Origin: Candidatus Cloacimonadales bacterium
GTDB lineage: Bacteria > Cloacimonadota > Cloacimonadia > Cloacimonadales > JAFGVF01
Reading direction: 5' to 3'
Assembly: GCA_963677495.2 (NCBI GenBank)
Contig: CAXXOU010000004.1
Coordinates: 864,001 to 928,000 of the forward strand
Length of the DNA stretch: 64,000 bases
Of the stretch, positions 1 to 64,000 are shown one piece after another (positions within the stretch are counted from its first letter, which is position 1; every line of letters begins with the position of its first letter). The translations under genes were made by a program, and so were the position numbers. Under the pieces are notes generated by a model that saw nothing but the letters and a program-made list of their open reading frames with translations, did not search any database and was not told where the DNA came from.

Positions 1-100
1 TAAAATGTGTCTCAATTGCTTTGCAAACACGATTGGTTTCCCGAAGATAGCTCTAAGCGAGCTATGTGCAAGTGGGGACACTTGCACTACGTTACACGCT

Positions 101-228
101 CCCATTCAATAAAGCTATGACAAAGATTACATAGTTATCCACAACTTGTGACTAACTTACTGCTTTGAGTAAGAGAGAAGTAAGAGTCCAGTAAGTGTGA
201 AGTAAGAGATAAGTAAGAATTGAATGGG
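101..228. repeat. Dispersed intergenic element (copy 1): 10-bp terminal inverted repeats, TTATCCACA box, 11-bp-spaced AGTAAG array
   Basis: CCCATTCAAT 101-110 / ATTGAATGGG 219-228; AGTAAG at 168,179,190,201,212; inverted CTTACT at 156; homologous to 47176-47292. Confidence 0.8.
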
Positions 229-330
229 GGTAATCGAAGGGACATAGCATGCTATAATCTATTGAGTAATTAAAATATACCGGATTTCTCATTTTGAATC
301 ATACATTTTTCATCTTGCATTTAATCCCGA

Positions 331-481
331 TTCTCCCACGAGTAATAAAGACATGAAGATAATATCCATCCCATATCCAACTAATAAGATTCCTATATGT
401 TCATATAGTTTTCATATAAGAGTCATATAGGGATCATATAGGAATTATGCAGTTGTTGCTCCAGTGCCTAACGTGGGAGAA
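331..481. repeat. 11-bp periodic TCATATA array bracketed by 10-bp inverted repeat
   Basis: TCATATA at 401,412,423,434; TTCTCCCACG 331-340 / CGTGGGAGAA 472-481. Confidence 0.7.
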
Positions 482-540
482 GGGGGATAAATCGAGCATT
501 AAACTATAAAATATAATAAGAAAAATGGTTAACGGATGCT

Positions 541-683
541 CCCCAGAACCACCAGATTCATCTGGTGGCTGAATGCACTAACACACACTATCTTAACCCC
601 ACTCTCCCGATTCTGCAGGAATCGGGAGGGTGGGGAGTTTGGGTGTAATCTCCTGCCCCTATTTGAAAAAAGGGGTTCTGGGG
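541..683. repeat. Nested GC-rich REP-like hairpin cluster
   Basis: CCCCAGAACC 541-550 / GGTTCTGGGG 674-683 enclosing CCACCAGA-ttca-TCTGGTGG (549-568) and a near-perfect hairpin 597-635. Confidence 0.6.
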
Positions 684-968
684 AAGCTAATTAATGATTA
701 TGTATTATCTTCTGGTGTTGTAACAAGATTATGATTGACATGATAAAAATAGATATTCAAATCAGTTATCGCTTGGAAAAGAGGTGTATAATCTCGAGCT
801 CTTGAACATCGTGCAACATGTTGTACTGTCTCAATCCATGAGTTGAATGGGATCGTGATTGAACCTATGGATGTTTCTCGCAATTAAATTTTTTATAGAA
901 TCCTTGTTATTATTCATTGACATGCATTATACTGAATATTTTTATTGAAAAAAATATTGGAGATAAAA

Positions 969-1991
969 ATGAATAGGAATACTTTAAGTCTTTATCCTAT
1001 CGATTTCCCATTTGAAACACTTGTATCTAGAATTGAAGCAAATCCTCCCAAACTTATATTGGATCCAGATTTTCAAAGAAAATACAAATGGGATAATGAT
1101 GGTTTCGAGAGATCAAGTAAGTTTATTGAATCTTGCTTAATGAGAATTCCATTACCTGCTTGTTATTTTGCAGAAAATGAAGAAAGCAATCATTTAGTTA
1201 TTGATGGGGTTCAGAGATTAACAACAATTCAAAGATTCTTTAATGATGAATTTGCATTAGAAGGTCTAACTTTCTATAATCATTTAAATGGCATGAAATT
1301 TTCAGAGCTTGGAGATTTAAAAAATGAGCTAGAGACAACTACAATTCGCTGTGTTGTCTTGAGAAAAGAGAATGACAAAGCCTTGATTAGAGAGATTTTC
1401 GCCAGATTGAATCAAGGAACAGTTAAATTATCAGATCAAGAAATTAGACATGCAATATACTCAGGTCCTTTTGATGAATTACTCACAGATATTGCATCAC
1501 ACACTTTTATACAAGCATTTAGAAATAATGATCAAAAAGAAGACAGGTCTGATGAGGAGCTTGTACTAAGATTCTTTGCTTTAGAATCAGATCTTGAATC
1601 ATATGATGGGAAACTATCAAAGTTGCTTGATGATTTTATGCAGGACCATCAAGACATAAGTAGGGAGGATGCACAAGAACTAGCAAATAAGTTCAAAACA
1701 ACCCTAAATAAATGTATGAGGACATTTGATGAACCCTTTACAAATGCAAATTTAGAAAAGAATAAGCGAAAAGGTGTTGTATACTATGATCTACTTATGT
1801 GGAGCTTTAGCAAGTTACCTGATGAGATAATTGACTCTAATAAAAATGAAATAATTACTGCATATTCTAACTTATGTGAAAATGGCGACTTTCAAAAAAA
1901 CATGCTAGGAGGATTACAAAAAAAATCTTCTATCATTAAAAGAAGAAAGTTATGGACTGCTGAGTTAAGGGGGGTTGGAATTGAAATCTAA
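969..1991 (+). CDS. DUF262 (GmrSD N-terminal/ParB-like) domain protein
   Basis: Motifs PDFQRKYKW, IES.L..IP.P, VIDGVQRLTT, IFARLN; ATG 969 follows GGAGA (ORF track starts at TTG 945). Confidence 0.85.
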   Translation: MNRNTLSLYPIDFPFETLVSRIEANPPKLILDPDFQRKYKWDNDGFERSSKFIESCLMRIPLPACYFAENEESNHLVIDGVQRLTTIQRFFNDEFALEGLTFYNHLNGMKFSELGDLKNELETTTIRCVVLRKENDKALIREIFARLNQGTVKLSDQEIRHAIYSGPFDELLTDIASHTFIQAFRNNDQKEDRSDEELVLRFFALESDLESYDGKLSKLLDDFMQDHQDISREDAQELANKFKTTLNKCMRTFDEPFTNANLEKNKRKGVVYYDLLMWSFSKLPDEIIDSNKNEIITAYSNLCENGDFQKNMLGGLQKKSSIIKRRKLWTAELRGVGIEI

Positions 1992-2601
1992 CTCACTAGT
2001 AAAACTTGAGATTAAAATTGATCATTTGGCCAGTAAGATAAGTGATTTTGAACATTTACTCCTTGAACCGAATCCTAACACTTTTATAATAGAAAATGCG
2101 AATTTTTTGACTAGATCGTTTTTGATCAGTCTTTGTGGATATTTGGAAGTATATCTTAAAGACATTATTGAGGAATATCTTGTAAAAGTTAATGATCTTG
2201 TTTCGAGTATTAAAGTTCCAATCAATTTGATTCGTTGGTCCATTGAGAATAAACCAAAGGCAAACTCAAAGATGAACTCATTACTTGATCCTAAAAAAAC
2301 TAAGTTTGAAGATTTACAGTTAAGAATAACTAAGAACGATTTAGACCAATTCATATCTGGAAATCCTTTCAGAACTAAAGATCTTCTCATTATGTTTGGA
2401 ATTGATTTAGAATCATATGATTTTTTTTCAAATATGAAAGTTCAGATTAACTCCTTTGTATTCACAAGAAACAATATTCTACACTATGATGATGATGCTT
2501 CCAGTTTGACAACTGGTGATATAATGGAAGCAAGTTCATTGTTTCTTAATTATGCCTTACAAATAGATGATCTGATAACAAATAAGATAAATCAAGTCTA
2601 G
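1975..2601 (+). CDS. HEPN-domain protein (MAE_28990/RiboL-PSP-like), putative RNase
   Basis: C-terminal Rx4H motif (RNNILH), N-terminal LCGYLEVYLK helix; overlaps DUF262 gene end. Confidence 0.7.
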   Translation: MELKSNSLVKLEIKIDHLASKISDFEHLLLEPNPNTFIIENANFLTRSFLISLCGYLEVYLKDIIEEYLVKVNDLVSSIKVPINLIRWSIENKPKANSKMNSLLDPKKTKFEDLQLRITKNDLDQFISGNPFRTKDLLIMFGIDLESYDFFSNMKVQINSFVFTRNNILHYDDDASSLTTGDIMEASSLFLNYALQIDDLITNKINQV

Positions 2602-2696
2602 CGAATGTGAAATTAAACCAAATCTGATTCAATTCTTTAGTTGACACAAAATACTGCTATATAAATTCACTGCAAACAGAAGAAGCGAGGCAACCA

Positions 2697-4589
2697 GTGA
2701 GTTTAGTAGCCATAAGTGGGCTTAATTTCAGTTTCGGTGGTAGGGAACTATTTAAGGATTTAAGTCTTTCAATAGAAAAAGATAGCAGAATCGGGCTCGT
2801 GGGAGTCAACGGTTGTGGAAAAACAACACTTTTTAGTCTGATAAAGGGGAGACTTACACCCGAGAGTGGTGACATCCTCAAAGCAGGGAAGTGTCAGATG
2901 GCATTCCTACGTCAGGAAAATGAACTAAATCAGACCCAATCCCTTTTAGAAGAGGTACTCACATCCCGTCCTAAGATGTTGGAGATAGAGAAGCAGTTGC
3001 ATGAACTGAATCTTCAACTTGAGAAAGAATCAAACGAAACGCTTCTCAATAAAATGACAAAGCTTCAACAGCAGTTTGAGCTGATGGGTGGATTCACTTT
3101 TGAAACGGAGATGAAGCTTTTACTCACAAGCTTAAACTTCCCGGAAAGTGAATGGTATCGCTCAGTATCAAGCTTTAGTGGGGGAGAGCAGTCCAGAATC
3201 CAACTTGCAAAGATACTGCTTGCACCTCATGATCTGCTCTTACTCGATGAACCGACAAACCATCTAGATACTTTCCAGATTGAGTTCTTGAAGAACTTCC
3301 TGAATAGAAATACAACACCATATATTATCATCTCGCATGACAGATACTTCCTAGATGAGACTGTGAAGAACATAGTAGAGATCAGAGGTAAGAAAGCTAA
3401 GAAATATAGAGGAAACTACTCAGCGTTTGTGCAACAATCAGAAGCTAATCATCTGCTTGAAGAGAAACTTTGGAAAGCACAACAGAAGCATATTGCTAAA
3501 GAGGAAGACTTTATACGCAGGAACTTAGCCGGTCAGAAAACTAAACAAGCTCAGGGACGTAGAAAGATTTTAGAGCGGACTGAGAGACTTGATAGACCGG
3601 ACTCATTAGAGACCTTTAACCTTGGCTTGAATAGCGAGTATCGCTCAAGTAACGATATATTCAGAATGACAGATATTAAGTTCGGTTATCCGGATAAAGA
3701 GCTTGCGTATGCTGAAGCTTTATACGCAGGATACAAAGATAGAATCGCGATTATAGGTGCAAACGGTTGTGGTAAATCAACACTTCTGAAAGCGCTTTTA
3801 GGGTATCTTGCTCCGTTATCAGGTACACTGTACGTTGGTAACAATCTTAAGATTGGATACTTCGGACAGATGCAGGAGGAGCTAAATACAAGTATAAAAG
3901 TGATGGATACAATCTGGGAGATGGTTCCGGATGCTCCACAAGGTTATGTATTAGGTTATCTTGCAAGATTCGGGTTCAGAGGAGATGATGTTGATAAGAA
4001 TGTCGGAACTTTGAGTGGTGGAGAAAAAGCAAGGCTTAAGCTGGCTGTACTTATACATCAAAAACCAAATCTATTGATACTTGACGAGCCGACAAACCAT
4101 CTTGATATCTATATGGTAGATAGTCTGGAAGAAGCCCTGAAAGCTTATGACGGTACTCTTGTTTTTGTATCGCATGATAGATATTTTATTGACAAGGTTT
4201 CCACTAAAAAGTGGTTTTTCTCCAAAGGTATCATTAAAGAGAGTAAAGATAGCTTCGCAAAGGTTATCGAGCGCATTCAACTTGAGAGTCAGGAAAAGCC
4301 TGTAACTCCGAAACAGCAAAAGCCAAAGAGTAATAAACGACGTGTAAACCCTATTCTTCTGGAAAAGAAGATGAAGGAGATTGACGATGTTACTGCTGAG
4401 ATGGATGCTTTAAACAGTGAGAAAGGTGAAATTGAAACTGAGTTCTCATTACCTGATACATATAGTAATGCTGAGCGAGTCAAAGAACTAAACAATCGTA
4501 TGACTGAGATAAGCAAAGCATTAGAAGAACGTGCTGAAAAACTTGAGATACTCGAAGATGAGTATCTTGAGATGAGTATAGATGATTAA
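2697..4589 (+). CDS. ABC-F family ATPase (ribosome-associated, Uup/YdiF-like)
   Basis: Two NBDs (GVNGCGKT, GANGCGKST; SGGE; LDEPTNHLD twice), no TM domain, C-terminal coiled coil. Confidence 0.9.
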   Translation: MSLVAISGLNFSFGGRELFKDLSLSIEKDSRIGLVGVNGCGKTTLFSLIKGRLTPESGDILKAGKCQMAFLRQENELNQTQSLLEEVLTSRPKMLEIEKQLHELNLQLEKESNETLLNKMTKLQQQFELMGGFTFETEMKLLLTSLNFPESEWYRSVSSFSGGEQSRIQLAKILLAPHDLLLLDEPTNHLDTFQIEFLKNFLNRNTTPYIIISHDRYFLDETVKNIVEIRGKKAKKYRGNYSAFVQQSEANHLLEEKLWKAQQKHIAKEEDFIRRNLAGQKTKQAQGRRKILERTERLDRPDSLETFNLGLNSEYRSSNDIFRMTDIKFGYPDKELAYAEALYAGYKDRIAIIGANGCGKSTLLKALLGYLAPLSGTLYVGNNLKIGYFGQMQEELNTSIKVMDTIWEMVPDAPQGYVLGYLARFGFRGDDVDKNVGTLSGGEKARLKLAVLIHQKPNLLILDEPTNHLDIYMVDSLEEALKAYDGTLVFVSHDRYFIDKVSTKKWFFSKGIIKESKDSFAKVIERIQLESQEKPVTPKQQKPKSNKRRVNPILLEKKMKEIDDVTAEMDALNSEKGEIETEFSLPDTYSNAERVKELNNRMTEISKALEERAEKLEILEDEYLEMSIDD

Positions 4590-4601
4590 TTAGGAGAATA
4601 G

Positions 4602-5861
4602 ATGCAAAAAGTAGATTTATTAGTAATTAATGCAAAGCAACTTCTGACATTAGCCGGTAAGGCTGCTCCCAGAGTAGGAAAAGAGATGTCAGAGCTTGGT
4701 CTAATCGAAGATGGAGCTATTGCTGTAAAAGATGGTCTCATTGTTGCAACAGGTACAACTGATGAGCTCAAAGCACAGTTTGAAGCTGATGACATTGTTG
4801 ATGCAACTGATAGAGTAGTGATGCCCGGATTCGTTGATCCACACTCACATCCGATATTCGTGCATACTCGTGAGAATGAGTTCGCAATGAGGATACAGGG
4901 CAAGAGCTATGTTGAGATCTCTCAAAGTGGTGGTGGAATCCGTTCTACTATGAACTCAACCAGAGATGCAGATGAAGACCTGTTGTTTGAGCTGGCAAAG
5001 AAGAGAATAAGTAAGCTTATCAGTGTGGGAACAACTACCTTAGAAGCTAAAAGCGGATATGGTCTTACTACTGAGTCTGAACTTAAGCAGTTAAGAGTCA
5101 TCAAAAGATTAAATGATGAACTACCAATAGATATTGTACCTACATTTATGGGTGCACATGAATTTCCAACTGAGTATAAAGAGAACCATGAAGCCTACTT
5201 GAAGATTCTTGAAGATGAGATGCTTCCTGCAGTTGCTGAACAGGGCATTGCGAAGTATTGCGATATCTTTACTGAACTGCATGTTTATAATATAGAGGAA
5301 TCGAGAAGAGTTTTAACTAAAGCTAAAGAACTTGGCTTAAAACTAAAGATGCATGCTGATGAGATAGAACCAATCGGTGGGGCAGAACTGGCAGCTGAAC
5401 TTGGTTGTGAAAGTGCAGACCACCTTGGGGCAGCTTCTGATGAAGGAATAGAAGCAATGGCCAAAGCAGGTGTGATTGCAACCCTTTTACCCGGTACTAT
5501 ATTTAGCCTCGGTATGAAAGGATATGCCAGAGCAAGAAAGATGATAGATTCAGGTGTGCCTGTTGCTCTCGCTACAGACTATAACCCGGGAAGTTGTAAT
5601 GCTGATTCTCAGCAGATAATTGCTACACTCGGATGTCTTCAAATGAAGATGTTACCGGAAGAAGTAATTGTAGCCACAACCATCAATGCAGCCTATGCAA
5701 TTGGCATGGGAGATAGGGTTGGATCACTGGAAAAAGGCAAGCAAGCTAACTTCTTGGTCATGGATATGCCTAATTTTGGCTTCCTTCCTTACCACTTCGG
5801 ATCTAACAATTGCGAAAAAATATATATCAATGGCCAACGCTTCACAGTATTGGAACGATAA
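4602..5861 (+). CDS. hutI: Imidazolonepropionase
   Basis: PGFVDPHSH, GGGI, EAKSGYGL, HADE, ATDYNPGS motifs. Confidence 0.95.
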   Translation: MQKVDLLVINAKQLLTLAGKAAPRVGKEMSELGLIEDGAIAVKDGLIVATGTTDELKAQFEADDIVDATDRVVMPGFVDPHSHPIFVHTRENEFAMRIQGKSYVEISQSGGGIRSTMNSTRDADEDLLFELAKKRISKLISVGTTTLEAKSGYGLTTESELKQLRVIKRLNDELPIDIVPTFMGAHEFPTEYKENHEAYLKILEDEMLPAVAEQGIAKYCDIFTELHVYNIEESRRVLTKAKELGLKLKMHADEIEPIGGAELAAELGCESADHLGAASDEGIEAMAKAGVIATLLPGTIFSLGMKGYARARKMIDSGVPVALATDYNPGSCNADSQQIIATLGCLQMKMLPEEVIVATTINAAYAIGMGDRVGSLEKGKQANFLVMDMPNFGFLPYHFGSNNCEKIYINGQRFTVLER

Positions 5862-5920
5862 TTGCGAAATTGATATTTCGAGATAAGTTAACCTAATTTT
5901 TTTTATAAATGGAGGAACTA

Positions 5921-8900
5921 ATGAGACGACTTCAAGTCATTTTAATCATGTTAGCTGTAGTTGCGACCTGTTTTGCTTCAGCTGATATGAGTGTAAGAAC
6001 AGCAGAAAACAGGGTGAGTGTAACTTATACCAGCTCACTTCAAACAGAAGAGAACAGATCTACTGTCGAAACATTCATACTTCCGGCTACTGAAGCTGAG
6101 ATTCAGATTAACAATATGGTAATTGAAAGAAGAGACGCAAGCGGAAACGTTCTTGAAACTCTTCGTAACGCTGATGAAGATCGCGTTAGAATTACTGACA
6201 GCTTTGTTATGCGTGAAATGTATGGGTTCGAAGTAACAATTGATGAACAAATTGATAACAATGACGGAAGCGTATCCATTATCTCTGAACTGGATTATGA
6301 TCTTGTTGCAAGAAACAATATCACGATTCCTACAGAGATCTCTTCAGCTTTCAGACAAGCTTATGAAGATATCGCTTTAAACTTTAACGATTCATATCTT
6401 AGAAACCTTCCTGATAAGAGACCCGGTATTCTTATGATTGGACGTCCAAGTATTGCTCCTTACATAGCAAGCTTTATCGAATGGAAGAGATCTTTAGGAT
6501 TCAATGTACATTTTGCTGACACTGATGAGTGTGGTGGAAATACACTTGATGATATTGATGCTTATGTAGAAAACTATTACAATGAACATCACCCTGAATA
6601 TCTTATTATTTTCGGTGATACAGTTGGTGATGACTACTATATTCCAACTAACTTCTTCCAGTCTCCTGATGGACTTGAAAATGATGCTGATGATAACTAC
6701 TATACAATGATTACAGGTGACGATAGTATGCCTGAAATGCTTGTAGGTAGAATGTCATTTAACGATGTAGGTCAGCTTCTTACAATGGTTAACAAGACCA
6801 TGATGTATGAAGGTACACCATTCTTAGGAGATCCTAGTTGGTTCTCAAAGGCTCTCATGGTTGCAGGTAACTACGCTGAAGGTGGACTTCAGCCAAGTAC
6901 TCCAACTCTTACATGTGATTTTTTTGCAGAACTCTACGAACAAGATGGTTTTGCTGTAGATAAAGTTTATTATCCACCAAACGAGTTGGCTGCAACAGTT
7001 ATCAGACAGCACATAAATAATGGTAGAAGTTGGATTATTTATCGTGGTTGGGGTGATGCTACAGGTTGGCACTATCCAAGATTCCATAAAGAAGACCTCG
7101 ATGCTTTACAGAATGGACCAAAAATGCCTGTTGTTCTTTCAATCGTATGTAATACAGGTGACTTTGCTAATGCCACTCATGTTGAGTGTTTTGGTGAGTA
7201 TTGGATGCATCTTGGAACTCCAAGTCAACCTAATGGTTGTGTAGCTTTTGTTGGGCCATCAGATCTTCACACAAGAACAGCTCTTAATAACTCATTCTCT
7301 ACTGGTATTGTTGATGCAATAGTACACAAAGGAGTAAGAAGTTTTGGTGCTGCTGTGCTTGGTGGCAAAATTGAAATATATAACAACTTCCCACTCGAAA
7401 GAGCTGATGGTGGATATGTTCCTTTCTATAACCATATTTATGCTATCTTATCAGATCCTTCAATGAATGTTTGGTACGGTGTACCACAAGCTATTGCTGA
7501 CAACTTACCTGATACAATTGATAGAGCTACATCATCACTTGTTATAGATTACCCTGGTTTAGATGGGGCAAGAGTTACAGGTACTAAAGATGGTTTAAAC
7601 TTTACATATACTGAAGTTGTTAATGGTAGAGCAATCCTTCCTGTTGATTCTATGACAGATGGAGACCTTACTGTAACAATCAGTAAAATAAACATGGTTC
7701 CTTTACAGAAGACAATCTCTGTAAGCGAATCTACAGATAACATAGCTGTAACAGCAAACGTATTAGCAAACGGTGAATACCTTATCGCCGGTGAACCAAT
7801 GGAGATTACTTATACACTTAAGAATCTCAGTGCTAACAGTTATGACAACGTTACAGCTACTTTAACAAGTAACAATGCTGAAGTTAATACAATCTCAGCT
7901 GCTGTAAACGTGGGTACTCTTGCTGCTAATGCAGAAGCAACTGCTACATTTACTGTTGAACTTAATGGTGCTATCCTTCCAAGTAATGTTATTGAGATGG
8001 ATTTAGCTATTTCACCTACAAGTACTACTGAAAAGTTCTCATACAGAATTGGTGGACATGCATTATTTGCAAATCCACAGACAGCTTCAGTGGCTATCGG
8101 TGGAGATTCAAACATCACTGTTGATGTTACTAACATCGGTGTTTATGGTGTTGATGGTGATATCGAAGTAAGAAGTCTTTGTGATGCTGCTACAGTCGCA
8201 CAACCTGACATTGATGATATCGAAGTTGCTGTTGGTGCTACAACTCAGGTTTCATTCACTGTTAGTGTAAACTCCGAATGTTTCCCTGGTCGTTCATTAC
8301 CATTTGCTTTCATCACAACTGATGAAAATGGCTATGAAACAACTTCACACTTCAGCGTAACTGCCGGAACAGTTGATAATACTGCTCCTACAGGACCTGA
8401 TGCTTACGGGTACTATGCTTATGACAGTAATGACACAAGCTGGGCACAGGCTCCAACTTATGAGTGGATAGAAATTGACCCTCGTGATGGTGGACAAGGT
8501 ACTGTTTATGAAGTAACTGATGACATGTCTGTAGATATGGACTTACCTTTCACATTCAGATATTATGGAATCGATTATAACAGTATCACAGCTTGCTCAA
8601 ACGGTTGGATTTCATTCGAACAGACATGGATGAGTAACTTTGATAACCTTTATATTCCTTCTCCATTAGGACCATATGCTATGGTTGCTCCATATTGGGA
8701 AGACCTTAAAGGTACTCAGGACGGCTCTGGTGGGTATAATGATATGAGACTAGTTACTTGGCATGATACTGCTAACAACAGATTCATCATCGAATGGAAT
8801 GATGCATATAACAGATTCACTGTTACATCTGCAAATCCATCACTCGAGAAGTTCCAGCTTATCCTTTATCCACAAGCTGATAATGATGGTGAAATGGTTG

Positions 8901-9397
8901 TAATGTACCATACAGTTGATAATCCTGCTACTAACACACTTAGTAACTATTCAACCGTTGGTATTGAGAACCATACACAGACTGTTGGTTTAACTTATTC
9001 ATTTGCTGACAGCTATCCTGCATCTGCAAGTCCGCTTACAGCAGGTTTAGCAGTTAAGTACACAACAAGTGCACCTGATAACTTTGTTGGTAACGATGAT
9101 GAAGTTGCTCCTGAATTAGTGGGAACTACTCTCTTTGCTAACTATCCAAATCCATTTAATCCAACTACAACAATCGGGTTCAACATGGCTCAACCTGGTG
9201 CAGCACGTCTTGACGTTTATAACCAACGTGGTCAGCATGTAACTACTCTTACAAATGGTAGATTCCCTGCAGGCAGACAAACATTTGTTTGGAATGGCCT
9301 AGATAGTGAAGGTAAAGAAGTAGCTAGTGGTATCTACTTATACAAACTTCAAGCAGGTACATATACTAAAACAAGAAAGATGATTCTTATTAAATAA
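5921..9397 (+). CDS. Secreted peptidase C25 (gingipain-like) family protein with C-terminal FlgD-Ig/T9SS-type sorting domain
   Basis: Signal peptide, EWKRSLGF, PEMLVGRMS, SIVCNTGDF, LSDPS; NYPNPFNP...TRKMILIK tail; ATG 5921 after GGAGGA. Confidence 0.8.
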   Translation: MRRLQVILIMLAVVATCFASADMSVRTAENRVSVTYTSSLQTEENRSTVETFILPATEAEIQINNMVIERRDASGNVLETLRNADEDRVRITDSFVMREMYGFEVTIDEQIDNNDGSVSIISELDYDLVARNNITIPTEISSAFRQAYEDIALNFNDSYLRNLPDKRPGILMIGRPSIAPYIASFIEWKRSLGFNVHFADTDECGGNTLDDIDAYVENYYNEHHPEYLIIFGDTVGDDYYIPTNFFQSPDGLENDADDNYYTMITGDDSMPEMLVGRMSFNDVGQLLTMVNKTMMYEGTPFLGDPSWFSKALMVAGNYAEGGLQPSTPTLTCDFFAELYEQDGFAVDKVYYPPNELAATVIRQHINNGRSWIIYRGWGDATGWHYPRFHKEDLDALQNGPKMPVVLSIVCNTGDFANATHVECFGEYWMHLGTPSQPNGCVAFVGPSDLHTRTALNNSFSTGIVDAIVHKGVRSFGAAVLGGKIEIYNNFPLERADGGYVPFYNHIYAILSDPSMNVWYGVPQAIADNLPDTIDRATSSLVIDYPGLDGARVTGTKDGLNFTYTEVVNGRAILPVDSMTDGDLTVTISKINMVPLQKTISVSESTDNIAVTANVLANGEYLIAGEPMEITYTLKNLSANSYDNVTATLTSNNAEVNTISAAVNVGTLAANAEATATFTVELNGAILPSNVIEMDLAISPTSTTEKFSYRIGGHALFANPQTASVAIGGDSNITVDVTNIGVYGVDGDIEVRSLCDAATVAQPDIDDIEVAVGATTQVSFTVSVNSECFPGRSLPFAFITTDENGYETTSHFSVTAGTVDNTAPTGPDAYGYYAYDSNDTSWAQAPTYEWIEIDPRDGGQGTVYEVTDDMSVDMDLPFTFRYYGIDYNSITACSNGWISFEQTWMSNFDNLYIPSPLGPYAMVAPYWEDLKGTQDGSGGYNDMRLVTWHDTANNRFIIEWNDAYNRFTVTSANPSLEKFQLILYPQADNDGEMVVMYHTVDNPATNTLSNYSTVGIENHTQTVGLTYSFADSYPASASPLTAGLAVKYTTSAPDNFVGNDDEVAPELVGTTLFANYPNPFNPTTTIGFNMAQPGAARLDVYNQRGQHVTTLTNGRFPAGRQTFVWNGLDSEGKEVASGIYLYKLQAGTYTKTRKMILIK

Positions 9398-9419
9398 AGA
9401 AACTTCAACAATTTCAACT

Positions 9420-9450
9420 AAAAACCGAGAGTATACCTCTCGGTTTTTTC
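9420..9450 (+). terminator. Rho-independent terminator
   Basis: AAAACCGAGAG-tatac-CTCTCGGTTTTTT. Confidence 0.85.
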
Positions 9451-9502
9451 TTTATATCTTTAATAATTTATCGGGAACAATTAACTGTTTCTGAGTATAT
9501 AT

Positions 9503-9586
9503 ACCACGCATATACCATGGATAAACCACGGGTAAACGGCGGGAGCCGTGGTTAACCCGTGGTTTATCCGTCGTCAACCCGTTGTC
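9503..9586. repeat. 11-bp periodic ACCACG / CCGTGGT inverted array (copy 1)
   Basis: ACCACG-like at 9503,9514,9525,9536; CCGTGGT-like at 9546,9557,9568,9579; homologous to 37091-37165. Confidence 0.8.
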
Positions 9587-9834
9587 AAGAATCAAGCAAT
9601 CTAGTTTCAAAGAAAAGGGCTTTCTTAAACTCTTAATTAATCGAGTAAAAGTGTAACAAGAGAGCCAGATAAGAGTCCATAGTTTAAGGAAGATTTGGAC
9701 ATTTATGTTTAAAACCTCAAGTGAAACAATCAAAATATTGAAAAAAGGTTGACTTCACAAAAACGAGTTTTCAATATGGCAAGTTGCGCCTTTAAAAAGG
9801 CATAGATAATCATTTGAACTATTAGTGGGGACAG

Positions 9835-12075
9835 ATGAAGAAAGCATATAGAAATGACGCATACGCGAAAGTGACAGGTGAAGCTAAGTATACTGATGAT
9901 ATTAAGATGTATGGTATGCTTAATGCAGTACCGGTTTATACAGATTCAGTACATGCAAAGATTATTAGTATTGATAGCTCTAAAGCTCTTGAACAAGAGG
10001 GAGTTGTTAGGGTTATTACTGCTGAAGATATACCGGGAACTAATTTATTAGGGCAAATCTATAAGGATGCATATCTACTCGCATCAGATAAGATTAGGTT
10101 TCATGGTGATGTAGTTGCAATTGTTGTTGCGAAGACCAGAGAGCAGGCATTGAACGCAGCTCCATTTGTGGATATTGCGTTAGAGCAGTTAACTCCAATT
10201 ATAGATACTGAGAAAGCACTTGAAGATGATACTAACCTTGTACATGAATCAAAGGGTACGAATCTAATCAATAAACATGTGATTCGTAGGGGAGATGTAG
10301 ATAAAGCCTTTAAAGATTGCAACCTCATCTTTGAACGTGAGTTTGAAACAGGTCATGTGGAACATGCTTATCTTGAACCTGAGAATGCTCTTTGCTATAA
10401 ACGTGGAGATGGAGTGATGGAAGTGCGAGGAAGCATGCAACATCCATTCTCTACAAGAAGGTTTGTTGCTCAGACTCTTGGTGTAAAGCTTTCTGAAGTG
10501 GAGGTTGTAAGTGTTCCGATGGGTGGTGGATTTGGCGGTAAAGATGATACTGCAGGATTCGTTTGTGCCAGAACTGCTCTTGCATCTTTACTGTGTAATG
10601 CTCCCGTTAAGATGAATTACACTCGCGAATGGTCTATGAGGGAAAGTTATAAACGACATCCTTACAAGATGAAATATAAGATTGGATTGAAGGATAAGAA
10701 GTTTCATGCAGTTCAATGCAAGATGATTGCTGATGGTGGAGCTTTTACGTCTGTGACACCGTGGGTTACCTGGCGTTCAACTGTTCAATGCTGTGGGGCA
10801 TATCAAGTTCCAAATGTGAAAGCTGATATATATGGAGTACATACTATCAATCCTGCAACCGGTGCTTTCAGAGGTTTTGGCTCACCACAAGTTAACTTTG
10901 CAATTGAACAATTGGTTGAAGAATGTGCAGAGAAGCTTGGAATTACAGAGGTAGAGTTCAGAGAACTGAATATGTTAACCCAAGGTTGCAAGACAATTAC
11001 AGAGCAGAAGATGGATAACCATGTTGTGAATACAAAACTTGCTCTTGATAAAGTTATAAAGGCTTCCGACTACTCAAAGAAACTTCAGAAGTGCTGTTTT
11101 GGAAAAGGTGATAAGCAATACGGGATTGGCTTATCGCTATCATATAGAGGTTGTAGTCTCGGTGCTGAAGGCATGGATTTCTGTTCTGCCATAATCAATG
11201 CACAATTTGATGGAACCATACTACTTGAAACAGGTGTACATGAAAACGGACAGGGTGCTGAGAGTGCTATGATACTAATCTTAGCTGAGCAACTCGGTGT
11301 TGATATGGATAGAATCCGTTATAATCGTGCATCAACATCACATATACCAGATGGAGGAACAACTGTTGCCTCCAGAGGTACACTTATGGGTGGTGGAGCA
11401 GTAGTCAATGCTGTGAAAATACTTAAGAAGATAGTAGCTAAAGCATTGAAAACAGAGCTCAAATGTAATGTTGATGAAGTAGATTTTAGAGATGATAAAG
11501 TGTGGGGTAAAGGTGTTTCATTTAGCTGGGATAAGGTTGTGTCGATGATGCATTTAAAGAGTATCTATCCCTATGCCTTTGGAACATTTGCTGCACCTAA
11601 AGTAGATTGGGATGAAGAGACCGGAAAGGGTAAAGCATATTTTACTTGGGTTTACAGCGCCAATGTTGCAGAAGTGGAAGTGGATAAGAAAACAGGTAAG
11701 ATTAAGCTTCTAAATGCTTATGCGGTACATGATATAGGTAAAGCAATCAATAAACCGTATCTACTTGGGCAGATCTATGGAGGTCTTACTCAGGGAGCAG
11801 GTATGGCAGTTATGGAGGATTTAGGTTTAGAATCAGGTAAGATTACAAACTTGAACTTTCATAAATACAGGATTCCACGTATCACTGATGTACCGGATAT
11901 AGATGCAACTATTATTGAGTGTGAAGATGAAAACACTCCTTCCGGGGCAAAAGGTATAGGAGAACCTGCTTTAGAACTCATTGCTCCGGCTATTGCTAAT
12001 GCTGTGTATCGTGCAACAGGAAAGAGACAATTTAGTTATCCTCTTGAAAAGAGTATGAGGGATAAAGATGAATAA
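9835..12075 (+). CDS. Xanthine dehydrogenase family molybdopterin-binding subunit
   Basis: AKVTGEAKYTDD, HAYLEPE, MGGGFGGK, AFRGFGSPQ, GQG, ASRGT, AKGIGEP. Confidence 0.92.
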   Translation: MKKAYRNDAYAKVTGEAKYTDDIKMYGMLNAVPVYTDSVHAKIISIDSSKALEQEGVVRVITAEDIPGTNLLGQIYKDAYLLASDKIRFHGDVVAIVVAKTREQALNAAPFVDIALEQLTPIIDTEKALEDDTNLVHESKGTNLINKHVIRRGDVDKAFKDCNLIFEREFETGHVEHAYLEPENALCYKRGDGVMEVRGSMQHPFSTRRFVAQTLGVKLSEVEVVSVPMGGGFGGKDDTAGFVCARTALASLLCNAPVKMNYTREWSMRESYKRHPYKMKYKIGLKDKKFHAVQCKMIADGGAFTSVTPWVTWRSTVQCCGAYQVPNVKADIYGVHTINPATGAFRGFGSPQVNFAIEQLVEECAEKLGITEVEFRELNMLTQGCKTITEQKMDNHVVNTKLALDKVIKASDYSKKLQKCCFGKGDKQYGIGLSLSYRGCSLGAEGMDFCSAIINAQFDGTILLETGVHENGQGAESAMILILAEQLGVDMDRIRYNRASTSHIPDGGTTVASRGTLMGGGAVVNAVKILKKIVAKALKTELKCNVDEVDFRDDKVWGKGVSFSWDKVVSMMHLKSIYPYAFGTFAAPKVDWDEETGKGKAYFTWVYSANVAEVEVDKKTGKIKLLNAYAVHDIGKAINKPYLLGQIYGGLTQGAGMAVMEDLGLESGKITNLNFHKYRIPRITDVPDIDATIIECEDENTPSGAKGIGEPALELIAPAIANAVYRATGKRQFSYPLEKSMRDKDE

Positions 12076-12541
12076 ATCTATAGTGAATGGAAAAGAGATA
12101 GTTATTACTAATGAGTTTCTTGATATGAAACTCTTGGATTATATCAGAGAGGAATTAGATTTAACCGGTGCAAAGAACGGTTGTGATATTGGAGTTTGTG
12201 GTGCTTGTACTATAATAATTGATGATATTGCTGTCCGATCTTGTTTAAATAAGGTTAAGGATATCGTTGGACACGAAGTAATAACTATCGAGGGTTTAAA
12301 GAATCAAGATGGTTCTTTGCATCCGATACAGCAGGCATTTGTTGATTGTGGTGCAATACAGTGCGGTTTCTGTACCCCGGGGATGGTGTTATCTACTTAT
12401 GCCCTTCTGGTTAAGAATCCAAACCCGACAGTTGATGAGATTAAAAAAGCACTTAAAGGCAACTTGTGTAGGTGCACAGGATATAAACAGATAATAGATG
12501 CAGTTTTGCATGCTAGTAAGATTATGAGGAAAGATAAATGA
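12068..12541 (+). CDS. Xanthine dehydrogenase family 2Fe-2S subunit
   Basis: GAKNGCDIGVCGAC, QCGFCTPG, GNLCRCTGY. Confidence 0.93.
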   Translation: MNKSIVNGKEIVITNEFLDMKLLDYIREELDLTGAKNGCDIGVCGACTIIIDDIAVRSCLNKVKDIVGHEVITIEGLKNQDGSLHPIQQAFVDCGAIQCGFCTPGMVLSTYALLVKNPNPTVDEIKKALKGNLCRCTGYKQIIDAVLHASKIMRKDK

Positions 12542-13725
12542 TGAAGAATTTAGAAGAGAAGATAGAAAGATTCTTGGCTTTGGACATTGGAGATTATAGT
12601 AATGATTTTCTGCTCACGTGGGAAAAGACAGATAACCAGATAGAAGCTACTCAGCTACTTACCGAGATATTCTCTGAATTACACAAACATAAACGCTCTT
12701 TCAGATCATTTACTGAAGGATTAGCAATATCTATATTCAGAGACAATTCAACAAGGACAAGGTTTAGTTATGCATCTGCAGCTAATGCTTTAGGACTTGC
12801 TGTAAGTGATTTAGATGAGCAAAAATCACAGATCGCTCATGGTGAAACAGTGCGTGAGACGGCCAATATGATATCATTTTTAGCAGAAGCGATTGGAATC
12901 AGGGATGATATGTATCTTGGTGAAGGAAATAAGTATATGCGCGAAGTTTCTGAAGCACTTGATTTAGGATTTAATGAAGAAACTCTACATCAAAGACCTG
13001 CTCTTATAAATCTTCAATGCGATATAGATCATCCAACCCAGTCTATGGCCGACTTGGCTATGTTAAGAGACTATTTTGGTGGAGTAGAGAATCTGAAAGG
13101 TAAGAAGATAGCTATGACCTGGGCTTATTCTCCAAGCTATGGTAAACCTCTTAGTGTACCACAAGGTATTATTGGTCTCATGACTCGGATGGGTATGGAA
13201 GTAACTTTAGCACACCCTGAAGGATATGGCCTCATTCCTGATGTAGTGAAGTTAGCCGGACAGCAAGCATTGGAATCAGGTGGTAGTTTTAAGGTTGTAG
13301 ATAGTATGGAGGAAGCATTCAATGATGCAGATATTGTATATCCTAAATCATGGGCTCCCTATCATGTTATGCAGCAGAGAACAGAGCTTCTAAAGAATGA
13401 GGATCTGGAAGGTTTGAAGGAACTTGAGAAGTCATGTCTTGAGAACAATGCGAAGTACATGGATTGGGAATGTACTGAAGAGAAGATGAAACTGACAAAA
13501 GATGGAAAAGCATTATATATGCACTGTCTTCCTGCTGATATTACAGATGTAAGTTGTGAAAGGGGAGAGGTAGCAAAGTCAGTTTTTGATAGATATAGAA
13601 AAGAGACTTATAAAGAAGCAGGATATAAACCATTTGTTATTGCTGCTATGATTTTCTTAGCAAGGTTTAAGAATCCTAAGCTTAAACTTACAGAAATATT
13701 AGAACGCAACATTGAGAGATACTAA
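12538..13725 (+). CDS. ygeW: Knotted carbamoyltransferase YgeW
   Basis: FRDNSTRTRFS, QCDIDHPTQ, WAYSPSYGKPLSVPQG, MHCLPADI. Confidence 0.92.
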   Translation: MMKNLEEKIERFLALDIGDYSNDFLLTWEKTDNQIEATQLLTEIFSELHKHKRSFRSFTEGLAISIFRDNSTRTRFSYASAANALGLAVSDLDEQKSQIAHGETVRETANMISFLAEAIGIRDDMYLGEGNKYMREVSEALDLGFNEETLHQRPALINLQCDIDHPTQSMADLAMLRDYFGGVENLKGKKIAMTWAYSPSYGKPLSVPQGIIGLMTRMGMEVTLAHPEGYGLIPDVVKLAGQQALESGGSFKVVDSMEEAFNDADIVYPKSWAPYHVMQQRTELLKNEDLEGLKELEKSCLENNAKYMDWECTEEKMKLTKDGKALYMHCLPADITDVSCERGEVAKSVFDRYRKETYKEAGYKPFVIAAMIFLARFKNPKLKLTEILERNIERY

Positions 13726-13734
13726 GGGGGAGTC

Positions 13735-15195
13735 ATGAATAGAACAGAAATACTCAACAACACAATAAAAAGATGCAGAGAAAAGAATATAATCATCCCA
13801 ACCTATAAGCAGATGAGAAACCCTAAGCTTGTTCCTGATGCCATCAAGAATGGACTTAAAGATGTTGGATTATGGGATTTGAATCCCTTGAATTTGTTCC
13901 GCATCACTTGGAAGAATGAGCCAGTGACCAAAGGTGGTGGTTATGGTGATGTAAACTATATCAAATTGCCTTCTGAGCTTACAGGTATTCCTTCTCCAAT
14001 CTATGTACTCATTGGGAAATACTTCCCAACAGGAGCACATAAAGTGGGTGCAACATTTGGTCCATTAGTTGAGAAACTGATTACTGGTAGATTTGATCCT
14101 ACAACACAGAAAGCACTCTGGCCTTCTACTGGTAACTACTGTAGAGGTGGAGCTTACAACTCAGCTTTACTTGATTGCCATGCTATTGCTATTCTACCTG
14201 AAGAGATGAGTCAGGAACGATTCAACTGGCTTAAAGAGATTGGTGCTGAGGTGTTCGCAACACCGGGTTGTGAGAGCAATGTAAAAGAGATTTATGATAA
14301 AGCAAAAGAGTTACTACATGAACGGGGTGATACAATTGTTAACATGAACCAATTCGAGCAGTTTGGTAACCCGATATGGCACTATGCTGTAACCGGCCCT
14401 GCAATGGAAGAAGTTTTCAATAATGAGAAGAAAGACAATGACAGATTTGCAGGTGTATTTCTTACACAAGGATCTGCAGGTACACTCGGAGCAGCTGAGT
14501 ATCTGAAAGAGGTATATCCACATATGAAGCTATCAGTTGGTGAAGCATTACAATGTCCTACACTCTTATATAATGGCTTTGGTGGACATAGAATTGAAGG
14601 TATTGGTGACAAACATGTTCCTTGGGTACACAATATTAAGACTATGGATATGGCAGCAGGCATCGATGATGATTTAGTAATCGCAACAATGCGCTTGTTT
14701 AACGAACCGGAAGGGCAGCAATATCTATTGGAGAAAGGTATCAAGCAAGAGTTAATTAATCAGCTTGAGCTCTTAGGTATCTCTTCTATTGCCAACATTA
14801 TCGGTACAATCAAGATGGCTAAATATTATGAAATGACTGAAGAAGATGCACTGTTTACAGTAGCAACAGATTCAATGGAGATGTATCAATCTCGTATGGA
14901 AGAATATAGTAATAAAGAGGGAATATATACACGAGAAAGAGCAGCAGTTGACTTTGATGGAAGACTGCTGCATCTCGGGATTGATTCCCAGATAGAGTTG
15001 ACATACTACGATAAAAAGAGAATGCATAACCTTAAATACTTCACTTGGGTTGAACAACAAGGTAAGACTGTTGAAGAATTGAATGCCCAGTGGTATGACC
15101 GAGGATATTGGACCGATAAATTCTCGCAAGTAAATGAATGGGATAGACAAATTGAGGAGTTCAACGCTAAAACAGGACTTCTAAAGGAGTTATAG
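13735..15195 (+). CDS. Fold-type II PLP-dependent enzyme (Trp-synthase-beta/Cys-synthase-like)
   Basis: PTGAHKVGA (PLP lysine), PSTGNY, GSAGTLG, HRIEGIGDKH. Confidence 0.8.
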   Translation: MNRTEILNNTIKRCREKNIIIPTYKQMRNPKLVPDAIKNGLKDVGLWDLNPLNLFRITWKNEPVTKGGGYGDVNYIKLPSELTGIPSPIYVLIGKYFPTGAHKVGATFGPLVEKLITGRFDPTTQKALWPSTGNYCRGGAYNSALLDCHAIAILPEEMSQERFNWLKEIGAEVFATPGCESNVKEIYDKAKELLHERGDTIVNMNQFEQFGNPIWHYAVTGPAMEEVFNNEKKDNDRFAGVFLTQGSAGTLGAAEYLKEVYPHMKLSVGEALQCPTLLYNGFGGHRIEGIGDKHVPWVHNIKTMDMAAGIDDDLVIATMRLFNEPEGQQYLLEKGIKQELINQLELLGISSIANIIGTIKMAKYYEMTEEDALFTVATDSMEMYQSRMEEYSNKEGIYTRERAAVDFDGRLLHLGIDSQIELTYYDKKRMHNLKYFTWVEQQGKTVEELNAQWYDRGYWTDKFSQVNEWDRQIEEFNAKTGLLKEL

Positions 15196-15738
15196 ATTAC
15201 TGCTATCATTTTAGCAGGGGGCTACGGACGCAGAATCGGTAGCCCCAAAGCTTTACTTAAAATAGATAAGATTACTTATCTCGAGAAAGCTCTTAATAAC
15301 TGTGCTACCTGTGACAAAGTTGTTATTGTTGTTAATCCAATTGTTAAAGATTATTGTGATACACTCAAAGTTGATTGCAAGCTTGTAGTGAATCATAGTA
15401 GAGAATCCACGATGATTGATAGCATAGTTCTTGGATTGAACGCTTTCAGTGATGAGTACTACATAATCTATCCGGTAGACTTTCCATTTGTTAAAAAAGG
15501 AACAGTGGATCTGTTAATCGAACAGACCACCAATAAGCAAGATGTCGTAAAACCAACGTATTTAGGGATTTCCGGACATCCGATCTTAATATCTGCAAAT
15601 ATCAGAGATAGTATTCTCCAAAACCCAACTTTACCATTATCAAAATATCTTGACCCGAAGAAAACCAGCAGAATAAATTGCAATGATAAAGGTATTCTAA
15701 AGAATGTAAATTATCTTAAAGACATAAGGGGCAAGTAA
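15196..15738 (+). CDS. Molybdenum cofactor nucleotidyltransferase (MocA/MobA-like), extended upstream of the ORF-track start
   Basis: Open frame from 15196 reads ITAIILAGGYGRRIGSPKALL; later PVDFPFV, GHPILIS, NVN motifs; no canonical start before GTG 15388. Confidence 0.8.
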   Translation: MTAIILAGGYGRRIGSPKALLKIDKITYLEKALNNCATCDKVVIVVNPIVKDYCDTLKVDCKLVVNHSRESTMIDSIVLGLNAFSDEYYIIYPVDFPFVKKGTVDLLIEQTTNKQDVVKPTYLGISGHPILISANIRDSILQNPTLPLSKYLDPKKTSRINCNDKGILKNVNYLKDIRGK

Positions 15739-16506
15739 ATGAACAATAACTTTTATAGACATTTAGCAGAATTTATTACTAATAGCACACCGGCATGGAT
15801 TGTTACAATAACCGATGTAGATGGCTCATCTCCAGCGGCAGAAGGTATGAAAATGCTTATTTCTGAAGATGGAGGAGAAGTACATGGTTCTATTGGTGGT
15901 GGAGACATTGAATATCAAATCATTGACCTCGTAAGAACTGAGAAACCTTTGCAAACTAAATCGATAGAGTTTGACTTAGGAAAACTTGAAACAAATGATA
16001 TGATTTGTGGTGGTATCGCAAAAGTAATGATTGAACCGCTTAATCAGCATCCGGTTCTCTATATCTATGGTGCCGGTCATTGTGGGATTGCTCTGAGTTC
16101 TCTGGCCTCTAAATGTGGATTCAGAGTAGTAATTGCTGATAGTAGAAAGGAATGGGCTAACTCTAATAAGCATCCTGATGCTGAAAGATTTGAGATTATT
16201 GATTATTCTCAAGCTGGAGATATCATTGCTAATCAGAAGAAAGCTTATGCTGTTATCATGACTTTTGGACATCAACATGATGAAGAAGTTCTCGAATCTC
16301 TTGTGAAAATGGATTTACATTATCTGGGTATGATGGGAAGTAAAAGTAAAACAAAAGAAGTATTCGATAACCTTATGCAAAAGGGAATAAAGCAACCGCA
16401 GCTAGATAAAGTTCATGCGCCAATCGGACTAAAAATTGGTTCAAGAACACCATGGGAAATTGCCGTAAGTATTATGGCTGAGATGATAAAAGTAAAATGT
16501 GAATAG
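15739..16506 (+). CDS. XdhC/CoxI family xanthine dehydrogenase maturation factor
   Basis: GSSP, GSIGGG.IE, MICGG, YGAGHCG, YLGMMGSK, APIGLKIGSRTPWEIAVSI. Confidence 0.9.
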   Translation: MNNNFYRHLAEFITNSTPAWIVTITDVDGSSPAAEGMKMLISEDGGEVHGSIGGGDIEYQIIDLVRTEKPLQTKSIEFDLGKLETNDMICGGIAKVMIEPLNQHPVLYIYGAGHCGIALSSLASKCGFRVVIADSRKEWANSNKHPDAERFEIIDYSQAGDIIANQKKAYAVIMTFGHQHDEEVLESLVKMDLHYLGMMGSKSKTKEVFDNLMQKGIKQPQLDKVHAPIGLKIGSRTPWEIAVSIMAEMIKVKCE

Positions 16507-16508
16507 AA

Positions 16509-16931
16509 CTATTTATTCTCTCTTTTGATGCTTTCATAAATCCAAGCGGAAACGATAAAGAATTTATATATCAAAAGATAGCAGATTATAACTGTTATCC
16601 AGAAGGTCTTTCCAAACATAGCTTTCAACTCACAACCATTATAAAAGCTTAAGTCTTTTATCGCGATAGAAAATGAAGTAAAACTAGGAATTATCCATGA
16701 TAAAGAGGCAAACATTCGTCTATACCAGGTTGGAAGCATTGTAACCCCTTTAGCAGCCTCTGGCATTATGGCATGGATACCCATTAGAAAAGCAGGACAT
16801 GAAACTGCAAATGTGCCTATGAGTGTCTTTAATCCTAAATCTCCGATAAACATAACCATTACAGAAAAAAGCGCACTATAGATTACTGCAATCAGATAAT
16901 GAATCCATATTTTTGAAAAGTCAATTTTCAT
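16509..16931 (-). CDS. Hypothetical integral membrane protein (about 4 TM segments)
   Basis: Hydrophobic stretches; GGAG upstream of ATG 16931 (ORF track 16943). Confidence 0.6.
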   Translation of the reverse strand: MKIDFSKIWIHYLIAVIYSALFSVMVMFIGDLGLKTLIGTFAVSCPAFLMGIHAIMPEAAKGVTMLPTWYRRMFASLSWIIPSFTSFSIAIKDLSFYNGCELKAMFGKTFWITVIICYLLIYKFFIVSAWIYESIKRENK

Positions 16932-17065
16932 GAAAAACTCCATTGTTTAAGTGGTGCAACATTGCATTATCAGGTATTATTAGCAAGATAATTCGCTTTA
17001 AATTTTGCTTGTCACCAAATTAACCTATATTTTCAGTGTGACTGTCAGAGTTCAAAGGAGGACTT

Positions 17066-17932
17066 ATGAACGGAAAGAAAAAATATGCCAGTCTCTTCAG
17101 AAGATGCAATGAACAAGAGTATAAGACAGCATTTGCATTTTTTTACTTCGATAGTAAAAAAGGGGAGACTTGGGAGACACCTTTTAAAAAATTAGTTGAT
17201 CTGGCTGATAATGAAAGCTGGAATTTTACATCAAAAGATGCGAAAAATAGATATAGAAATCAGGACATTCCAATCTTAACTAATTACTTGAACTATACTT
17301 TTATGAGACTTCAAGATGAGAATAAGATTTGTTATAGTAATTCAGGGAACTGGTCTTGTTTTAACACTGGGCTGCAGACTAAATATGGATCTGATATTTT
17401 TGCCATTTTCTCTAAAAATAGTAATGATAATGGAGATGCTTGTCACTGGTATTTTCAAGACTTTATAAAATCCAATGATGATAGAATGAAATATTATTCT
17501 TATGCACCGGAACTTGCTGATTATATTGTTAATCCTGCAGAGCTTATCTTTGATTATAAACTTGATATTGAGATTAACTATGAACATATAATTGAAGATA
17601 ATATTGAACGTTTCCCTAAAGAGCTAAATCGAAATCAAATGCTTATCCGAAATGCTCTTTTTGGTGCTGTAGAAGCTTCTAAGAAGAAGATACGTAGAAA
17701 TTACCATTACAGTGTTCCTATTTGGCATAAAGATAGTATTCAACTATTAATGCCGGTAGCTCTTGTTAACCCTGAGAACAGACCCGATATGGCAATCGTT
17801 CTAGATAAACAAGAATCACCTGAGGATAATAGCAAATCATTATACATAGCTAGAACAGTTTTAACAATGGACCAAGCATATATGAATGCAAGACTAATCG
17901 CTAAAACTGGAAGGACTTGGTTAGTACCCTAA
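17066..17932 (+). CDS. DUF3825 domain protein
   Basis: ILTNYLNYTFMRL, CFNTGL, HIIEDNIERFP, QLLMP, TVLTMDQAYMNARLI, terminal WL; strong AGGAGG RBS. Confidence 0.75.
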   Translation: MNGKKKYASLFRRCNEQEYKTAFAFFYFDSKKGETWETPFKKLVDLADNESWNFTSKDAKNRYRNQDIPILTNYLNYTFMRLQDENKICYSNSGNWSCFNTGLQTKYGSDIFAIFSKNSNDNGDACHWYFQDFIKSNDDRMKYYSYAPELADYIVNPAELIFDYKLDIEINYEHIIEDNIERFPKELNRNQMLIRNALFGAVEASKKKIRRNYHYSVPIWHKDSIQLLMPVALVNPENRPDMAIVLDKQESPEDNSKSLYIARTVLTMDQAYMNARLIAKTGRTWLVP

Positions 17933-17991
17933 AATACTTAAAACTAATTTATTATTAAGCTCTAATCGATGCTTCATTAGTCTTTCATAAT

Positions 17992-18068
17992 TCACGGGAC
18001 ACACTCGGGACTTTTCCCGAGAAATTCCCTTGTAAGTCGCATAAAACTCCCAAATAATCCCCGCGAGT
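17992..18068. repeat. Degenerate 11-bp periodic GGGA/TCCC inverted array
   Basis: cacgggacaca ctcgggacttt tcccgagaaat tcccttgtaag tcgcataaaac tcccaaataat cccc. Confidence 0.55.
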
Positions 18069-18127
18069 TGTGATAGGTTAGTGAAAGTGTGGATTGCATC
18101 AGCTGCGAAGATACACCAGCCACTCGA

Positions 18128-18190
18128 CCGCTTTATGGAGTTTGTCAGATATGAAGCTTGCGGAGCGGGAACGGACTTCATCAAAAGCAC
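18128..18190 (+). other. Conserved stem motif GGAGTTTGTCAG...AACGGACTTC (copy 1), candidate structured RNA/REP
   Basis: Same motif on minus strand at 28528-28583. Confidence 0.5.
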
Positions 18191-18278
18191 ACAGCATAAC
18201 CTACATCAATACGGGTTTTGTGCTAATTCAGAAAGTGCCACATACAAACCGACTCAGTCGGTTAAATCCATAGTTGGG

Positions 18279-19106
18279 TTATTTAGCAAATACAATTATA
18301 CTGAAAATGGCGATTACTATCATAAATGCAGGACTGATAAACGCAAGCCACTTTGTATCTTTTAGTTTTGTCTTTTGGATAGCACCATAGGGGAGAAGTG
18401 AGAAGATTGTAAGACTTAAACTCATGCCTAAACCGATTGATAGTGTAGCGATAATGATTTTAACAAAATCATTGGTTGTAAGCATTAGATAATTAATTAC
18501 CAGTAGCGTGGCAGGACATGGTACAATACCAATGGCAAGCACTAAAGTCCAGAAGGTTAGCTTCCTGTTTTTCTTACTTGTAAGATTATTTACTATCATT
18601 GAGACAGCTACAATGATAATTAAGGCAAAAGAGGAGAGCTGGGCAAACCTGATAATTGAGTCTGAATGCTTAATAACCGAAAGATTACTTATCCCTTTCA
18701 GCACCATGAGCAATAAAAATGTAGATATTGCATGCACAATCCCGATTAAGAACGTACTTCTGACCCGTTTAATTCGATTCATCGGGTTAGCTGAGAAGTA
18801 ACCGATTATGAATAACTTACCATGACCTGGGCCTAAAGCATGAACCAATCCATAAAGAAAGATAAGAAAACAGAATGTAATGAATCCTTCTTTAGTCTTA
18901 AGTTTCTTATTAACCTTATGCATACGAAAACGAATCTCTCGTTGGAGTTTTAATAGAGGTTTGAATGATGGACCTGTAGAGTAAGTTGGTTTGGCGACTC
19001 GAATAGAATCGGCTTTTGGTGCTGCATGCCTATTTCCTATCAACGGATTTGCGAATGCAGTGGTGAATGATATAATAATCAGAAATACAGCAATGTATCT
19101 ATTCAT
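18279..19106 (-). CDS. Nickel/cobalt transporter (RcnA/NicO family)
   Basis: YGLVHALGPGHGK and GIVPCPA motifs, multiple TMs. Confidence 0.85.
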   Translation of the reverse strand: MNRYIAVFLIIISFTTAFANPLIGNRHAAPKADSIRVAKPTYSTGPSFKPLLKLQREIRFRMHKVNKKLKTKEGFITFCFLIFLYGLVHALGPGHGKLFIIGYFSANPMNRIKRVRSTFLIGIVHAISTFLLLMVLKGISNLSVIKHSDSIIRFAQLSSFALIIIVAVSMIVNNLTSKKNRKLTFWTLVLAIGIVPCPATLLVINYLMLTTNDFVKIIIATLSIGLGMSLSLTIFSLLPYGAIQKTKLKDTKWLAFISPAFMIVIAIFSIIVFAK

Positions 19107-19650
19107 TAACTGTTATCTCAAACTGAGGAACCGGTAGTTTCCCATACATCTCAAAGTTGACTCTAACTCGTTTTTCTTCAAATGATACGTTTTGCAGATC
19201 CTGAGATTTTGACATCAGAGCACACACTTCAATATAGTATGTTGGGTCATAACTAATGATTTTAGCGTTTTTCTTTGGTAATATGTATTCAAATGTGTAA
19301 TGGACATCTTCTTCGTCTATATATGCCTTAAAATTGCTTACAGAATTTATTGTGAAAGCACTCTCATTAACTTTAACATCATAAAGGTAATTGAAGTTCT
19401 GTACAAAGTTGAAAGCATTGACTTCTAAAGAATCGATTTCCGCACCTTCAAACAATCCATTCTTATCATAATCAAAGTCCTCGATAAGACTCAAAGAAAA
19501 GTATGGATCAAATTGCCAGTCTGTTTGAATAAGTAATGAATCACTTGAATGAGTTGCAATAGTAATCTTACTATCAATGAACATGTGAGGGTGAGCAAAC
19601 ATGTTTAAAGATATAAGCAGTAAAACAAAGATTAGTATAAGTTTATTCAT
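19099..19650 (-). CDS. DUF1007 family periplasmic protein
   Basis: Signal peptide followed by AHPHMFID, WQFD, YDPTYY; typical partner of RcnA-like genes. Confidence 0.8.
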   Translation of the reverse strand: MNKLILIFVLLLISLNMFAHPHMFIDSKITIATHSSDSLLIQTDWQFDPYFSLSLIEDFDYDKNGLFEGAEIDSLEVNAFNFVQNFNYLYDVKVNESAFTINSVSNFKAYIDEEDVHYTFEYILPKKNAKIISYDPTYYIEVCALMSKSQDLQNVSFEEKRVRVNFEMYGKLPVPQFEITVNE

Positions 19651-20581
19651 TGATAACATACCTAAAGCCTAGTCCTGAATTCTTGTATAATGGGCATTTG
19701 TACTTCTCGATAGGGTATTTAGAGTCGATCTCTTCATTGTTTTGAAAGCAAATCATTTCATTACAACCACCACAAGAAGATGAAGCCGGAGGTGTACCTG
19801 TTAGAGTCCATTCTGAAACACCTGTTGTGACATTTTCCACTTTAGCAGTCACATCTTTCTGAACTTTACTAGCAATGGTGGTAGGGAAGAGGAGTTCTAT
19901 TTGTCTGTGATTTGGAAGTGTTACGTTTAATGTATTACAAAAAGCATTAATCTCAAACCAAGTAACTCCGGTAACAGGATCATTCGGTTTGTTTAAACGA
20001 GCGTCCTTGTACCATGGAGTGTTTCTATAACTCCATTGCATTGGCTTAGTAAGTCTTTTAAGACCTTGATAGAACCATCCTATCTTAGGATCTTTCATCA
20101 AGTCCTTCCTGATAGTCCATTTATCTTCTATTTCATATCCGTCAGCCAAAATGAACTGCTTGTATTGTTCATTTGTGACTTCAAATTTGCTTATAAAGAA
20201 CGCCTTTACAGAAATCTGTTCAAGTATTCGTTCTTTAATCTCACAACTGTATCTACCTGCTGGAACATAAACCATTTCGGAATAGAGGAAATCATTAGTA
20301 AACAACTCCATTCTATACTCATCAAATTCTCTTTTAGGAATTGAAATAGTTCTTTCTACCTTATCTACAACATCTTCTGTTATTTCTTCTCTGTAAACTT
20401 GTGCTTCCCCGTTGTGATAAAGTGTGAGAAGAACTTCAGAATTTGAAGGCACATCTACCAAGAAGTATTTAAACTCAAGCATTTCATTCTCTTCTGATGC
20501 AATAGTATCGAAGAGTACTGGGAAAGCTAATGTCGAAACATAGGCTACAAGCATTGCTGTGAGTATATATATTCTTCTCAA
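19643..20581 (-). CDS. Secreted formylglycine-generating-enzyme (SUMF1)-like domain protein
   Basis: MVYVPAG, FFISKFEVTNEQYKQF, PVTGVTWFE, VSEW, GLGFR. Confidence 0.7.
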   Translation of the reverse strand: MRRIYILTAMLVAYVSTLAFPVLFDTIASEENEMLEFKYFLVDVPSNSEVLLTLYHNGEAQVYREEITEDVVDKVERTISIPKREFDEYRMELFTNDFLYSEMVYVPAGRYSCEIKERILEQISVKAFFISKFEVTNEQYKQFILADGYEIEDKWTIRKDLMKDPKIGWFYQGLKRLTKPMQWSYRNTPWYKDARLNKPNDPVTGVTWFEINAFCNTLNVTLPNHRQIELLFPTTIASKVQKDVTAKVENVTTGVSEWTLTGTPPASSSCGGCNEMICFQNNEEIDSKYPIEKYKCPLYKNSGLGFRYVINE

Positions 20582-20587
20582 ATTATT

Positions 20588-22477
20588 CTATCCTGCATGA
20601 AACTGCATATTATAAAGCATTTTGTATCTATCACATGTCTTCAAAAGTTCATCATGCTTCCCAATACCAACAATGTTACCTTTATCCATCACAACTATCT
20701 TATCGGCTGAAATGACTGTGGAAAGTCTATGGGCAATCATGATAACAGTTCTATGGGCAGTAGCACTTTCTATTGCCTGTTGGACTTTCTGCTCTGATTC
20801 TGTGTCTAAAGCACTTGTGGCTTCATCGAAGATAAGAATTGGTGGATCACCTGCAACTGCTCTGGCGATACATAAACGTTGCTTTTGCCCACCTGATAGA
20901 TTTGAAGCTTTTGGAGCTATTTCAGTTTTATATCCCTCCTGCATTGTATCGATGAACTCATCTGCATAAGCAATCTTCGCAGCTTCTTGAATCTTCTCAT
21001 CTGATAAACCATTAAGAGTACCATAGGAGATATTCTCTGCAACGGTTGCATTGAAAAGAATAGATTCCTGAGTAACATAGCCATAAAGACTACGCAAATC
21101 ATCAACAGCAAGTTCATGAATGGATTTACCATCTATTTTAATATCTCCACCGGTTACATCATAGAAACGAAGTAATAGATTTACAAGAGTTGTTTTACCT
21201 GAACCACTATTACCAACTAATGCTACCCGTTCACCTTTGTTTATCTTTAAATCAATCGCTTTCAACACATCAGTTTCTTTGTCATAAGAGAATACAGTTT
21301 TCTCAAATGTAATAGCTTTGTTGAAACTATCAATTCTGATAGGGTTTTCAATTTCAGTAACATCCTCATCTCTATTAAGGATTTCACCAATACGGTCTAA
21401 TGATACCAGACCTTTTCTAATATTCGAGTAAGCTTTAGTGAGTTCTTTTAAAGGATGCATTGTTGAGAATATAGCGAAAAGAAATGCCATAAAGTTACCG
21501 ATGGAGAAACCTGTGGCTTGATCAAGAACAAGTTTACCACCAATGATCAGGAGTACAGCTCCCATAATAGCACTTGAAAGCTCTGAGATAGGTATATTAA
21601 AGCTAGTATAGAGGTGTGATTTTCTCCATAATTTATAGTATTTAAAACTTACTCCCTTGAACTTATCTTCTTCAGAATGCTCTTTAGAAAAGGCTTTAAC
21701 TACTTTCATGTTACTGAGTACTTCTTCCATGTATGAGAACATTGTTGAATACTGTCCCTGCTGACGTTTAGCATACTTTTTAAGCTTTTGGCCTATGAAG
21801 TTTATTAACCAACCGAACCCGGGAAGAATAAGCAGAATCATTAAGAATAGTTTTGAGTTTATTGCAATAGCAATGTAACCATACATGATTACAAGTGAGA
21901 TGTTTCTCATTATAGCTAAAGCAGAACCAATGAACTGGTCACTCACTATCTGTATATCTGATATCATCCTCACTAATGAATCTCCAGTCTTATTATCTTG
22001 GAAGAATGCCATAGATTGGTATAAGTACTTCTTAAATAAACTGGTTCTTAGTTCATATACAGTTCTACCCCTAAGAGTTAATGAAAAGACTCTATTAAGG
22101 TAAAAGAAAGTATTTTTTAGAAGGTAAATAGAGACAAAGCCGATACTTATAATCCAGAGAAGCATATAGGAATCCGTTTTCATACATAAAGCTTCAAATT
22201 GAGTACCAAGTGTTTTTAATATCTCATGATCTAAATTAAAGAGGGAGTGTTCACTCAGGAACTGTGAGATAATCATCTGAGCTTGAGAAAGAAACTCACT
22301 TGCAGTTGTAATAGTTACATCTTTTGGTGAATCGACGAATACATAGTCTAAAATAGGAACTATCATTGTGATACTCAATCCACTAAAAACAGTGAATATA
22401 AGCATTGCAATGAGACTTCCGACTAAATATTTCCAATTCTTTAGTGCTATTTTATATACTTTCTTTAATGTTTCCAT
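20588..22477 (-). CDS. ABC exporter, fused TMD-NBD (MsbA-like)
   Basis: N-terminal TMs; GNSGSGKT, LSGGQKQR, DEATSALD, IAHRLST. Confidence 0.9.
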   Translation of the reverse strand: METLKKVYKIALKNWKYLVGSLIAMLIFTVFSGLSITMIVPILDYVFVDSPKDVTITTASEFLSQAQMIISQFLSEHSLFNLDHEILKTLGTQFEALCMKTDSYMLLWIISIGFVSIYLLKNTFFYLNRVFSLTLRGRTVYELRTSLFKKYLYQSMAFFQDNKTGDSLVRMISDIQIVSDQFIGSALAIMRNISLVIMYGYIAIAINSKLFLMILLILPGFGWLINFIGQKLKKYAKRQQGQYSTMFSYMEEVLSNMKVVKAFSKEHSEEDKFKGVSFKYYKLWRKSHLYTSFNIPISELSSAIMGAVLLIIGGKLVLDQATGFSIGNFMAFLFAIFSTMHPLKELTKAYSNIRKGLVSLDRIGEILNRDEDVTEIENPIRIDSFNKAITFEKTVFSYDKETDVLKAIDLKINKGERVALVGNSGSGKTTLVNLLLRFYDVTGGDIKIDGKSIHELAVDDLRSLYGYVTQESILFNATVAENISYGTLNGLSDEKIQEAAKIAYADEFIDTMQEGYKTEIAPKASNLSGGQKQRLCIARAVAGDPPILIFDEATSALDTESEQKVQQAIESATAHRTVIMIAHRLSTVISADKIVVMDKGNIVGIGKHDELLKTCDRYKMLYNMQFHAG

Positions 22478-22547
22478 AGTCTCTTCTTAAAAGTTTTTTG
22501 TAAGGGTAAATATTGGTGGGATTTGTCAACAATAATGCATAAAAAAA

Positions 22548-22579
22548 GAAAGAAAGCTGCCCTTAGACAGCTTTCTTTT
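22548..22579 (-). terminator. Terminator downstream of secF
   Basis: AAGAAAGCTG-cccttaga-CAGCTTTCTT with A/T runs both sides. Confidence 0.75.
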
Positions 22580-22592
22580 GAAATGTATATTC

Positions 22593-23555
22593 TTATTTGC
22601 GACCGGTCATCTTCTTGAAACGAGGATGATCTTTCTTAGTTGCATGGAACCAGTCTACAACGATTGGGCTTGCAACGAAGATTGATGAGTATGTACCTGT
22701 GATAACACCCACAAGGATAGCAAATGAGAAGTCTTTGATAACAGTTCCACCAAAGATATACAGAGACAACGCAGTAAGGATAGTTGTACCTGATGTAATG
22801 ATGGTTCTGCTCAATGTTTTATTGATTGAGAAGTTGAAAACGTTAGCATAGCTGTCGCGATGACGTTTTCTTAAATCTTCACGGATTCTATCGAAAACAA
22901 CGATACTATCGTTTATTGAGTAACCAACAAGCATGAGCAATGCAGCTACGATACTTGTAGAAATCTCTTTTCCGAAGATAGAGAAGATACTGAGTGTGAT
23001 AAGAACATCATGGAAAAGTGCAATCATAGCTGCAACACCAAAGGTAAGCTCGAATCTAATCCAGATATAGATAATCATAAGGATAAGAGATACGAAGATT
23101 GCTTTGATAGCTTGCCATTTAAGTTCTTCACCAACTCTAGGACCAATTTCCTGCTGTAAACGAACAAAATCTTTTTCAGATTTATTCGCATATTCAGGTA
23201 ACTCAGTTTTGAAAGCTTTAAGGATAGCTGACATCTGGTCACCTTCTTCAGAAGTCTGGGCTTTAATTAAGAAGATTTGACTGTCTGCACCACCGAGTTT
23301 CTGAATCTCAGCACTGCTCTGGCCAACTTTCTTCATTACGTCACGAATAACATCAATTTCAACCGGTGTTGTACCTTCTTTCACTGGTGTGAAATCAAGT
23401 TCTAATGAGATACCACCTGTGAAGTCGATACCATATTTTGGCCCACCATTGATAACCATTGCAACGATACCTGCAAGGATAACAAAAGCGGAAATCATAT
23501 AAGCGATTTTACGTTTTTCAATGAACTGGAAGTTTGTGTTTGCTAATAATCTCAC
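22593..23555 (-). CDS. secF: Protein translocase subunit SecF
   Basis: GIDFTGG, IGPRVGEEL, LFHD, GYSINDSIVVFDRIRE, GTYSSIFVA. Confidence 0.96.
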   Translation of the reverse strand: MRLLANTNFQFIEKRKIAYMISAFVILAGIVAMVINGGPKYGIDFTGGISLELDFTPVKEGTTPVEIDVIRDVMKKVGQSSAEIQKLGGADSQIFLIKAQTSEEGDQMSAILKAFKTELPEYANKSEKDFVRLQQEIGPRVGEELKWQAIKAIFVSLILMIIYIWIRFELTFGVAAMIALFHDVLITLSIFSIFGKEISTSIVAALLMLVGYSINDSIVVFDRIREDLRKRHRDSYANVFNFSINKTLSRTIITSGTTILTALSLYIFGGTVIKDFSFAILVGVITGTYSSIFVASPIVVDWFHATKKDHPRFKKMTGRK

Positions 23556-23564
23556 GGTGACCTC

Positions 23565-25208
23565 CTAAATGCTCAACTTTTCGCGGTTACCGCTTGTTAC
23601 GAAAGTATCAAATAATGCTTTCACAAATACGATAGCAGTGAACATAGAACCTACAATACCGATTCCAAGTGTCACAGCAAATCCACGAATAGGACCTGTT
23701 CCGAAGTTATAAAGAACAATCGCTGCAATCAATGTTGTGATGTTAGCGTCAGCGATTGTGATAATAGCTCTTGCAAAACCTGCATCAACTGCAGATCTGA
23801 CTGTCTTACCAAGTGCAAGTTCTTCTCTGATTCTTTCGAAAATAAGAACGTTTGCATCAACTGCCATACCGATAGTAAGAATAAGACCGGCGATACCAGG
23901 CATTGTTAATGTTGCACCGAAAAGTGTAAGGATAGAAAGTGTGAATGCAATATTCAATACTAAAGCAAAGTTTGCGAATAAACCACCGATTTTGTAGTAT
24001 ATAAGCATGAAGATAGCAACAATAACCAGACCGATGATACCAGCCATTTTACCAGCTTGAATACTATCTGTACCAAGAGTAGCACCAACGTCTTTACGTT
24101 CGATAATCTCTACAGGTGCAGGAAGGTTACCGGCTTTAAGAACGATAACAAGGTCATGTGCTTCAGCCATATTGAATACACCACTAATGATAGCTCTACC
24201 ATCAGGGATTCTATCATTGATTCTTGGTGCCATATAAACAACATCATCAAGAACGATAGCAAGCATACGGTTTCTGTTTTGACCGGTAATGTTGGCAAAC
24301 TTTTTAGCACCGTTTCTGTTGAACTCAAGATTGATGATTGGTTTGTTATATGTGTTAGGATCACTCATGTTCTTACCTGTTGATGTATGTGCATCATCAA
24401 GGTAATCACCTGTAATCTCAGCATTAGAATAAAGTATATATATACCTCTGTCTGCTTTAGGATCATCTTTATCATCTTTACTAAGAGCTAACTGATAGTT
24501 TGATGGGAAAGATCTTTTGAAAGCAGGATCATCAAGAAGTTTCTTAAAGAAAGGTACATAATCATAAGCAATAGTATAAGGTCTGTCACCACTATTAATA
24601 AGGTTAGTGAAGACTTTATCCTTTTCATCTAAGAGGTCAGTTTCAACTGTCTCAGATGTAGTTGATGTAGAATCAGCTGCATCATCACTAAGGATGTCAG
24701 AAGCTACATCAGCATCTGCTTTTGCAATCTCTTCAGTAATTTCACTTAAGAAACTGTACTTATCGAGGTTTTTCTGTAAGTATTCATCGATACTGGTGAG
24801 AACTTTTTCATACTCATTTTGTTCTGCAACGAGTTTGAACTCAAGGCGTGCTGTACGTCCGATAAGGTTCTTAGCTCTGTCAAATTCCTGAATACCGGGT
24901 AACTGAACAAGAATTCTGTTCTCTCCGATTCTCTGGATTGACGGTTCTGTAACACCAAATTGGTCGATACGGTTTCTAATAATTTCAATGGCAGATTGAA
25001 CAGCGTTTTCTTTGTCAGCTTTATTGATTTTAACTTCACTGAAGTCAACTTCTAAAAGCAGTTGCATACCACCCTTCAAGTCTAAACCAAGATTCAGTTG
25101 CTTCTGAGCCCAACCCCATGGGATACCCGGTACAAATTGTAGGGTAAAATAGAGGGACAGAAGTATGAACAGGAATATTAACATTCCTCGTACTGATCTG
25201 TTTTTCAT
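23565..25208 (-). CDS. secD: Protein translocase subunit SecD
   Basis: LGLDLKGG, RIDQFGVTEP, LKAGNLPAP, GMAVDANVLIFERIREE. Confidence 0.96.
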   Translation of the reverse strand: MKNRSVRGMLIFLFILLSLYFTLQFVPGIPWGWAQKQLNLGLDLKGGMQLLLEVDFSEVKINKADKENAVQSAIEIIRNRIDQFGVTEPSIQRIGENRILVQLPGIQEFDRAKNLIGRTARLEFKLVAEQNEYEKVLTSIDEYLQKNLDKYSFLSEITEEIAKADADVASDILSDDAADSTSTTSETVETDLLDEKDKVFTNLINSGDRPYTIAYDYVPFFKKLLDDPAFKRSFPSNYQLALSKDDKDDPKADRGIYILYSNAEITGDYLDDAHTSTGKNMSDPNTYNKPIINLEFNRNGAKKFANITGQNRNRMLAIVLDDVVYMAPRINDRIPDGRAIISGVFNMAEAHDLVIVLKAGNLPAPVEIIERKDVGATLGTDSIQAGKMAGIIGLVIVAIFMLIYYKIGGLFANFALVLNIAFTLSILTLFGATLTMPGIAGLILTIGMAVDANVLIFERIREELALGKTVRSAVDAGFARAIITIADANITTLIAAIVLYNFGTGPIRGFAVTLGIGIVGSMFTAIVFVKALFDTFVTSGNREKLSI

Positions 25209-25274
25209 GATCTACTTCTCCTGTTTTATTGATTTTTATTTATCTATATTGTTTATCGAGTGGGGAAGTGGTGT

Positions 25275-25484
25275 CTATAATCTCAAAACCAATGGATGGA
25301 AAGGAACCTGACAGATATACTTGCGGATGGCTAAGAGGAAGTTCAACTCTGTAAGAATTATAAGCCACTTATATCTGATTAACGAGCGGAAAGATTTTAC
25401 AAACTTACCGAAGAAAGAGGTAAGTGTAATATATAAATGTACGATAGCTTCATATTGAAGCAGATACTTTATTTCTTCCTGCAT
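25275..25484 (-). CDS. Possible 69-aa leader ORF upstream of secD
   Basis: Fills the region between a TTGACT hexamer (25545-25550, minus strand) and secD; AAGGA 11 nt before ATG; no family recognised. Confidence 0.3.
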   Translation of the reverse strand: MQEEIKYLLQYEAIVHLYITLTSFFGKFVKSFRSLIRYKWLIILTELNFLLAIRKYICQVPFHPLVLRL

Positions 25485-25813
25485 TAACGCAAATTTCCTT
25501 TTATCTGAGATTTATCAGATCAAGTTCGATAATTGCAGACATTGAGTCAAGCTATTTTATTTGGCACTTATGATAATCCACTTCATATCTTCATACCATT
25601 ACACTTTCATTGAGCAGTCATCCAATAGATTCAATAGATTAAGTGCATCATTAGAGCATAACCGTGAAAGCAAAATACAATTACTGAGATGTCAAGTTAC
25701 TTGATAGAATATATAAGCAATTATTGTGAATAAGAATTGTTTAAATATCAATAGTAAGTTCATCCGAATACTATATGAGATTGAAAATTGATAGCAATCA
25801 TAATCTGAGTTTC

Positions 25814-28105
25814 CTACTTCAACAGCATCATCTTCTTAGTTATATCAGTAGAACCACTCTTAAATCTATAGAAATAGACTCCTGAACTCACAGCATTATT
25901 GTTAGCATCATCGCCATTCCAGATGACTGAGTGTTTACCTTGCGTGTATCGTTTATCGGAGAGAGTCTTTATCTTTTGCCCTTTGATATTAAAGATGGAA
26001 ATGTTAACATCTCCTTGATGGGAAAGATTAAATTCTATCTTCGTAGTTGGATTAAAAGGATTAGGATAGTTCGAAAGAGTAATCCTGTTAGGCTCAAGCT
26101 GCGGATTTACTTCATCATCATCAACACCGAGTGGGAGTGTTGTTAAGAAGGGATAACCATCGTTATGTTCAGGTTCAATATACCAGTAGTCCTCATCATT
26201 CCAAGGTTGAGTAATAAATCCCCACTCGAAGTCAGTATAGGTGGACATTGTCTTCATCTCAGTAGTAGTTCTGCCCATTCCACCATAACTCATTGTTTTG
26301 CCTGATGTCTCAATATCCCAAAAGCAATTGTACTCAATGGCACCATCATGATCTAGTCCAATGAATCCCCACCCATCCGGGCAATCAACATAACCAGTGC
26401 TATATGATTTATATATAATAGACTCAGAGTTACTTACTGCACCAATAAAACCGCCGGCAGTACTATCAGCTACTACCATCCCGGTGCTATAACAATTGTC
26501 TATCTCATGTGAATGGCTGCTTCCTATAAAACCACCTACTCTATAGTTACCCTCAACATTTGAGGTACTGTAGCTATTAGAGATTTCTGATACACTATTC
26601 CATCCAATCAAACCACCAACTCCTTGTCTACCCGTTATACTGTTTGTCGTATAACAATTGGAGATAAATGAATGACTATTACAATCACCTACTAAGCCAC
26701 CAAATGCGTATCCATAAAGGGTATTATCTGTAACTGTTCCGGTAGCGTGGGAGTTAGTTATTGTAGTTCTACTACAATCTCCAATTAAACCACCTACTCT
26801 AGTTGTTCCAAATACAGTTGAGTTGGAAGAACAGTTTTCAATAGTACAGTTGTAGGAAGCTCCTAATAATGCTCCTGAGTAACTACCGGCATCGAGGACA
26901 ATGTTAACTTGGCAGTTAAACAGGTCTAAATCCCTTCCATATCCTGCAATTCCACCAGATTGATAACCTCCGTTCAATTCGCCTGAGATAAGGCAATTAT
27001 TGAATGTTGAATCTGTTGCTCTTCCGCTAATCATCCCGGTGTACCGTTTCCCTGATACGGTTGAGTTACTAATAACTAAGTCTTCAAATGATGCGTTATA
27101 TGTATAACCAAATAAACCCACATAGGCTTGCTCTTCGTAGTTAAGATGAAGATTTGTTATACTGTGTCCATTCCCATTAAATGAACCTGTAAACATTGGA
27201 AAGTATATGTTTGTGAGAGCAGATAAATCAATGCTATTTGTTAACTCGAAACTATAAGCATCATATCCAAACATCAGCAGAGACTTCAGCTCATCAGCAG
27301 TTGAGATTTGATAAACACCATCAACAGAAGTGAGATAATCATCAACATTCAAATACCTTCCATTATCAAGCCAAGTTTGGAATGTTTGGCTATCTAATGC
27401 ACCAACTTTGATTGTGTGCACATCTTCTATAAGTACAGATTCATAATCATAGAAACTGTTTTGAATTACTACATTATTATTAAAGCAATCACCAACCAAG
27501 CCACCTGTCAATCCTTCTGCCCAGGTAAATTCACCAGCATAAGATACAACATCGCAGGTACTAGAACAGTTAGTAATCTGACCATCTGAAAACATACCGA
27601 CAAGACCACCTGTACATTCAGCTCCATGAACTATTCCTGAAGCTGAGCAGTTAATTATATTTCCAGTACCAATTCCAACTAGTGCACCGGAATAACCACC
27701 TAAAACATATATGTTTTCAAGATGTACATTGCTAATAGTTGCATTGTTGATTCCTCCAAATAACCCGGCTACATATCTTCCAATAGGCTCAAGATTACTT
27801 ATAGTATAACCTTGTCCATCATAATTACCTGAAAAGGAATAAGTAAATCCAATATAATGATCCCAATCACCAATAGAGTGAAACCAAACATCATTTAGAC
27901 CGTTATCAGAGCAGTCAATATCAGCAGTTTGGATGATGTGAGAATCCAGCATTGATTGATCAAAACCTAACCATAATAGGTTCTCAAAGTTTGCGATTTG
28001 GTAAGGGTCTGTTTCCGTGCCACTACCTTGTGGTTCAACAGGGTCTGAGTATAGGTTGATAAGAGATGAGAGAATTACCATGATTACTATCAACAGCTTT
28101 TTCAT
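25814..28105 (-). CDS. Secreted GLUG-repeat protein with C-terminal FlgD-Ig/T9SS-type sorting domain
   Basis: GSGTETDPYQI, repeated GGLVG/GGLIG..NSY motifs, NDGYPFL, NYPNPFNP...TKKMMLLK. Confidence 0.85.
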   Translation of the reverse strand: MKKLLIVIMVILSSLINLYSDPVEPQGSGTETDPYQIANFENLLWLGFDQSMLDSHIIQTADIDCSDNGLNDVWFHSIGDWDHYIGFTYSFSGNYDGQGYTISNLEPIGRYVAGLFGGINNATISNVHLENIYVLGGYSGALVGIGTGNIINCSASGIVHGAECTGGLVGMFSDGQITNCSSTCDVVSYAGEFTWAEGLTGGLVGDCFNNNVVIQNSFYDYESVLIEDVHTIKVGALDSQTFQTWLDNGRYLNVDDYLTSVDGVYQISTADELKSLLMFGYDAYSFELTNSIDLSALTNIYFPMFTGSFNGNGHSITNLHLNYEEQAYVGLFGYTYNASFEDLVISNSTVSGKRYTGMISGRATDSTFNNCLISGELNGGYQSGGIAGYGRDLDLFNCQVNIVLDAGSYSGALLGASYNCTIENCSSNSTVFGTTRVGGLIGDCSRTTITNSHATGTVTDNTLYGYAFGGLVGDCNSHSFISNCYTTNSITGRQGVGGLIGWNSVSEISNSYSTSNVEGNYRVGGFIGSSHSHEIDNCYSTGMVVADSTAGGFIGAVSNSESIIYKSYSTGYVDCPDGWGFIGLDHDGAIEYNCFWDIETSGKTMSYGGMGRTTTEMKTMSTYTDFEWGFITQPWNDEDYWYIEPEHNDGYPFLTTLPLGVDDDEVNPQLEPNRITLSNYPNPFNPTTKIEFNLSHQGDVNISIFNIKGQKIKTLSDKRYTQGKHSVIWNGDDANNNAVSSGVYFYRFKSGSTDITKKMMLLK

Positions 28106-28289
28106 AATACCTCCAAAAGTATTGCATTGCCTGATAGTTTATGGTGATAGAGAGATTAGGATTAATCTAGCTATCAGCATAAACATCTACATTATTGATA
28201 TGTAAATCTAGCGTGTCAAGGATTTAGTTTTTTACACCTTGGTCTTTTAAAGTATTCTCTTATTGTACTATTCAACAAAACGCAGTCAT

Positions 28290-28386
28290 CCCACTGTTTT
28301 CCCACTGTGCACGCACTGTGCACCCAGTGAAACAGTGGGTTGGTAGTGCCTTCACAGTGCGTACACAGTGCAAACGCAGTGCGTTG
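28290..28386. repeat. 11-bp periodic CACTG / CAGTG inverted array
   Basis: CACTGT at 28292,28303,28314; CAGTG-like at 28333,28344,28355,28366,28377. Confidence 0.8.
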
Positions 28387-28431
28387 ATGGATAGAGCAGT
28401 AAAAGAGAGTAAAAAGGGCAATAAATATAGC

Positions 28432-28616
28432 TAAGTCATTGCAAATCGCACTGTGTATGTCTATTTCGGACTTGCGTTGCAGCGATAGCGTGACGCGAGA
28501 ACGAAATCAGGGATATGCTACATCGGAGTGCATTTTAGGAAGTCCGTTTGCCTTATCAGGCTGACAAACTCCCTGAAATGCGGTAAGTCATTGCAAATCG
28601 CACTGCGTATATCTGT
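28432..28616. repeat. Direct repeat pair (22 bp identical) enclosing a stem-loop motif
   Basis: TAAGTCATTGCAAATCGCACTG at 28432 and 28584; enclosed 28528-28583 matches 18128-18190 in reverse complement. Confidence 0.7.
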
Positions 28617-28641
28617 TCATAGCCTAATTGATTGAGATATT

Positions 28642-28667
28642 AAAATTGGGCTGATTACTCAGCCCAA
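28642..28667 (-). terminator. Terminator after lon-era operon
   Basis: TTGGGCTGA-ttac-TCAGCCCAA, T-run on minus strand. Confidence 0.75.
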
Positions 28668-28686
28668 GATAAATCTATTGTTTAGT

Positions 28687-29574
28687 TTAGAAACCTAACT
28701 CTTTTAGATAAAGGTTATTCTTTCTCCAGGATTTCTTTACTTTTACCCAAAGATGGACAAGAACCTTTGTCTCAAGCATCTTGCTTAAATCCTTTTCAAC
28801 AGCAATCCTAATCTTTTTAAGACCACTACCTCTAGAACCGATAATTATAGGTTTTTGACTCTCACGTTCAATCCAGATTGTAGCATCAATATTGATAACA
28901 TCCGGTTCCTCCTTATATCGATCAACCATCACAGCTGTGGAATATGGTACTTCTTTATCAAATATGAGGAAAATCTTTTCCCTTATCATCTCTTGAGCGA
29001 AGAAACGCATTGGGAGATCAGATAAGTTTTCAGGATCATAGAAGGGAGGTGAATATGGAAGCAAATCAGTAAGTTTTTGCATTAATGCTTCATTGTTAGT
29101 TCCTTTCAAGGCTGAAATACCGAAAACATAATCAAACTTCTCTTCAAGAAGCTTCTTCTTCTCCTCGAAGTCTTCATTTGAAGTAAGATCGATTTTGTTT
29201 AACACCGCTACTCTAGGAACTCTGACTTTCCCGGCTTTCTCAATAACCTGATTATCATAATCAGTTGGGAAGTCCCTAATATCAGTCATAAAGAGAACAA
29301 TATCAGCATCCTTCAAAGAGTCTGATATAATATTTCTCATTCGAGTATGAAGCTCATAACGTGGTTCTACAAACCCGGGAGTATCAACAAACACAATCTG
29401 TTTCTGCTTATCGGAATAGATACCTTTGATTGACTGTCTGGTTGTTTGAGGTTTAGGAGTAGTTATTGATAACTTCTCTCCAATTAGGGCATTCAGCAGT
29501 GTTGATTTACCTACGTTGGGCTTACCAATAATGGCAACATATCCGCATTTATAGCTAGTTAAATCTAATTCCAT
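28687..29574 (-). CDS. era: GTPase Era
   Basis: GKPNVGKSTL, KPQTTR, DTPG, NKID, C-terminal KH domain. Confidence 0.96.
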   Translation of the reverse strand: MELDLTSYKCGYVAIIGKPNVGKSTLLNALIGEKLSITTPKPQTTRQSIKGIYSDKQKQIVFVDTPGFVEPRYELHTRMRNIISDSLKDADIVLFMTDIRDFPTDYDNQVIEKAGKVRVPRVAVLNKIDLTSNEDFEEKKKLLEEKFDYVFGISALKGTNNEALMQKLTDLLPYSPPFYDPENLSDLPMRFFAQEMIREKIFLIFDKEVPYSTAVMVDRYKEEPDVINIDATIWIERESQKPIIIGSRGSGLKKIRIAVEKDLSKMLETKVLVHLWVKVKKSWRKNNLYLKELGF

Positions 29575-29587
29575 TTTACTCTCTTTA

Positions 29588-29839
29588 TTAATAGAAATTC
29601 CTGGTTGGGGGAGACCAGCTTTTGAGAAACTTCAATATCTCATCAGCATTTTGAACGAAGTCCTTCATGACATTTACCTTGAAAAGCTGCTTCTTCTGAT
29701 CTATAGTTGAATAGTTAAACCAACCCTCAAAAGATTCCAGGATGTAGCCAAGTACTATTACCTCCTCTTTGGGAGTAAAAAGTACTAGTTCTAAAGACCT
29801 ATCTTGCAATACTTTTCTGGTAATAATCTTGAACTTCAT
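29588..29839 (-). CDS. Small hypothetical protein (DUF4911-like)
   Basis: YILESFEG motif; tightly coupled between lon and era. Confidence 0.55.
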   Translation of the reverse strand: MKFKIITRKVLQDRSLELVLFTPKEEVIVLGYILESFEGWFNYSTIDQKKQLFKVNVMKDFVQNADEILKFLKSWSPPTRNFY

Positions 29840-32200
29840 TTACTTAATAGCTTCCTTTAAAACATCTTCTACTTTAGTTGCAAAGATGATATTCATGTCT
29901 TTCTTTATCTCTTCAGGAATCTCTTCCAGATGAATCTTGTTCTTCTCAGGAATAATCACGTTAGTAATTCCCTGACGTTTAGCAGCGATAAGCTTTTCAG
30001 GTAATCCACCAATCGCAAGAACCTGACCGGAAAGAGTGATTTCGCCTGTCATCGCTATGTCATGCCGTACTTTCTTTCCACTAAGAATGGAGATGAAAGC
30101 AGTTGCAATGGTAACACCAGCAGATGGACCATCTTTTGGTATTGCACCTTCTGGAATATGAAGATGAATATCCTTCTTCTTATAGAAATCAGGCTCTATC
30201 TTATACTTCTTAGCATGTAATCGTGCATAGCTTAAAGCAGCCATAGCCGATTCCTTCATAACATCACCAAGCTTTCCTGTGAGTTTAACTCTACCACTAC
30301 CCGGCATTGTTACAACTTCAATCTGCATTGTTTCTCCACCTACAGCTGTCCAGGCTAAACCTGTGACTATACCAACTTTATCACGTTTATTGGCTAATGA
30401 TGATGAGTGGATAGGAATTCCTAAGAACTCTTTTACAGATTTATCGTTAAGGGTTATGCGTTTCTTTATATCACCTTCAACATACTTCCTAACGATCTTA
30501 CGAATAATCTGAGCAAACTTACGTTCAAGCTCACGTACACCTGCTTCACGAGTGTAATTTGATATAACATTACTAATCTGCTTTTCAGGAATAGATATCG
30601 TAACTTTATCACCAATATTGTGCTCTTCAATCTGTTTAGGTATTAGGTGTTTCTTAGCAATATTCTGCTTCTCAAACTGAGTATATCCTGGAATTCTAAT
30701 CAATTCCATACGATCCATTAGAGGTGCCGGGATCCCTGCTAAGCTGTTAGCAGTTGTGATGAACATAACTTTTGAAAGGTCATACCCGAAATCAAGATAA
30801 TGATCTCTAAAATCATTGTTTTGCTCAGGATCAAGTACTTCAAGTAGGGCAGAGGCAGGATCACCACGGAAATCCATACTCATCTTATCTATCTCATCCA
30901 TCATGATCAACGGATTCATTGAACCGGCTTTCTTCATACTTTGGATAATAATACCCGGTATTGCACCGACATAAGTTCGTCTGTGCCCTCTAATCTCAGC
31001 TTCATCTCTAACACCACCTAGAGATATCCGTACAAAATCACGATTTAAAGAACGGGCAATAGAACGACCAAGTGAGGTTTTACCAACTCCCGGAGGTCCT
31101 ACAAAACAGATAATCTGACCTTTGGTCTTCTTAGAAAGCTTTATAACTGAGATGAATTCAAGAATACGCTCTTTAACTTTATCTAATCCATAATGGTCAG
31201 CATCAAGGATCTCACGTGCACCTTTTATATCTACTTCATCTGTCTTCTTCATATCCCAAGGAATATCAAGTATCCAGTTTATATAGTTGAGAACAACTCC
31301 ATACTCTTGTGATTGTGGTGCCATTCTTTGAAGACGTTTTAGCTCTTCATCAAAGCGTTTCTTTGCCATAGGACTAAGGTTAACCTTGTCAGCCTTCTCT
31401 TTAAGCTTTATAAGGTTTGAATCATCTTCTTCTGTGATACCCAGTTCTTTATGGATGATCTTTAACTGCTCATTTAAGTAGTATTCACGTTGCATCTTAT
31501 TAAGAGTCTTCTTCACTCGGCCTTCGATGCGCTGCTCTAGTTTAGCAACTTCAATCTCTCGATTCATAGTTCTCAATAATTCAGCTAATCCGGTTTTGAT
31601 ATTATTGTCATTGAATATTCTTTGCTTAGTGTGAATATCAACATTGAAGTATGTAAGTATAAAATAGAATATCTCCACGGGATCATCAAGAGCATCAAGT
31701 GATTGAATCATCTCTTCGGGAAGAGAATTATTAACAGCTATGTAGTCACTGAACAGAGAGCGTAAGTTACGTTGGTAAGCAGTAAGTTCTATTCTATTAA
31801 CATTGAGTTCTAAATCAGTTCTTACCAGGTTCGCTCTCATAAGTTTTTTAGCATTTATAAAGCGTACAACAGTTGCTCTATACATACCTTCAACCAATAA
31901 ACGGATGTTTCCGTCAGGTAACCTGAAACTTTGAAGAATCTGGCAGACAGTACCAGTTCTGTAAAGCTGTTTTGCTGTTGGATTAGCATCTGACTCATCA
32001 CCGTCACGTTGAGTAACACAAAAAATAAGTTTATCATAAACAAGAGCTTGCTCAACTGCTTCCTTTGATATCTCTCTGCCTACGAGTACAGGTGCAATAA
32101 TTCTAGGTGCAATAAGCATACGTCTTAGAGGAATAACATTATATTGTCTGTCCTCAAAATGTTCTATATCTATTTTTTCAGGATTTATTGTAATCGCCAC
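29840..32200 (-). CDS. lon: ATP-dependent protease La
   Basis: [35 protein letters not shown] 32200 after GGAGGA (ORF track 32227). Confidence 0.97.
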
Positions 32201-32317
32201 TTTTCCTCCTTTGGAATCTGGTTGCAAAAAAGAAGAGTCCCTGCTCTATGTCAATTCATTTATCGTACTGTAATAATAGCATAAAGTTATGATAAAACAA
32301 AATGTCAAGATAAAGAG

Positions 32318-32342
32318 AAAAGTCTGTGTAGTTCACAGACTT
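32318..32342 (-). terminator. Terminator
   Basis: AAGTCTGTG-tagtt-CACAGACTT, pyrimidine run on minus strand. Confidence 0.65.
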
Positions 32343-32363
32343 AAAAATAGTTTGAAAGCTAGT

Positions 32364-32894
32364 TTATTTGAATCTGATTAGAAAAGATGCCATCGGAATG
32401 TACATACTTATATAGCCATCATCACGGAAAGTAACCGGCCAATGAATTGCAAGTATACCCCAATCATTCATTTTTAAATCAAATCCAAGTCCCATACCAT
32501 AGTAGTATTTCTCTTTAATCTCGGTTTCGTAATCTTTACCATCTACTTCCTGTTCCAAAACGTCTAGTTCATGACGATCTTCACGATAATGATATGAGCC
32601 GCCAAGGAAATAGAAGAAAGTGCTTTTTTTGAAATCTTTTAATTTGTAAGTGGCCATACCACCAGCGTTGAAGTATGAATCAAATTTAGCACCTTTTTCA
32701 CCGTCTGCAGCTCCACCAAGAACTAATCCCATACCCCATGGTGAACCACTAATTCTGTACATAAGACCACTGCCGATCAGGTCACTGGCATGAGCTCCCA
32801 TATACTGCTTCGTCGATGTTTCTTTATACTCTATAGCTGTTAGAGTGGTCAGTAGGAAACATACTACCATAATCAAAATAAGTTTTTTAAACAT
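32364..32894 (-). CDS. Hypothetical exported protein, possible small outer-membrane beta-barrel
   Basis: Signal peptide, alternating Gly/aromatic strands, near-terminal Phe. Confidence 0.55.
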   Translation of the reverse strand: MFKKLILIMVVCFLLTTLTAIEYKETSTKQYMGAHASDLIGSGLMYRISGSPWGMGLVLGGAADGEKGAKFDSYFNAGGMATYKLKDFKKSTFFYFLGGSYHYREDRHELDVLEQEVDGKDYETEIKEKYYYGMGLGFDLKMNDWGILAIHWPVTFRDDGYISMYIPMASFLIRFK

Positions 32895-33256
32895 AGATTC
32901 TCCACCTTTTCTTCATAATCTACCTGTGCCGATACTAAACACAGAATTAATATTGTAAAGTTTTTTATTTATCTATGTGAATATTTCACTCCTATTAGAG
33001 TAGTGATTTGTTTAATTATTAATTTATGATATCAGATTGTGTTACAAATCTTAGATCCCCAAAAGGAGAATGTAATACAAGGAAAATTAAATCTTTCGAT
33101 TGAGATATATTTGCTTAAACTTCTGATCCACAATCAAGAATTAGACACTTCTAACATTTGTCAGCTAATTTCAATCTAACAAAAAAATAGTGAAAAAGCT
33201 TGACATCGGATAAGAGAGGATTATGTGGATATAAGAAAATAACACAGGAGGAACAA

Positions 33257-33427
33257 ATGGCTGTTAAAATTAACAAAGAAACATGTATCGGTTGCTCAGC
33301 ATGTATCGACTCATGTCCTGTTGCTGCTTTAGTAATGGAAAATGACAAAGCTGTTGTGAACGAAGAAACTTGTATCGATTGTGGTGCTTGTGTATCAACT
33401 TGCCCAGTTGCTGCTATCGAATTATAA
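33257..33427 (+). CDS. 2[4Fe-4S] clostridial-type ferredoxin
   Basis: Two CxxCxxCxxxCP motifs; ATG 33257 after AGGAGG. Confidence 0.95.
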   Translation: MAVKINKETCIGCSACIDSCPVAALVMENDKAVVNEETCIDCGACVSTCPVAAIEL

Positions 33428-33445
33428 GAAATCTTTTGGATTTTT

Positions 33446-33475
33446 AGGCTATTGAGAAATCAATAGCCTTTATTT
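33446..33475. terminator. Terminator between convergent ferredoxin and mnmE genes
   Basis: AGGCTATTGA-gaaa-TCAATAGCCT-TTTA. Confidence 0.8.
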
Positions 33476-34814
33476 ATTTCCCGATACAGAAATTATCGAA
33501 GATTTTATTTAAGATATCATCGTTTGATATTTTACCAATAACTTCTTCAAGATGCTGTGATGCTTCCTTTAAATCAAATGCTGTGAATTCATAACCAAGT
33601 TCTGCATCAATAGACTCAACTGCTTTCTCCATTGACTTAATTGCATGTAGTACTGCATTAACTTGTCTCCTATTAGTAAGCAATACTGATTCAGATTCAC
33701 TAACTTTAAGTTGTTCTAAAAGCTCCTTCTCAAGATTACCAATGCCATCTGAGGATAGGGCAGAGCATATTATGTAATCTTGATACTCACTCGGTATGAT
33801 CGCATCAGAATTATCAACTTTATTTAGAACCTTGATTATCTTATCGTTATCAATATTCTCAATATAAGCACTAGGACTAATACTGGGCTGTGTTATATCA
33901 TGTACATAAACAACCTTGTCAGCTTTATCAATGATATCTAGAGAACGCTGGATTCCAAGCTTTTCAATGTCATCAGATGTCTCACGGATACCTGCTGTAT
34001 CAAAGAATTTAACCAAATACCCCTGAATTGATACTACCTCTTCAAGATAGTCGCGTGTTGTACCAGGTGTAGGAGTTACAATTGCTCGTTCACATTCCAG
34101 GAACTGATTGAATAAACTGGATTTTCCTGCATTAGGTGCACCTATCAGACAAACCTTTAATCCATCCCTAAGAATTCTACCATTCTCACCGGTGTCAGCA
34201 AGTTGCTTCAACTCATTTATATACACTATCAGTTTTGCTTTCAAGGCAGACATATCAATCTCAGGATTGTCATCTTCTAGAAAATCGATCTCCAGTTCAA
34301 CTTGCATTCGATATGCTATAAGCTTATCAAGAAGCTCTTCTATCTTATGAAATAGCGATCCTTCCAACTGTTTCATTGCTAAATCGTGCGATTTGACTGT
34401 CTGACTATTAATAAGATCGTTAACAGCTTCAGCTTGGGTAAGGTCAAGTTTGTTATTGAGATACGCTCTTAAAGTGAATTCACCCGGATTGGCTAATCTG
34501 ACATCTCTTAAAAGAGCTTGAAGGATTCTGTCTGCAATGAATTGAGAACCATGACAGCTAATCTCGACAACATCCTCTCCGGTATAACTATGTGGTGTTT
34601 TAAAGATAGTACAGAGAACTTGGTCAAGTATGATGTTATTATCAATAAAATCACAAAATGTAACTGTATTAGCATGCCTTTTCTTAATATCTTTGGACAG
34701 ATATTTGTTTACAATGCTAATACAGTTTTCACCACTAACCCGAAGAACGTGAATTCCACCGGTACCTGGTGGAGTTGCTATGGCAACAATGGGATCGTCT
34801 AGGTAATCGGGCAT
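33474..34814 (-). CDS. mnmE: tRNA modification GTPase MnmE
   Basis: AIATPPG, SYTGED..EISCHG, GAPNAGKSS, GTTRD, DTAG, terminal FCIGK. Confidence 0.97.
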   Translation of the reverse strand: MPDYLDDPIVAIATPPGTGGIHVLRVSGENCISIVNKYLSKDIKKRHANTVTFCDFIDNNIILDQVLCTIFKTPHSYTGEDVVEISCHGSQFIADRILQALLRDVRLANPGEFTLRAYLNNKLDLTQAEAVNDLINSQTVKSHDLAMKQLEGSLFHKIEELLDKLIAYRMQVELEIDFLEDDNPEIDMSALKAKLIVYINELKQLADTGENGRILRDGLKVCLIGAPNAGKSSLFNQFLECERAIVTPTPGTTRDYLEEVVSIQGYLVKFFDTAGIRETSDDIEKLGIQRSLDIIDKADKVVYVHDITQPSISPSAYIENIDNDKIIKVLNKVDNSDAIIPSEYQDYIICSALSSDGIGNLEKELLEQLKVSESESVLLTNRRQVNAVLHAIKSMEKAVESIDAELGYEFTAFDLKEASQHLEEVIGKISNDDILNKIFDNFCIGK

Positions 34815-34817
34815 AAA

Positions 34818-35108
34818 TTAGATAACTATCTTTCTCTTTTCTGGATCCGGATGTTGACGATAAATAGTAGCAACAAAGCCAACAATTGATATCTTTGTAC
34901 ATTCCAGTTTTTCACAGATTTCGTCAGTTATCTCTTTCTTTTGGTCTTTGAAGTCCTGAAACTTAATTTTCAGTAACTCGTGATTGTTGAGCTCTCTATC
35001 AATAAGAGCAAGAATCTCATCATTGAAGCCTTTTTGTCCAATGTAAACTATGGGTTTCAAAGGGTTAGCAATTGTGCGTAAACGCAGTATTTTCTGTTTA
35101 TTCAACAT
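34818..35108 (-). CDS. yhbY: CRM-domain RNA-binding protein YhbY
   Basis: LR..ANPLKP...IGQKG, HELLKIK, VG..ATIYR. Confidence 0.88.
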   Translation of the reverse strand: MLNKQKILRLRTIANPLKPIVYIGQKGFNDEILALIDRELNNHELLKIKFQDFKDQKKEITDEICEKLECTKISIVGFVATIYRQHPDPEKRKIVI

Positions 35109-36965
35109 CTATCTCTCCATTATTATCTCTTTTGAGTGCAAATCTTTTAAGATTGCTTCCGGTGTCAATCCAATCTCTGTCATGAGTAACTCGGTACTTC
35201 CATGTGCAATAAATCTATCAGGAATGCCATAGCTTAGAACAATGCAGTGAGTAAACTTAACAGCATCTCTAATCAATGAGCCAAAACCGCCCTTTAAGGC
35301 GTTAGTTTCTATAGTTATAATATAATCATGGTCTTGGGCTATTTTATTGTAAAAGTCGGCGTTGATTGGGTTTACAAATCTAGCATCAATTAATGTAACA
35401 TTTTGATTGATACTGGATACAATCTCAGAACCAATATTAAAACCTTCTCCAATCCCAATAAAAGCTACTCTTTCGCCTGTCTTGACTAAAACCGGTTGTC
35501 CGATCTCAATAGGCTGTTCAAAAGTGTGAGAAGCAGCTTTCCCACGGGGATAACGAAGGGCAATTGGACCATCAATGTAGTTATTGCTAAACTCAAGCAT
35601 TGCTTCAAGTTCAGATTCACTTGAGGGAGCCATAAAGATCAGATCGGGGATTGATGCAAAAAGGGAGATGTCAAAAACACCATGATGAGTTGCTCCATCA
35701 GCACCTACAAGACCTGCTCTGTCCATACAGAGCACAACAGGAAGTTTCTGTAATGCAACATCATGGATAACTTGGTCAACTGCTCTTTGCATGAACGTTG
35801 AGTAAATTGCAACAAATGGCTTTAAGCCTTTTGTTGCTAAACCTGCTGCAAAAGTAATAGCATGTTGCTCAGCTATACCTACATCAAAAAATCTATTTGG
35901 ATATTTACTTGAAAACTCAACTAATCCGGTACCGGATGCCATGGCTGCAGTTATTGCAATTGTTTTATCATCTTCTTCAGCTAACTTGCATAGTTTTACA
36001 CCGAAAATATCGGACCAAGTTGTACTGCCGTTTTTAGGTTTGACCCCTGTCTCTTTACAGTAAGGTCCAACACCATGATATTTATCGGGATGCTGCTCAG
36101 CTAAAGAGAACCCTTTGCCTTTTTTTGTAACCAAATGCAAAAATACAGGACCATCCATATGAGTCATAATGTTTCGGAATATCCTTACAAGGTGCTTGAT
36201 GTCATGCCCATCAACAGGGCCAATATATTTGTAACCTAAATCTTCAAAGATTATGTTTGGTGCCAGAAGATTTATAACTCCACCTTCAAGCTTTCTAGAG
36301 CCTTTGATAATCCTGTTCTTGAACCTATCAGGCATGGATTCTGTAATACTCCAAACCTTACGCTTCAGCTTGTTATATGATTTACTCACCAAGAAGTCAG
36401 ACATATAACTTTGAAGTCCACCTACATTCTTTGAAATTGACATCTCATTATCATTCAGAATGACTAAGAGCTTATTAAGATTAGTATCTCCACCGTGATT
36501 CAGTGCTTCAAAAGACATGCCACCCGTAAGTGCTCCATCACCAATAATAGCAATGCTGAAACCTTTTTCATTGAGGAGTTTCTTGGCATATGCTATTCCT
36601 AAGGCAGCTGAAATTGATGTACTGCTATGACCTACACCAAAAGCATCATATTCGCTTTCACTTATCTTATTGAAACCACTAAGACCGTTATACTGTCTTA
36701 AGGTTGCAAAATCATCATTTCTACCTGTTAGGATTTTGTATGCGTAACTTTGGTGTCCGACATCCCAGACTATAGAGTCGGTTGGTGGATTGAATACTTT
36801 GAGTAGAGCTATTGCTAAATCACAAGCTCCCAGACTTGGGGCTACATGTCCACCGGTCTGGCAAGTTACATCTATAATTCTTTTACGAACTTCGAAACTT
36901 AGCTCTTGAAGCTCTTTTGTAGTCAGCTTTTTTATATCATTCGGATTCTTTATATTCTTGAGCAT
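35109..36965 (-). CDS. dxs: 1-deoxy-D-xylulose-5-phosphate synthase
   Basis: GGHVAPSLG, WDVGHQ, GHSSTSISA, GDGALTGG, DVGIAEQHA, DGATHHG; ATG 36965 after AAGGAG. Confidence 0.97.
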   Translation of the reverse strand: MLKNIKNPNDIKKLTTKELQELSFEVRKRIIDVTCQTGGHVAPSLGACDLAIALLKVFNPPTDSIVWDVGHQSYAYKILTGRNDDFATLRQYNGLSGFNKISESEYDAFGVGHSSTSISAALGIAYAKKLLNEKGFSIAIIGDGALTGGMSFEALNHGGDTNLNKLLVILNDNEMSISKNVGGLQSYMSDFLVSKSYNKLKRKVWSITESMPDRFKNRIIKGSRKLEGGVINLLAPNIIFEDLGYKYIGPVDGHDIKHLVRIFRNIMTHMDGPVFLHLVTKKGKGFSLAEQHPDKYHGVGPYCKETGVKPKNGSTTWSDIFGVKLCKLAEEDDKTIAITAAMASGTGLVEFSSKYPNRFFDVGIAEQHAITFAAGLATKGLKPFVAIYSTFMQRAVDQVIHDVALQKLPVVLCMDRAGLVGADGATHHGVFDISLFASIPDLIFMAPSSESELEAMLEFSNNYIDGPIALRYPRGKAASHTFEQPIEIGQPVLVKTGERVAFIGIGEGFNIGSEIVSSINQNVTLIDARFVNPINADFYNKIAQDHDYIITIETNALKGGFGSLIRDAVKFTHCIVLSYGIPDRFIAHGSTELLMTEIGLTPEAILKDLHSKEIIMER

Positions 36966-37090
36966 GATACTCCTTTTAATCAACATTACAGTCGATGTAA
37001 CAAAATGAAACTGTCAAGGGATAAAGTGTTGTTAAATGAGTTAAAGAACATAAGCATTGCCTTATATGTCTGGCAGAAGTCGCATAAATA

Positions 37091-37165
37091 ACCACGGATG
37101 AACCACGGGTAAACCACGCCCAAACCACGGGAACCGCGGTTAACCCGTGGTTTACCCGTTGTCAA
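37091..37165. repeat. 11-bp periodic ACCACG / CCGTGGT inverted array (copy 2)
   Basis: ACCACG at 37091,37102,37113,37124; CCG(C/T)(G/T)GT at 37134,37145,37156. Confidence 0.8.
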
Positions 37166-37267
37166 CTATTAAACTTTACTCCGACTTTCATTGGTTCCAA
37201 CAATATTTATAGACAGTAATTCTTATCTCTTTATCTTGTGAGTATATAAAGATTAATTGGAGGAAAC

Positions 37268-38362
37268 ATGCAATATTTACCTGTTGATATGATGTATAGC
37301 TTCATGATTGAAGTATTCGAAAAACTTGGAGTTCCATCTACCGAAGCTAAGATGTGCGCAGATGTTCTGATAGAATCAGATTTACGTGGAATAGAATCTC
37401 ATGGCATCGGTCGTTTAAAGATGTATTATGATAGGATAAAAGCCGGTATTCAGTTTGTTGATACGAAGATTGATGTAATTAGCGACAGAGCTGCAACAGC
37501 TGTCTGGGATGGTAATCATGGTATGGGACATGTTATTGCAACAAAAGCTATGCAGGAAGCAATAGATAAAGCTAAAAAATATGGAATTGGTTGTGTAACA
37601 GTGAGAAACTCAACTCACTATGGTATTTGCGGATATTATGCTTCAATGGCAATTGAAAATGATATGATTGGTTTCACATTTACAAATGCCAGACCATCAA
37701 TTGCTCCAACGAATGGTGTTGAACCAATGCTAGGTACAAACCCTATCTGTTTTGGTTGTCCTGCTGATGGAGACTATCCGTTTATCTATGATGCTGCAAC
37801 ATCTATTAGTCAAAGAGGTAAAATTGAAGTACTCGCTAGAGAAGAGAAACCAACACCTGAAGGGTGGGCAATTAACCTGCAAGGTGAAACTCAGACTGAT
37901 ACAGCAAAACTACTAGTGGATTTAGTAAAGAAACAAGCATCTATGCTTCCAATTGGTGGTACTGATGAAGTTACTGGTAGTCATAAAGGGTATGGTCTTG
38001 GAATGATGGTTGAGATTCTGAGTGCTGCACTACAGAATGGAAGCTACTTGCAAGGTCTGCATGGTTGGTCTGAAGATGGAAAGACAAGAGTCCCTTATAA
38101 ATTAGGGCATTTCTTCTTAGCTCTAAATATTGATTTTTTCACTGATATAAAAGACTTCAAAGCTATTGTTGGTGATATAATGCAACAGATGATCAACTCG
38201 GACAAGATTCCAGGTAGAGATAGAATCTATGTAGCTGGAGAAAAAGAGTACATAAATGCTATCAGAGTAAAAAGAGATGGCATCCCTATCGTGCCCAATC
38301 TGCGCAAAGATATCGAAGTTATGCAGAAGGAACTGGGAATAGATACTATAAAGTTTGATTAA
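37268..38362 (+). CDS. Ldh_2 family oxidoreductase (malate/L-lactate/ureidoglycolate dehydrogenase-like)
   Basis: DLRGIESHG, RNSTHYG, LGTNPI, DAATS, HKGYGL. Confidence 0.9.
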   Translation: MQYLPVDMMYSFMIEVFEKLGVPSTEAKMCADVLIESDLRGIESHGIGRLKMYYDRIKAGIQFVDTKIDVISDRAATAVWDGNHGMGHVIATKAMQEAIDKAKKYGIGCVTVRNSTHYGICGYYASMAIENDMIGFTFTNARPSIAPTNGVEPMLGTNPICFGCPADGDYPFIYDAATSISQRGKIEVLAREEKPTPEGWAINLQGETQTDTAKLLVDLVKKQASMLPIGGTDEVTGSHKGYGLGMMVEILSAALQNGSYLQGLHGWSEDGKTRVPYKLGHFFLALNIDFFTDIKDFKAIVGDIMQQMINSDKIPGRDRIYVAGEKEYINAIRVKRDGIPIVPNLRKDIEVMQKELGIDTIKFD

Positions 38363-38373
38363 TAATTATCATT

Positions 38374-38403
38374 TAAAGAGCGAAGTCTAACTTCGCTCTT
38401 TAT
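38374..38403 (+). terminator. Terminator after Ldh_2 gene
   Basis: TAAAGAGCGAAGT-cta-ACTTCGCTCTTTA. Confidence 0.75.
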
Positions 38404-38417
38404 CGTTTAGAGGAACT

Positions 38418-38792
38418 ATGGATATTATATACAAGCAAGAATCGTACAATATTCAAGGTGGAATTTTTGAAGTATATAAAGAAATGGGTGCTGGATTTTT
38501 AGAAAGCGTTTATCAAGAGTGTTTAGAAAGAGAGTTTTTTCGAAGAAAAATTCCATTTGAAGCTCATCCATTACTGCAAATCTCATATAAGGGTGAAATG
38601 ATAAATCAGAATTTCATACCTGATTTTGTGTGCTACGATAAGATCATTGTCGAGATAAAAGCTGTATGTAGTTTAAATGAAGTTCATAAAGCTCAGTTAA
38701 TTAACTATCTTAAGTGTACAGGATTCAAACTTGGGATGTTGGTAAATTTCGGGGAGTATCCTAAAGCTGTCATCAAAAGAATTGTTATTTAA
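38418..38792 (+). CDS. GxxExxY protein (PD-(D/E)xK nuclease-like)
   Basis: GAGFLESVY, PDFV..DKIIVEIKA, HKAQLINYLK, GMLVNFG. Confidence 0.92.
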   Translation: MDIIYKQESYNIQGGIFEVYKEMGAGFLESVYQECLEREFFRRKIPFEAHPLLQISYKGEMINQNFIPDFVCYDKIIVEIKAVCSLNEVHKAQLINYLKCTGFKLGMLVNFGEYPKAVIKRIVI

Positions 38793-38802
38793 AATCAATA
38801 GA

Positions 38803-38916
38803 TCACAAAAAACACGAAAGACACGAAAAAAAGAAATGGAACTTGTTGAATTATGTTAAGTGTATGGCACATCTACATCATTAAAATGTTTTCGTGCTTT
38901 TCGTGTTTTTTGTGGT
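38803..38916. repeat. Inverted pair of 9-bp CACGAAA tandem repeats
   Basis: CACAAAAAACACGAAAGACACGAAAA (38804-38829) / TTTTCGTGCTTTTCGTGTTTTTTGTG (38889-38914). Confidence 0.75.
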
Positions 38917-38940
38917 TAATATTTCTGATTAGAAATTAAA

Positions 38941-38968
38941 AAAGTCTGCCGTTTTAACAGCAGACTTT
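38941..38968 (-). terminator. Terminator after ferritin
   Basis: AAAGTCTGC...GCAGACTTT preceded by A-run. Confidence 0.7.
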
Positions 38969-38985
38969 CATTATGTAAGTATCAA

Positions 38986-39495
38986 TTACGCACCTGCTGG
39001 TGGAGTAAATGACCTTGTTGCCAGTTCTTTATCCATCATGTAAAGTGTATGTGGATTAGCTGAAACCATCTTGATAGTTGTGAGAAGTTTATCTACGTTA
39101 GCTTCCTCTTCTACTTGCTCATCGATGTACCATTGTAAGAAACTCTTTGCAGCATGATCTTTTTCATCAATCGCTACGTTCATAAGATTGTTTATGCAAT
39201 CAGTAATAAATCTTTCATGCTTTAAAGTCATCTCAAACACTTGAGTAACATTTTCGAAATCAGTCTCTGGTTTATCTATTGCCTGTAAAACAACAGTTCC
39301 ACCGCGTTCAACAACATAATCAAAAAGCTTCATTGCATGAAAGCTTTCCTCTTCATATTGCACATGCATCCAATTGGCAAAACCATCAAGGTTTTGACTT
39401 TTGAACCATGCCGACATTGAAAGGTACAGATAAGCTGAGTAGAATTCTCTATTTATCTGATCATTTATCTCTTTTTCTAACTTTACTGTTATCAT
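38986..39495 (-). CDS. ftnA: Non-heme ferritin
   Basis: QINREFYSAYLYLSM, EEE..HAMK, HE, FLQWYIDEQVEEE; ATG 39495 after AAGGAGG. Confidence 0.93.
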   Translation of the reverse strand: MITVKLEKEINDQINREFYSAYLYLSMSAWFKSQNLDGFANWMHVQYEEESFHAMKLFDYVVERGGTVVLQAIDKPETDFENVTQVFEMTLKHERFITDCINNLMNVAIDEKDHAAKSFLQWYIDEQVEEEANVDKLLTTIKMVSANPHTLYMMDKELATRSFTPPAGA

Positions 39496-39496
39496 T

Positions 39497-40678
39497 TTAT
39501 TCCTCCTTGAATTCTTCAAGTTTTTCACTGACTCTATCAGTGATAGCTTTTAAATCTTCATCCCCTGGGATATACTGATGACGAATCTTATCCATAATTG
39601 TGAACCCACACTCTTTAAGATATGTTTCAACTATTCCTACAGCTTGACCACCCCAGCCATATGAACCGAAGGCAAGACCGATTCTATCCTGTGGACTAAG
39701 ACCTTTAAGGTAGGTTAAGAAAGCTGCAACTGTTGGCAGAATTCCATTATTGAGAGTAGGTGATCCAACACATATATACTTTGCAGTAGCAACTTCTGTC
39801 ATCACATCAGAGATATGATCATTTTGCAGGTTGACCATTCTTACATGGATACCGGCATGATTGAATGATCTTTGGATGGCATAAGCCATCTTTCTTGTAG
39901 ATTCCCACATTGTATCATAAACGATTAGAGCGTACTTTTCATCTGCTTCATTATGGGACAACATATGATACTCTTCTAGAATCTCTTTTATATATTTCTC
40001 CCATATAAGTCCATGACTTGGGCAAATCATCTCTACATCGAGTGACTTTACTATCTCCAATGCTTTGACAACCATCTTTCTAAATGGGAGAACAATGTTT
40101 GCAAAATATTTCCGAGCTTCTTCAATAGCTATGCTAAACGGATATTCGGAGTCAATTCTTTGTGATGATGCAATGTGCTGTCCAAAAGAATCATTTGAGA
40201 ACAAAATCTTCTCTTCAGGACAATAAGTAACCATGTTGTCAGGCCAGTGAATCATAGGAGTTGGAACAAAGTGCAGTGTTCTTTCACCTAAACTTATTGT
40301 GTCGCCACCTTTTACTATCTCAAGATTGAAATCTTTTTTATACATAAGTTTCAGTGCTTTATCAGCATTTCCTGTTGCATAGATCTTAGCATTAGGTACT
40401 AACTCTGTAAGCATTGGCAAGCCACCTGAATGGTCACCTTCAACATGATTTTGAACTATGATATCAATCTTAGAGGGGTCTATAATCTTTGAGATTCTTT
40501 CTAACATCTCCGGATAAAGCTTAGCCTTAACATTGTCGATAAGTGTCACTTTCTCATCAATAATTAAGTATGCATTATAAGTAGAACCTCTTTGAGTAAG
40601 GTAGCCATGAAAGTTCCTTAAATCCCAATCAATAACTCCTACCCAATAAACTCCTTTTCTAAGTTCTCTAGGTAACAT
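39497..40678 (-). CDS. fprA: Flavodiiron protein (FprA/type A flavoprotein)
   Basis: GSTYNAYLI, NHVEGDHSG, HWPD, FSNDSFGQH, PSHG, FGSYGWGG. Confidence 0.93.
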   Translation of the reverse strand: MLPRELRKGVYWVGVIDWDLRNFHGYLTQRGSTYNAYLIIDEKVTLIDNVKAKLYPEMLERISKIIDPSKIDIIVQNHVEGDHSGGLPMLTELVPNAKIYATGNADKALKLMYKKDFNLEIVKGGDTISLGERTLHFVPTPMIHWPDNMVTYCPEEKILFSNDSFGQHIASSQRIDSEYPFSIAIEEARKYFANIVLPFRKMVVKALEIVKSLDVEMICPSHGLIWEKYIKEILEEYHMLSHNEADEKYALIVYDTMWESTRKMAYAIQRSFNHAGIHVRMVNLQNDHISDVMTEVATAKYICVGSPTLNNGILPTVAAFLTYLKGLSPQDRIGLAFGSYGWGGQAVGIVETYLKECGFTIMDKIRHQYIPGDEDLKAITDRVSEKLEEFKEE

Positions 40679-40696
40679 AATTCCTCCATTTATATA

Positions 40697-41497
40697 TTAT
40701 TTTTGACATATTTGACAATAAAAGGTCGATCTTCCGGCTTGTTTTATCCGAACAATTGGATGACCTTTCGGGCAAACTTCTTTTTGATAGACTCTTAAGA
40801 AATTTTGGAAAGAACCAGATTTGTCGTCAACATTCCTAAAATCTGATATCGTTGTACCATTGTGTAGAAGCGCTTCCGTAATAACTTCTTTCGTATATTC
40901 AACAACACGGTCTATTTGCGATCTAGTCAATTTATTTCCTTCAAGAGTAGGGGAGACTTTAGCTCGATATAGTAACTCACATACATAGATATTACCTAAA
41001 CCTGCAACAACATCCTGTCGAAGTAATACATTCTTGATTGGTGCTTTTAACCTTTTTAGCTGTAACTTTAGATACTTTGCGTTAAACTCATCAGATAAAG
41101 GTTCCGGCCCCAACTTCAAAATCGATGGATCTGTTTCATCTTTTGGATAGATCTTTATAGATCCGAAAGTTCTAATATCTTCAAACTGAAGTAATGTCCC
41201 ATCATTAAATCTTATGATAGCTCTTGTATGAGGGGTTAAACTCTCATTATGTACAAATACTAGTTTTCCGGTCATTCTTAAATGGATAACCATACTAAAA
41301 CTGTTTGAGAGTGAGATAATTATATACTTACCTCTACGTGATATATTGTCAATTTTTACAGGTTCTCCAATAAAGTCCTGATTCACAAAATAATCGACTG
41401 TATTTGCTCTTAATTCAACAATTTCTGATATCTGTTTATCAATTACATAGTCTTTTAGACCATTAACAATTGTATTTACTTCCGGTAGTTCCGGCAT
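40697..41497 (-). CDS. mutM: Formamidopyrimidine-DNA glycosylase
   Basis: N-terminal MPELPEV, RRGKY, HLRMTG, AGLGNIY, GRSTFYC..CQ. Confidence 0.96.
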   Translation of the reverse strand: MPELPEVNTIVNGLKDYVIDKQISEIVELRANTVDYFVNQDFIGEPVKIDNISRRGKYIIISLSNSFSMVIHLRMTGKLVFVHNESLTPHTRAIIRFNDGTLLQFEDIRTFGSIKIYPKDETDPSILKLGPEPLSDEFNAKYLKLQLKRLKAPIKNVLLRQDVVAGLGNIYVCELLYRAKVSPTLEGNKLTRSQIDRVVEYTKEVITEALLHNGTTISDFRNVDDKSGSFQNFLRVYQKEVCPKGHPIVRIKQAGRSTFYCQICQK

Positions 41498-41584
41498 CAA
41501 TTCTCCTGTTTTTTAGTTAAGATAAACAAACATTGATACTATGCCAATAGTAATATAGCATTTTTACATATATTTAAGTATTAA

Positions 41585-42604
41585 TCATCTCATGCAAATA
41601 TTGTACATCAAAGTTGTTAATAATATGTTTGACTTTGTGCTAATAGATTTAAGCTTTTTGTCGCAATCATACATTAGTGATAAAGCAGTTTTTATTTCAG
41701 TAGCACTATATCGATTCGCAGCATTAATCCTATCATTTCGAAACAATTTGTACACTTCATGCATATGATTTTCCATGATTTCATTATCTGATAGGTTCTT
41801 AGCACGTAGTGCATGAACTTTCCACAATGTTAGAAAGTATCGGGAGATCATTGTAATAATCATCACTGCTGAGTCATTAAGGTTTTCAAAGCTCTCAAGA
41901 ATCGAAACAGTTTGCCTTATATCTCTTCTACCTAAACTGTTTTGTAGATCGAAGACATTACTCTCATTTGAAATGGCAATACATTGCTTTACATCATTCA
42001 GAGTAATCATATTCTTCTTTCCGACATAAAGTAGTAGCTTTTCTAACTCATTATTAGCTGTGAAGTAATCCAGTTTAATGTGTGACGCTAGATACTGAAT
42101 TGCGGAAGAGTCAATACGCACCTGTTTATCTCTTAACTCATCTCTTATCCATCGAGCCAGACCGTCTGCATTATATGGTGTTTTACATTGTATAATAGTT
42201 GCATTAGCTTGAAACGCTTTGTATAATCTTGACCTTGCATCAATCTTTCGAGCAGTAACTATAAGAATAGTACTAAATGATGGTTCTTTTAGATAAGATA
42301 TAATAGATTCATGTTGATTAGTTTTTACCAGATCTATTTCCCGCACAACCACGACTCTGTTTTCAGCAATAAACGGCATTGTATCTGCTTGCTCTACAAT
42401 TTCAGAACCGGTGCACTCATCACCATGCAGAGTTACATAATCAAATTCCAAAGCTTGTTTAGTGAGGAATCTGTTCATAATCATTTTCATTATCCGCTCT
42501 TTAAGAAACTCCTCATCACCGGAAACTAGATATACTGATTGTGGTTCCGATTTTGGAAACTCACGAGTAAACTGATAGTGTGGTACTGCTTTTTTGCTAG
42601 CCAT
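41585..42604 (-). CDS. holA: DNA polymerase III delta subunit
   Basis: VYLVSGDEEFL, TMPF...RVVVV, NELEKLLLY, D.KLKS. Confidence 0.88.
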   Translation of the reverse strand: MASKKAVPHYQFTREFPKSEPQSVYLVSGDEEFLKERIMKMIMNRFLTKQALEFDYVTLHGDECTGSEIVEQADTMPFIAENRVVVVREIDLVKTNQHESIISYLKEPSFSTILIVTARKIDARSRLYKAFQANATIIQCKTPYNADGLARWIRDELRDKQVRIDSSAIQYLASHIKLDYFTANNELEKLLLYVGKKNMITLNDVKQCIAISNESNVFDLQNSLGRRDIRQTVSILESFENLNDSAVMIITMISRYFLTLWKVHALRAKNLSDNEIMENHMHEVYKLFRNDRINAANRYSATEIKTALSLMYDCDKKLKSISTKSNILLTTLMYNICMR

Positions 42605-43416
42605 TAGAAACCTGAAAGTACGAGTATTACGCTAACTAATGAAATTAACCAGCAATAATATGCAAAATATTTTAACTTACGCTTTCTTATTAGATTTAGA
42701 AGCATTGAGATAACAAGGTACCCACTAACAAAAGCACCAAGTCCACCAATTGAATAGCTCATAAGCATTGATTGGTCCAGTTGTAAAAATGCATCAAGGT
42801 TAAGAACAGCAGCACCTAAGATGGCTGGTATACTTAATAAGAATGAGAATCTTGCAGCTTCTGATCTCTTAACACCAATAAATAATGAGGTTGCAATAGT
42901 AGAACCAGATCTGGATATACCGGGTAAAATTGCCATTGATTGACTCAAACCTATAACGATTGCACGCCAAAATCCCATATCTGCTGTGTGGATATGGTCA
43001 AACCTAATTGTATCAGAGAGAAATATAATCAAACCGGTAACACTTAGAAGTCCTGCTACAATAACAGGTTTACTAAACATCTCTTCAAAGAAATCCTTAA
43101 AGAGAAAGCCAATTACACCAGTCACAACTGTACTTATAATCAAATAGAAAACGATCTTTCGATTGTTGACCTGTCTCTCAGGAAACTTTTCATTCTTAAT
43201 TGGAAAGAACGCCTGTGCCAACTCGAAGATATCTTTATAGAAGTATAGAATTACTGCAAGTAATGAACCAAGATGTAGAAATACTTCGAAAGAAGTATCA
43301 ATTGAGTTGATACCTAAGAAATGTTGTCCGAGAACCAGATGTCCTGAACTTGATATAGGGAGGAACTCAGTCAAGCCTTGTATTATCCCTAATAACAGTG
43401 ATTGCAATATATTCAT
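42604..43416 (-). CDS. uppP: Undecaprenyl-diphosphate phosphatase
   Basis: GIIQGLTEFLPISSSGHL, PGISRSGST, FSFLLSIPA. Confidence 0.96.
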   Translation of the reverse strand: MNILQSLLLGIIQGLTEFLPISSSGHLVLGQHFLGINSIDTSFEVFLHLGSLLAVILYFYKDIFELAQAFFPIKNEKFPERQVNNRKIVFYLIISTVVTGVIGFLFKDFFEEMFSKPVIVAGLLSVTGLIIFLSDTIRFDHIHTADMGFWRAIVIGLSQSMAILPGISRSGSTIATSLFIGVKRSEAARFSFLLSIPAILGAAVLNLDAFLQLDQSMLMSYSIGGLGAFVSGYLVISMLLNLIRKRKLKYFAYYCWLISLVSVILVLSGF

Positions 43417-43427
43417 TAAAAGCCCTT

Positions 43428-44702
43428 TTATAGTTTTGGTGACTGCATCGATTTTAAATCAGAAAGCCTATACAATGGATACCCATTCTTCGATGCGGTT
43501 ATTATGAATTTATTTAGATTAATCAAATCTTGTTTAGTTTTACAGTGATAATAGTATATTATTGATTTGGAACTATTGGAATTCAATGCTGTTATTATAT
43601 TAAAGCGTGCACCACTGGAACCAATTTTGCCATCTAGTGAATTCTCTTTCTCGAAGTACATCACATCCTTTTCAGCAGAAACAATTTCACTGACAGATTT
43701 AGAGGTTGTCTTTGCATCGATAAAATACATACCCTCTTTTCTAATGCAATCCAGCAGAGTTTCAATTATCTCGCGTTTTGCTGTAGCATGACTACCCATA
43801 TAGTTTGTTGCTCCAACACAGTCGGGGAGAAGTTGCATATAATCTTTAAACTTAGATTTAATCTCTCGTTTAGAGTCACTTACGAGTATAGAGTTTTTCC
43901 CGGCTTTGTATGGGTAACGACCAAGTGGTTCCATGGGCATTCTAATCAGACAAGGGAATCCGGCTTTACTGATTGCTTCATAATGCTGATGAGCAAACTT
44001 CTTTTCCGGTAAAAATGCTACCTGGAGATTCTTATTCATTGGAAGTAAACTCTTAACCATCTCAGCTTTTACATCCTCACCAAAAGTTGCCACTACTGCA
44101 ATTTTTGTTTTACCAGATGCCTGTTTCTCCAAAAATAGTACTAACGAGTGTTGCTTCTCATATCCTGACTTCGAGAATATAAGCTTCTGAGCCTGATACT
44201 TAACTCTGCGTTTGTAGAAGTAAGTCTCTACTCCGTTTACCATCTTGAAACCCTCTTTCTGCATTCTTCCCTTATAGAATATATTACAGAAGTAGAGATC
44301 CTCATTTTGTGCCGGTATCGGTATAAAATATTTTACTTCATTATCGGTTTTCTTAAACCAGATCTTCTCATTATCAACTGATATAGCTTTAGATAGCTTC
44401 TTAATTAAAGCAAGGACTTTCTCATCTTCACTAAGCTCTACTTTCGGTTTATCAAGCTCCGGTTTAGTTGGTTCAGTTTTCTGCTTTTCAACTCTTTTCT
44501 CCTTCTGTTGAGGGGCTGGAGTTGTTATATTTGAATCCTCTTTCTTAGGAGATGATTTAATTATGAAATTAATCAGATAGAACAATCCAACGATTACTGC
44601 TATAAGAAGTATAATCCTAATAATTGAAGCTAGTAATCCACCTTGTTTTTTCTTCTTAATACCTGATTTCTTTTTCTTTGTGCTCTTCTTTTTTTGCGGC
44701 AT
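43428..44702 (-). CDS. Membrane-anchored divergent polysaccharide deacetylase (YibQ-like) domain protein
   Basis: Basic N-terminus + TM; PMEP, GATNYMGS..T, YFIDAKT motifs (ORF track start 44717). Confidence 0.7.
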   Translation of the reverse strand: MPQKKKSTKKKKSGIKKKKQGGLLASIIRIILLIAVIVGLFYLINFIIKSSPKKEDSNITTPAPQQKEKRVEKQKTEPTKPELDKPKVELSEDEKVLALIKKLSKAISVDNEKIWFKKTDNEVKYFIPIPAQNEDLYFCNIFYKGRMQKEGFKMVNGVETYFYKRRVKYQAQKLIFSKSGYEKQHSLVLFLEKQASGKTKIAVVATFGEDVKAEMVKSLLPMNKNLQVAFLPEKKFAHQHYEAISKAGFPCLIRMPMEPLGRYPYKAGKNSILVSDSKREIKSKFKDYMQLLPDCVGATNYMGSHATAKREIIETLLDCIRKEGMYFIDAKTTSKSVSEIVSAEKDVMYFEKENSLDGKIGSSGARFNIITALNSNSSKSIIYYYHCKTKQDLINLNKFIITASKNGYPLYRLSDLKSMQSPKL

Positions 44703-44830
44703 TTTCCACCCGTTCATTTAAGTAAGTAACGAATATCTCATGAATGTTGGAAGTCAAGAATAAATCAGACTAATCTTGCTAGCTCCCCTTACATTTGATA
44801 ATAATATTATTGTATGGCACACCTCAACTG

Positions 44831-44994
44831 CTATTCTCCTTCATCTCCCGGCAGTAATAGATGCTTTTAGTTTGGTTGTAACTTACTAATAAATTGGTCA
44901 CTTCTTGGTAATTAGGCCAAGGATTGACCAAGTGTTTGCCAAGGGTTGACCAAGTGTTTCGCAGGAATTACTGCCGGGAGATGAAGGAGAATAG
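44831..44994. repeat. 28-bp perfect inverted repeat enclosing an 11-bp periodic TTGGT / CCAAG array
   Basis: CTATTCTCCTTCATCTCCCGGCAGTAAT 44831-44858 and its exact reverse complement 44967-44994; CCAAG at 44917,44928,44939,44950. Confidence 0.85.
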
Positions 44995-45035
44995 TAGAGG
45001 AGTTGTTGCATTACAAATAGTAGTATTGTAAGATT

Positions 45036-46987
45036 ATCAAATTAGCTCTGAAGGAGAGAATTTAAAATATATCTGAATGAGCAAATGCTTTGAAGCTCTG
45101 AAAGAGCGACTGTTTAATAGCCCCATGCCTTGGCATGGGGTCACTTATCCTATCACGATTCTTAGTCCTGTAGGGGCGTAAGACAATAACTTAATGTCTG
45201 TGATTTGGTGTTTAAGATTCCTACGCCCCTTCAGGGCTGAAATGTTTTCTGGGATTGTAACCACACGCCGAAGCGTGTGGCTAATGAACCTACGCTACTT
45301 CGTAGCTAAAACATTTGCTTTAATACCTACATAATGATACATTGTAACAATCAATTGATTCCTGCAAACAAACTTTTGTGCTAATCAAATTAGCTCTGAA
45401 GGAGAAAATTAAATTATATCTGAATGAGCAAACGCTTTGAAGCTCTGAAAGAGCGACCGTTTAATAGCCCCATGCCTTAGCATGGGGTCACTTATCCTAT
45501 CACGATTCTTAGCCCTGTAGGGGCGTAAGACAATAACTTAATGTCTGTGATTTGGTGTTTAAGATTCCTACGCCCCTTCAGGGCTGAAATGTTTTATGGG
45601 ATTGTAACCACATGCCGAAGCGTGTGGCTAATGAACCTACGCTACTTCGTAGCTAAATAAGATTTGGTTTAATACCAACATAATGTTACATGTAACAATC
45701 AATGGATTCCTGTAAACAAACCTGTTTTCTAAACAAATTAGCTCTGAAAAAGCGAACGTAAGATATATCTGAAAGAGCAAACACTTTAAAGCTCTGAAAG
45801 AGCGATTGTTTAATAGCCCCATGCCTTGGCATGGGGTTAAGTTTAAAAACAACATGTAGCCCTATATGGGCGAAAGATACACCAAACGATCTTATGTCGC
45901 GTTTAGATATTCCTACGCCCCTTCAGGGCTGAAATGTTTTCTGGGATTGTAACCACACGCCGAAGCGTGTGGCTAATGAACCTACGCTACTTCGTAGCTA
46001 AAACATTTGCTTTATTACCTACATATTGATACATTGTAACAATTAATTGATTCTGGTAAACAAACCTGTGTGCTAATCAAATTAGCTCTGAAAGAGCGAC
46101 CGTTTAATAGCCCCATGCCTTGGCATGGGGTCACTGTCTTACCACGATTTGTAGCCCTGGAAGGGCGTAACTTTAAGGTTGCAAAATACTTAAAATTTGT
46201 TATCATATTAAAAAGTCTGTAGGAGGATTAAATATGTCAACATTCACACAACTTATCTATCACATAGTTTTCTCAACAAAAAACAGAATGCGTTCATTGG
46301 AACTACAACATAAAGAAAGATTTCTTTCCTATATTTGTGGTGTAATTAAAAACGATAAATCCCATGTCTATCAAATCAATATGGTAGAAGATCATATCCA
46401 TATTTTGTGCTCTATTCACTGTCAAACCAATGTCTCTGAGTTTGTCAGACATATTAAGAATGCGACCAATACTTTCAACAAAAGAGAGAAGTTGTTTCCG
46501 ATGTTTGAGGGTTGGCAAAAAGGGTATGGAGCATTTACTGTGAACTGGAAAGAGAAACACCGTTTAGTTGAATATATCAAGAATCAGGAAGACCACCACA
46601 AGCGATATGACTTTATAACTGAGTATAAGCGAATGTTAAAGGATTTTGGTGTATGTTATGAGGAGAAGTATCTTTAATCCTACGCCCCTATAGGGCTAAA
46701 ATGCATTCTGGGATTGTAACCACACGCCGAAGCGTGTGGCTATTGAACATGCGCTACTTCGTAGCTAAAGTTTAGCTCTGAAAGAGCGATTGTTTATTAG
46801 CCCCATGCCTTGGCATGGGGTTAAGTTTCAAAACAGCATGTAGCCCTATATGGGCGAAAGATACACCAAAACAACCTTGTAGCTCGTTTGAATATTATTC
46901 CTGCGCCCCTTCAGGGCTGAATCTTTTTTTGGGATCGTTACCACACGCCAAAGCGTGTGGCTATTGAACCTACGCTACTACGTAGCT
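45036..46987. mobile_element. Five-unit tandem array of REP/REPIN-like hairpin cassettes containing an IS200-like transposase
   Basis: Left arms at 45094,45441,45790,46084,46774; right arms ending 45307,45654,45999,46766,46987; period about 345 bp. Confidence 0.85.
46234..46677 (+). CDS. tnpA: IS200/IS605-family HUH (Y1) transposase, RAYT-like
   Basis: YHIVFSTKNR, DHIHIL (HuH), WQKGYGAFTV, YIKNQEDHH (catalytic Tyr); AGGAGG RBS. Confidence 0.92.
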   Translation: MSTFTQLIYHIVFSTKNRMRSLELQHKERFLSYICGVIKNDKSHVYQINMVEDHIHILCSIHCQTNVSEFVRHIKNATNTFNKREKLFPMFEGWQKGYGAFTVNWKEKHRLVEYIKNQEDHHKRYDFITEYKRMLKDFGVCYEEKYL

Positions 46988-47095
46988 TAAAAAAAGCAAA
47001 TTCCAACACTGTTATATTATCTCTCGATTAAGAAAGGTAAGTTGTAGGCTTTATTGAAATAAGCTACAACCTTTCTCCTTGTTTCATCTTTCTTT

Positions 47096-47158
47096 TTACA
47101 TTCCTCATCTTGCATCTTGCATTTTACATTCCTCATCTTGCATCTTGCATTTTACATT
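47096..47158. repeat. 28-bp tandem duplication built of degenerate heptamers
   Basis: (TTACATTCCTCATCTTGCATCTTGCATT)x2 + TTACATT. Confidence 0.8.
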
Positions 47159-47175
47159 TGCCTTCCCCACATACG

Positions 47176-47292
47176 CCCATTCAATTAAAATACGACAAAT
47201 TTATAATAGTTATCCACAACTTGTGACTAACTTGATGCTTTGATCAAGAGAGTATCAAGAGAGTATCAGGTGAGTATCAAGAATTGAATGGG
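47176..47292. repeat. Dispersed intergenic element (copy 2) with 11-bp-spaced ATCAAG array
   Basis: CCCATTCAAT / ATTGAATGGG ends; TTATCCACA 47210-47218; ATCA(A/G)G at 47243,47254,47265,47276. Confidence 0.8.
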
Positions 47293-47396
47293 GATAAGAT
47301 GGGATGATGATATGAAAAATAATGCTTTATGTAAGAAAAAGCTTGCAATATAATTGTATTCTATATTAAAATTGCCTTAGATCTTAAGGAGGAACT

Positions 47397-48803
47397 ATGA
47401 AAAAGATAATTCTAATAATGGCAATAGCATTAGTGATAATCTCAATGTACGCTGTAGATTATCAAATAAACTGTAGGGATGACCTTGAATTAGTTGTTAT
47501 ACATGGTAGTGAGACAGATGCTGTCTTTCATCTGAATACTGATATTCAATTTGCTGAAAGGTTTAGCATCCCAATGCTTTGTGGGACTTTCGAAGGACAT
47601 AATTATACAATCAGAAATTTATACTCTCAAAACAGTGGTGATTCTCGCCTAGGATTCATTAATCACGTTAGTGGTGGTACTATTCGAGATTTAAACATGG
47701 TTGATGGATATTCCCATGGGTATAGTGCGATTGGACTACTCGGTGGATATGTTGAGAATAGCTATATAGAGAATTGTCATGTAGAAGGGTTAGTTAGTGG
47801 ATACGAAAGGAATAACTATAATGGTCATTATCCTGATGTAGATGATTATGAAGGCGGTCACTCTATTGGTGGTCTTATTGGTTCTCTAAGAGCTTCTACA
47901 ATTATTAACTGTAGCTCTGATGTAACAGCACTTGGATCTTATGATATTGGTGGATTAGTGGGAAAATCATTTTATAGTGATATCTACAATAGCTTCTCTG
48001 ATAGCTCAATACTCACCACACGAAACCGTAGAGTCGGAGGAGCATTTATAGGTATATTCAAATATGGAGAAGTACGTGATTGTTATTCTACTCTTACATT
48101 AATAGCTCCGCATGGAGAATATAACAGTAATCCAAGAAACTCTTTCATATATTCTATTGAAGACAGTAGTATTTACAATTGCTATGGTTTGATATCCCCT
48201 GACAGTCCAAGTGCTAGTTGCGACTATTTCATTGTTTACGCAAGTGATTTAAATGTAAGAAATTCCGTCCACACGAGGTTAGTTGGAACCAACTCAATCT
48301 ATTCTACACATGGAATTAATTCTTTTATCAATTTGGTTGGAGCACAAATAGATGAGATGCAAGATCTCACGACTTACCTAGACATAGGCTGGGATTTTGT
48401 TGATGAAGATATGAATGGTACAGATGATATCTGGTCAATAAATCCGGATATAAATGATGGGTTCCCTTATTTAACAGATCTTGAATATATGGTGCCTAAT
48501 CTGGAGAATATCAATCCATCAGTTGTTAGTACTATAAAGCTATTTAATGCATATCCAAATCCATTCCAAACTTCTACTGAAATTAGTTTCAAAGTGGATC
48601 AGATGGATGAAGCTACCATCGAAATATACAACATAAAAGGTCAGTTAGTTAAGTCTTATCCAACTTTCGGTAAGGGGAAACATCATATTTCCTGGGATGG
48701 ATTTAATACAAATAGAACGAGATGTACTTCGGGTGTTTACTTTTATCGATTGATTTCTAGTAATTCATCAATCACAAAGAAGATGGTTCTTCTAAAAGAA
48801 TAG
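47397..48803 (+). CDS. Secreted GLUG-like protein with C-terminal FlgD-Ig/T9SS-type sorting domain
   Basis: Signal peptide, IGGLIG/IGGLVG repeats, GWDF..E...DDIW.INPDINDGFPYL, AYPNPF...TKKMVLLK. Confidence 0.82.
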   Translation: MKKIILIMAIALVIISMYAVDYQINCRDDLELVVIHGSETDAVFHLNTDIQFAERFSIPMLCGTFEGHNYTIRNLYSQNSGDSRLGFINHVSGGTIRDLNMVDGYSHGYSAIGLLGGYVENSYIENCHVEGLVSGYERNNYNGHYPDVDDYEGGHSIGGLIGSLRASTIINCSSDVTALGSYDIGGLVGKSFYSDIYNSFSDSSILTTRNRRVGGAFIGIFKYGEVRDCYSTLTLIAPHGEYNSNPRNSFIYSIEDSSIYNCYGLISPDSPSASCDYFIVYASDLNVRNSVHTRLVGTNSIYSTHGINSFINLVGAQIDEMQDLTTYLDIGWDFVDEDMNGTDDIWSINPDINDGFPYLTDLEYMVPNLENINPSVVSTIKLFNAYPNPFQTSTEISFKVDQMDEATIEIYNIKGQLVKSYPTFGKGKHHISWDGFNTNRTRCTSGVYFYRLISSNSSITKKMVLLKE

Positions 48804-48876
48804 AAGGTAAACACATTCTAATTGACAAATAAGAGCATAACATCCTAATAACAACAAAAGAAAAATTAAGAGGTGA

Positions 48877-49713
<837 letters not shown>

Positions 49714-49716
49714 TTA

Positions 49717-49761
49717 ATAAGCTATAAGCTATAAGCTATAAGCTATAGGCTATAAGCTATA
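49717..49761. repeat. Heptamer tandem repeat (TAAGCTA) x6
   Basis: taagcta x4, taggcta, taagcta immediately after the kce stop. Confidence 0.9.
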
Positions 49762-49773
49762 AATTGAACAAAT

Positions 49774-49811
49774 ACCCACCTTGCTCAGATGAGTGGGTGG
49801 GTTTTGTTTTT
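49774..49811 (+). terminator. Probable terminator after kce
   Basis: ACCCACC...GGTGGGT followed by TTTGTTTTT. Confidence 0.6.
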
Positions 49812-49816
49812 AAAAG

Positions 49817-49869
49817 ACCCCTCACCCGACATCTGAGTGGATGTCGACCTCTCCCCAAAGGGGCGAGGT
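49817..49869. repeat. REP-like palindromic element
   Basis: CCCTCACCCGACATC-tgagtg-GATGTCG-ACCTCTCCCC-aaa-GGGGCGAGGT. Confidence 0.5.
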
Positions 49870-49890
49870 TTACAGTTTAAGGAGCAAGCT

Positions 49891-50739
49891 ATGAAGTATT
49901 TGATTGTAGGAGCAAATGGAGCATTGGCACAGTACTTTCTCAAAGATGAAAGATTCTCTGATAACGTCGCTTTAACACATGAAGAACTGGATATTACTGA
50001 TGATGAGATGATTGCTGATGCAATAGAAAAGCATAAACCGAATGTTGTTATTAACTGTGCAGCTTTATCTAATATACACGCTTGCGAAGAGAATCCAGGT
50101 TCCGCAATGCTGGTAAATTGTCTTGGACCAACCCTAATAGCAAAAGCAACAAAGGATAAGGGAATAAAGCTTGTACATTTTAGTACAGCCAGTGTTTTCA
50201 ATGGAAAGGGTGATGGACTTTTCTCAGAAAAAGATATTCCCCGTGCTGAGTATGCATATGCAAGTACAAAAGGGATGGGTGAAGCCGGTATAATGCTTGA
50301 AGGAGACAAGAAAGACCTAATAGTTAGAATCTCCTGGGTATTTGGTGTTACCAGCAAAAGCTTTGTATCAAGAATCCCGAAATTAGTTAAAAGCAATACT
50401 GAGCTCTACGTGAATAATGAACAGATTGCAAAAGCTACTTATGCTAAAGATGTTGTTGATGCTACCTTTAAGATGATTGAAACTGATAAGAAAGGTGTTT
50501 GGCACTTCACTAACTCCGGTGAAACCACACGTTATGAAATAACCGAGTTCGTTAGAAAAGAGTTTGGTATTGACGAATTAGAGGTATATCCTGTTAAGTG
50601 CGATTACTTTGTAGAGAAGATAAAGCAACCGAAGCGAAATGCTTTGGATATAACAAGATATGAAGAACGATTTGGAAAGGTTCGTTCCTGGCAAGATGCC
50701 TACAAAGAGTATTTGGAAGAATTAAAGACAACACAATAA
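49891..50739 (+). CDS. rfbD: dTDP-4-dehydrorhamnose reductase family protein
   Basis: IVGANG.L, ELDITD, VINCAA, YASTK, R.SWVFG; ATG 49891 after AAGGAG. Confidence 0.85.
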   Translation: MKYLIVGANGALAQYFLKDERFSDNVALTHEELDITDDEMIADAIEKHKPNVVINCAALSNIHACEENPGSAMLVNCLGPTLIAKATKDKGIKLVHFSTASVFNGKGDGLFSEKDIPRAEYAYASTKGMGEAGIMLEGDKKDLIVRISWVFGVTSKSFVSRIPKLVKSNTELYVNNEQIAKATYAKDVVDATFKMIETDKKGVWHFTNSGETTRYEITEFVRKEFGIDELEVYPVKCDYFVEKIKQPKRNALDITRYEERFGKVRSWQDAYKEYLEELKTTQ

Positions 50740-50751
50740 AGGTGGAAAGTA

Positions 50752-52044
50752 TTGGCAGTAAGAATACACTCGATAGCTGAAGGTTCCCTGGCAGATAGAG
50801 CCGGAATAGTTGCAGGGAGTTTGGTTTTATCCCTGAATGGACATGTGATTCATAACTTCCTGGAGTTACAATACTATTCTGCTGAACAGATTTTAGCCTA
50901 CAAACTCAGACTACCAAATGGGGAAGAGGTAACAAAGCGAGTCTTTCAGGATTGGGTAACTGAACTCGGTATAACTCCTGCTGAACATCGCTGTCGCGAC
51001 TGTGCCAATAACTGTATTTTCTGTTTTATAGATCAGATGCCTACAGGTTTTAGACCTACACTCAATATCAAAGATGATGATTATACTTTCAGCTTTGTTT
51101 ATGGTAACTATGTCACTCTTACTAATATGAGTGAATATGACTTTAAGCAGATTGTTGAGATGCAATTGTCTCCACTTTATATCTCTGTACATACAACCAA
51201 CTCAGAACTTCGTAAGCGTATGATGCGTTACAAACAGGACTTCGATATTTTGGAGAAGCTACGTTACTTTACTGATCATGATATAATAATGGAAACACAG
51301 ATTGTTACGGTTCCAGGATGGAATGATGGTGAAGAGCTAAGAAAGACACTGAACGATCTTTGTAGTCCTGACTTAAACATTGAGTCTATCGGTGTTGTGC
51401 CTGTCGGACTTACGAAGTATAGGGATAATCTTGCTGACCTTAGACCTGTAAACAAAGCAGAAGCGATTGCTACTTTAGAGCTTTGCGATGAGATGCGTGA
51501 GAAGTATGATAAAGACAATATATATTGCTCTGATGAGTTCTATATAAAAGCTGAAATGCCAATTCCTGAAGAGGAATATTATAATGGTTATCCTCAGATA
51601 GAGAACGGTATTGGAATGATAAGGTTAATGCTTGAGAACTGGCAGATGAACAAACCTGAGAAAATGGAAGAACTTAAACCGGATGAGAGAAAGCTTCTCT
51701 TTGTAACTGCAGAGTTAGCGTATCCTTTTGTAAAACAGATAGTCGATGATATTAACGAAGAGTGCAAGAATGCTGTTAGGATAGTGGCAGTGAAGAATGA
51801 GTTCTTTGGAGATACAGTAACAGTTGCAGGTTTGCTCACAGCTAATGATGTTTTAACTCAAATTGAATTGACAGATGGGGAGATACCTGTTCTTCCTGCA
51901 ACAATGTTCTCTGCCGATGCGTTAACTATTGATAATAAGCGCAAAGAGGACTTTGAAGAGTACTGGAAAAGAGAAGTTATAGTTCTTGATTCATTACTCG
52001 AAATAGAAAACTACGATGAAGGAATAGAATGCTGTGAAGTATGA
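50752..52044 (+). CDS. DUF512 radical-SAM-like protein with N-terminal PDZ-like domain
   Basis: CANNCIFCFIDQMP, KDDDY..SF..GNYVTLTN, SPLYISVH, VVPVGLTKYR, QIENGIG. Confidence 0.88.
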   Translation: MAVRIHSIAEGSLADRAGIVAGSLVLSLNGHVIHNFLELQYYSAEQILAYKLRLPNGEEVTKRVFQDWVTELGITPAEHRCRDCANNCIFCFIDQMPTGFRPTLNIKDDDYTFSFVYGNYVTLTNMSEYDFKQIVEMQLSPLYISVHTTNSELRKRMMRYKQDFDILEKLRYFTDHDIIMETQIVTVPGWNDGEELRKTLNDLCSPDLNIESIGVVPVGLTKYRDNLADLRPVNKAEAIATLELCDEMREKYDKDNIYCSDEFYIKAEMPIPEEEYYNGYPQIENGIGMIRLMLENWQMNKPEKMEELKPDERKLLFVTAELAYPFVKQIVDDINEECKNAVRIVAVKNEFFGDTVTVAGLLTANDVLTQIELTDGEIPVLPATMFSADALTIDNKRKEDFEEYWKREVIVLDSLLEIENYDEGIECCEV

Positions 52045-52720
52045 TTTAATACTGTTTGATTTAGACAATACATTGCTTAACTATAAACAAGCTGAGATTG
52101 AAGCCATCGAAGATATGCGTCAATGGCTTGGGGTTGATGTTGAACCCTCTGTTTTCCACAAAACATATAAGAAACTTAATGCACAACTGTGGACTGACTT
52201 TGAGAATGGTTTAGTAGAACTTAAAGTTTTAAAGAGTAAACGCTTTCAGGATATGGCAGAACACTTCAATTATGAGTGTGGCCCGGATGAGTGTGGCATA
52301 AAGTATCAAAAGTTCCTTTCTATGAAAGCATTCCCTGTTGATGGAATGTATGATTTACTTGATAAGCTTCACGGGAAAGCTAAGCTTGCGATCGTGAGTA
52401 ATGGACTTGCAAGAGTTCAGTACAACAGAATCAGTCTTGCAAAGCTTGACAAATACTTCCCACATGTATTCCTCTCGGAAGAACTTGAAGCGATGAAACC
52501 TGAAAGGGATTATTTCGAGAAGGTTTTTAAGGCGTTAGATTGGGATGACTATAGTAAGGCTATCATAATTGGAGATAACATGAATTCTGATATCAAAGGT
52601 GGTGTGAACTTCGGTATTGACACATGCTGGGTGAACCTGTTTGATAATGAGAATGATAGTGGGATTGAACCACACTATCATGTTAAGCATTTATCTGAGT
52701 TGGAAGAGATATTGATATAA
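52034..52720 (+). CDS. YjjG-family HAD nucleotidase
   Basis: LFDLDNTL, SNG, KP, IGDNMNSDIKG. Confidence 0.88.
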   Translation: MKYDLILFDLDNTLLNYKQAEIEAIEDMRQWLGVDVEPSVFHKTYKKLNAQLWTDFENGLVELKVLKSKRFQDMAEHFNYECGPDECGIKYQKFLSMKAFPVDGMYDLLDKLHGKAKLAIVSNGLARVQYNRISLAKLDKYFPHVFLSEELEAMKPERDYFEKVFKALDWDDYSKAIIIGDNMNSDIKGGVNFGIDTCWVNLFDNENDSGIEPHYHVKHLSELEEILI

Positions 52721-52733
52721 AGGAGATAGTGAT

Positions 52734-52907
52734 ATGAGTAAAATCAGAAAATGGGCTTGGCTTGTAATCTCAATACTTCTTTTGGTTGGAAGCTATTTTC
52801 AGTTTACATCAGGGAATAGTAAGCTAGCATTAAGCTATATTGTCCTTGGTATTGGAGCACTTGTATTTACTATTATTCAGTTTATAAGAGATAGGAGGGA
52901 TAGATGA
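52734..52907 (+). CDS. 57-aa two-TM membrane protein (not in ORF track)
   Basis: AGGAG RBS, MSKIRKWAWLVISILLLVGSYFQF...LALSYIVLGIGALVFTIIQFIRDRRDR; stop overlaps phnD start (ATGA). Confidence 0.7.
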   Translation: MSKIRKWAWLVISILLLVGSYFQFTSGNSKLALSYIVLGIGALVFTIIQFIRDRRDR

Positions 52908-53806
52908 AAAGAATAAATATTTTTATGTTATTGTTTGCAGTTCTTATTCTTGCCGGTTGCGGTGAGAAAGCAGAATTAGGAACAAAAAAGAATCCTGTTA
53001 AGATGTACTTTGTACCATCAATGGAAGCTAGTACTATTGTCACAAGTGGTGAGGCAATTGCTGAGTATCTTGAAGAAACTACAGGTTATGAGTTTGAGAT
53101 AAAGGTACCAACAAGCTATGCATCAGTTATTGAAGCTATGGGTACAGAGCAAGCAGATATTGGTTGGCTTGCTACTTTTGGATATATCTTAGCTAATGAG
53201 AAGTACGATGCTGAAGTGGCTATGACGACTGTAAGAAACGGCCTTAAATCATATCGTGGTGAGTTTATTGCAAAAGCTGATTCAGGGATTGATACGATTG
53301 AAGATATTGCAGGTAAAACTATTGGTTATACAGATGCTGCTTCTACTTCCGGTTATATCTATCCATCAGCTATCCTTAAAATGAAAGGTATTGAACCGGG
53401 ACACAAAAGATTCTTAGGAAGTCATCCTGCAGCTGTGCTTGCTGTTTATCAGGGAAATGTAGATGTTGGTTGTACATTCTGGTCTCCGGCAAACAAAGAG
53501 GGTGTTCCAATGGATGCAAGACAGAAGTTAATGGAAACATATCCTGATATCTTTGAAAAGGTTAAGATTGTAGATTTTACTGATTGGATTCCTAACGATA
53601 CTGTTACATTCAGAAAGAACTTCCCTGCTGATATGAGAGAGAAGATTGTTACTGCTCTTGAAAAGGGTTTTGAGAATCCAAAGATTAAGCAGATGCTCTT
53701 TGACCTTTACCAGATTGATGGACTTGAAAGAGCAACAGGCGCTGATTATGATATTGTAAGAAAAACTCTTGAAGCGCTTGGTATGAGTGCTGCTGATAGG
53801 ATGTAA
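52904..53806 (+). CDS. phnD: Phosphate/phosphite/phosphonate ABC substrate-binding lipoprotein
   Basis: Lipobox LAGC, SYASVIEAM, STSGYIYP, GSH, IPND. Confidence 0.85.
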   Translation: MKRINIFMLLFAVLILAGCGEKAELGTKKNPVKMYFVPSMEASTIVTSGEAIAEYLEETTGYEFEIKVPTSYASVIEAMGTEQADIGWLATFGYILANEKYDAEVAMTTVRNGLKSYRGEFIAKADSGIDTIEDIAGKTIGYTDAASTSGYIYPSAILKMKGIEPGHKRFLGSHPAAVLAVYQGNVDVGCTFWSPANKEGVPMDARQKLMETYPDIFEKVKIVDFTDWIPNDTVTFRKNFPADMREKIVTALEKGFENPKIKQMLFDLYQIDGLERATGADYDIVRKTLEALGMSAADRM

Positions 53807-54562
53807 ATGGCTGATATAATCAAGATAAAAGATTTAAACAAGTATTACGATAAAGATACTCATGCTCTGAAAGATATCGACTTAGATATAAAAGAGGGTG
53901 AGTTTGCAATTTTGCTTGGGCTGTCTGGCTCAGGTAAATCTACTTTACTACGTTGCTTAAATAGGTTAATCGAACCAACTTCCGGAACAATAACGTTCAA
54001 GGGAATTGATGTTACTAATCTTTCGAACAGGGAGTTACCTGCTGTAAGAAGCAGAATAGGTATGATTTTCCAACAGTTCAATCTAATCAAGAACCTGTCT
54101 GTTCTAACTAATGTGCTAACAGGTAGACTTGGTCAACACTCTCTCTTCCAACCTTGGACTAAATCTGAGAAGGAGATGGCACTGCGGAATCTTGAACGTG
54201 TTGGACTTGCAGACTTTGCAAAACGCAAAGTGAAGAATCTTAGTGGTGGACAACAGCAGAGAGTAGCTATTGCAAGAGCACTTATGCAGACTCCCGATAT
54301 TATTCTTGCAGATGAGCCAGTTGCATCTCTTGATCCTGCTACTGCTGATTCAGTGATGCACTATTTAGGTGAATTGAATAAGAATGACGGCATAACAGTT
54401 GTTTGCTCTTTGCATTTCTTGAGTTTAGCTCGAAAATACGGTAGTCGTGTAATAGCTCTCAAAGATGGACGCAAAGTCTTTGAAGGTAGTCCCGAAGAGA
54501 TAGACGAAGCTCGTTTCCAATCCATTTATGGGGAAGAGGCGCAGGAGATTACGATTAGGTAA
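53807..54562 (+). CDS. phnC: Phosphonate ABC ATP-binding protein
   Basis: GLSGSGKST, NVLTGRLG, LSGGQQQR, ADEPVASLDP. Confidence 0.9.
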   Translation: MADIIKIKDLNKYYDKDTHALKDIDLDIKEGEFAILLGLSGSGKSTLLRCLNRLIEPTSGTITFKGIDVTNLSNRELPAVRSRIGMIFQQFNLIKNLSVLTNVLTGRLGQHSLFQPWTKSEKEMALRNLERVGLADFAKRKVKNLSGGQQQRVAIARALMQTPDIILADEPVASLDPATADSVMHYLGELNKNDGITVVCSLHFLSLARKYGSRVIALKDGRKVFEGSPEEIDEARFQSIYGEEAQEITIR

Positions 54563-54567
54563 CGCTT

Positions 54568-55587
54568 ATGAAGAATAAAACACTCAATTATCTTAAAGCC
54601 CTTGGAACTGATTTACTGCTGTTCTCATACATGTTTGGTTGCATTGCATATATTGTCAATTACTACACAGAATCTGCTCTAACTAGCTACTTAGAAAGCA
54701 AAGGTTTAAATGTTTTACTATTTGTAGTAGTCTTGACTGTGCTGAAGACTTTTACCTTACTACCTATGCGTCGTTCCTTAGGTTATAGAATCTTTATTAG
54801 AGATGACTCAGAAGGTAAAGGTGGCTACTGGACCTATGTGTTACCACTAATAATAATCACGTTCTTTACAGGTTGGCTTGTTGTAGAAATCAATCCGGTT
54901 GAGTTCTTTACCCAATTTAGAAACTCTAAGAATATTTTATCCGGATTATTCAATCCCAACTTCACTAAGCTGACTCCTTTGCTTACTTCATTGGCAGAAA
55001 CAGTGTTCTTAGCATTTATGGCTACTGTTTTAGCAATACCTACTGCGTTCATTCTTAGTTTCTTTGCAGCTCGTAATCTTATGAACGGGAATGCTATTAG
55101 TGTTTCTGTTTACTTTGTGATTCGAACAATTGCTACTATCTTCCGTTCAATTGAAGCGATTGTATGGGCAATTATCTTCTCTGTTTGGGTGGGTATTGGT
55201 CCCTTTGCCGGTATGCTTGCTTTGACAACACATTCTGTTGCTGCACTTGTTAAGCTTTACTCAGAACAGATTGAGAACATCGATTGGGGACAAGTTGAGG
55301 CTATCAAAGCAACAGGTGCATCAACACTCCAGGTATGGATTTATGCAGTCATACCACAGATTATTTCACCATATCTGGCATTCACTATATATCGATGGGA
55401 TATAAACGTACGAATGGCTACAATCGTTGGTTTTGTAGGTGGTGGTGGTATTGGGCTTGCGCTTATGCAGGAACAACAGATGCTAGCCTGGCGAAATGTT
55501 GGTCTGATTATGTGGCTTATTGCTATTGTTGTCTGGATTATGGATATGGTCAGTGCGAAAGTTAGAGCAAAGTTATTGGATAGTTAG
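54568..55587 (+). CDS. phnE: Phosphonate ABC permease with extra N-terminal TMs
   Basis: GIGPFAGMLAL, KLYSEQIE, EAIKATGA, YRWDINVR, VGGGGIG. Confidence 0.9.
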   Translation: MKNKTLNYLKALGTDLLLFSYMFGCIAYIVNYYTESALTSYLESKGLNVLLFVVVLTVLKTFTLLPMRRSLGYRIFIRDDSEGKGGYWTYVLPLIIITFFTGWLVVEINPVEFFTQFRNSKNILSGLFNPNFTKLTPLLTSLAETVFLAFMATVLAIPTAFILSFFAARNLMNGNAISVSVYFVIRTIATIFRSIEAIVWAIIFSVWVGIGPFAGMLALTTHSVAALVKLYSEQIENIDWGQVEAIKATGASTLQVWIYAVIPQIISPYLAFTIYRWDINVRMATIVGFVGGGGIGLALMQEQQMLAWRNVGLIMWLIAIVVWIMDMVSAKVRAKLLDS

Positions 55588-55749
55588 ATAAGAACCTTTT
55601 GAAAGTTAAATACTCACTTGGATTATACCATAAACTCAATTATCTGTAGTAGTTATAGTTGACACTGTAACTATTTTTTTATTGTTAAATAGTTAGGGTT
55701 GAAATATCTTGTCTAAAATTAATGAGAAATACTACTTAGAGGAGAGAAG

Positions 55750-58700
55750 ATGAGGAACCGCTTACTTATCTTTGTACTTCTAGTACTGACTATAAGTCTA
55801 CTCAGTGCACAGGAATACAAAGTATCTTTCGAGAGTTTAGAACTCAAAGGCGTTAGCTATGATAACCGTTTACCAATGATTTACAATCCGGGTAATCCAT
55901 GTCTACCTTATAAAACTATCCGTTTACTTGTTCCACAAGATATGATGCTTAGTGATATTGAAGTTATTGAGTCAGGTATCGAAGTTAAAGAGAATATGGA
56001 AATTGATTTTGTTCGTGAACAGAAAACGATTAGTGACAAATCAGCTGACACAACTAAGAAAAATTTTGAAGTTTACAATCGCAATTCTTTTTATCCTGAA
56101 AACTCATTCAAGATACTTTCTACTCAGATGATGAACGGCTACAAGGTTCAAACAATTGCTCTCTATCCTTATAGATATAATCCTGTGACAAAGCAGTTAT
56201 CCGAAACTGCATTTGCTACAGTGATTCCAACATTTGTTGAAAGTAGAGTAGATAGAGATACACGTATGCTTAATCTTTCATCTGAACTTCAAGATAAGAT
56301 TAAGAGCTTAGTTATTAATTCTGAGGTATTAAGCTCATATACAAAAGATGCACAATCCGAAAGTAGAAATATTCCCAGCGCATCCGATCCATATGAAATG
56401 GTTATTGTTACAGGTTCTGAACAGTCAGCCTGGTTTGAACAATATGCTACATGGAAAGAATCAAAGGGCATAGCAACAACTATTGTTTCAATCCAGGAGA
56501 TTTATGCAAATTATACAGGTGTTGATCATGCCGATATGCTTAGAAACTACATCATAGATGCTTATCAAACTTATAGTGGGACTTCTACTCCTCTTAAATA
56601 TATCCTGCTAGGTGGTGATGATGAGATAATTCCTATTCGTGGTGTCTACGGTATTGTTGGTGACACACAAGATTACAACATGCCCTCAGACCTTTATTAT
56701 GCATGCCTTGATGGAAACTGGGATGATAATATGAACATGGTTTTCGGTGAACCTGATGATAATGTTGACTACTATCCTGAAGTGTATGTTGGTAGAATCC
56801 CTGCTGAAACTGAAGTTGAGTTTAACAACTTTTTCAATAAAGCCTATCATTATGTAGATACTACTAGCTATAGCAATAATAAAGCTGCAATGTTAGGTGA
56901 GAATCTAAATATGAACCCTGTAACTTGGGGTGGAGATTATAAAGATGAGATAATGGTGAAGATGCCTGATACTTTCCATATTGAAACGCACTACGAGCGT
57001 GACGATACTTTCTCACGTGAGATTGTAATGGAAACTATCAATAATGGTGTGAATATCATCAATCATATGGGACATGCAAATCAGAGTTTCCTCATGGGTA
57101 TGGTAACTTCCAATATCTCCAGTTTAACAAATACGGAATATGGATTTGTTTTCAGCCAGGGTTGTTACCCGGCTGCTTTCGATGAAGCTACAAGTTTAGC
57201 TAGTGAATCTATTGCTGAGAACTTAATCTTTAGACCAGCAGGTTTAATGGCTTTTATCGGTAACACCCGTTACGGATGGTACTATCCAGGATCAACTGAT
57301 GGTGCATCTCAGTTCTACGACCGTTCTTTCTTCGATGGACTTTATGAAGAAAATATAAGAGAGCTTGGTGAAGCTCATATGTATTGCCTGTTAGATAATG
57401 TTGATGCAATTACAGAAAACTCTGTTATGCGCTGGTGCTATATGGAATTGATTCTTTTTGGAGATCCATCTATAGAGCTTAAAGATCCTGTAAATAACAT
57501 GCCAAATCTTGAACTTGTTGATGTCGAGTATTCTGATGAACTCGGTGATAATGATGGCAATATAAATCCTGGTGAAACTATTAGTATTACTCCTACAATT
57601 CATAATATTGAGGGATGGGATACAGCAGAACAAGTTACTCTCCAACTTATCAATGTTGAAGAACCTGTTACAGTAACTCAAGGTACAATCAATGTGGGGC
57701 AAGTTCCTGCAAATGGGACTGTCAACTCTGGAGATAGTTTCGAAATCACAATTCCTTATGATGTTGAACTTAAAGAATATGATGTTATAATCAATATTAG
57801 TGCGACCATCAATGGGGAAGAGGTATTTAGTCGTGACTTCCATAGCATGTTCACTGTAAATCTTATCAATGGTGATTTCCCTTGGACAACAAGTATTCTA
57901 AGTAAGTCATCTCCAGTTGTAATAGACTATGATAATAATGGTACAAACGAGATTCTCTATGCTGATAATTTTGGTGGTATCACTATACTAAACGACTCAG
58001 GTGAACAGATTGATTCTCTTAGTGTTATCCGTACTGAAAATATTATGTCCAGCTTTGCAGTTGGTGACCTTGATAACGATAATTATCAAGATTATGTATT
58101 TGCTAGCAGAGATGGTAACATCTATGCGTTGGACTATCAAGGTAATTATATTTATGATTACACTGAAGGTGGAATGTTCATCAAGAATCCTGTTGTTGCT
58201 GACCTTAATAACAACGGTACCCTTGAAACTATTGCCATGGATCTTCAGTATAAGTTATATGTTCTGGATAACCAGGGAGCTCCACTTTCTGGATTCCCTA
58301 AAACAGTTGATTATGGTGCTGGATGTGCTCCGGCTATTGCTGATTTAAACGAAAACGGCAATAGAGAGATCATAGTTGGTGGTTCAACCGGTATGCTGTA
58401 TGCATATGATTACCTTGGAAATGTATTAGAAGGTTTCCCGGTTGATTTAGGTTCACCTATTTTCAGTAATCCAACTGTCATTGATAACAATTCAATTGCA
58501 GTTGCTACTACAACTGACCTATTCATAGTTTCAGCAAATGGTGAGATTGAGCATTCAATGTCTCTCCCTTGCACAATTGCTAACAGTGTAATAGCTGTTG
58601 ATTTCTTCCCTTCACTCGAAGGTGTTGAAATCTCATTCGTAACATCAAATGGTGCAATCTATCTTGTAGATAGAGAACTTAACGTGCTTGATGGCTTCCC

Positions 58701-59346
58701 AGTGGAAACAGGTCATCTGTATGCTTGGCCACCTCTCGCAGGTGATATTGATAGTAATGGAACAATTGACCTTGTTGTAGTATCTCAATCTACTAGCATG
58801 TATGTTTTGAATCGTGATGGATCTTCATTTGTTGGCTTCCCATATAACCTTCGTTACAATGGTCATATCGCTTCACAGCTTGTAGATCTTGATAATGACA
58901 ATGATTTGGATATCGTATGCGGAGTTGATTTAGGAATAATGGTTGTTGATACTAAAAGACCTGTTTCAGGTCATTTAAACTGGATGACTTTCAGAGCTGA
59001 TCTACAAAGAACAGGTAACTATAACTACCTTCAATATGTGGATAATGATGAACAGAATCAGGTTGCTGTACAAACCAAGTTATTAGGTAACTATCCTAAT
59101 CCTTTCAATCCAACAACAACTATTGAGTTTGCACTTAAAAAGAAAGGCGCTGTGACTTTGTCTGTATACAATATTAAAGGTCAGAAAGTGAATACACTTG
59201 TTAACGAAGAGTATAGAGCAGGAACACACAGTATTGTTTGGGATGGCTCTGATGCAGATGACAACACAGTTGCAAGCGGAATATACTTCTATAAGCTTCA
59301 GGCAGGTTCATATACAAAGACACGTAAAATGATTCTGATGAAGTAA
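55750..59346 (+). CDS. Secreted peptidase C25 protein with FG-GAP repeats and C-terminal FlgD-Ig/T9SS-type sorting domain
   Basis: YILLGGD, SDLYY, EVYVGRIP, NHMGHAN, SQGCY, LFGDP; DLDND-type repeats; NYPNPFNP...TRKMILMK. Confidence 0.85.
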   Translation: MRNRLLIFVLLVLTISLLSAQEYKVSFESLELKGVSYDNRLPMIYNPGNPCLPYKTIRLLVPQDMMLSDIEVIESGIEVKENMEIDFVREQKTISDKSADTTKKNFEVYNRNSFYPENSFKILSTQMMNGYKVQTIALYPYRYNPVTKQLSETAFATVIPTFVESRVDRDTRMLNLSSELQDKIKSLVINSEVLSSYTKDAQSESRNIPSASDPYEMVIVTGSEQSAWFEQYATWKESKGIATTIVSIQEIYANYTGVDHADMLRNYIIDAYQTYSGTSTPLKYILLGGDDEIIPIRGVYGIVGDTQDYNMPSDLYYACLDGNWDDNMNMVFGEPDDNVDYYPEVYVGRIPAETEVEFNNFFNKAYHYVDTTSYSNNKAAMLGENLNMNPVTWGGDYKDEIMVKMPDTFHIETHYERDDTFSREIVMETINNGVNIINHMGHANQSFLMGMVTSNISSLTNTEYGFVFSQGCYPAAFDEATSLASESIAENLIFRPAGLMAFIGNTRYGWYYPGSTDGASQFYDRSFFDGLYEENIRELGEAHMYCLLDNVDAITENSVMRWCYMELILFGDPSIELKDPVNNMPNLELVDVEYSDELGDNDGNINPGETISITPTIHNIEGWDTAEQVTLQLINVEEPVTVTQGTINVGQVPANGTVNSGDSFEITIPYDVELKEYDVIINISATINGEEVFSRDFHSMFTVNLINGDFPWTTSILSKSSPVVIDYDNNGTNEILYADNFGGITILNDSGEQIDSLSVIRTENIMSSFAVGDLDNDNYQDYVFASRDGNIYALDYQGNYIYDYTEGGMFIKNPVVADLNNNGTLETIAMDLQYKLYVLDNQGAPLSGFPKTVDYGAGCAPAIADLNENGNREIIVGGSTGMLYAYDYLGNVLEGFPVDLGSPIFSNPTVIDNNSIAVATTTDLFIVSANGEIEHSMSLPCTIANSVIAVDFFPSLEGVEISFVTSNGAIYLVDRELNVLDGFPVETGHLYAWPPLAGDIDSNGTIDLVVVSQSTSMYVLNRDGSSFVGFPYNLRYNGHIASQLVDLDNDNDLDIVCGVDLGIMVVDTKRPVSGHLNWMTFRADLQRTGNYNYLQYVDNDEQNQVAVQTKLLGNYPNPFNPTTTIEFALKKKGAVTLSVYNIKGQKVNTLVNEEYRAGTHSIVWDGSDADDNTVASGIYFYKLQAGSYTKTRKMILMK

Positions 59347-59368
59347 ACAACAGATTTGCAAAATATAA

Positions 59369-59400
59369 GAAAAGACCGGATTATCCGGTCTTTTCGTTTT
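59369..59400. terminator. Bidirectional terminator
   Basis: GAAAAGACCGGA-tta-TCCGGTCTTTTC between convergent genes. Confidence 0.85.
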
Positions 59401-59422
59401 ATATGTTTAAATATTATCTCGA

Positions 59423-60364
59423 CTAGCTTTCAGCTAAAGCTTTTTGTCCTTCAACTTGAGTTATAAGCTTATTAATCATTCCATGTCTGATTCCACAATC
59501 ATGTACAATGATCTGTTCTTGCTGAGCAACTTCCATGATTGCTTTTACAATAAGCGTTCCCGCTAGAATAATATCAGCACGTTTAGGATGCAAACCTTGG
59601 ATCTGTTTCCTTTCTTCAAGAGTGATATTTGCAAAACATTTAACCATATTATTGATATCACCTTTAGTTAGTTTCAGACCGTCGATCCATTGGGCATCAT
59701 ACTTATCAAGTCCCATCTTAACAGCAGCCAGTGTAGTAACTGTACCACCAATAGCAAGCATTTTACTAATCACTTTCTGAGCGAAGTGTTTTTGTAGAAT
59801 TGTCTGTAGATATGCAGATACAGACTTAACTTCCTCTTCAGTTGGAGGATCGGATTTAATAAACTTATCCTGCATGATTAAAGCACCAACCGGAAGGCTG
59901 ATTTGTTTGATTATCTCATGATGTTGACTAATAGTAAATTCAGTAGAACCACCACCAATATCAAAAACCATATAGTTGGTTTCAGGTTCGTCTAGTTTGA
60001 TCTTTACTGCTTCAAAGGCAAGTTGAGCCTCATCTTCACGGGAGATTATGTTGATGGATATATTGAGCTCTTTCTTAACTAACTTAAGGAAGTCTTCAGC
60101 ATTCTCAGCTCTTCTGAGTACAGCTGTTGAAAAGACTTCAAATTTGTCGACCTTCTCTTGTCTCGCAAGTTCAGCAAATCTAGCTATTGCATGTAGATTA
60201 CGTTCCATTACTGAAAAAGGGATTGCACCGCTTTCGTGGAGGCTTTCACCAAGTCTGCTTACATCTAGCTCATCTTTGATTATCTCAATTCTGCCCTCAT
60301 CATGCTCAGCTAACAAGAACTTCATGGAATTAGTTCCAATATCCAGAACTGCATATCTTGTCAT
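59423..60364 (-). CDS. Ppx/GppA family phosphatase
   Basis: AVLDIGTNS, RLGE, EA.L, DIGGGSTE, RADIILAG, GIRHG. Confidence 0.92.
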   Translation of the reverse strand: MTRYAVLDIGTNSMKFLLAEHDEGRIEIIKDELDVSRLGESLHESGAIPFSVMERNLHAIARFAELARQEKVDKFEVFSTAVLRRAENAEDFLKLVKKELNISINIISREDEAQLAFEAVKIKLDEPETNYMVFDIGGGSTEFTISQHHEIIKQISLPVGALIMQDKFIKSDPPTEEEVKSVSAYLQTILQKHFAQKVISKMLAIGGTVTTLAAVKMGLDKYDAQWIDGLKLTKGDINNMVKCFANITLEERKQIQGLHPKRADIILAGTLIVKAIMEVAQQEQIIVHDCGIRHGMINKLITQVEGQKALAES

Positions 60365-60426
60365 TAGTATCTCCGTGTGTTGTAGTTCAATTATCGTAAT
60401 AATTGCTAAAAATGAATATATGTCAA

Positions 60427-61167
60427 TTAATAAATTTTATCTACACTACCTGAATAGAAAGGCTGAATCATTCCCTGTTCGAGCTCTAATAATAACGCTC
60501 CCTTACTATTAATTCCCTGAACTTTACCTTTAAATTTATCAAATTCAGTCGATAAAACTATCTCTTTCCCGGTTAGATATGACTGATATCGATAATATTC
60601 TAAGTACTCTTTGAGTCTATTCTCAATGAATTCCGGAAGTTCTTCCGCATATAACTCAAAAAGTTTTTCTAAGAAGAGATCATGGTCTATGTCAGTATCT
60701 AAAGCAATAGAAAGACTAGTGGCAATATCTTGCAATTCTTCAGGAAACTCATGCACATTAGAATCAATCCCAATCCCTACCAGAAAGTAGTTCTTATGCC
60801 CAAGATGTGAAGTTAGAATACCACAAACTTTTCTATTATCAATATATATATCATTTGGCCACTTTATCTTCACTGAGCCTTCTAATTCAGGGAACAAATC
60901 CACTATTGTTTTATGGATGATAACACCTGTGAATAATGTTAGTGAGCTGTCTAAAGGTAAACCGTATAATGCCATAGTAAACCAGAGACCTCCATCAGGA
61001 GAGAACCATTTATTCTTTATACGTCCTTTTCCACCGGTCTGCTCATTCACGACAACAAGGAAGTTACCTTTCACATCCCCGTTTTGTATCATCTTCTGGG
61101 CAGTACTCATTGAACTTGGTACTTTGTTGTATGAGTAAACTTCATCAAATAAGTATTGATTAATCAT
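60427..61167 (-). CDS. birA: Biotin-protein ligase (no HTH domain)
   Basis: QTGGKGR...W.SP.GGL, IKWPND, KVCGIL, GIG. Confidence 0.9.
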   Translation of the reverse strand: MINQYLFDEVYSYNKVPSSMSTAQKMIQNGDVKGNFLVVVNEQTGGKGRIKNKWFSPDGGLWFTMALYGLPLDSSLTLFTGVIIHKTIVDLFPELEGSVKIKWPNDIYIDNRKVCGILTSHLGHKNYFLVGIGIDSNVHEFPEELQDIATSLSIALDTDIDHDLFLEKLFELYAEELPEFIENRLKEYLEYYRYQSYLTGKEIVLSTEFDKFKGKVQGINSKGALLLELEQGMIQPFYSGSVDKIY

Positions 61168-62195
61168 TATAGTATCACCATTGCATCGCCATAACTAAAG
61201 AATCTGTATTCCATTTCGACAGCTTCTTTGTAAGCATTCATTACATTTTCGTAACCTGCGAATGCACTTACGAGCATGAGTAACGTAGATTCAGGCATAT
61301 GGAAGTTGGTAATCAAACCATCAATGATTTTGACTTCTTTGCCCGGATAAATAAAGATATCTGTCCAGTGTCCACCGGCAACGACACGGTTTCCTTCTGC
61401 AAAACTTTCCAATGTACGTGTAGATGTTGTACCTACAGCAATCACTCGTCTGCCTTCATCTTTCGCTTTATTGATTATATCAGCAGAAGTCTGAGGAATT
61501 TCACAATATTCTTTATGCATCGTATGCTCTTCAATGTTATCCGTTTTTACAGGTCTGAAAGTTCCAAGACTCACTCGTAGGTTAACTTCTGTGAGAATTA
61601 CACCTTTTGCTTTTATCTGTTCAAGTAACTCATCCGAAAAATGCAATCCTGCAGTTGGTGCAGCTACAGAACCCTTCTGATCTGCATAAACAGTTTGGTA
61701 GTTTTCTTTATCATCTTCATTGCTTTCTCTTAAGATATAGGGGGGAAGAGGTACTCTACCGTGATCTTCCAAAGCTTCCCAAAAGTCTCCATTGGAAGTA
61801 AATCTAACTATTCTGGAACCTTCATCACCATATCCGATAACTTCACCTGATAAGTTCTCATTGAATATTACTTTAGCTCCATTTTTAAGTCTTCTACCCG
61901 GTTTTACAAGGCATTCCCAATCTTGTCCCTCAATCTGGTGAAGCAGGAATACTTCTACTTGTGCACCGGTAGTTTTAGTACCTTTCAAACGAGCAGGGAT
62001 TACTTTAGTTGTATTGATAACAAGTATATCTCCTGCTTCAAGCAGGGATACAATGTTACTGAATTGATAATGGTTTCGCTTTCCTGTTTCTCGGTTGAGA
62101 TGTAGGAGCTTCGATTCTGTTCTATTTTCTAAAGGATACTGAGCAATCAGATGCTCAGGCAGTTTGTAGTAGTAACTACTTCTTTCTTTTAATGA
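61167..62195 (-). CDS. queA: tRNA preQ1 S-adenosylmethionine ribosyltransferase-isomerase
   Basis: LPEHLIAQ, PLPPYI, YQTVYA, AAPTAGLHF, TNFH, RFFSYGDAM; ATG 62195 (ORF track 62279). Confidence 0.96.
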   Translation of the reverse strand, partial: SLKERSSYYYKLPEHLIAQYPLENRTESKLLHLNRETGKRNHYQFSNIVSLLEAGDILVINTTKVIPARLKGTKTTGAQVEVFLLHQIEGQDWECLVKPGRRLKNGAKVIFNENLSGEVIGYGDEGSRIVRFTSNGDFWEALEDHGRVPLPPYILRESNEDDKENYQTVYADQKGSVAAPTAGLHFSDELLEQIKAKGVILTEVNLRVSLGTFRPVKTDNIEEHTMHKEYCEIPQTSADIINKAKDEGRRVIAVGTTSTRTLESFAEGNRVVAGGHWTDIFIYPGKEVKIIDGLITNFHMPESTLLMLVSAFAGYENVMNAYKEAVEMEYRFFSYGDAMVIL

Positions 62196-62925
62196 CATTT
62201 TTAGCGTTCCTGAGTATAGCTCTAAAAGAGCCGAATATAATTTTACTTTCGAGAAGTACGGGAATCTTTTCTTCATCATCCGTCAACCATATAAAAACAC
62301 GACCAGAGTTAGCGAAAATAGTCTCACCGTCTACAATTGGTTCTATCTTTAAGCATCGAACTTCTCCAAATATAGTATCTATTTTTTCGCGTTTATGACA
62401 AATAATCTTAATAGGTGCAGTTACACCATCAGCTGTCACAGTCAAACTTAGTGTATCTCCCGGAGCCATGTCCTGCTGCCTGGACCAGTAAAAGGCAGAA
62501 AACATATCATGTGTGTCAGCAGGAATCTCCAGATATTTCTCTTTCCATATTTTGTGTTTAAACTTCCATTTGCGGTACATAGTTAGCTTTTCGTCACGCA
62601 TGAATACATGAACCCTATGTTGACGATAATTTCCCTCTTTAAGCTTCTTTATGAACTCATGAGGTAATTTCGACTCAGGATCTATAATTGACTTAATCTC
62701 ATCCCTAACTTTAAATACTGAATCAAAGAAAGAATAAGTGTTAGTCTTAGCGGAAACTTGCACAGCAGTTGTGCTATCATAGCTAACACTATCAACAGCT
62801 AATACTGCTTTTGCTGCTTTAATGAATCCATATTTAATATCAAAAGTGAGTTTCTCTCCAACCTGATAGCTGAATAGTTGTGCTATTCCCAACAACCAAA
62901 CAATAAGGATTATTCCCTTTTTCAT
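62176..62925 (-). CDS. DUF3108-like exported protein
   Basis: Signal peptide, GEKL...YGFIKA, FKVRD, IWLTDD..KIPV. Confidence 0.7.
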   Translation of the reverse strand: MKKGIILIVWLLGIAQLFSYQVGEKLTFDIKYGFIKAAKAVLAVDSVSYDSTTAVQVSAKTNTYSFFDSVFKVRDEIKSIIDPESKLPHEFIKKLKEGNYRQHRVHVFMRDEKLTMYRKWKFKHKIWKEKYLEIPADTHDMFSAFYWSRQQDMAPGDTLSLTVTADGVTAPIKIICHKREKIDTIFGEVRCLKIEPIVDGETIFANSGRVFIWLTDDEEKIPVLLESKIIFGSFRAILRNAKNVIKRKK

Positions 62926-63669
62926 CTATAACTTACCACCTGTCACAAAAAATTCCTCTCCACTTATATAACTATTATTAGAGTCAGTTAAAAACTTGCA
63001 AATATGGTATATATCATTCCCTTCTGCAAGTCGTTTCTTAGGTATCTGCTCTAACTCTTTTGCATAGTATCTTTTTCTAAACTCTCTATACTCTTCACTA
63101 AAGTGAGAATCGTCTATCTTGATTGGTCCTGGTGAAACAGTATTTATTGTTATATCATAGGACTTGAGTTCTTGTGCTACACTACGTGTAAGATTAGCTA
63201 TAGCTGCTTTTGAAGCTGCATATGCTGTACCTTTCTTTAGGCCTATTCTACTAACATTGGAACCGAACAATACTATCCTTCCATAATTGTTTTGCTTTAG
63301 AACAGGCAAATATACTCTAAGAAGATTATAAGTTGAGAATAGGTTACATTGAACAACATTGTACCAAAGATCCGGTGTAGTATCTTCCAGATTACTGAAA
63401 TCACTACTTCGTATTGATGCAGTATGAACGATAATTTCAGGCACTTTGCCACTCATAACTTTTAGATTATCACAAGCTTTTTCAACGCAATCTAATTGTG
63501 TTAGGTCACACTGAACCATAAATACTCTATCTTTAAAAGATGTAAGCTCTTTAATGCGTTTGTCACTATTATGATAAAGTAGTTGAAGAGTATAGCCATC
63601 TTCTAAAAACTGCTTTGCCAGAAAGCTCCCAATGTTTCCATCTGCACCAGTAATTAAAATAGTTCTCAT
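62926..63669 (-). CDS. Short-chain dehydrogenase/reductase (FabG-like)
   Basis: ITGADGNIG, YAASK, NTVSPG. Confidence 0.88.
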   Translation of the reverse strand: MRTILITGADGNIGSFLAKQFLEDGYTLQLLYHNSDKRIKELTSFKDRVFMVQCDLTQLDCVEKACDNLKVMSGKVPEIIVHTASIRSSDFSNLEDTTPDLWYNVVQCNLFSTYNLLRVYLPVLKQNNYGRIVLFGSNVSRIGLKKGTAYAASKAAIANLTRSVAQELKSYDITINTVSPGPIKIDDSHFSEEYREFRKRYYAKELEQIPKKRLAEGNDIYHICKFLTDSNNSYISGEEFFVTGGKL

Positions 63670-64000
63670 TAATTCGACCCTATTACATCCAGTATAAAAT
63701 CAGCACAGTCTGATTTCAAGCCTTCAAACTTATGCTCAGAGTTCTTTGAAAGCATAATTACAGATGTTTCATTACTACCACTAACCCTGATATCATTAGC
63801 AACAACCCAATCAAGATTCTTTCTATCAAGTTTTATCTTTGCATTTTCAATAACGTTTTCTGATTCTGCAGCAAATCCTATTAAATACTGACCGATGAGC
63901 TTGTCACGATCCATGTTAGCAAGTATGTCAACAGTTCTTTCAAGCTTAAGATTCATATCATCTGACTTTTTAATCTTATTCTCAGCTTTATTCTTAGGGG
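63669..64000 (-). CDS. coaBC: CoaBC C-terminal part (truncated by window end)
   Basis: KIKK, DIL, LIGFAAES, AK.KL.RKNLD.VVAND; frame stays open to the window edge. Confidence 0.88.
   Translation of the reverse strand, partial: PKNKAENKIKKSDDMNLKLERTVDILANMDRDKLIGQYLIGFAAESENVIENAKIKLDRKNLDWVVANDIRVSGSNETSVIMLSKNSEHKFEGLKSDCADFILDVIGSN

Follow-up and report, generated by a model that had tools for sequence, protein, structure and literature searches.

The window, a stretch of 64,000 bp of Candidatus Cloacimonadales DNA (genome G000), contains eight intergenic arrays of short words, all of them present at the places given in the initial annotation and in exact 11-bp phase when the coordinates were rechecked. 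The first (101..231) is the AGTAAG variant of family F8, which has 12 copies in the genome; it is bounded by an outer inverted repeat (101-110/219-228) and includes a DnaA-box-like hairpin (133-157, with TTATCCACA at 135-143), an inverted core at 156 and AGTAAG cores at 168, 179, 190, 201 and 212. The adjacent F9 element (333..479; 7 copies) lies between inverted repeats at 333-340 and 472-479, with CATATA cores at 402, 413, 424 and 435 and one inverted core at 394; F8 and F9 are neighbours in four pairs in the genome. Family F2 (ACCACGG/CCGTGGT, 40 copies) is represented twice. At 9500..9594 direct cores (CCACG, 9504 and 9526) are followed by inverted ones (CGTGG, 9547 and 9558), and at 37087..37166, in the dxs-ldh gap, CCACG recurs at 37092, 37103, 37114 and 37125 with an inverted core at 37146. 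Direct and then inverted cores also make up the F7 element (CGGGA/TCCCG, 24 copies) at 17984..18078, with GGGA at 17996 and 18007 and TCCC at 18015, 18026 and 18048. F1 (CACTG/CAGTG), the largest family with 68 matches and confined to genus g1 among the 41 genomes compared, contributes an element of ~210 bp at 28256..28461 (CACTG at 28292, 28303 and 28314; CAGTG at 28333, 28355, 28366 and 28377). The F3-type element at 44831..44994 (39 copies) has perfect 28-bp outer arms (44831-44858/44967-44994), CCAAG cores at 44917, 44928, 44939 and 44950, and an inverted core at 44904. The ATCAAG variant of F8 occupies 47194..47294, where a DnaA-box-like hairpin is followed by cores at 47243, 47254 and 47276, with an inverted core at 47231. 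Both F8 copies are on the + strand, and no strand is assigned to the other elements.

The cores had been described as specific to each locus, but they are specific to families: each window locus is a copy of a family with 7-68 copies, and F8 is present in two word variants, the arrays at 168-212 and at 47243-47281. Inverted halves are well developed at 9500, 17992 and 28292, as had been proposed for all loci; elsewhere only a single exact inverted core is found (156, 394, 37146, 44904 and 47231), and F4 and F5 are mostly one-directional, so that the dyad layout is not general. No particular association with the adjoining accessory genes was detected; the elements fill about one half to two thirds of all long intergenic gaps.

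Genome-wide, the lag-11 signal lies far above chance. Taking three phased 5-mers at a given lag as a locus, lag 11 gives 237 (209 intergenic), whereas lags 8, 10, 13, 16 and 17 give between 3 and 11 (0-7 intergenic); a second signal at 7 bp (42 intergenic loci) belongs to other repeats. The words mark ~12-15 dispersed families of 100-200 bp with 3-68 copies each, amounting to ~41 kb or 1.2% of the genome. The initial annotation was right that one ordinary MITE family is insufficient, yet many dispersed families have copies at these loci, and copying is therefore involved. Slippage of a simple sequence repeat was rejected as the source, as the lag is sharply 11 and the spacers stay in register between copies. 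The Y1 tnpA gene (46234-46677) was set aside as the driver: it has its own 347-bp array, and no link with the 11-bp families was seen. Derivation of the Mu transposase linker from these families was likewise discarded, no family model matching the linker.

Element positions are not common to G000 and a congener. Of four conserved gaps with an element in G000, none has one in G001; the dxs-ldh gap of G001 is without an element, and the G001 ortholog of xdh has an F12 element upstream, in place of the F2 copy. In 11 families, direct repeats spanning the (fuzzy) ends, scored from 5 bp upwards, are no longer than in cross-copy controls, and the joints in four contig sets of one sample reveal no empty site, reflecting instead neighbouring families at other loci. 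The elements were also considered as rearrangement hot spots; between G000 and G001, gaps of at least 300 bp are broken in 70/73 cases with an element and 56/64 without, so that no effect can be separated from gap length.

Imperfect outer inverted repeats are found in F3, F4, F6, F7, F8, F9, F10 and F12 and are weak in F1, F2 and F5. These repeats, together with the perfect arms of the window's F3 copy, would suit elements whose active form is a folded RNA or single DNA strand (terminators, stabilisers or slip hairpins), in which case 11 would be the A-form helix repeat. F7 points the same way, a copy's own arms reaching a higher pairing score than arms of different copies (15 vs 4), but in the remaining families the two values are close or cross-copy pairing is higher (F1, F5, F10). 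The one-directional F4 and F5, an orientation bias relative to transcription in F1 only (22 vs 8) and the lack of Rfam matches in the window at gathering score also argue against folding, which we consider very improbable. The register-shifting hairpins suggested earlier gain little from these data, as own arms pair barely better than arms from different copies.

A protein family offers another partner for the arrays. G000 encodes 22 paralogs of a 150-aa protein, 15 of them basic (class A, defined by C-terminal sequence) and 7 of class B. An element lies ≤1 kb upstream of 14/15 class-A genes, mostly from different families, and of 0/7 class-B genes. The class-A rate exceeds the background for gaps of 400-1200 bp (binomial p=0.012 at its upper value, 0.64), rare families (~40/315 copies, family sizes counted by hand) occupy 7/15 gene-linked slots (p=0.0013), and a permutation on automatic clusters gives a marginal result (p=0.044), 12 links involving 9 distinct families where the null mean is 6.65, all three being counts in which linkage is inheritable without function and kin are not independent. 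In the class-A layout, 4-8 short words follow one another every 11 bp at a distance of ~70-900 bp before the gene, in many cases first direct and then inverted. For example, an F3 array precedes the paralog at G000:C4:946147-946602 (- strand), ~18 kb past the window's end, and the ATCAAG variant of F8 also precedes that at G000:C4:777579-778031; the paralogs at G000:C2:33664-34113 and C4:692509-692958 are linked to F6 and F12, respectively. Paralogs and their words diverge together; gene and array move as a cassette, and copies of the array without the gene occur at 3-68 intergenic sites. A unit of F6, leader and gene (~820 bp) has been duplicated at 97% identity into unrelated contexts and ends at the stop codon. 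For F5, with its 29 copies, G000 contains no linked paralog, and the link of F10 is distant (0.9 kb).

The pairing recurs elsewhere in Cloacimonadota. In a tree-defined clade of 49 rows, a lag-11 array lies upstream in 31/49 and downstream in 0/48, the other 18/49 having no array at the threshold used; outside the clade the upstream figure is 4/39. Orthologs retain their family across genomes ~75% identical (F1 in L048/L098, F12 in L054/L093, F3b in L050/L094, F4 in L042/L064). Two further Cloacimonadota families likewise have dispersed repeats of their own at the gene: the array preceding L106 (G013) gives 40 matches and that preceding L069 (G014) 39, at most 40 being scored, and both give 0-1 in each of four other genomes. 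Lag-11 density per Mb is 69.5 in G000, 31 in G013, 21 in G014 and 20 in G001, and 0 in the 120-140 kb sampled from each of G004, G006, G031 and G027. G027 has 25 homologs, yet no array in its 120 kb of samples, and G024, which has no homolog, shows two AT-rich matches in 140 kb. Among 17 metagenomic relatives of L069, three words pair with three versions of residues 20-49; this segment is 49% identical between the two closest types, vs 71-100% in the other four segments.

A similar layout is seen in another phylum. Bacteroidota genes for DUF6266 (PF19781) have a lag-11 array upstream in 15/24 cases and downstream in 0/24, with 6/24 upstream at lag 10 and 0/24 at lag 12, the reference being their own downstream regions and these two lags rather than random Bacteroidota upstream regions. 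Both families share an N-terminal G-x-x-G...V...R..P beta motif and upstream 10/11-bp arrays. By contrast, the C-terminal halves are unlike, only the N-terminal motif being common, and a check of two Bacteroidota cases yielded no more than 2 further loci with the exact word pair. The paralogs are weakly related to DUF6266 (TM 0.52 over 111 residues; hhalign probability 23%); no member reaches its Pfam model, which has no match in G000.

Could the genes merely have inherited whichever element was present, the elements being ordinary mobile junk that fills long gaps? An element is found in 49-64% of gaps of 400-1200 bp, elements cluster (43 neighbour pairs among 308) and paralog upstream regions also gather other repeats, as such hitchhiking would predict. 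However, the strict upstream bias within the clade, expansions that arose independently in three lineages, each with new words, and the recurrence of the layout in Bacteroidota speak against it, as do the retention between species at the gene-linked copy only and the co-variation of residues 20-49 with the word. Junk, moreover, is not expected to hold an 11-bp period while words change, and we regard hitchhiking as quite improbable.

The protein itself resembles little that is known. Pfam provides no family for four paralogs, and Y1_Tnp is not found among 25 of 35 weak families (142 members); no HUH or integrase family matched, and the 142 sequences contain no conserved His pair. Sequence searches returned no solved-structure relative and no replication initiator family, nor does an initiator appear among the fold matches listed. 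The predicted structure (pLDDT 95.5) has no convincing match to a known DNA-binding fold (best VIA Z 4.1 for the whole protein; with the N-terminal 64 aa alone the best VIA Z is 3.0, an AP2 domain scoring 2.3), and Foldseek against PDB and viral structures gives nothing at E≤0.001. About a dozen RHH chains are among the top 50 fold matches (Z 2.7-4.0), including TraM (Z 4.0, rmsd 2.4, 49 aligned), yet residues 42-59 form a helix in the model. Median pI is 9.1 in 36 array-type and 6.3 in 21 array-less proteins, groups partly chosen by array. Longer fused forms carrying the full profile were not found, which is weak evidence, and peptide patterns detected no L054 relatives in genome contigs.

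The best-kept polar residues among 142 sequences are Tyr72 (99%), Arg33 (94%), Lys2 (92%) and Asp68 (87%). Such conservation would fit a selfish or domesticated element in which the protein binds and mobilises the array as a new tyrosine nuclease or recombinase, the dispersed copies being its non-autonomous offspring. A single gene for each repeat type, together with copies throughout the genome, is what RAYT/REP systems show (PMC6006769), the F6 unit has been duplicated with its gene, and array density tracks the presence of the array-linked clade. Against this, Tyr72 is kept equally in the array-less class, DUF6266 shares the N-terminal motif only, and no HUH or integrase family and no known fold was matched; the lack of a detected target-site duplication, the fuzzy ends and the presence of the array on one side of the gene only do not fit either. 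A mobilising enzyme of this kind is unlikely, though not negligibly so.

We tentatively favour, at a little under an even chance, the reading that each repeat family in Cloacimonadota is the predicted cognate docking track of one member of the ~150-aa family. The earlier proposal that a DNA-binding protein uses the arrays as phased sites is in this way supported, with a candidate protein family named and its binding predicted. The protein would read its word by an N-terminal three-stranded beta-hairpin and linker (residues ~20-49), and the spacing of the words by one helical turn would bring many subunits into line along the same side of the DNA, in the manner of ParR on parC. A track at its own gene may serve autoregulation, whereas dispersed copies would form tens of nucleoprotein patches per paralog, titrating the protein; these patches may also shape the chromosome by bending or bridging, or modulate promoters nearby. 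The protein would be a binder rather than a copying enzyme, copies spreading via recombination or another enzyme.

The words may instead copy phage iterons, with the proteins as sentinels that jam phage origins (the arrays then being autoregulatory) or the dispersed arrays as decoys for phage initiators. Of the 30 viral ORFs scanned (49 found; no control word) that span F2- or F3-word arrays, 11 are replication initiators or DnaD-like. A DnaA-box-like pair stands beside the array in four families, 137/322 TTATNCACA sites genome-wide fall inside elements, and methylase and ABC-3C-type genes lie between paralogs arranged back to back. The viral matches are nevertheless to words only, the full element occurring in 0/85 viral loci; no L069 relative was found in viral contigs, nor any initiator gene with such an array in G000, which leaves phage mimicry improbable.

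The docking-track reading suggests an undescribed system in which every predicted DNA-binding protein has its own row of sites one DNA turn apart; what is new is the tie between an intergenic repeat class and a paralog family without known fold. The literature covered, most subscription papers and supplements being outside its scope, includes no description of the system and no paper on DUF6266, for which the pairing provides a first functional handle. The pairing can be tested, as a segment is predicted to set specificity and nature supplies a dozen combinations of protein and word. Should binding be confirmed, it would add a new sequence-specific DNA-binding family whose natural recognition code could serve for orthogonal operators, would be a second case after RAYT/REP of a gene keeping its own repeat population, and would account for the repeat share of the genome and for two in five of its DnaA-box-like sites. 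A wider reading is possible, if rather doubtful: a two-part system of Cloacimonadota and Bacteroidota, consisting of a new-fold protein with a re-addressable ~30-residue reading head, an 11-bp-phased address track, and a route seeding 3-68 track copies (possibly the protein, via Tyr72/Arg33). One cell would then hold a dozen orthogonal protein-DNA address systems, with roles as selfish replicators, in chromosome architecture, or as phage-origin decoys or sentinels.

Iteron origins are known for lambda O and DnaD-like phage initiators and for P1/F-type plasmids, whose iterons occur with DnaA boxes. They share with the present arrays 11-bp phased words of like style, adjoining DnaA-box-like pairs and an adjacent gene, whose product here probably binds the words. 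However, phage arrays lie inside the initiator gene and those described here are intergenic, with hundreds of copies on one chromosome and paralogs that match no initiator family. Classical MITEs, which depend on a DDE transposase, have in common with eight families the (here imperfect) terminal inverted repeats.

REPtrons combine RAYT/TnpA with REP, REPIN or BIME sequences (PMC6006769, PMC3337134, PMC3733652). As in the arrays, there is one gene per repeat type, a cognate repeat beside it, tens of gene-less intergenic copies and lineage-specific positions, with no target duplication seen here. In contrast, the paralogs are not HUH Y1 enzymes, number up to 15 in one genome and have one array, upstream only, and the 100-200 bp arrays of phased words differ from REPs, which are tagged hairpins of 20-40 bp. 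The GTAG/GTGG foot and both-side flanking of REP are also absent here (downstream 0/48; foot judged by eye on the consensus).

In plasmid R1, 11-bp docking repeats for ParR form parC upstream of the binder's operon, and type II partition families of C. perfringens are reported to bind only cognate sites (PMC9426499). Helically spaced direct and inverted repeats upstream of the gene for a small basic protein, and protein and site families that differ in parallel, are features of both systems. By contrast, no ParM/ParA ATPase was found in 90/177 ORFs neighbouring the paralogs (their long flanking ORFs included), the model has a helix where RHH has its ribbon, and the sites are chromosomal and multiplied 3-68 times. 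Belonging to neither group, the system is best read as resembling RAYT/REP in organisation and parC in shape.

All eight intergenic arrays that the initial annotation described in the window are present, and their 11-bp phase is exact. A genome-wide comparison with other lags bears the signal out: with an array called wherever three 5-mers recur in phase, the 3.41-Mb genome (37% GC), of which the window spans C4:864001–928000, contains 237 loci at lag 11, 209 of them intergenic, vs. 3–11 at the control lags of 8, 10, 13, 16, and 17. Fourteen lag-11 loci lie within ORFs of at least 100 aa; nine are elements beneath short unannotated frames, and the remaining five look like chance.

The arrays form families. 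Clustering and family profiles yielded 11 modelled families, whose 334 matches cover 41 kb (F1 68, F10 45, F2 40, F4 39, F3 39, F5 29, F6 25, F7 24, F8 12, F9 7, and F12 6). F11, identified by clustering outside this set, has about eight copies, and several further families have two or three. The copies are 100–200 bp long, with a median pairwise identity of 70–88% in seven families, and the spacers between words stay in register, which marks the loci as copies of each other. In most families the outer arms are pyrimidine-rich and purine-rich, and arm pairing within one copy hardly exceeds pairing with the arm of another copy. A pair of DnaA-box-like sites adjoins the array in F4, F6, F8, and F12; 137 of the 322 such sites in the genome fall within elements. 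No target duplication was found at the elements, no Rfam family matched in the window, and no strand bias relative to transcription appeared across families, F1 excepted. Divergent gaps are mildly enriched (115/304 vs. 155/562 long gaps). Among 41 genomes F1 is present in four, each belonging to genus g1. When 0.96 Mb of a congener (G001) was compared, none of four conserved gaps holding an element here held one there, and among the 87 broken gaps where either side has an element, just four had a family in common; element positions are thus unconserved between the two genomes.

Other repeats and unusual loci were noted as well. At 45,036–46,677 of the window, a Y1 tnpA (147 aa), one of seven close paralogs, comes after 3.1 copies of a 347-bp unit that contains a GC-rich palindrome; this is a REPtron-like locus, separate from the 11-bp families. 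At 38,418–38,914, a GxxExxY (PDDEXK_3) gene precedes repeats of 9-bp CACGAAAAA and of its inverse. Behind the orthologous ldh gene of the congener its place is taken by a member of the ~150-aa family described below (L092); small repeat-associated genes thus replace one another in this gap. Repeats of 7-bp period (CATCTTG, ATAAGCT) occur at 47,085–47,161 and 49,717–49,762, with 42 intergenic lag-7 loci genome-wide; by eye, they adjoin four-helix-bundle genes and class-B paralogs (see below). A Mu-like transposase whose long linker is of low complexity (L191:14737–17160; C4:715737–718163) contains none of the modelled 11-bp families. ARAGORN also reports a 96-nt tRNA-Cys with anticodon ACA (C4:243769–243864), possibly an artefact, beside the usual tRNA-Cys(GCA) and a tRNA-Sec.

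The arrays also show gene linkage. Proteome clustering revealed 22 paralogs of about 150 aa, without a Pfam family, which their C-terminal sequence splits into class A (n = 15) and class B (n = 7). An element lies within 1 kb upstream of 14 of the 15 class-A genes, and the remaining gene has F4 at 1.24 kb; the background is that 49–64% of gaps of 400–1200 bp hold an element. The linked families are F1, F2, F3 (two subtypes), F4, F6 (twice), F7, F8, F9 with F8 behind, F10 (distant), F11 (twice), F12, and one 3-copy family, and a broken paralog at C4:469560 has, by eye, yet another small family upstream. F5 has no linked paralog gene in this genome. Rare families are over-represented at paralogs (7/15 linked slots, p = 0.0013); the result of permuting automatic clusters, in which F2 and F8 had been merged and F1 went undetected, was marginal (p = 0.044). 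Movement as a cassette is seen in one unit of F6, leader, and gene: a duplicate with 97% identity, extending from -363 up to the stop codon, lies in an unrelated context. Class-B proteins are acidic and lack arrays (0/7 upstream); they could be partners or antagonists of class A. At L173, L176, L183, L189, and L190 the two classes stand back to back, separated by 5–9 kb, and flank cassettes that carry a DNA methylase, a C5 methylase plus HATPase, or an ABC-3C CTD6 gene.

The ~150-aa family, placed in Cloacimonadota by its source records, comprises 366 representatives at 50% identity; of the 41 genomes from the order, 28 carry it, at 1–25 copies each. In a quick-search, midpoint-rooted tree of 88 homolog loci, nearly all array-linked genes group into a single 49-row clade (SH-aLRT 92), in which 31/49 have a lag-11 array upstream and 0/48 downstream; outside it the upstream count is 4/39. 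Spread has been lineage-specific: the clade expanded separately in genus g1, G013, and G014, and in the latter two genomes the gene-linked arrays again belong to private dispersed families (40 and 39 matches, respectively, among at most 40 scored). Orthologs retain their array family, while insertions of other repeats separate the array from the gene and the upstream neighbours differ. Because samples span only 20–160 kb, lag-11 densities are rough: 20–70 per Mb in the four genomes with the expanded clade, zero arrays in the samples of G004, G006, G031, and G027, and two AT-rich matches in 140 kb of G024, which has no homolog. Longer homologs (181–240 aa; G027 L117–L126, G021, and L350–L355) combine the shared N-terminal motif with a different C-terminus; G021 and G027 have 19–25 matches each. 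Most of these homologs lack 11-bp arrays, and one has a lag-10 array.

Word and protein have co-diverged. Among metagenomic relatives of one locus, L069 (21 found, 17 close ones used, 4 distant set aside), the array keeps its upstream position but has one of three words, which go with three versions of residues 20–49; these are three lineages rather than 17 independent events. Between the two closest word types this segment is 49% identical, and the other segments 100, 84, 71, and 80%. A confident AlphaFold model (pLDDT 95.5, pTM 0.79) predicts short N-terminal strands (14–16, 19–23, and 30–34) followed by five helices. Fold searches with it gave no clear match; ribbon-helix-helix chains recurred at Z 3–4, aligned over the helices only. 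The most conserved residues are G14, Y72, R33, K2, L109, L136, and D68, and array-type proteins are basic, array-less ones less so.

Paralogs probably bind their cognate arrays, in one of two capacities. A purely DNA-binding role has just under an even chance. The β-hairpin region would read a 5–7-bp word, and subunits would line up along one helix face in 11-bp steps, much like R1 ParR on its 11-bp repeats; ParR families bind cognate sites only (PMC9426499). The upstream track may autoregulate the gene, and dispersed tracks may recruit the same protein. That the paralog might also mobilise its arrays is rather unlikely, and draws on analogy with REP types, each with one tnpA-REP gene (PMC6006769). 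A role as phage decoy or sentinel appears quite improbable. Phage initiator genes contain arrays in the same word style (11 of the 30 ORFs scanned, out of 49 that searches with array words alone brought up), which shows such arrays to be protein-binding tracks elsewhere, but none of the viral loci is a true element.

Relatives may exist in Bacteroidota. An ESM Atlas structure search yielded, at TM 0.52, a cluster from Bacteroidota of which 54% is DUF6266 (PF19781); profile comparison was weak (probability 23%, 60 columns). Upstream of 24 Bacteroidota DUF6266 loci, arrays occur at lag 11 in 15, lag 10 in six, and lag 12 in none, and downstream in none; some have inverted halves as well as a few dispersed copies. 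Since some genes (L384, L387, L388, L393, and L395) carry lag-10 rather than lag-11 arrays and two others lag-9 arrays, the period may be lineage-tuned. The F5 word recurs at 11-bp steps in more than 111 stretches from many phyla (L232–L311), in Paludibacteraceae and Bacteroides several times within a single genome; of five such genomes tested, three gave no DUF6266 match, so other partner proteins may exist.

The protein-plus-repeat system is real and probably undescribed, a search of the open-access literature having found no published description. The ~150-aa family falls short of the DUF6266 Pfam model. The system lacks the HUH enzyme and tagged hairpin that define REP/RAYT and, among the neighbouring ORFs scanned, the ATPase that defines ParMRC, but it resembles a REPtron in organisation and a centromere or an iteron array in construction.
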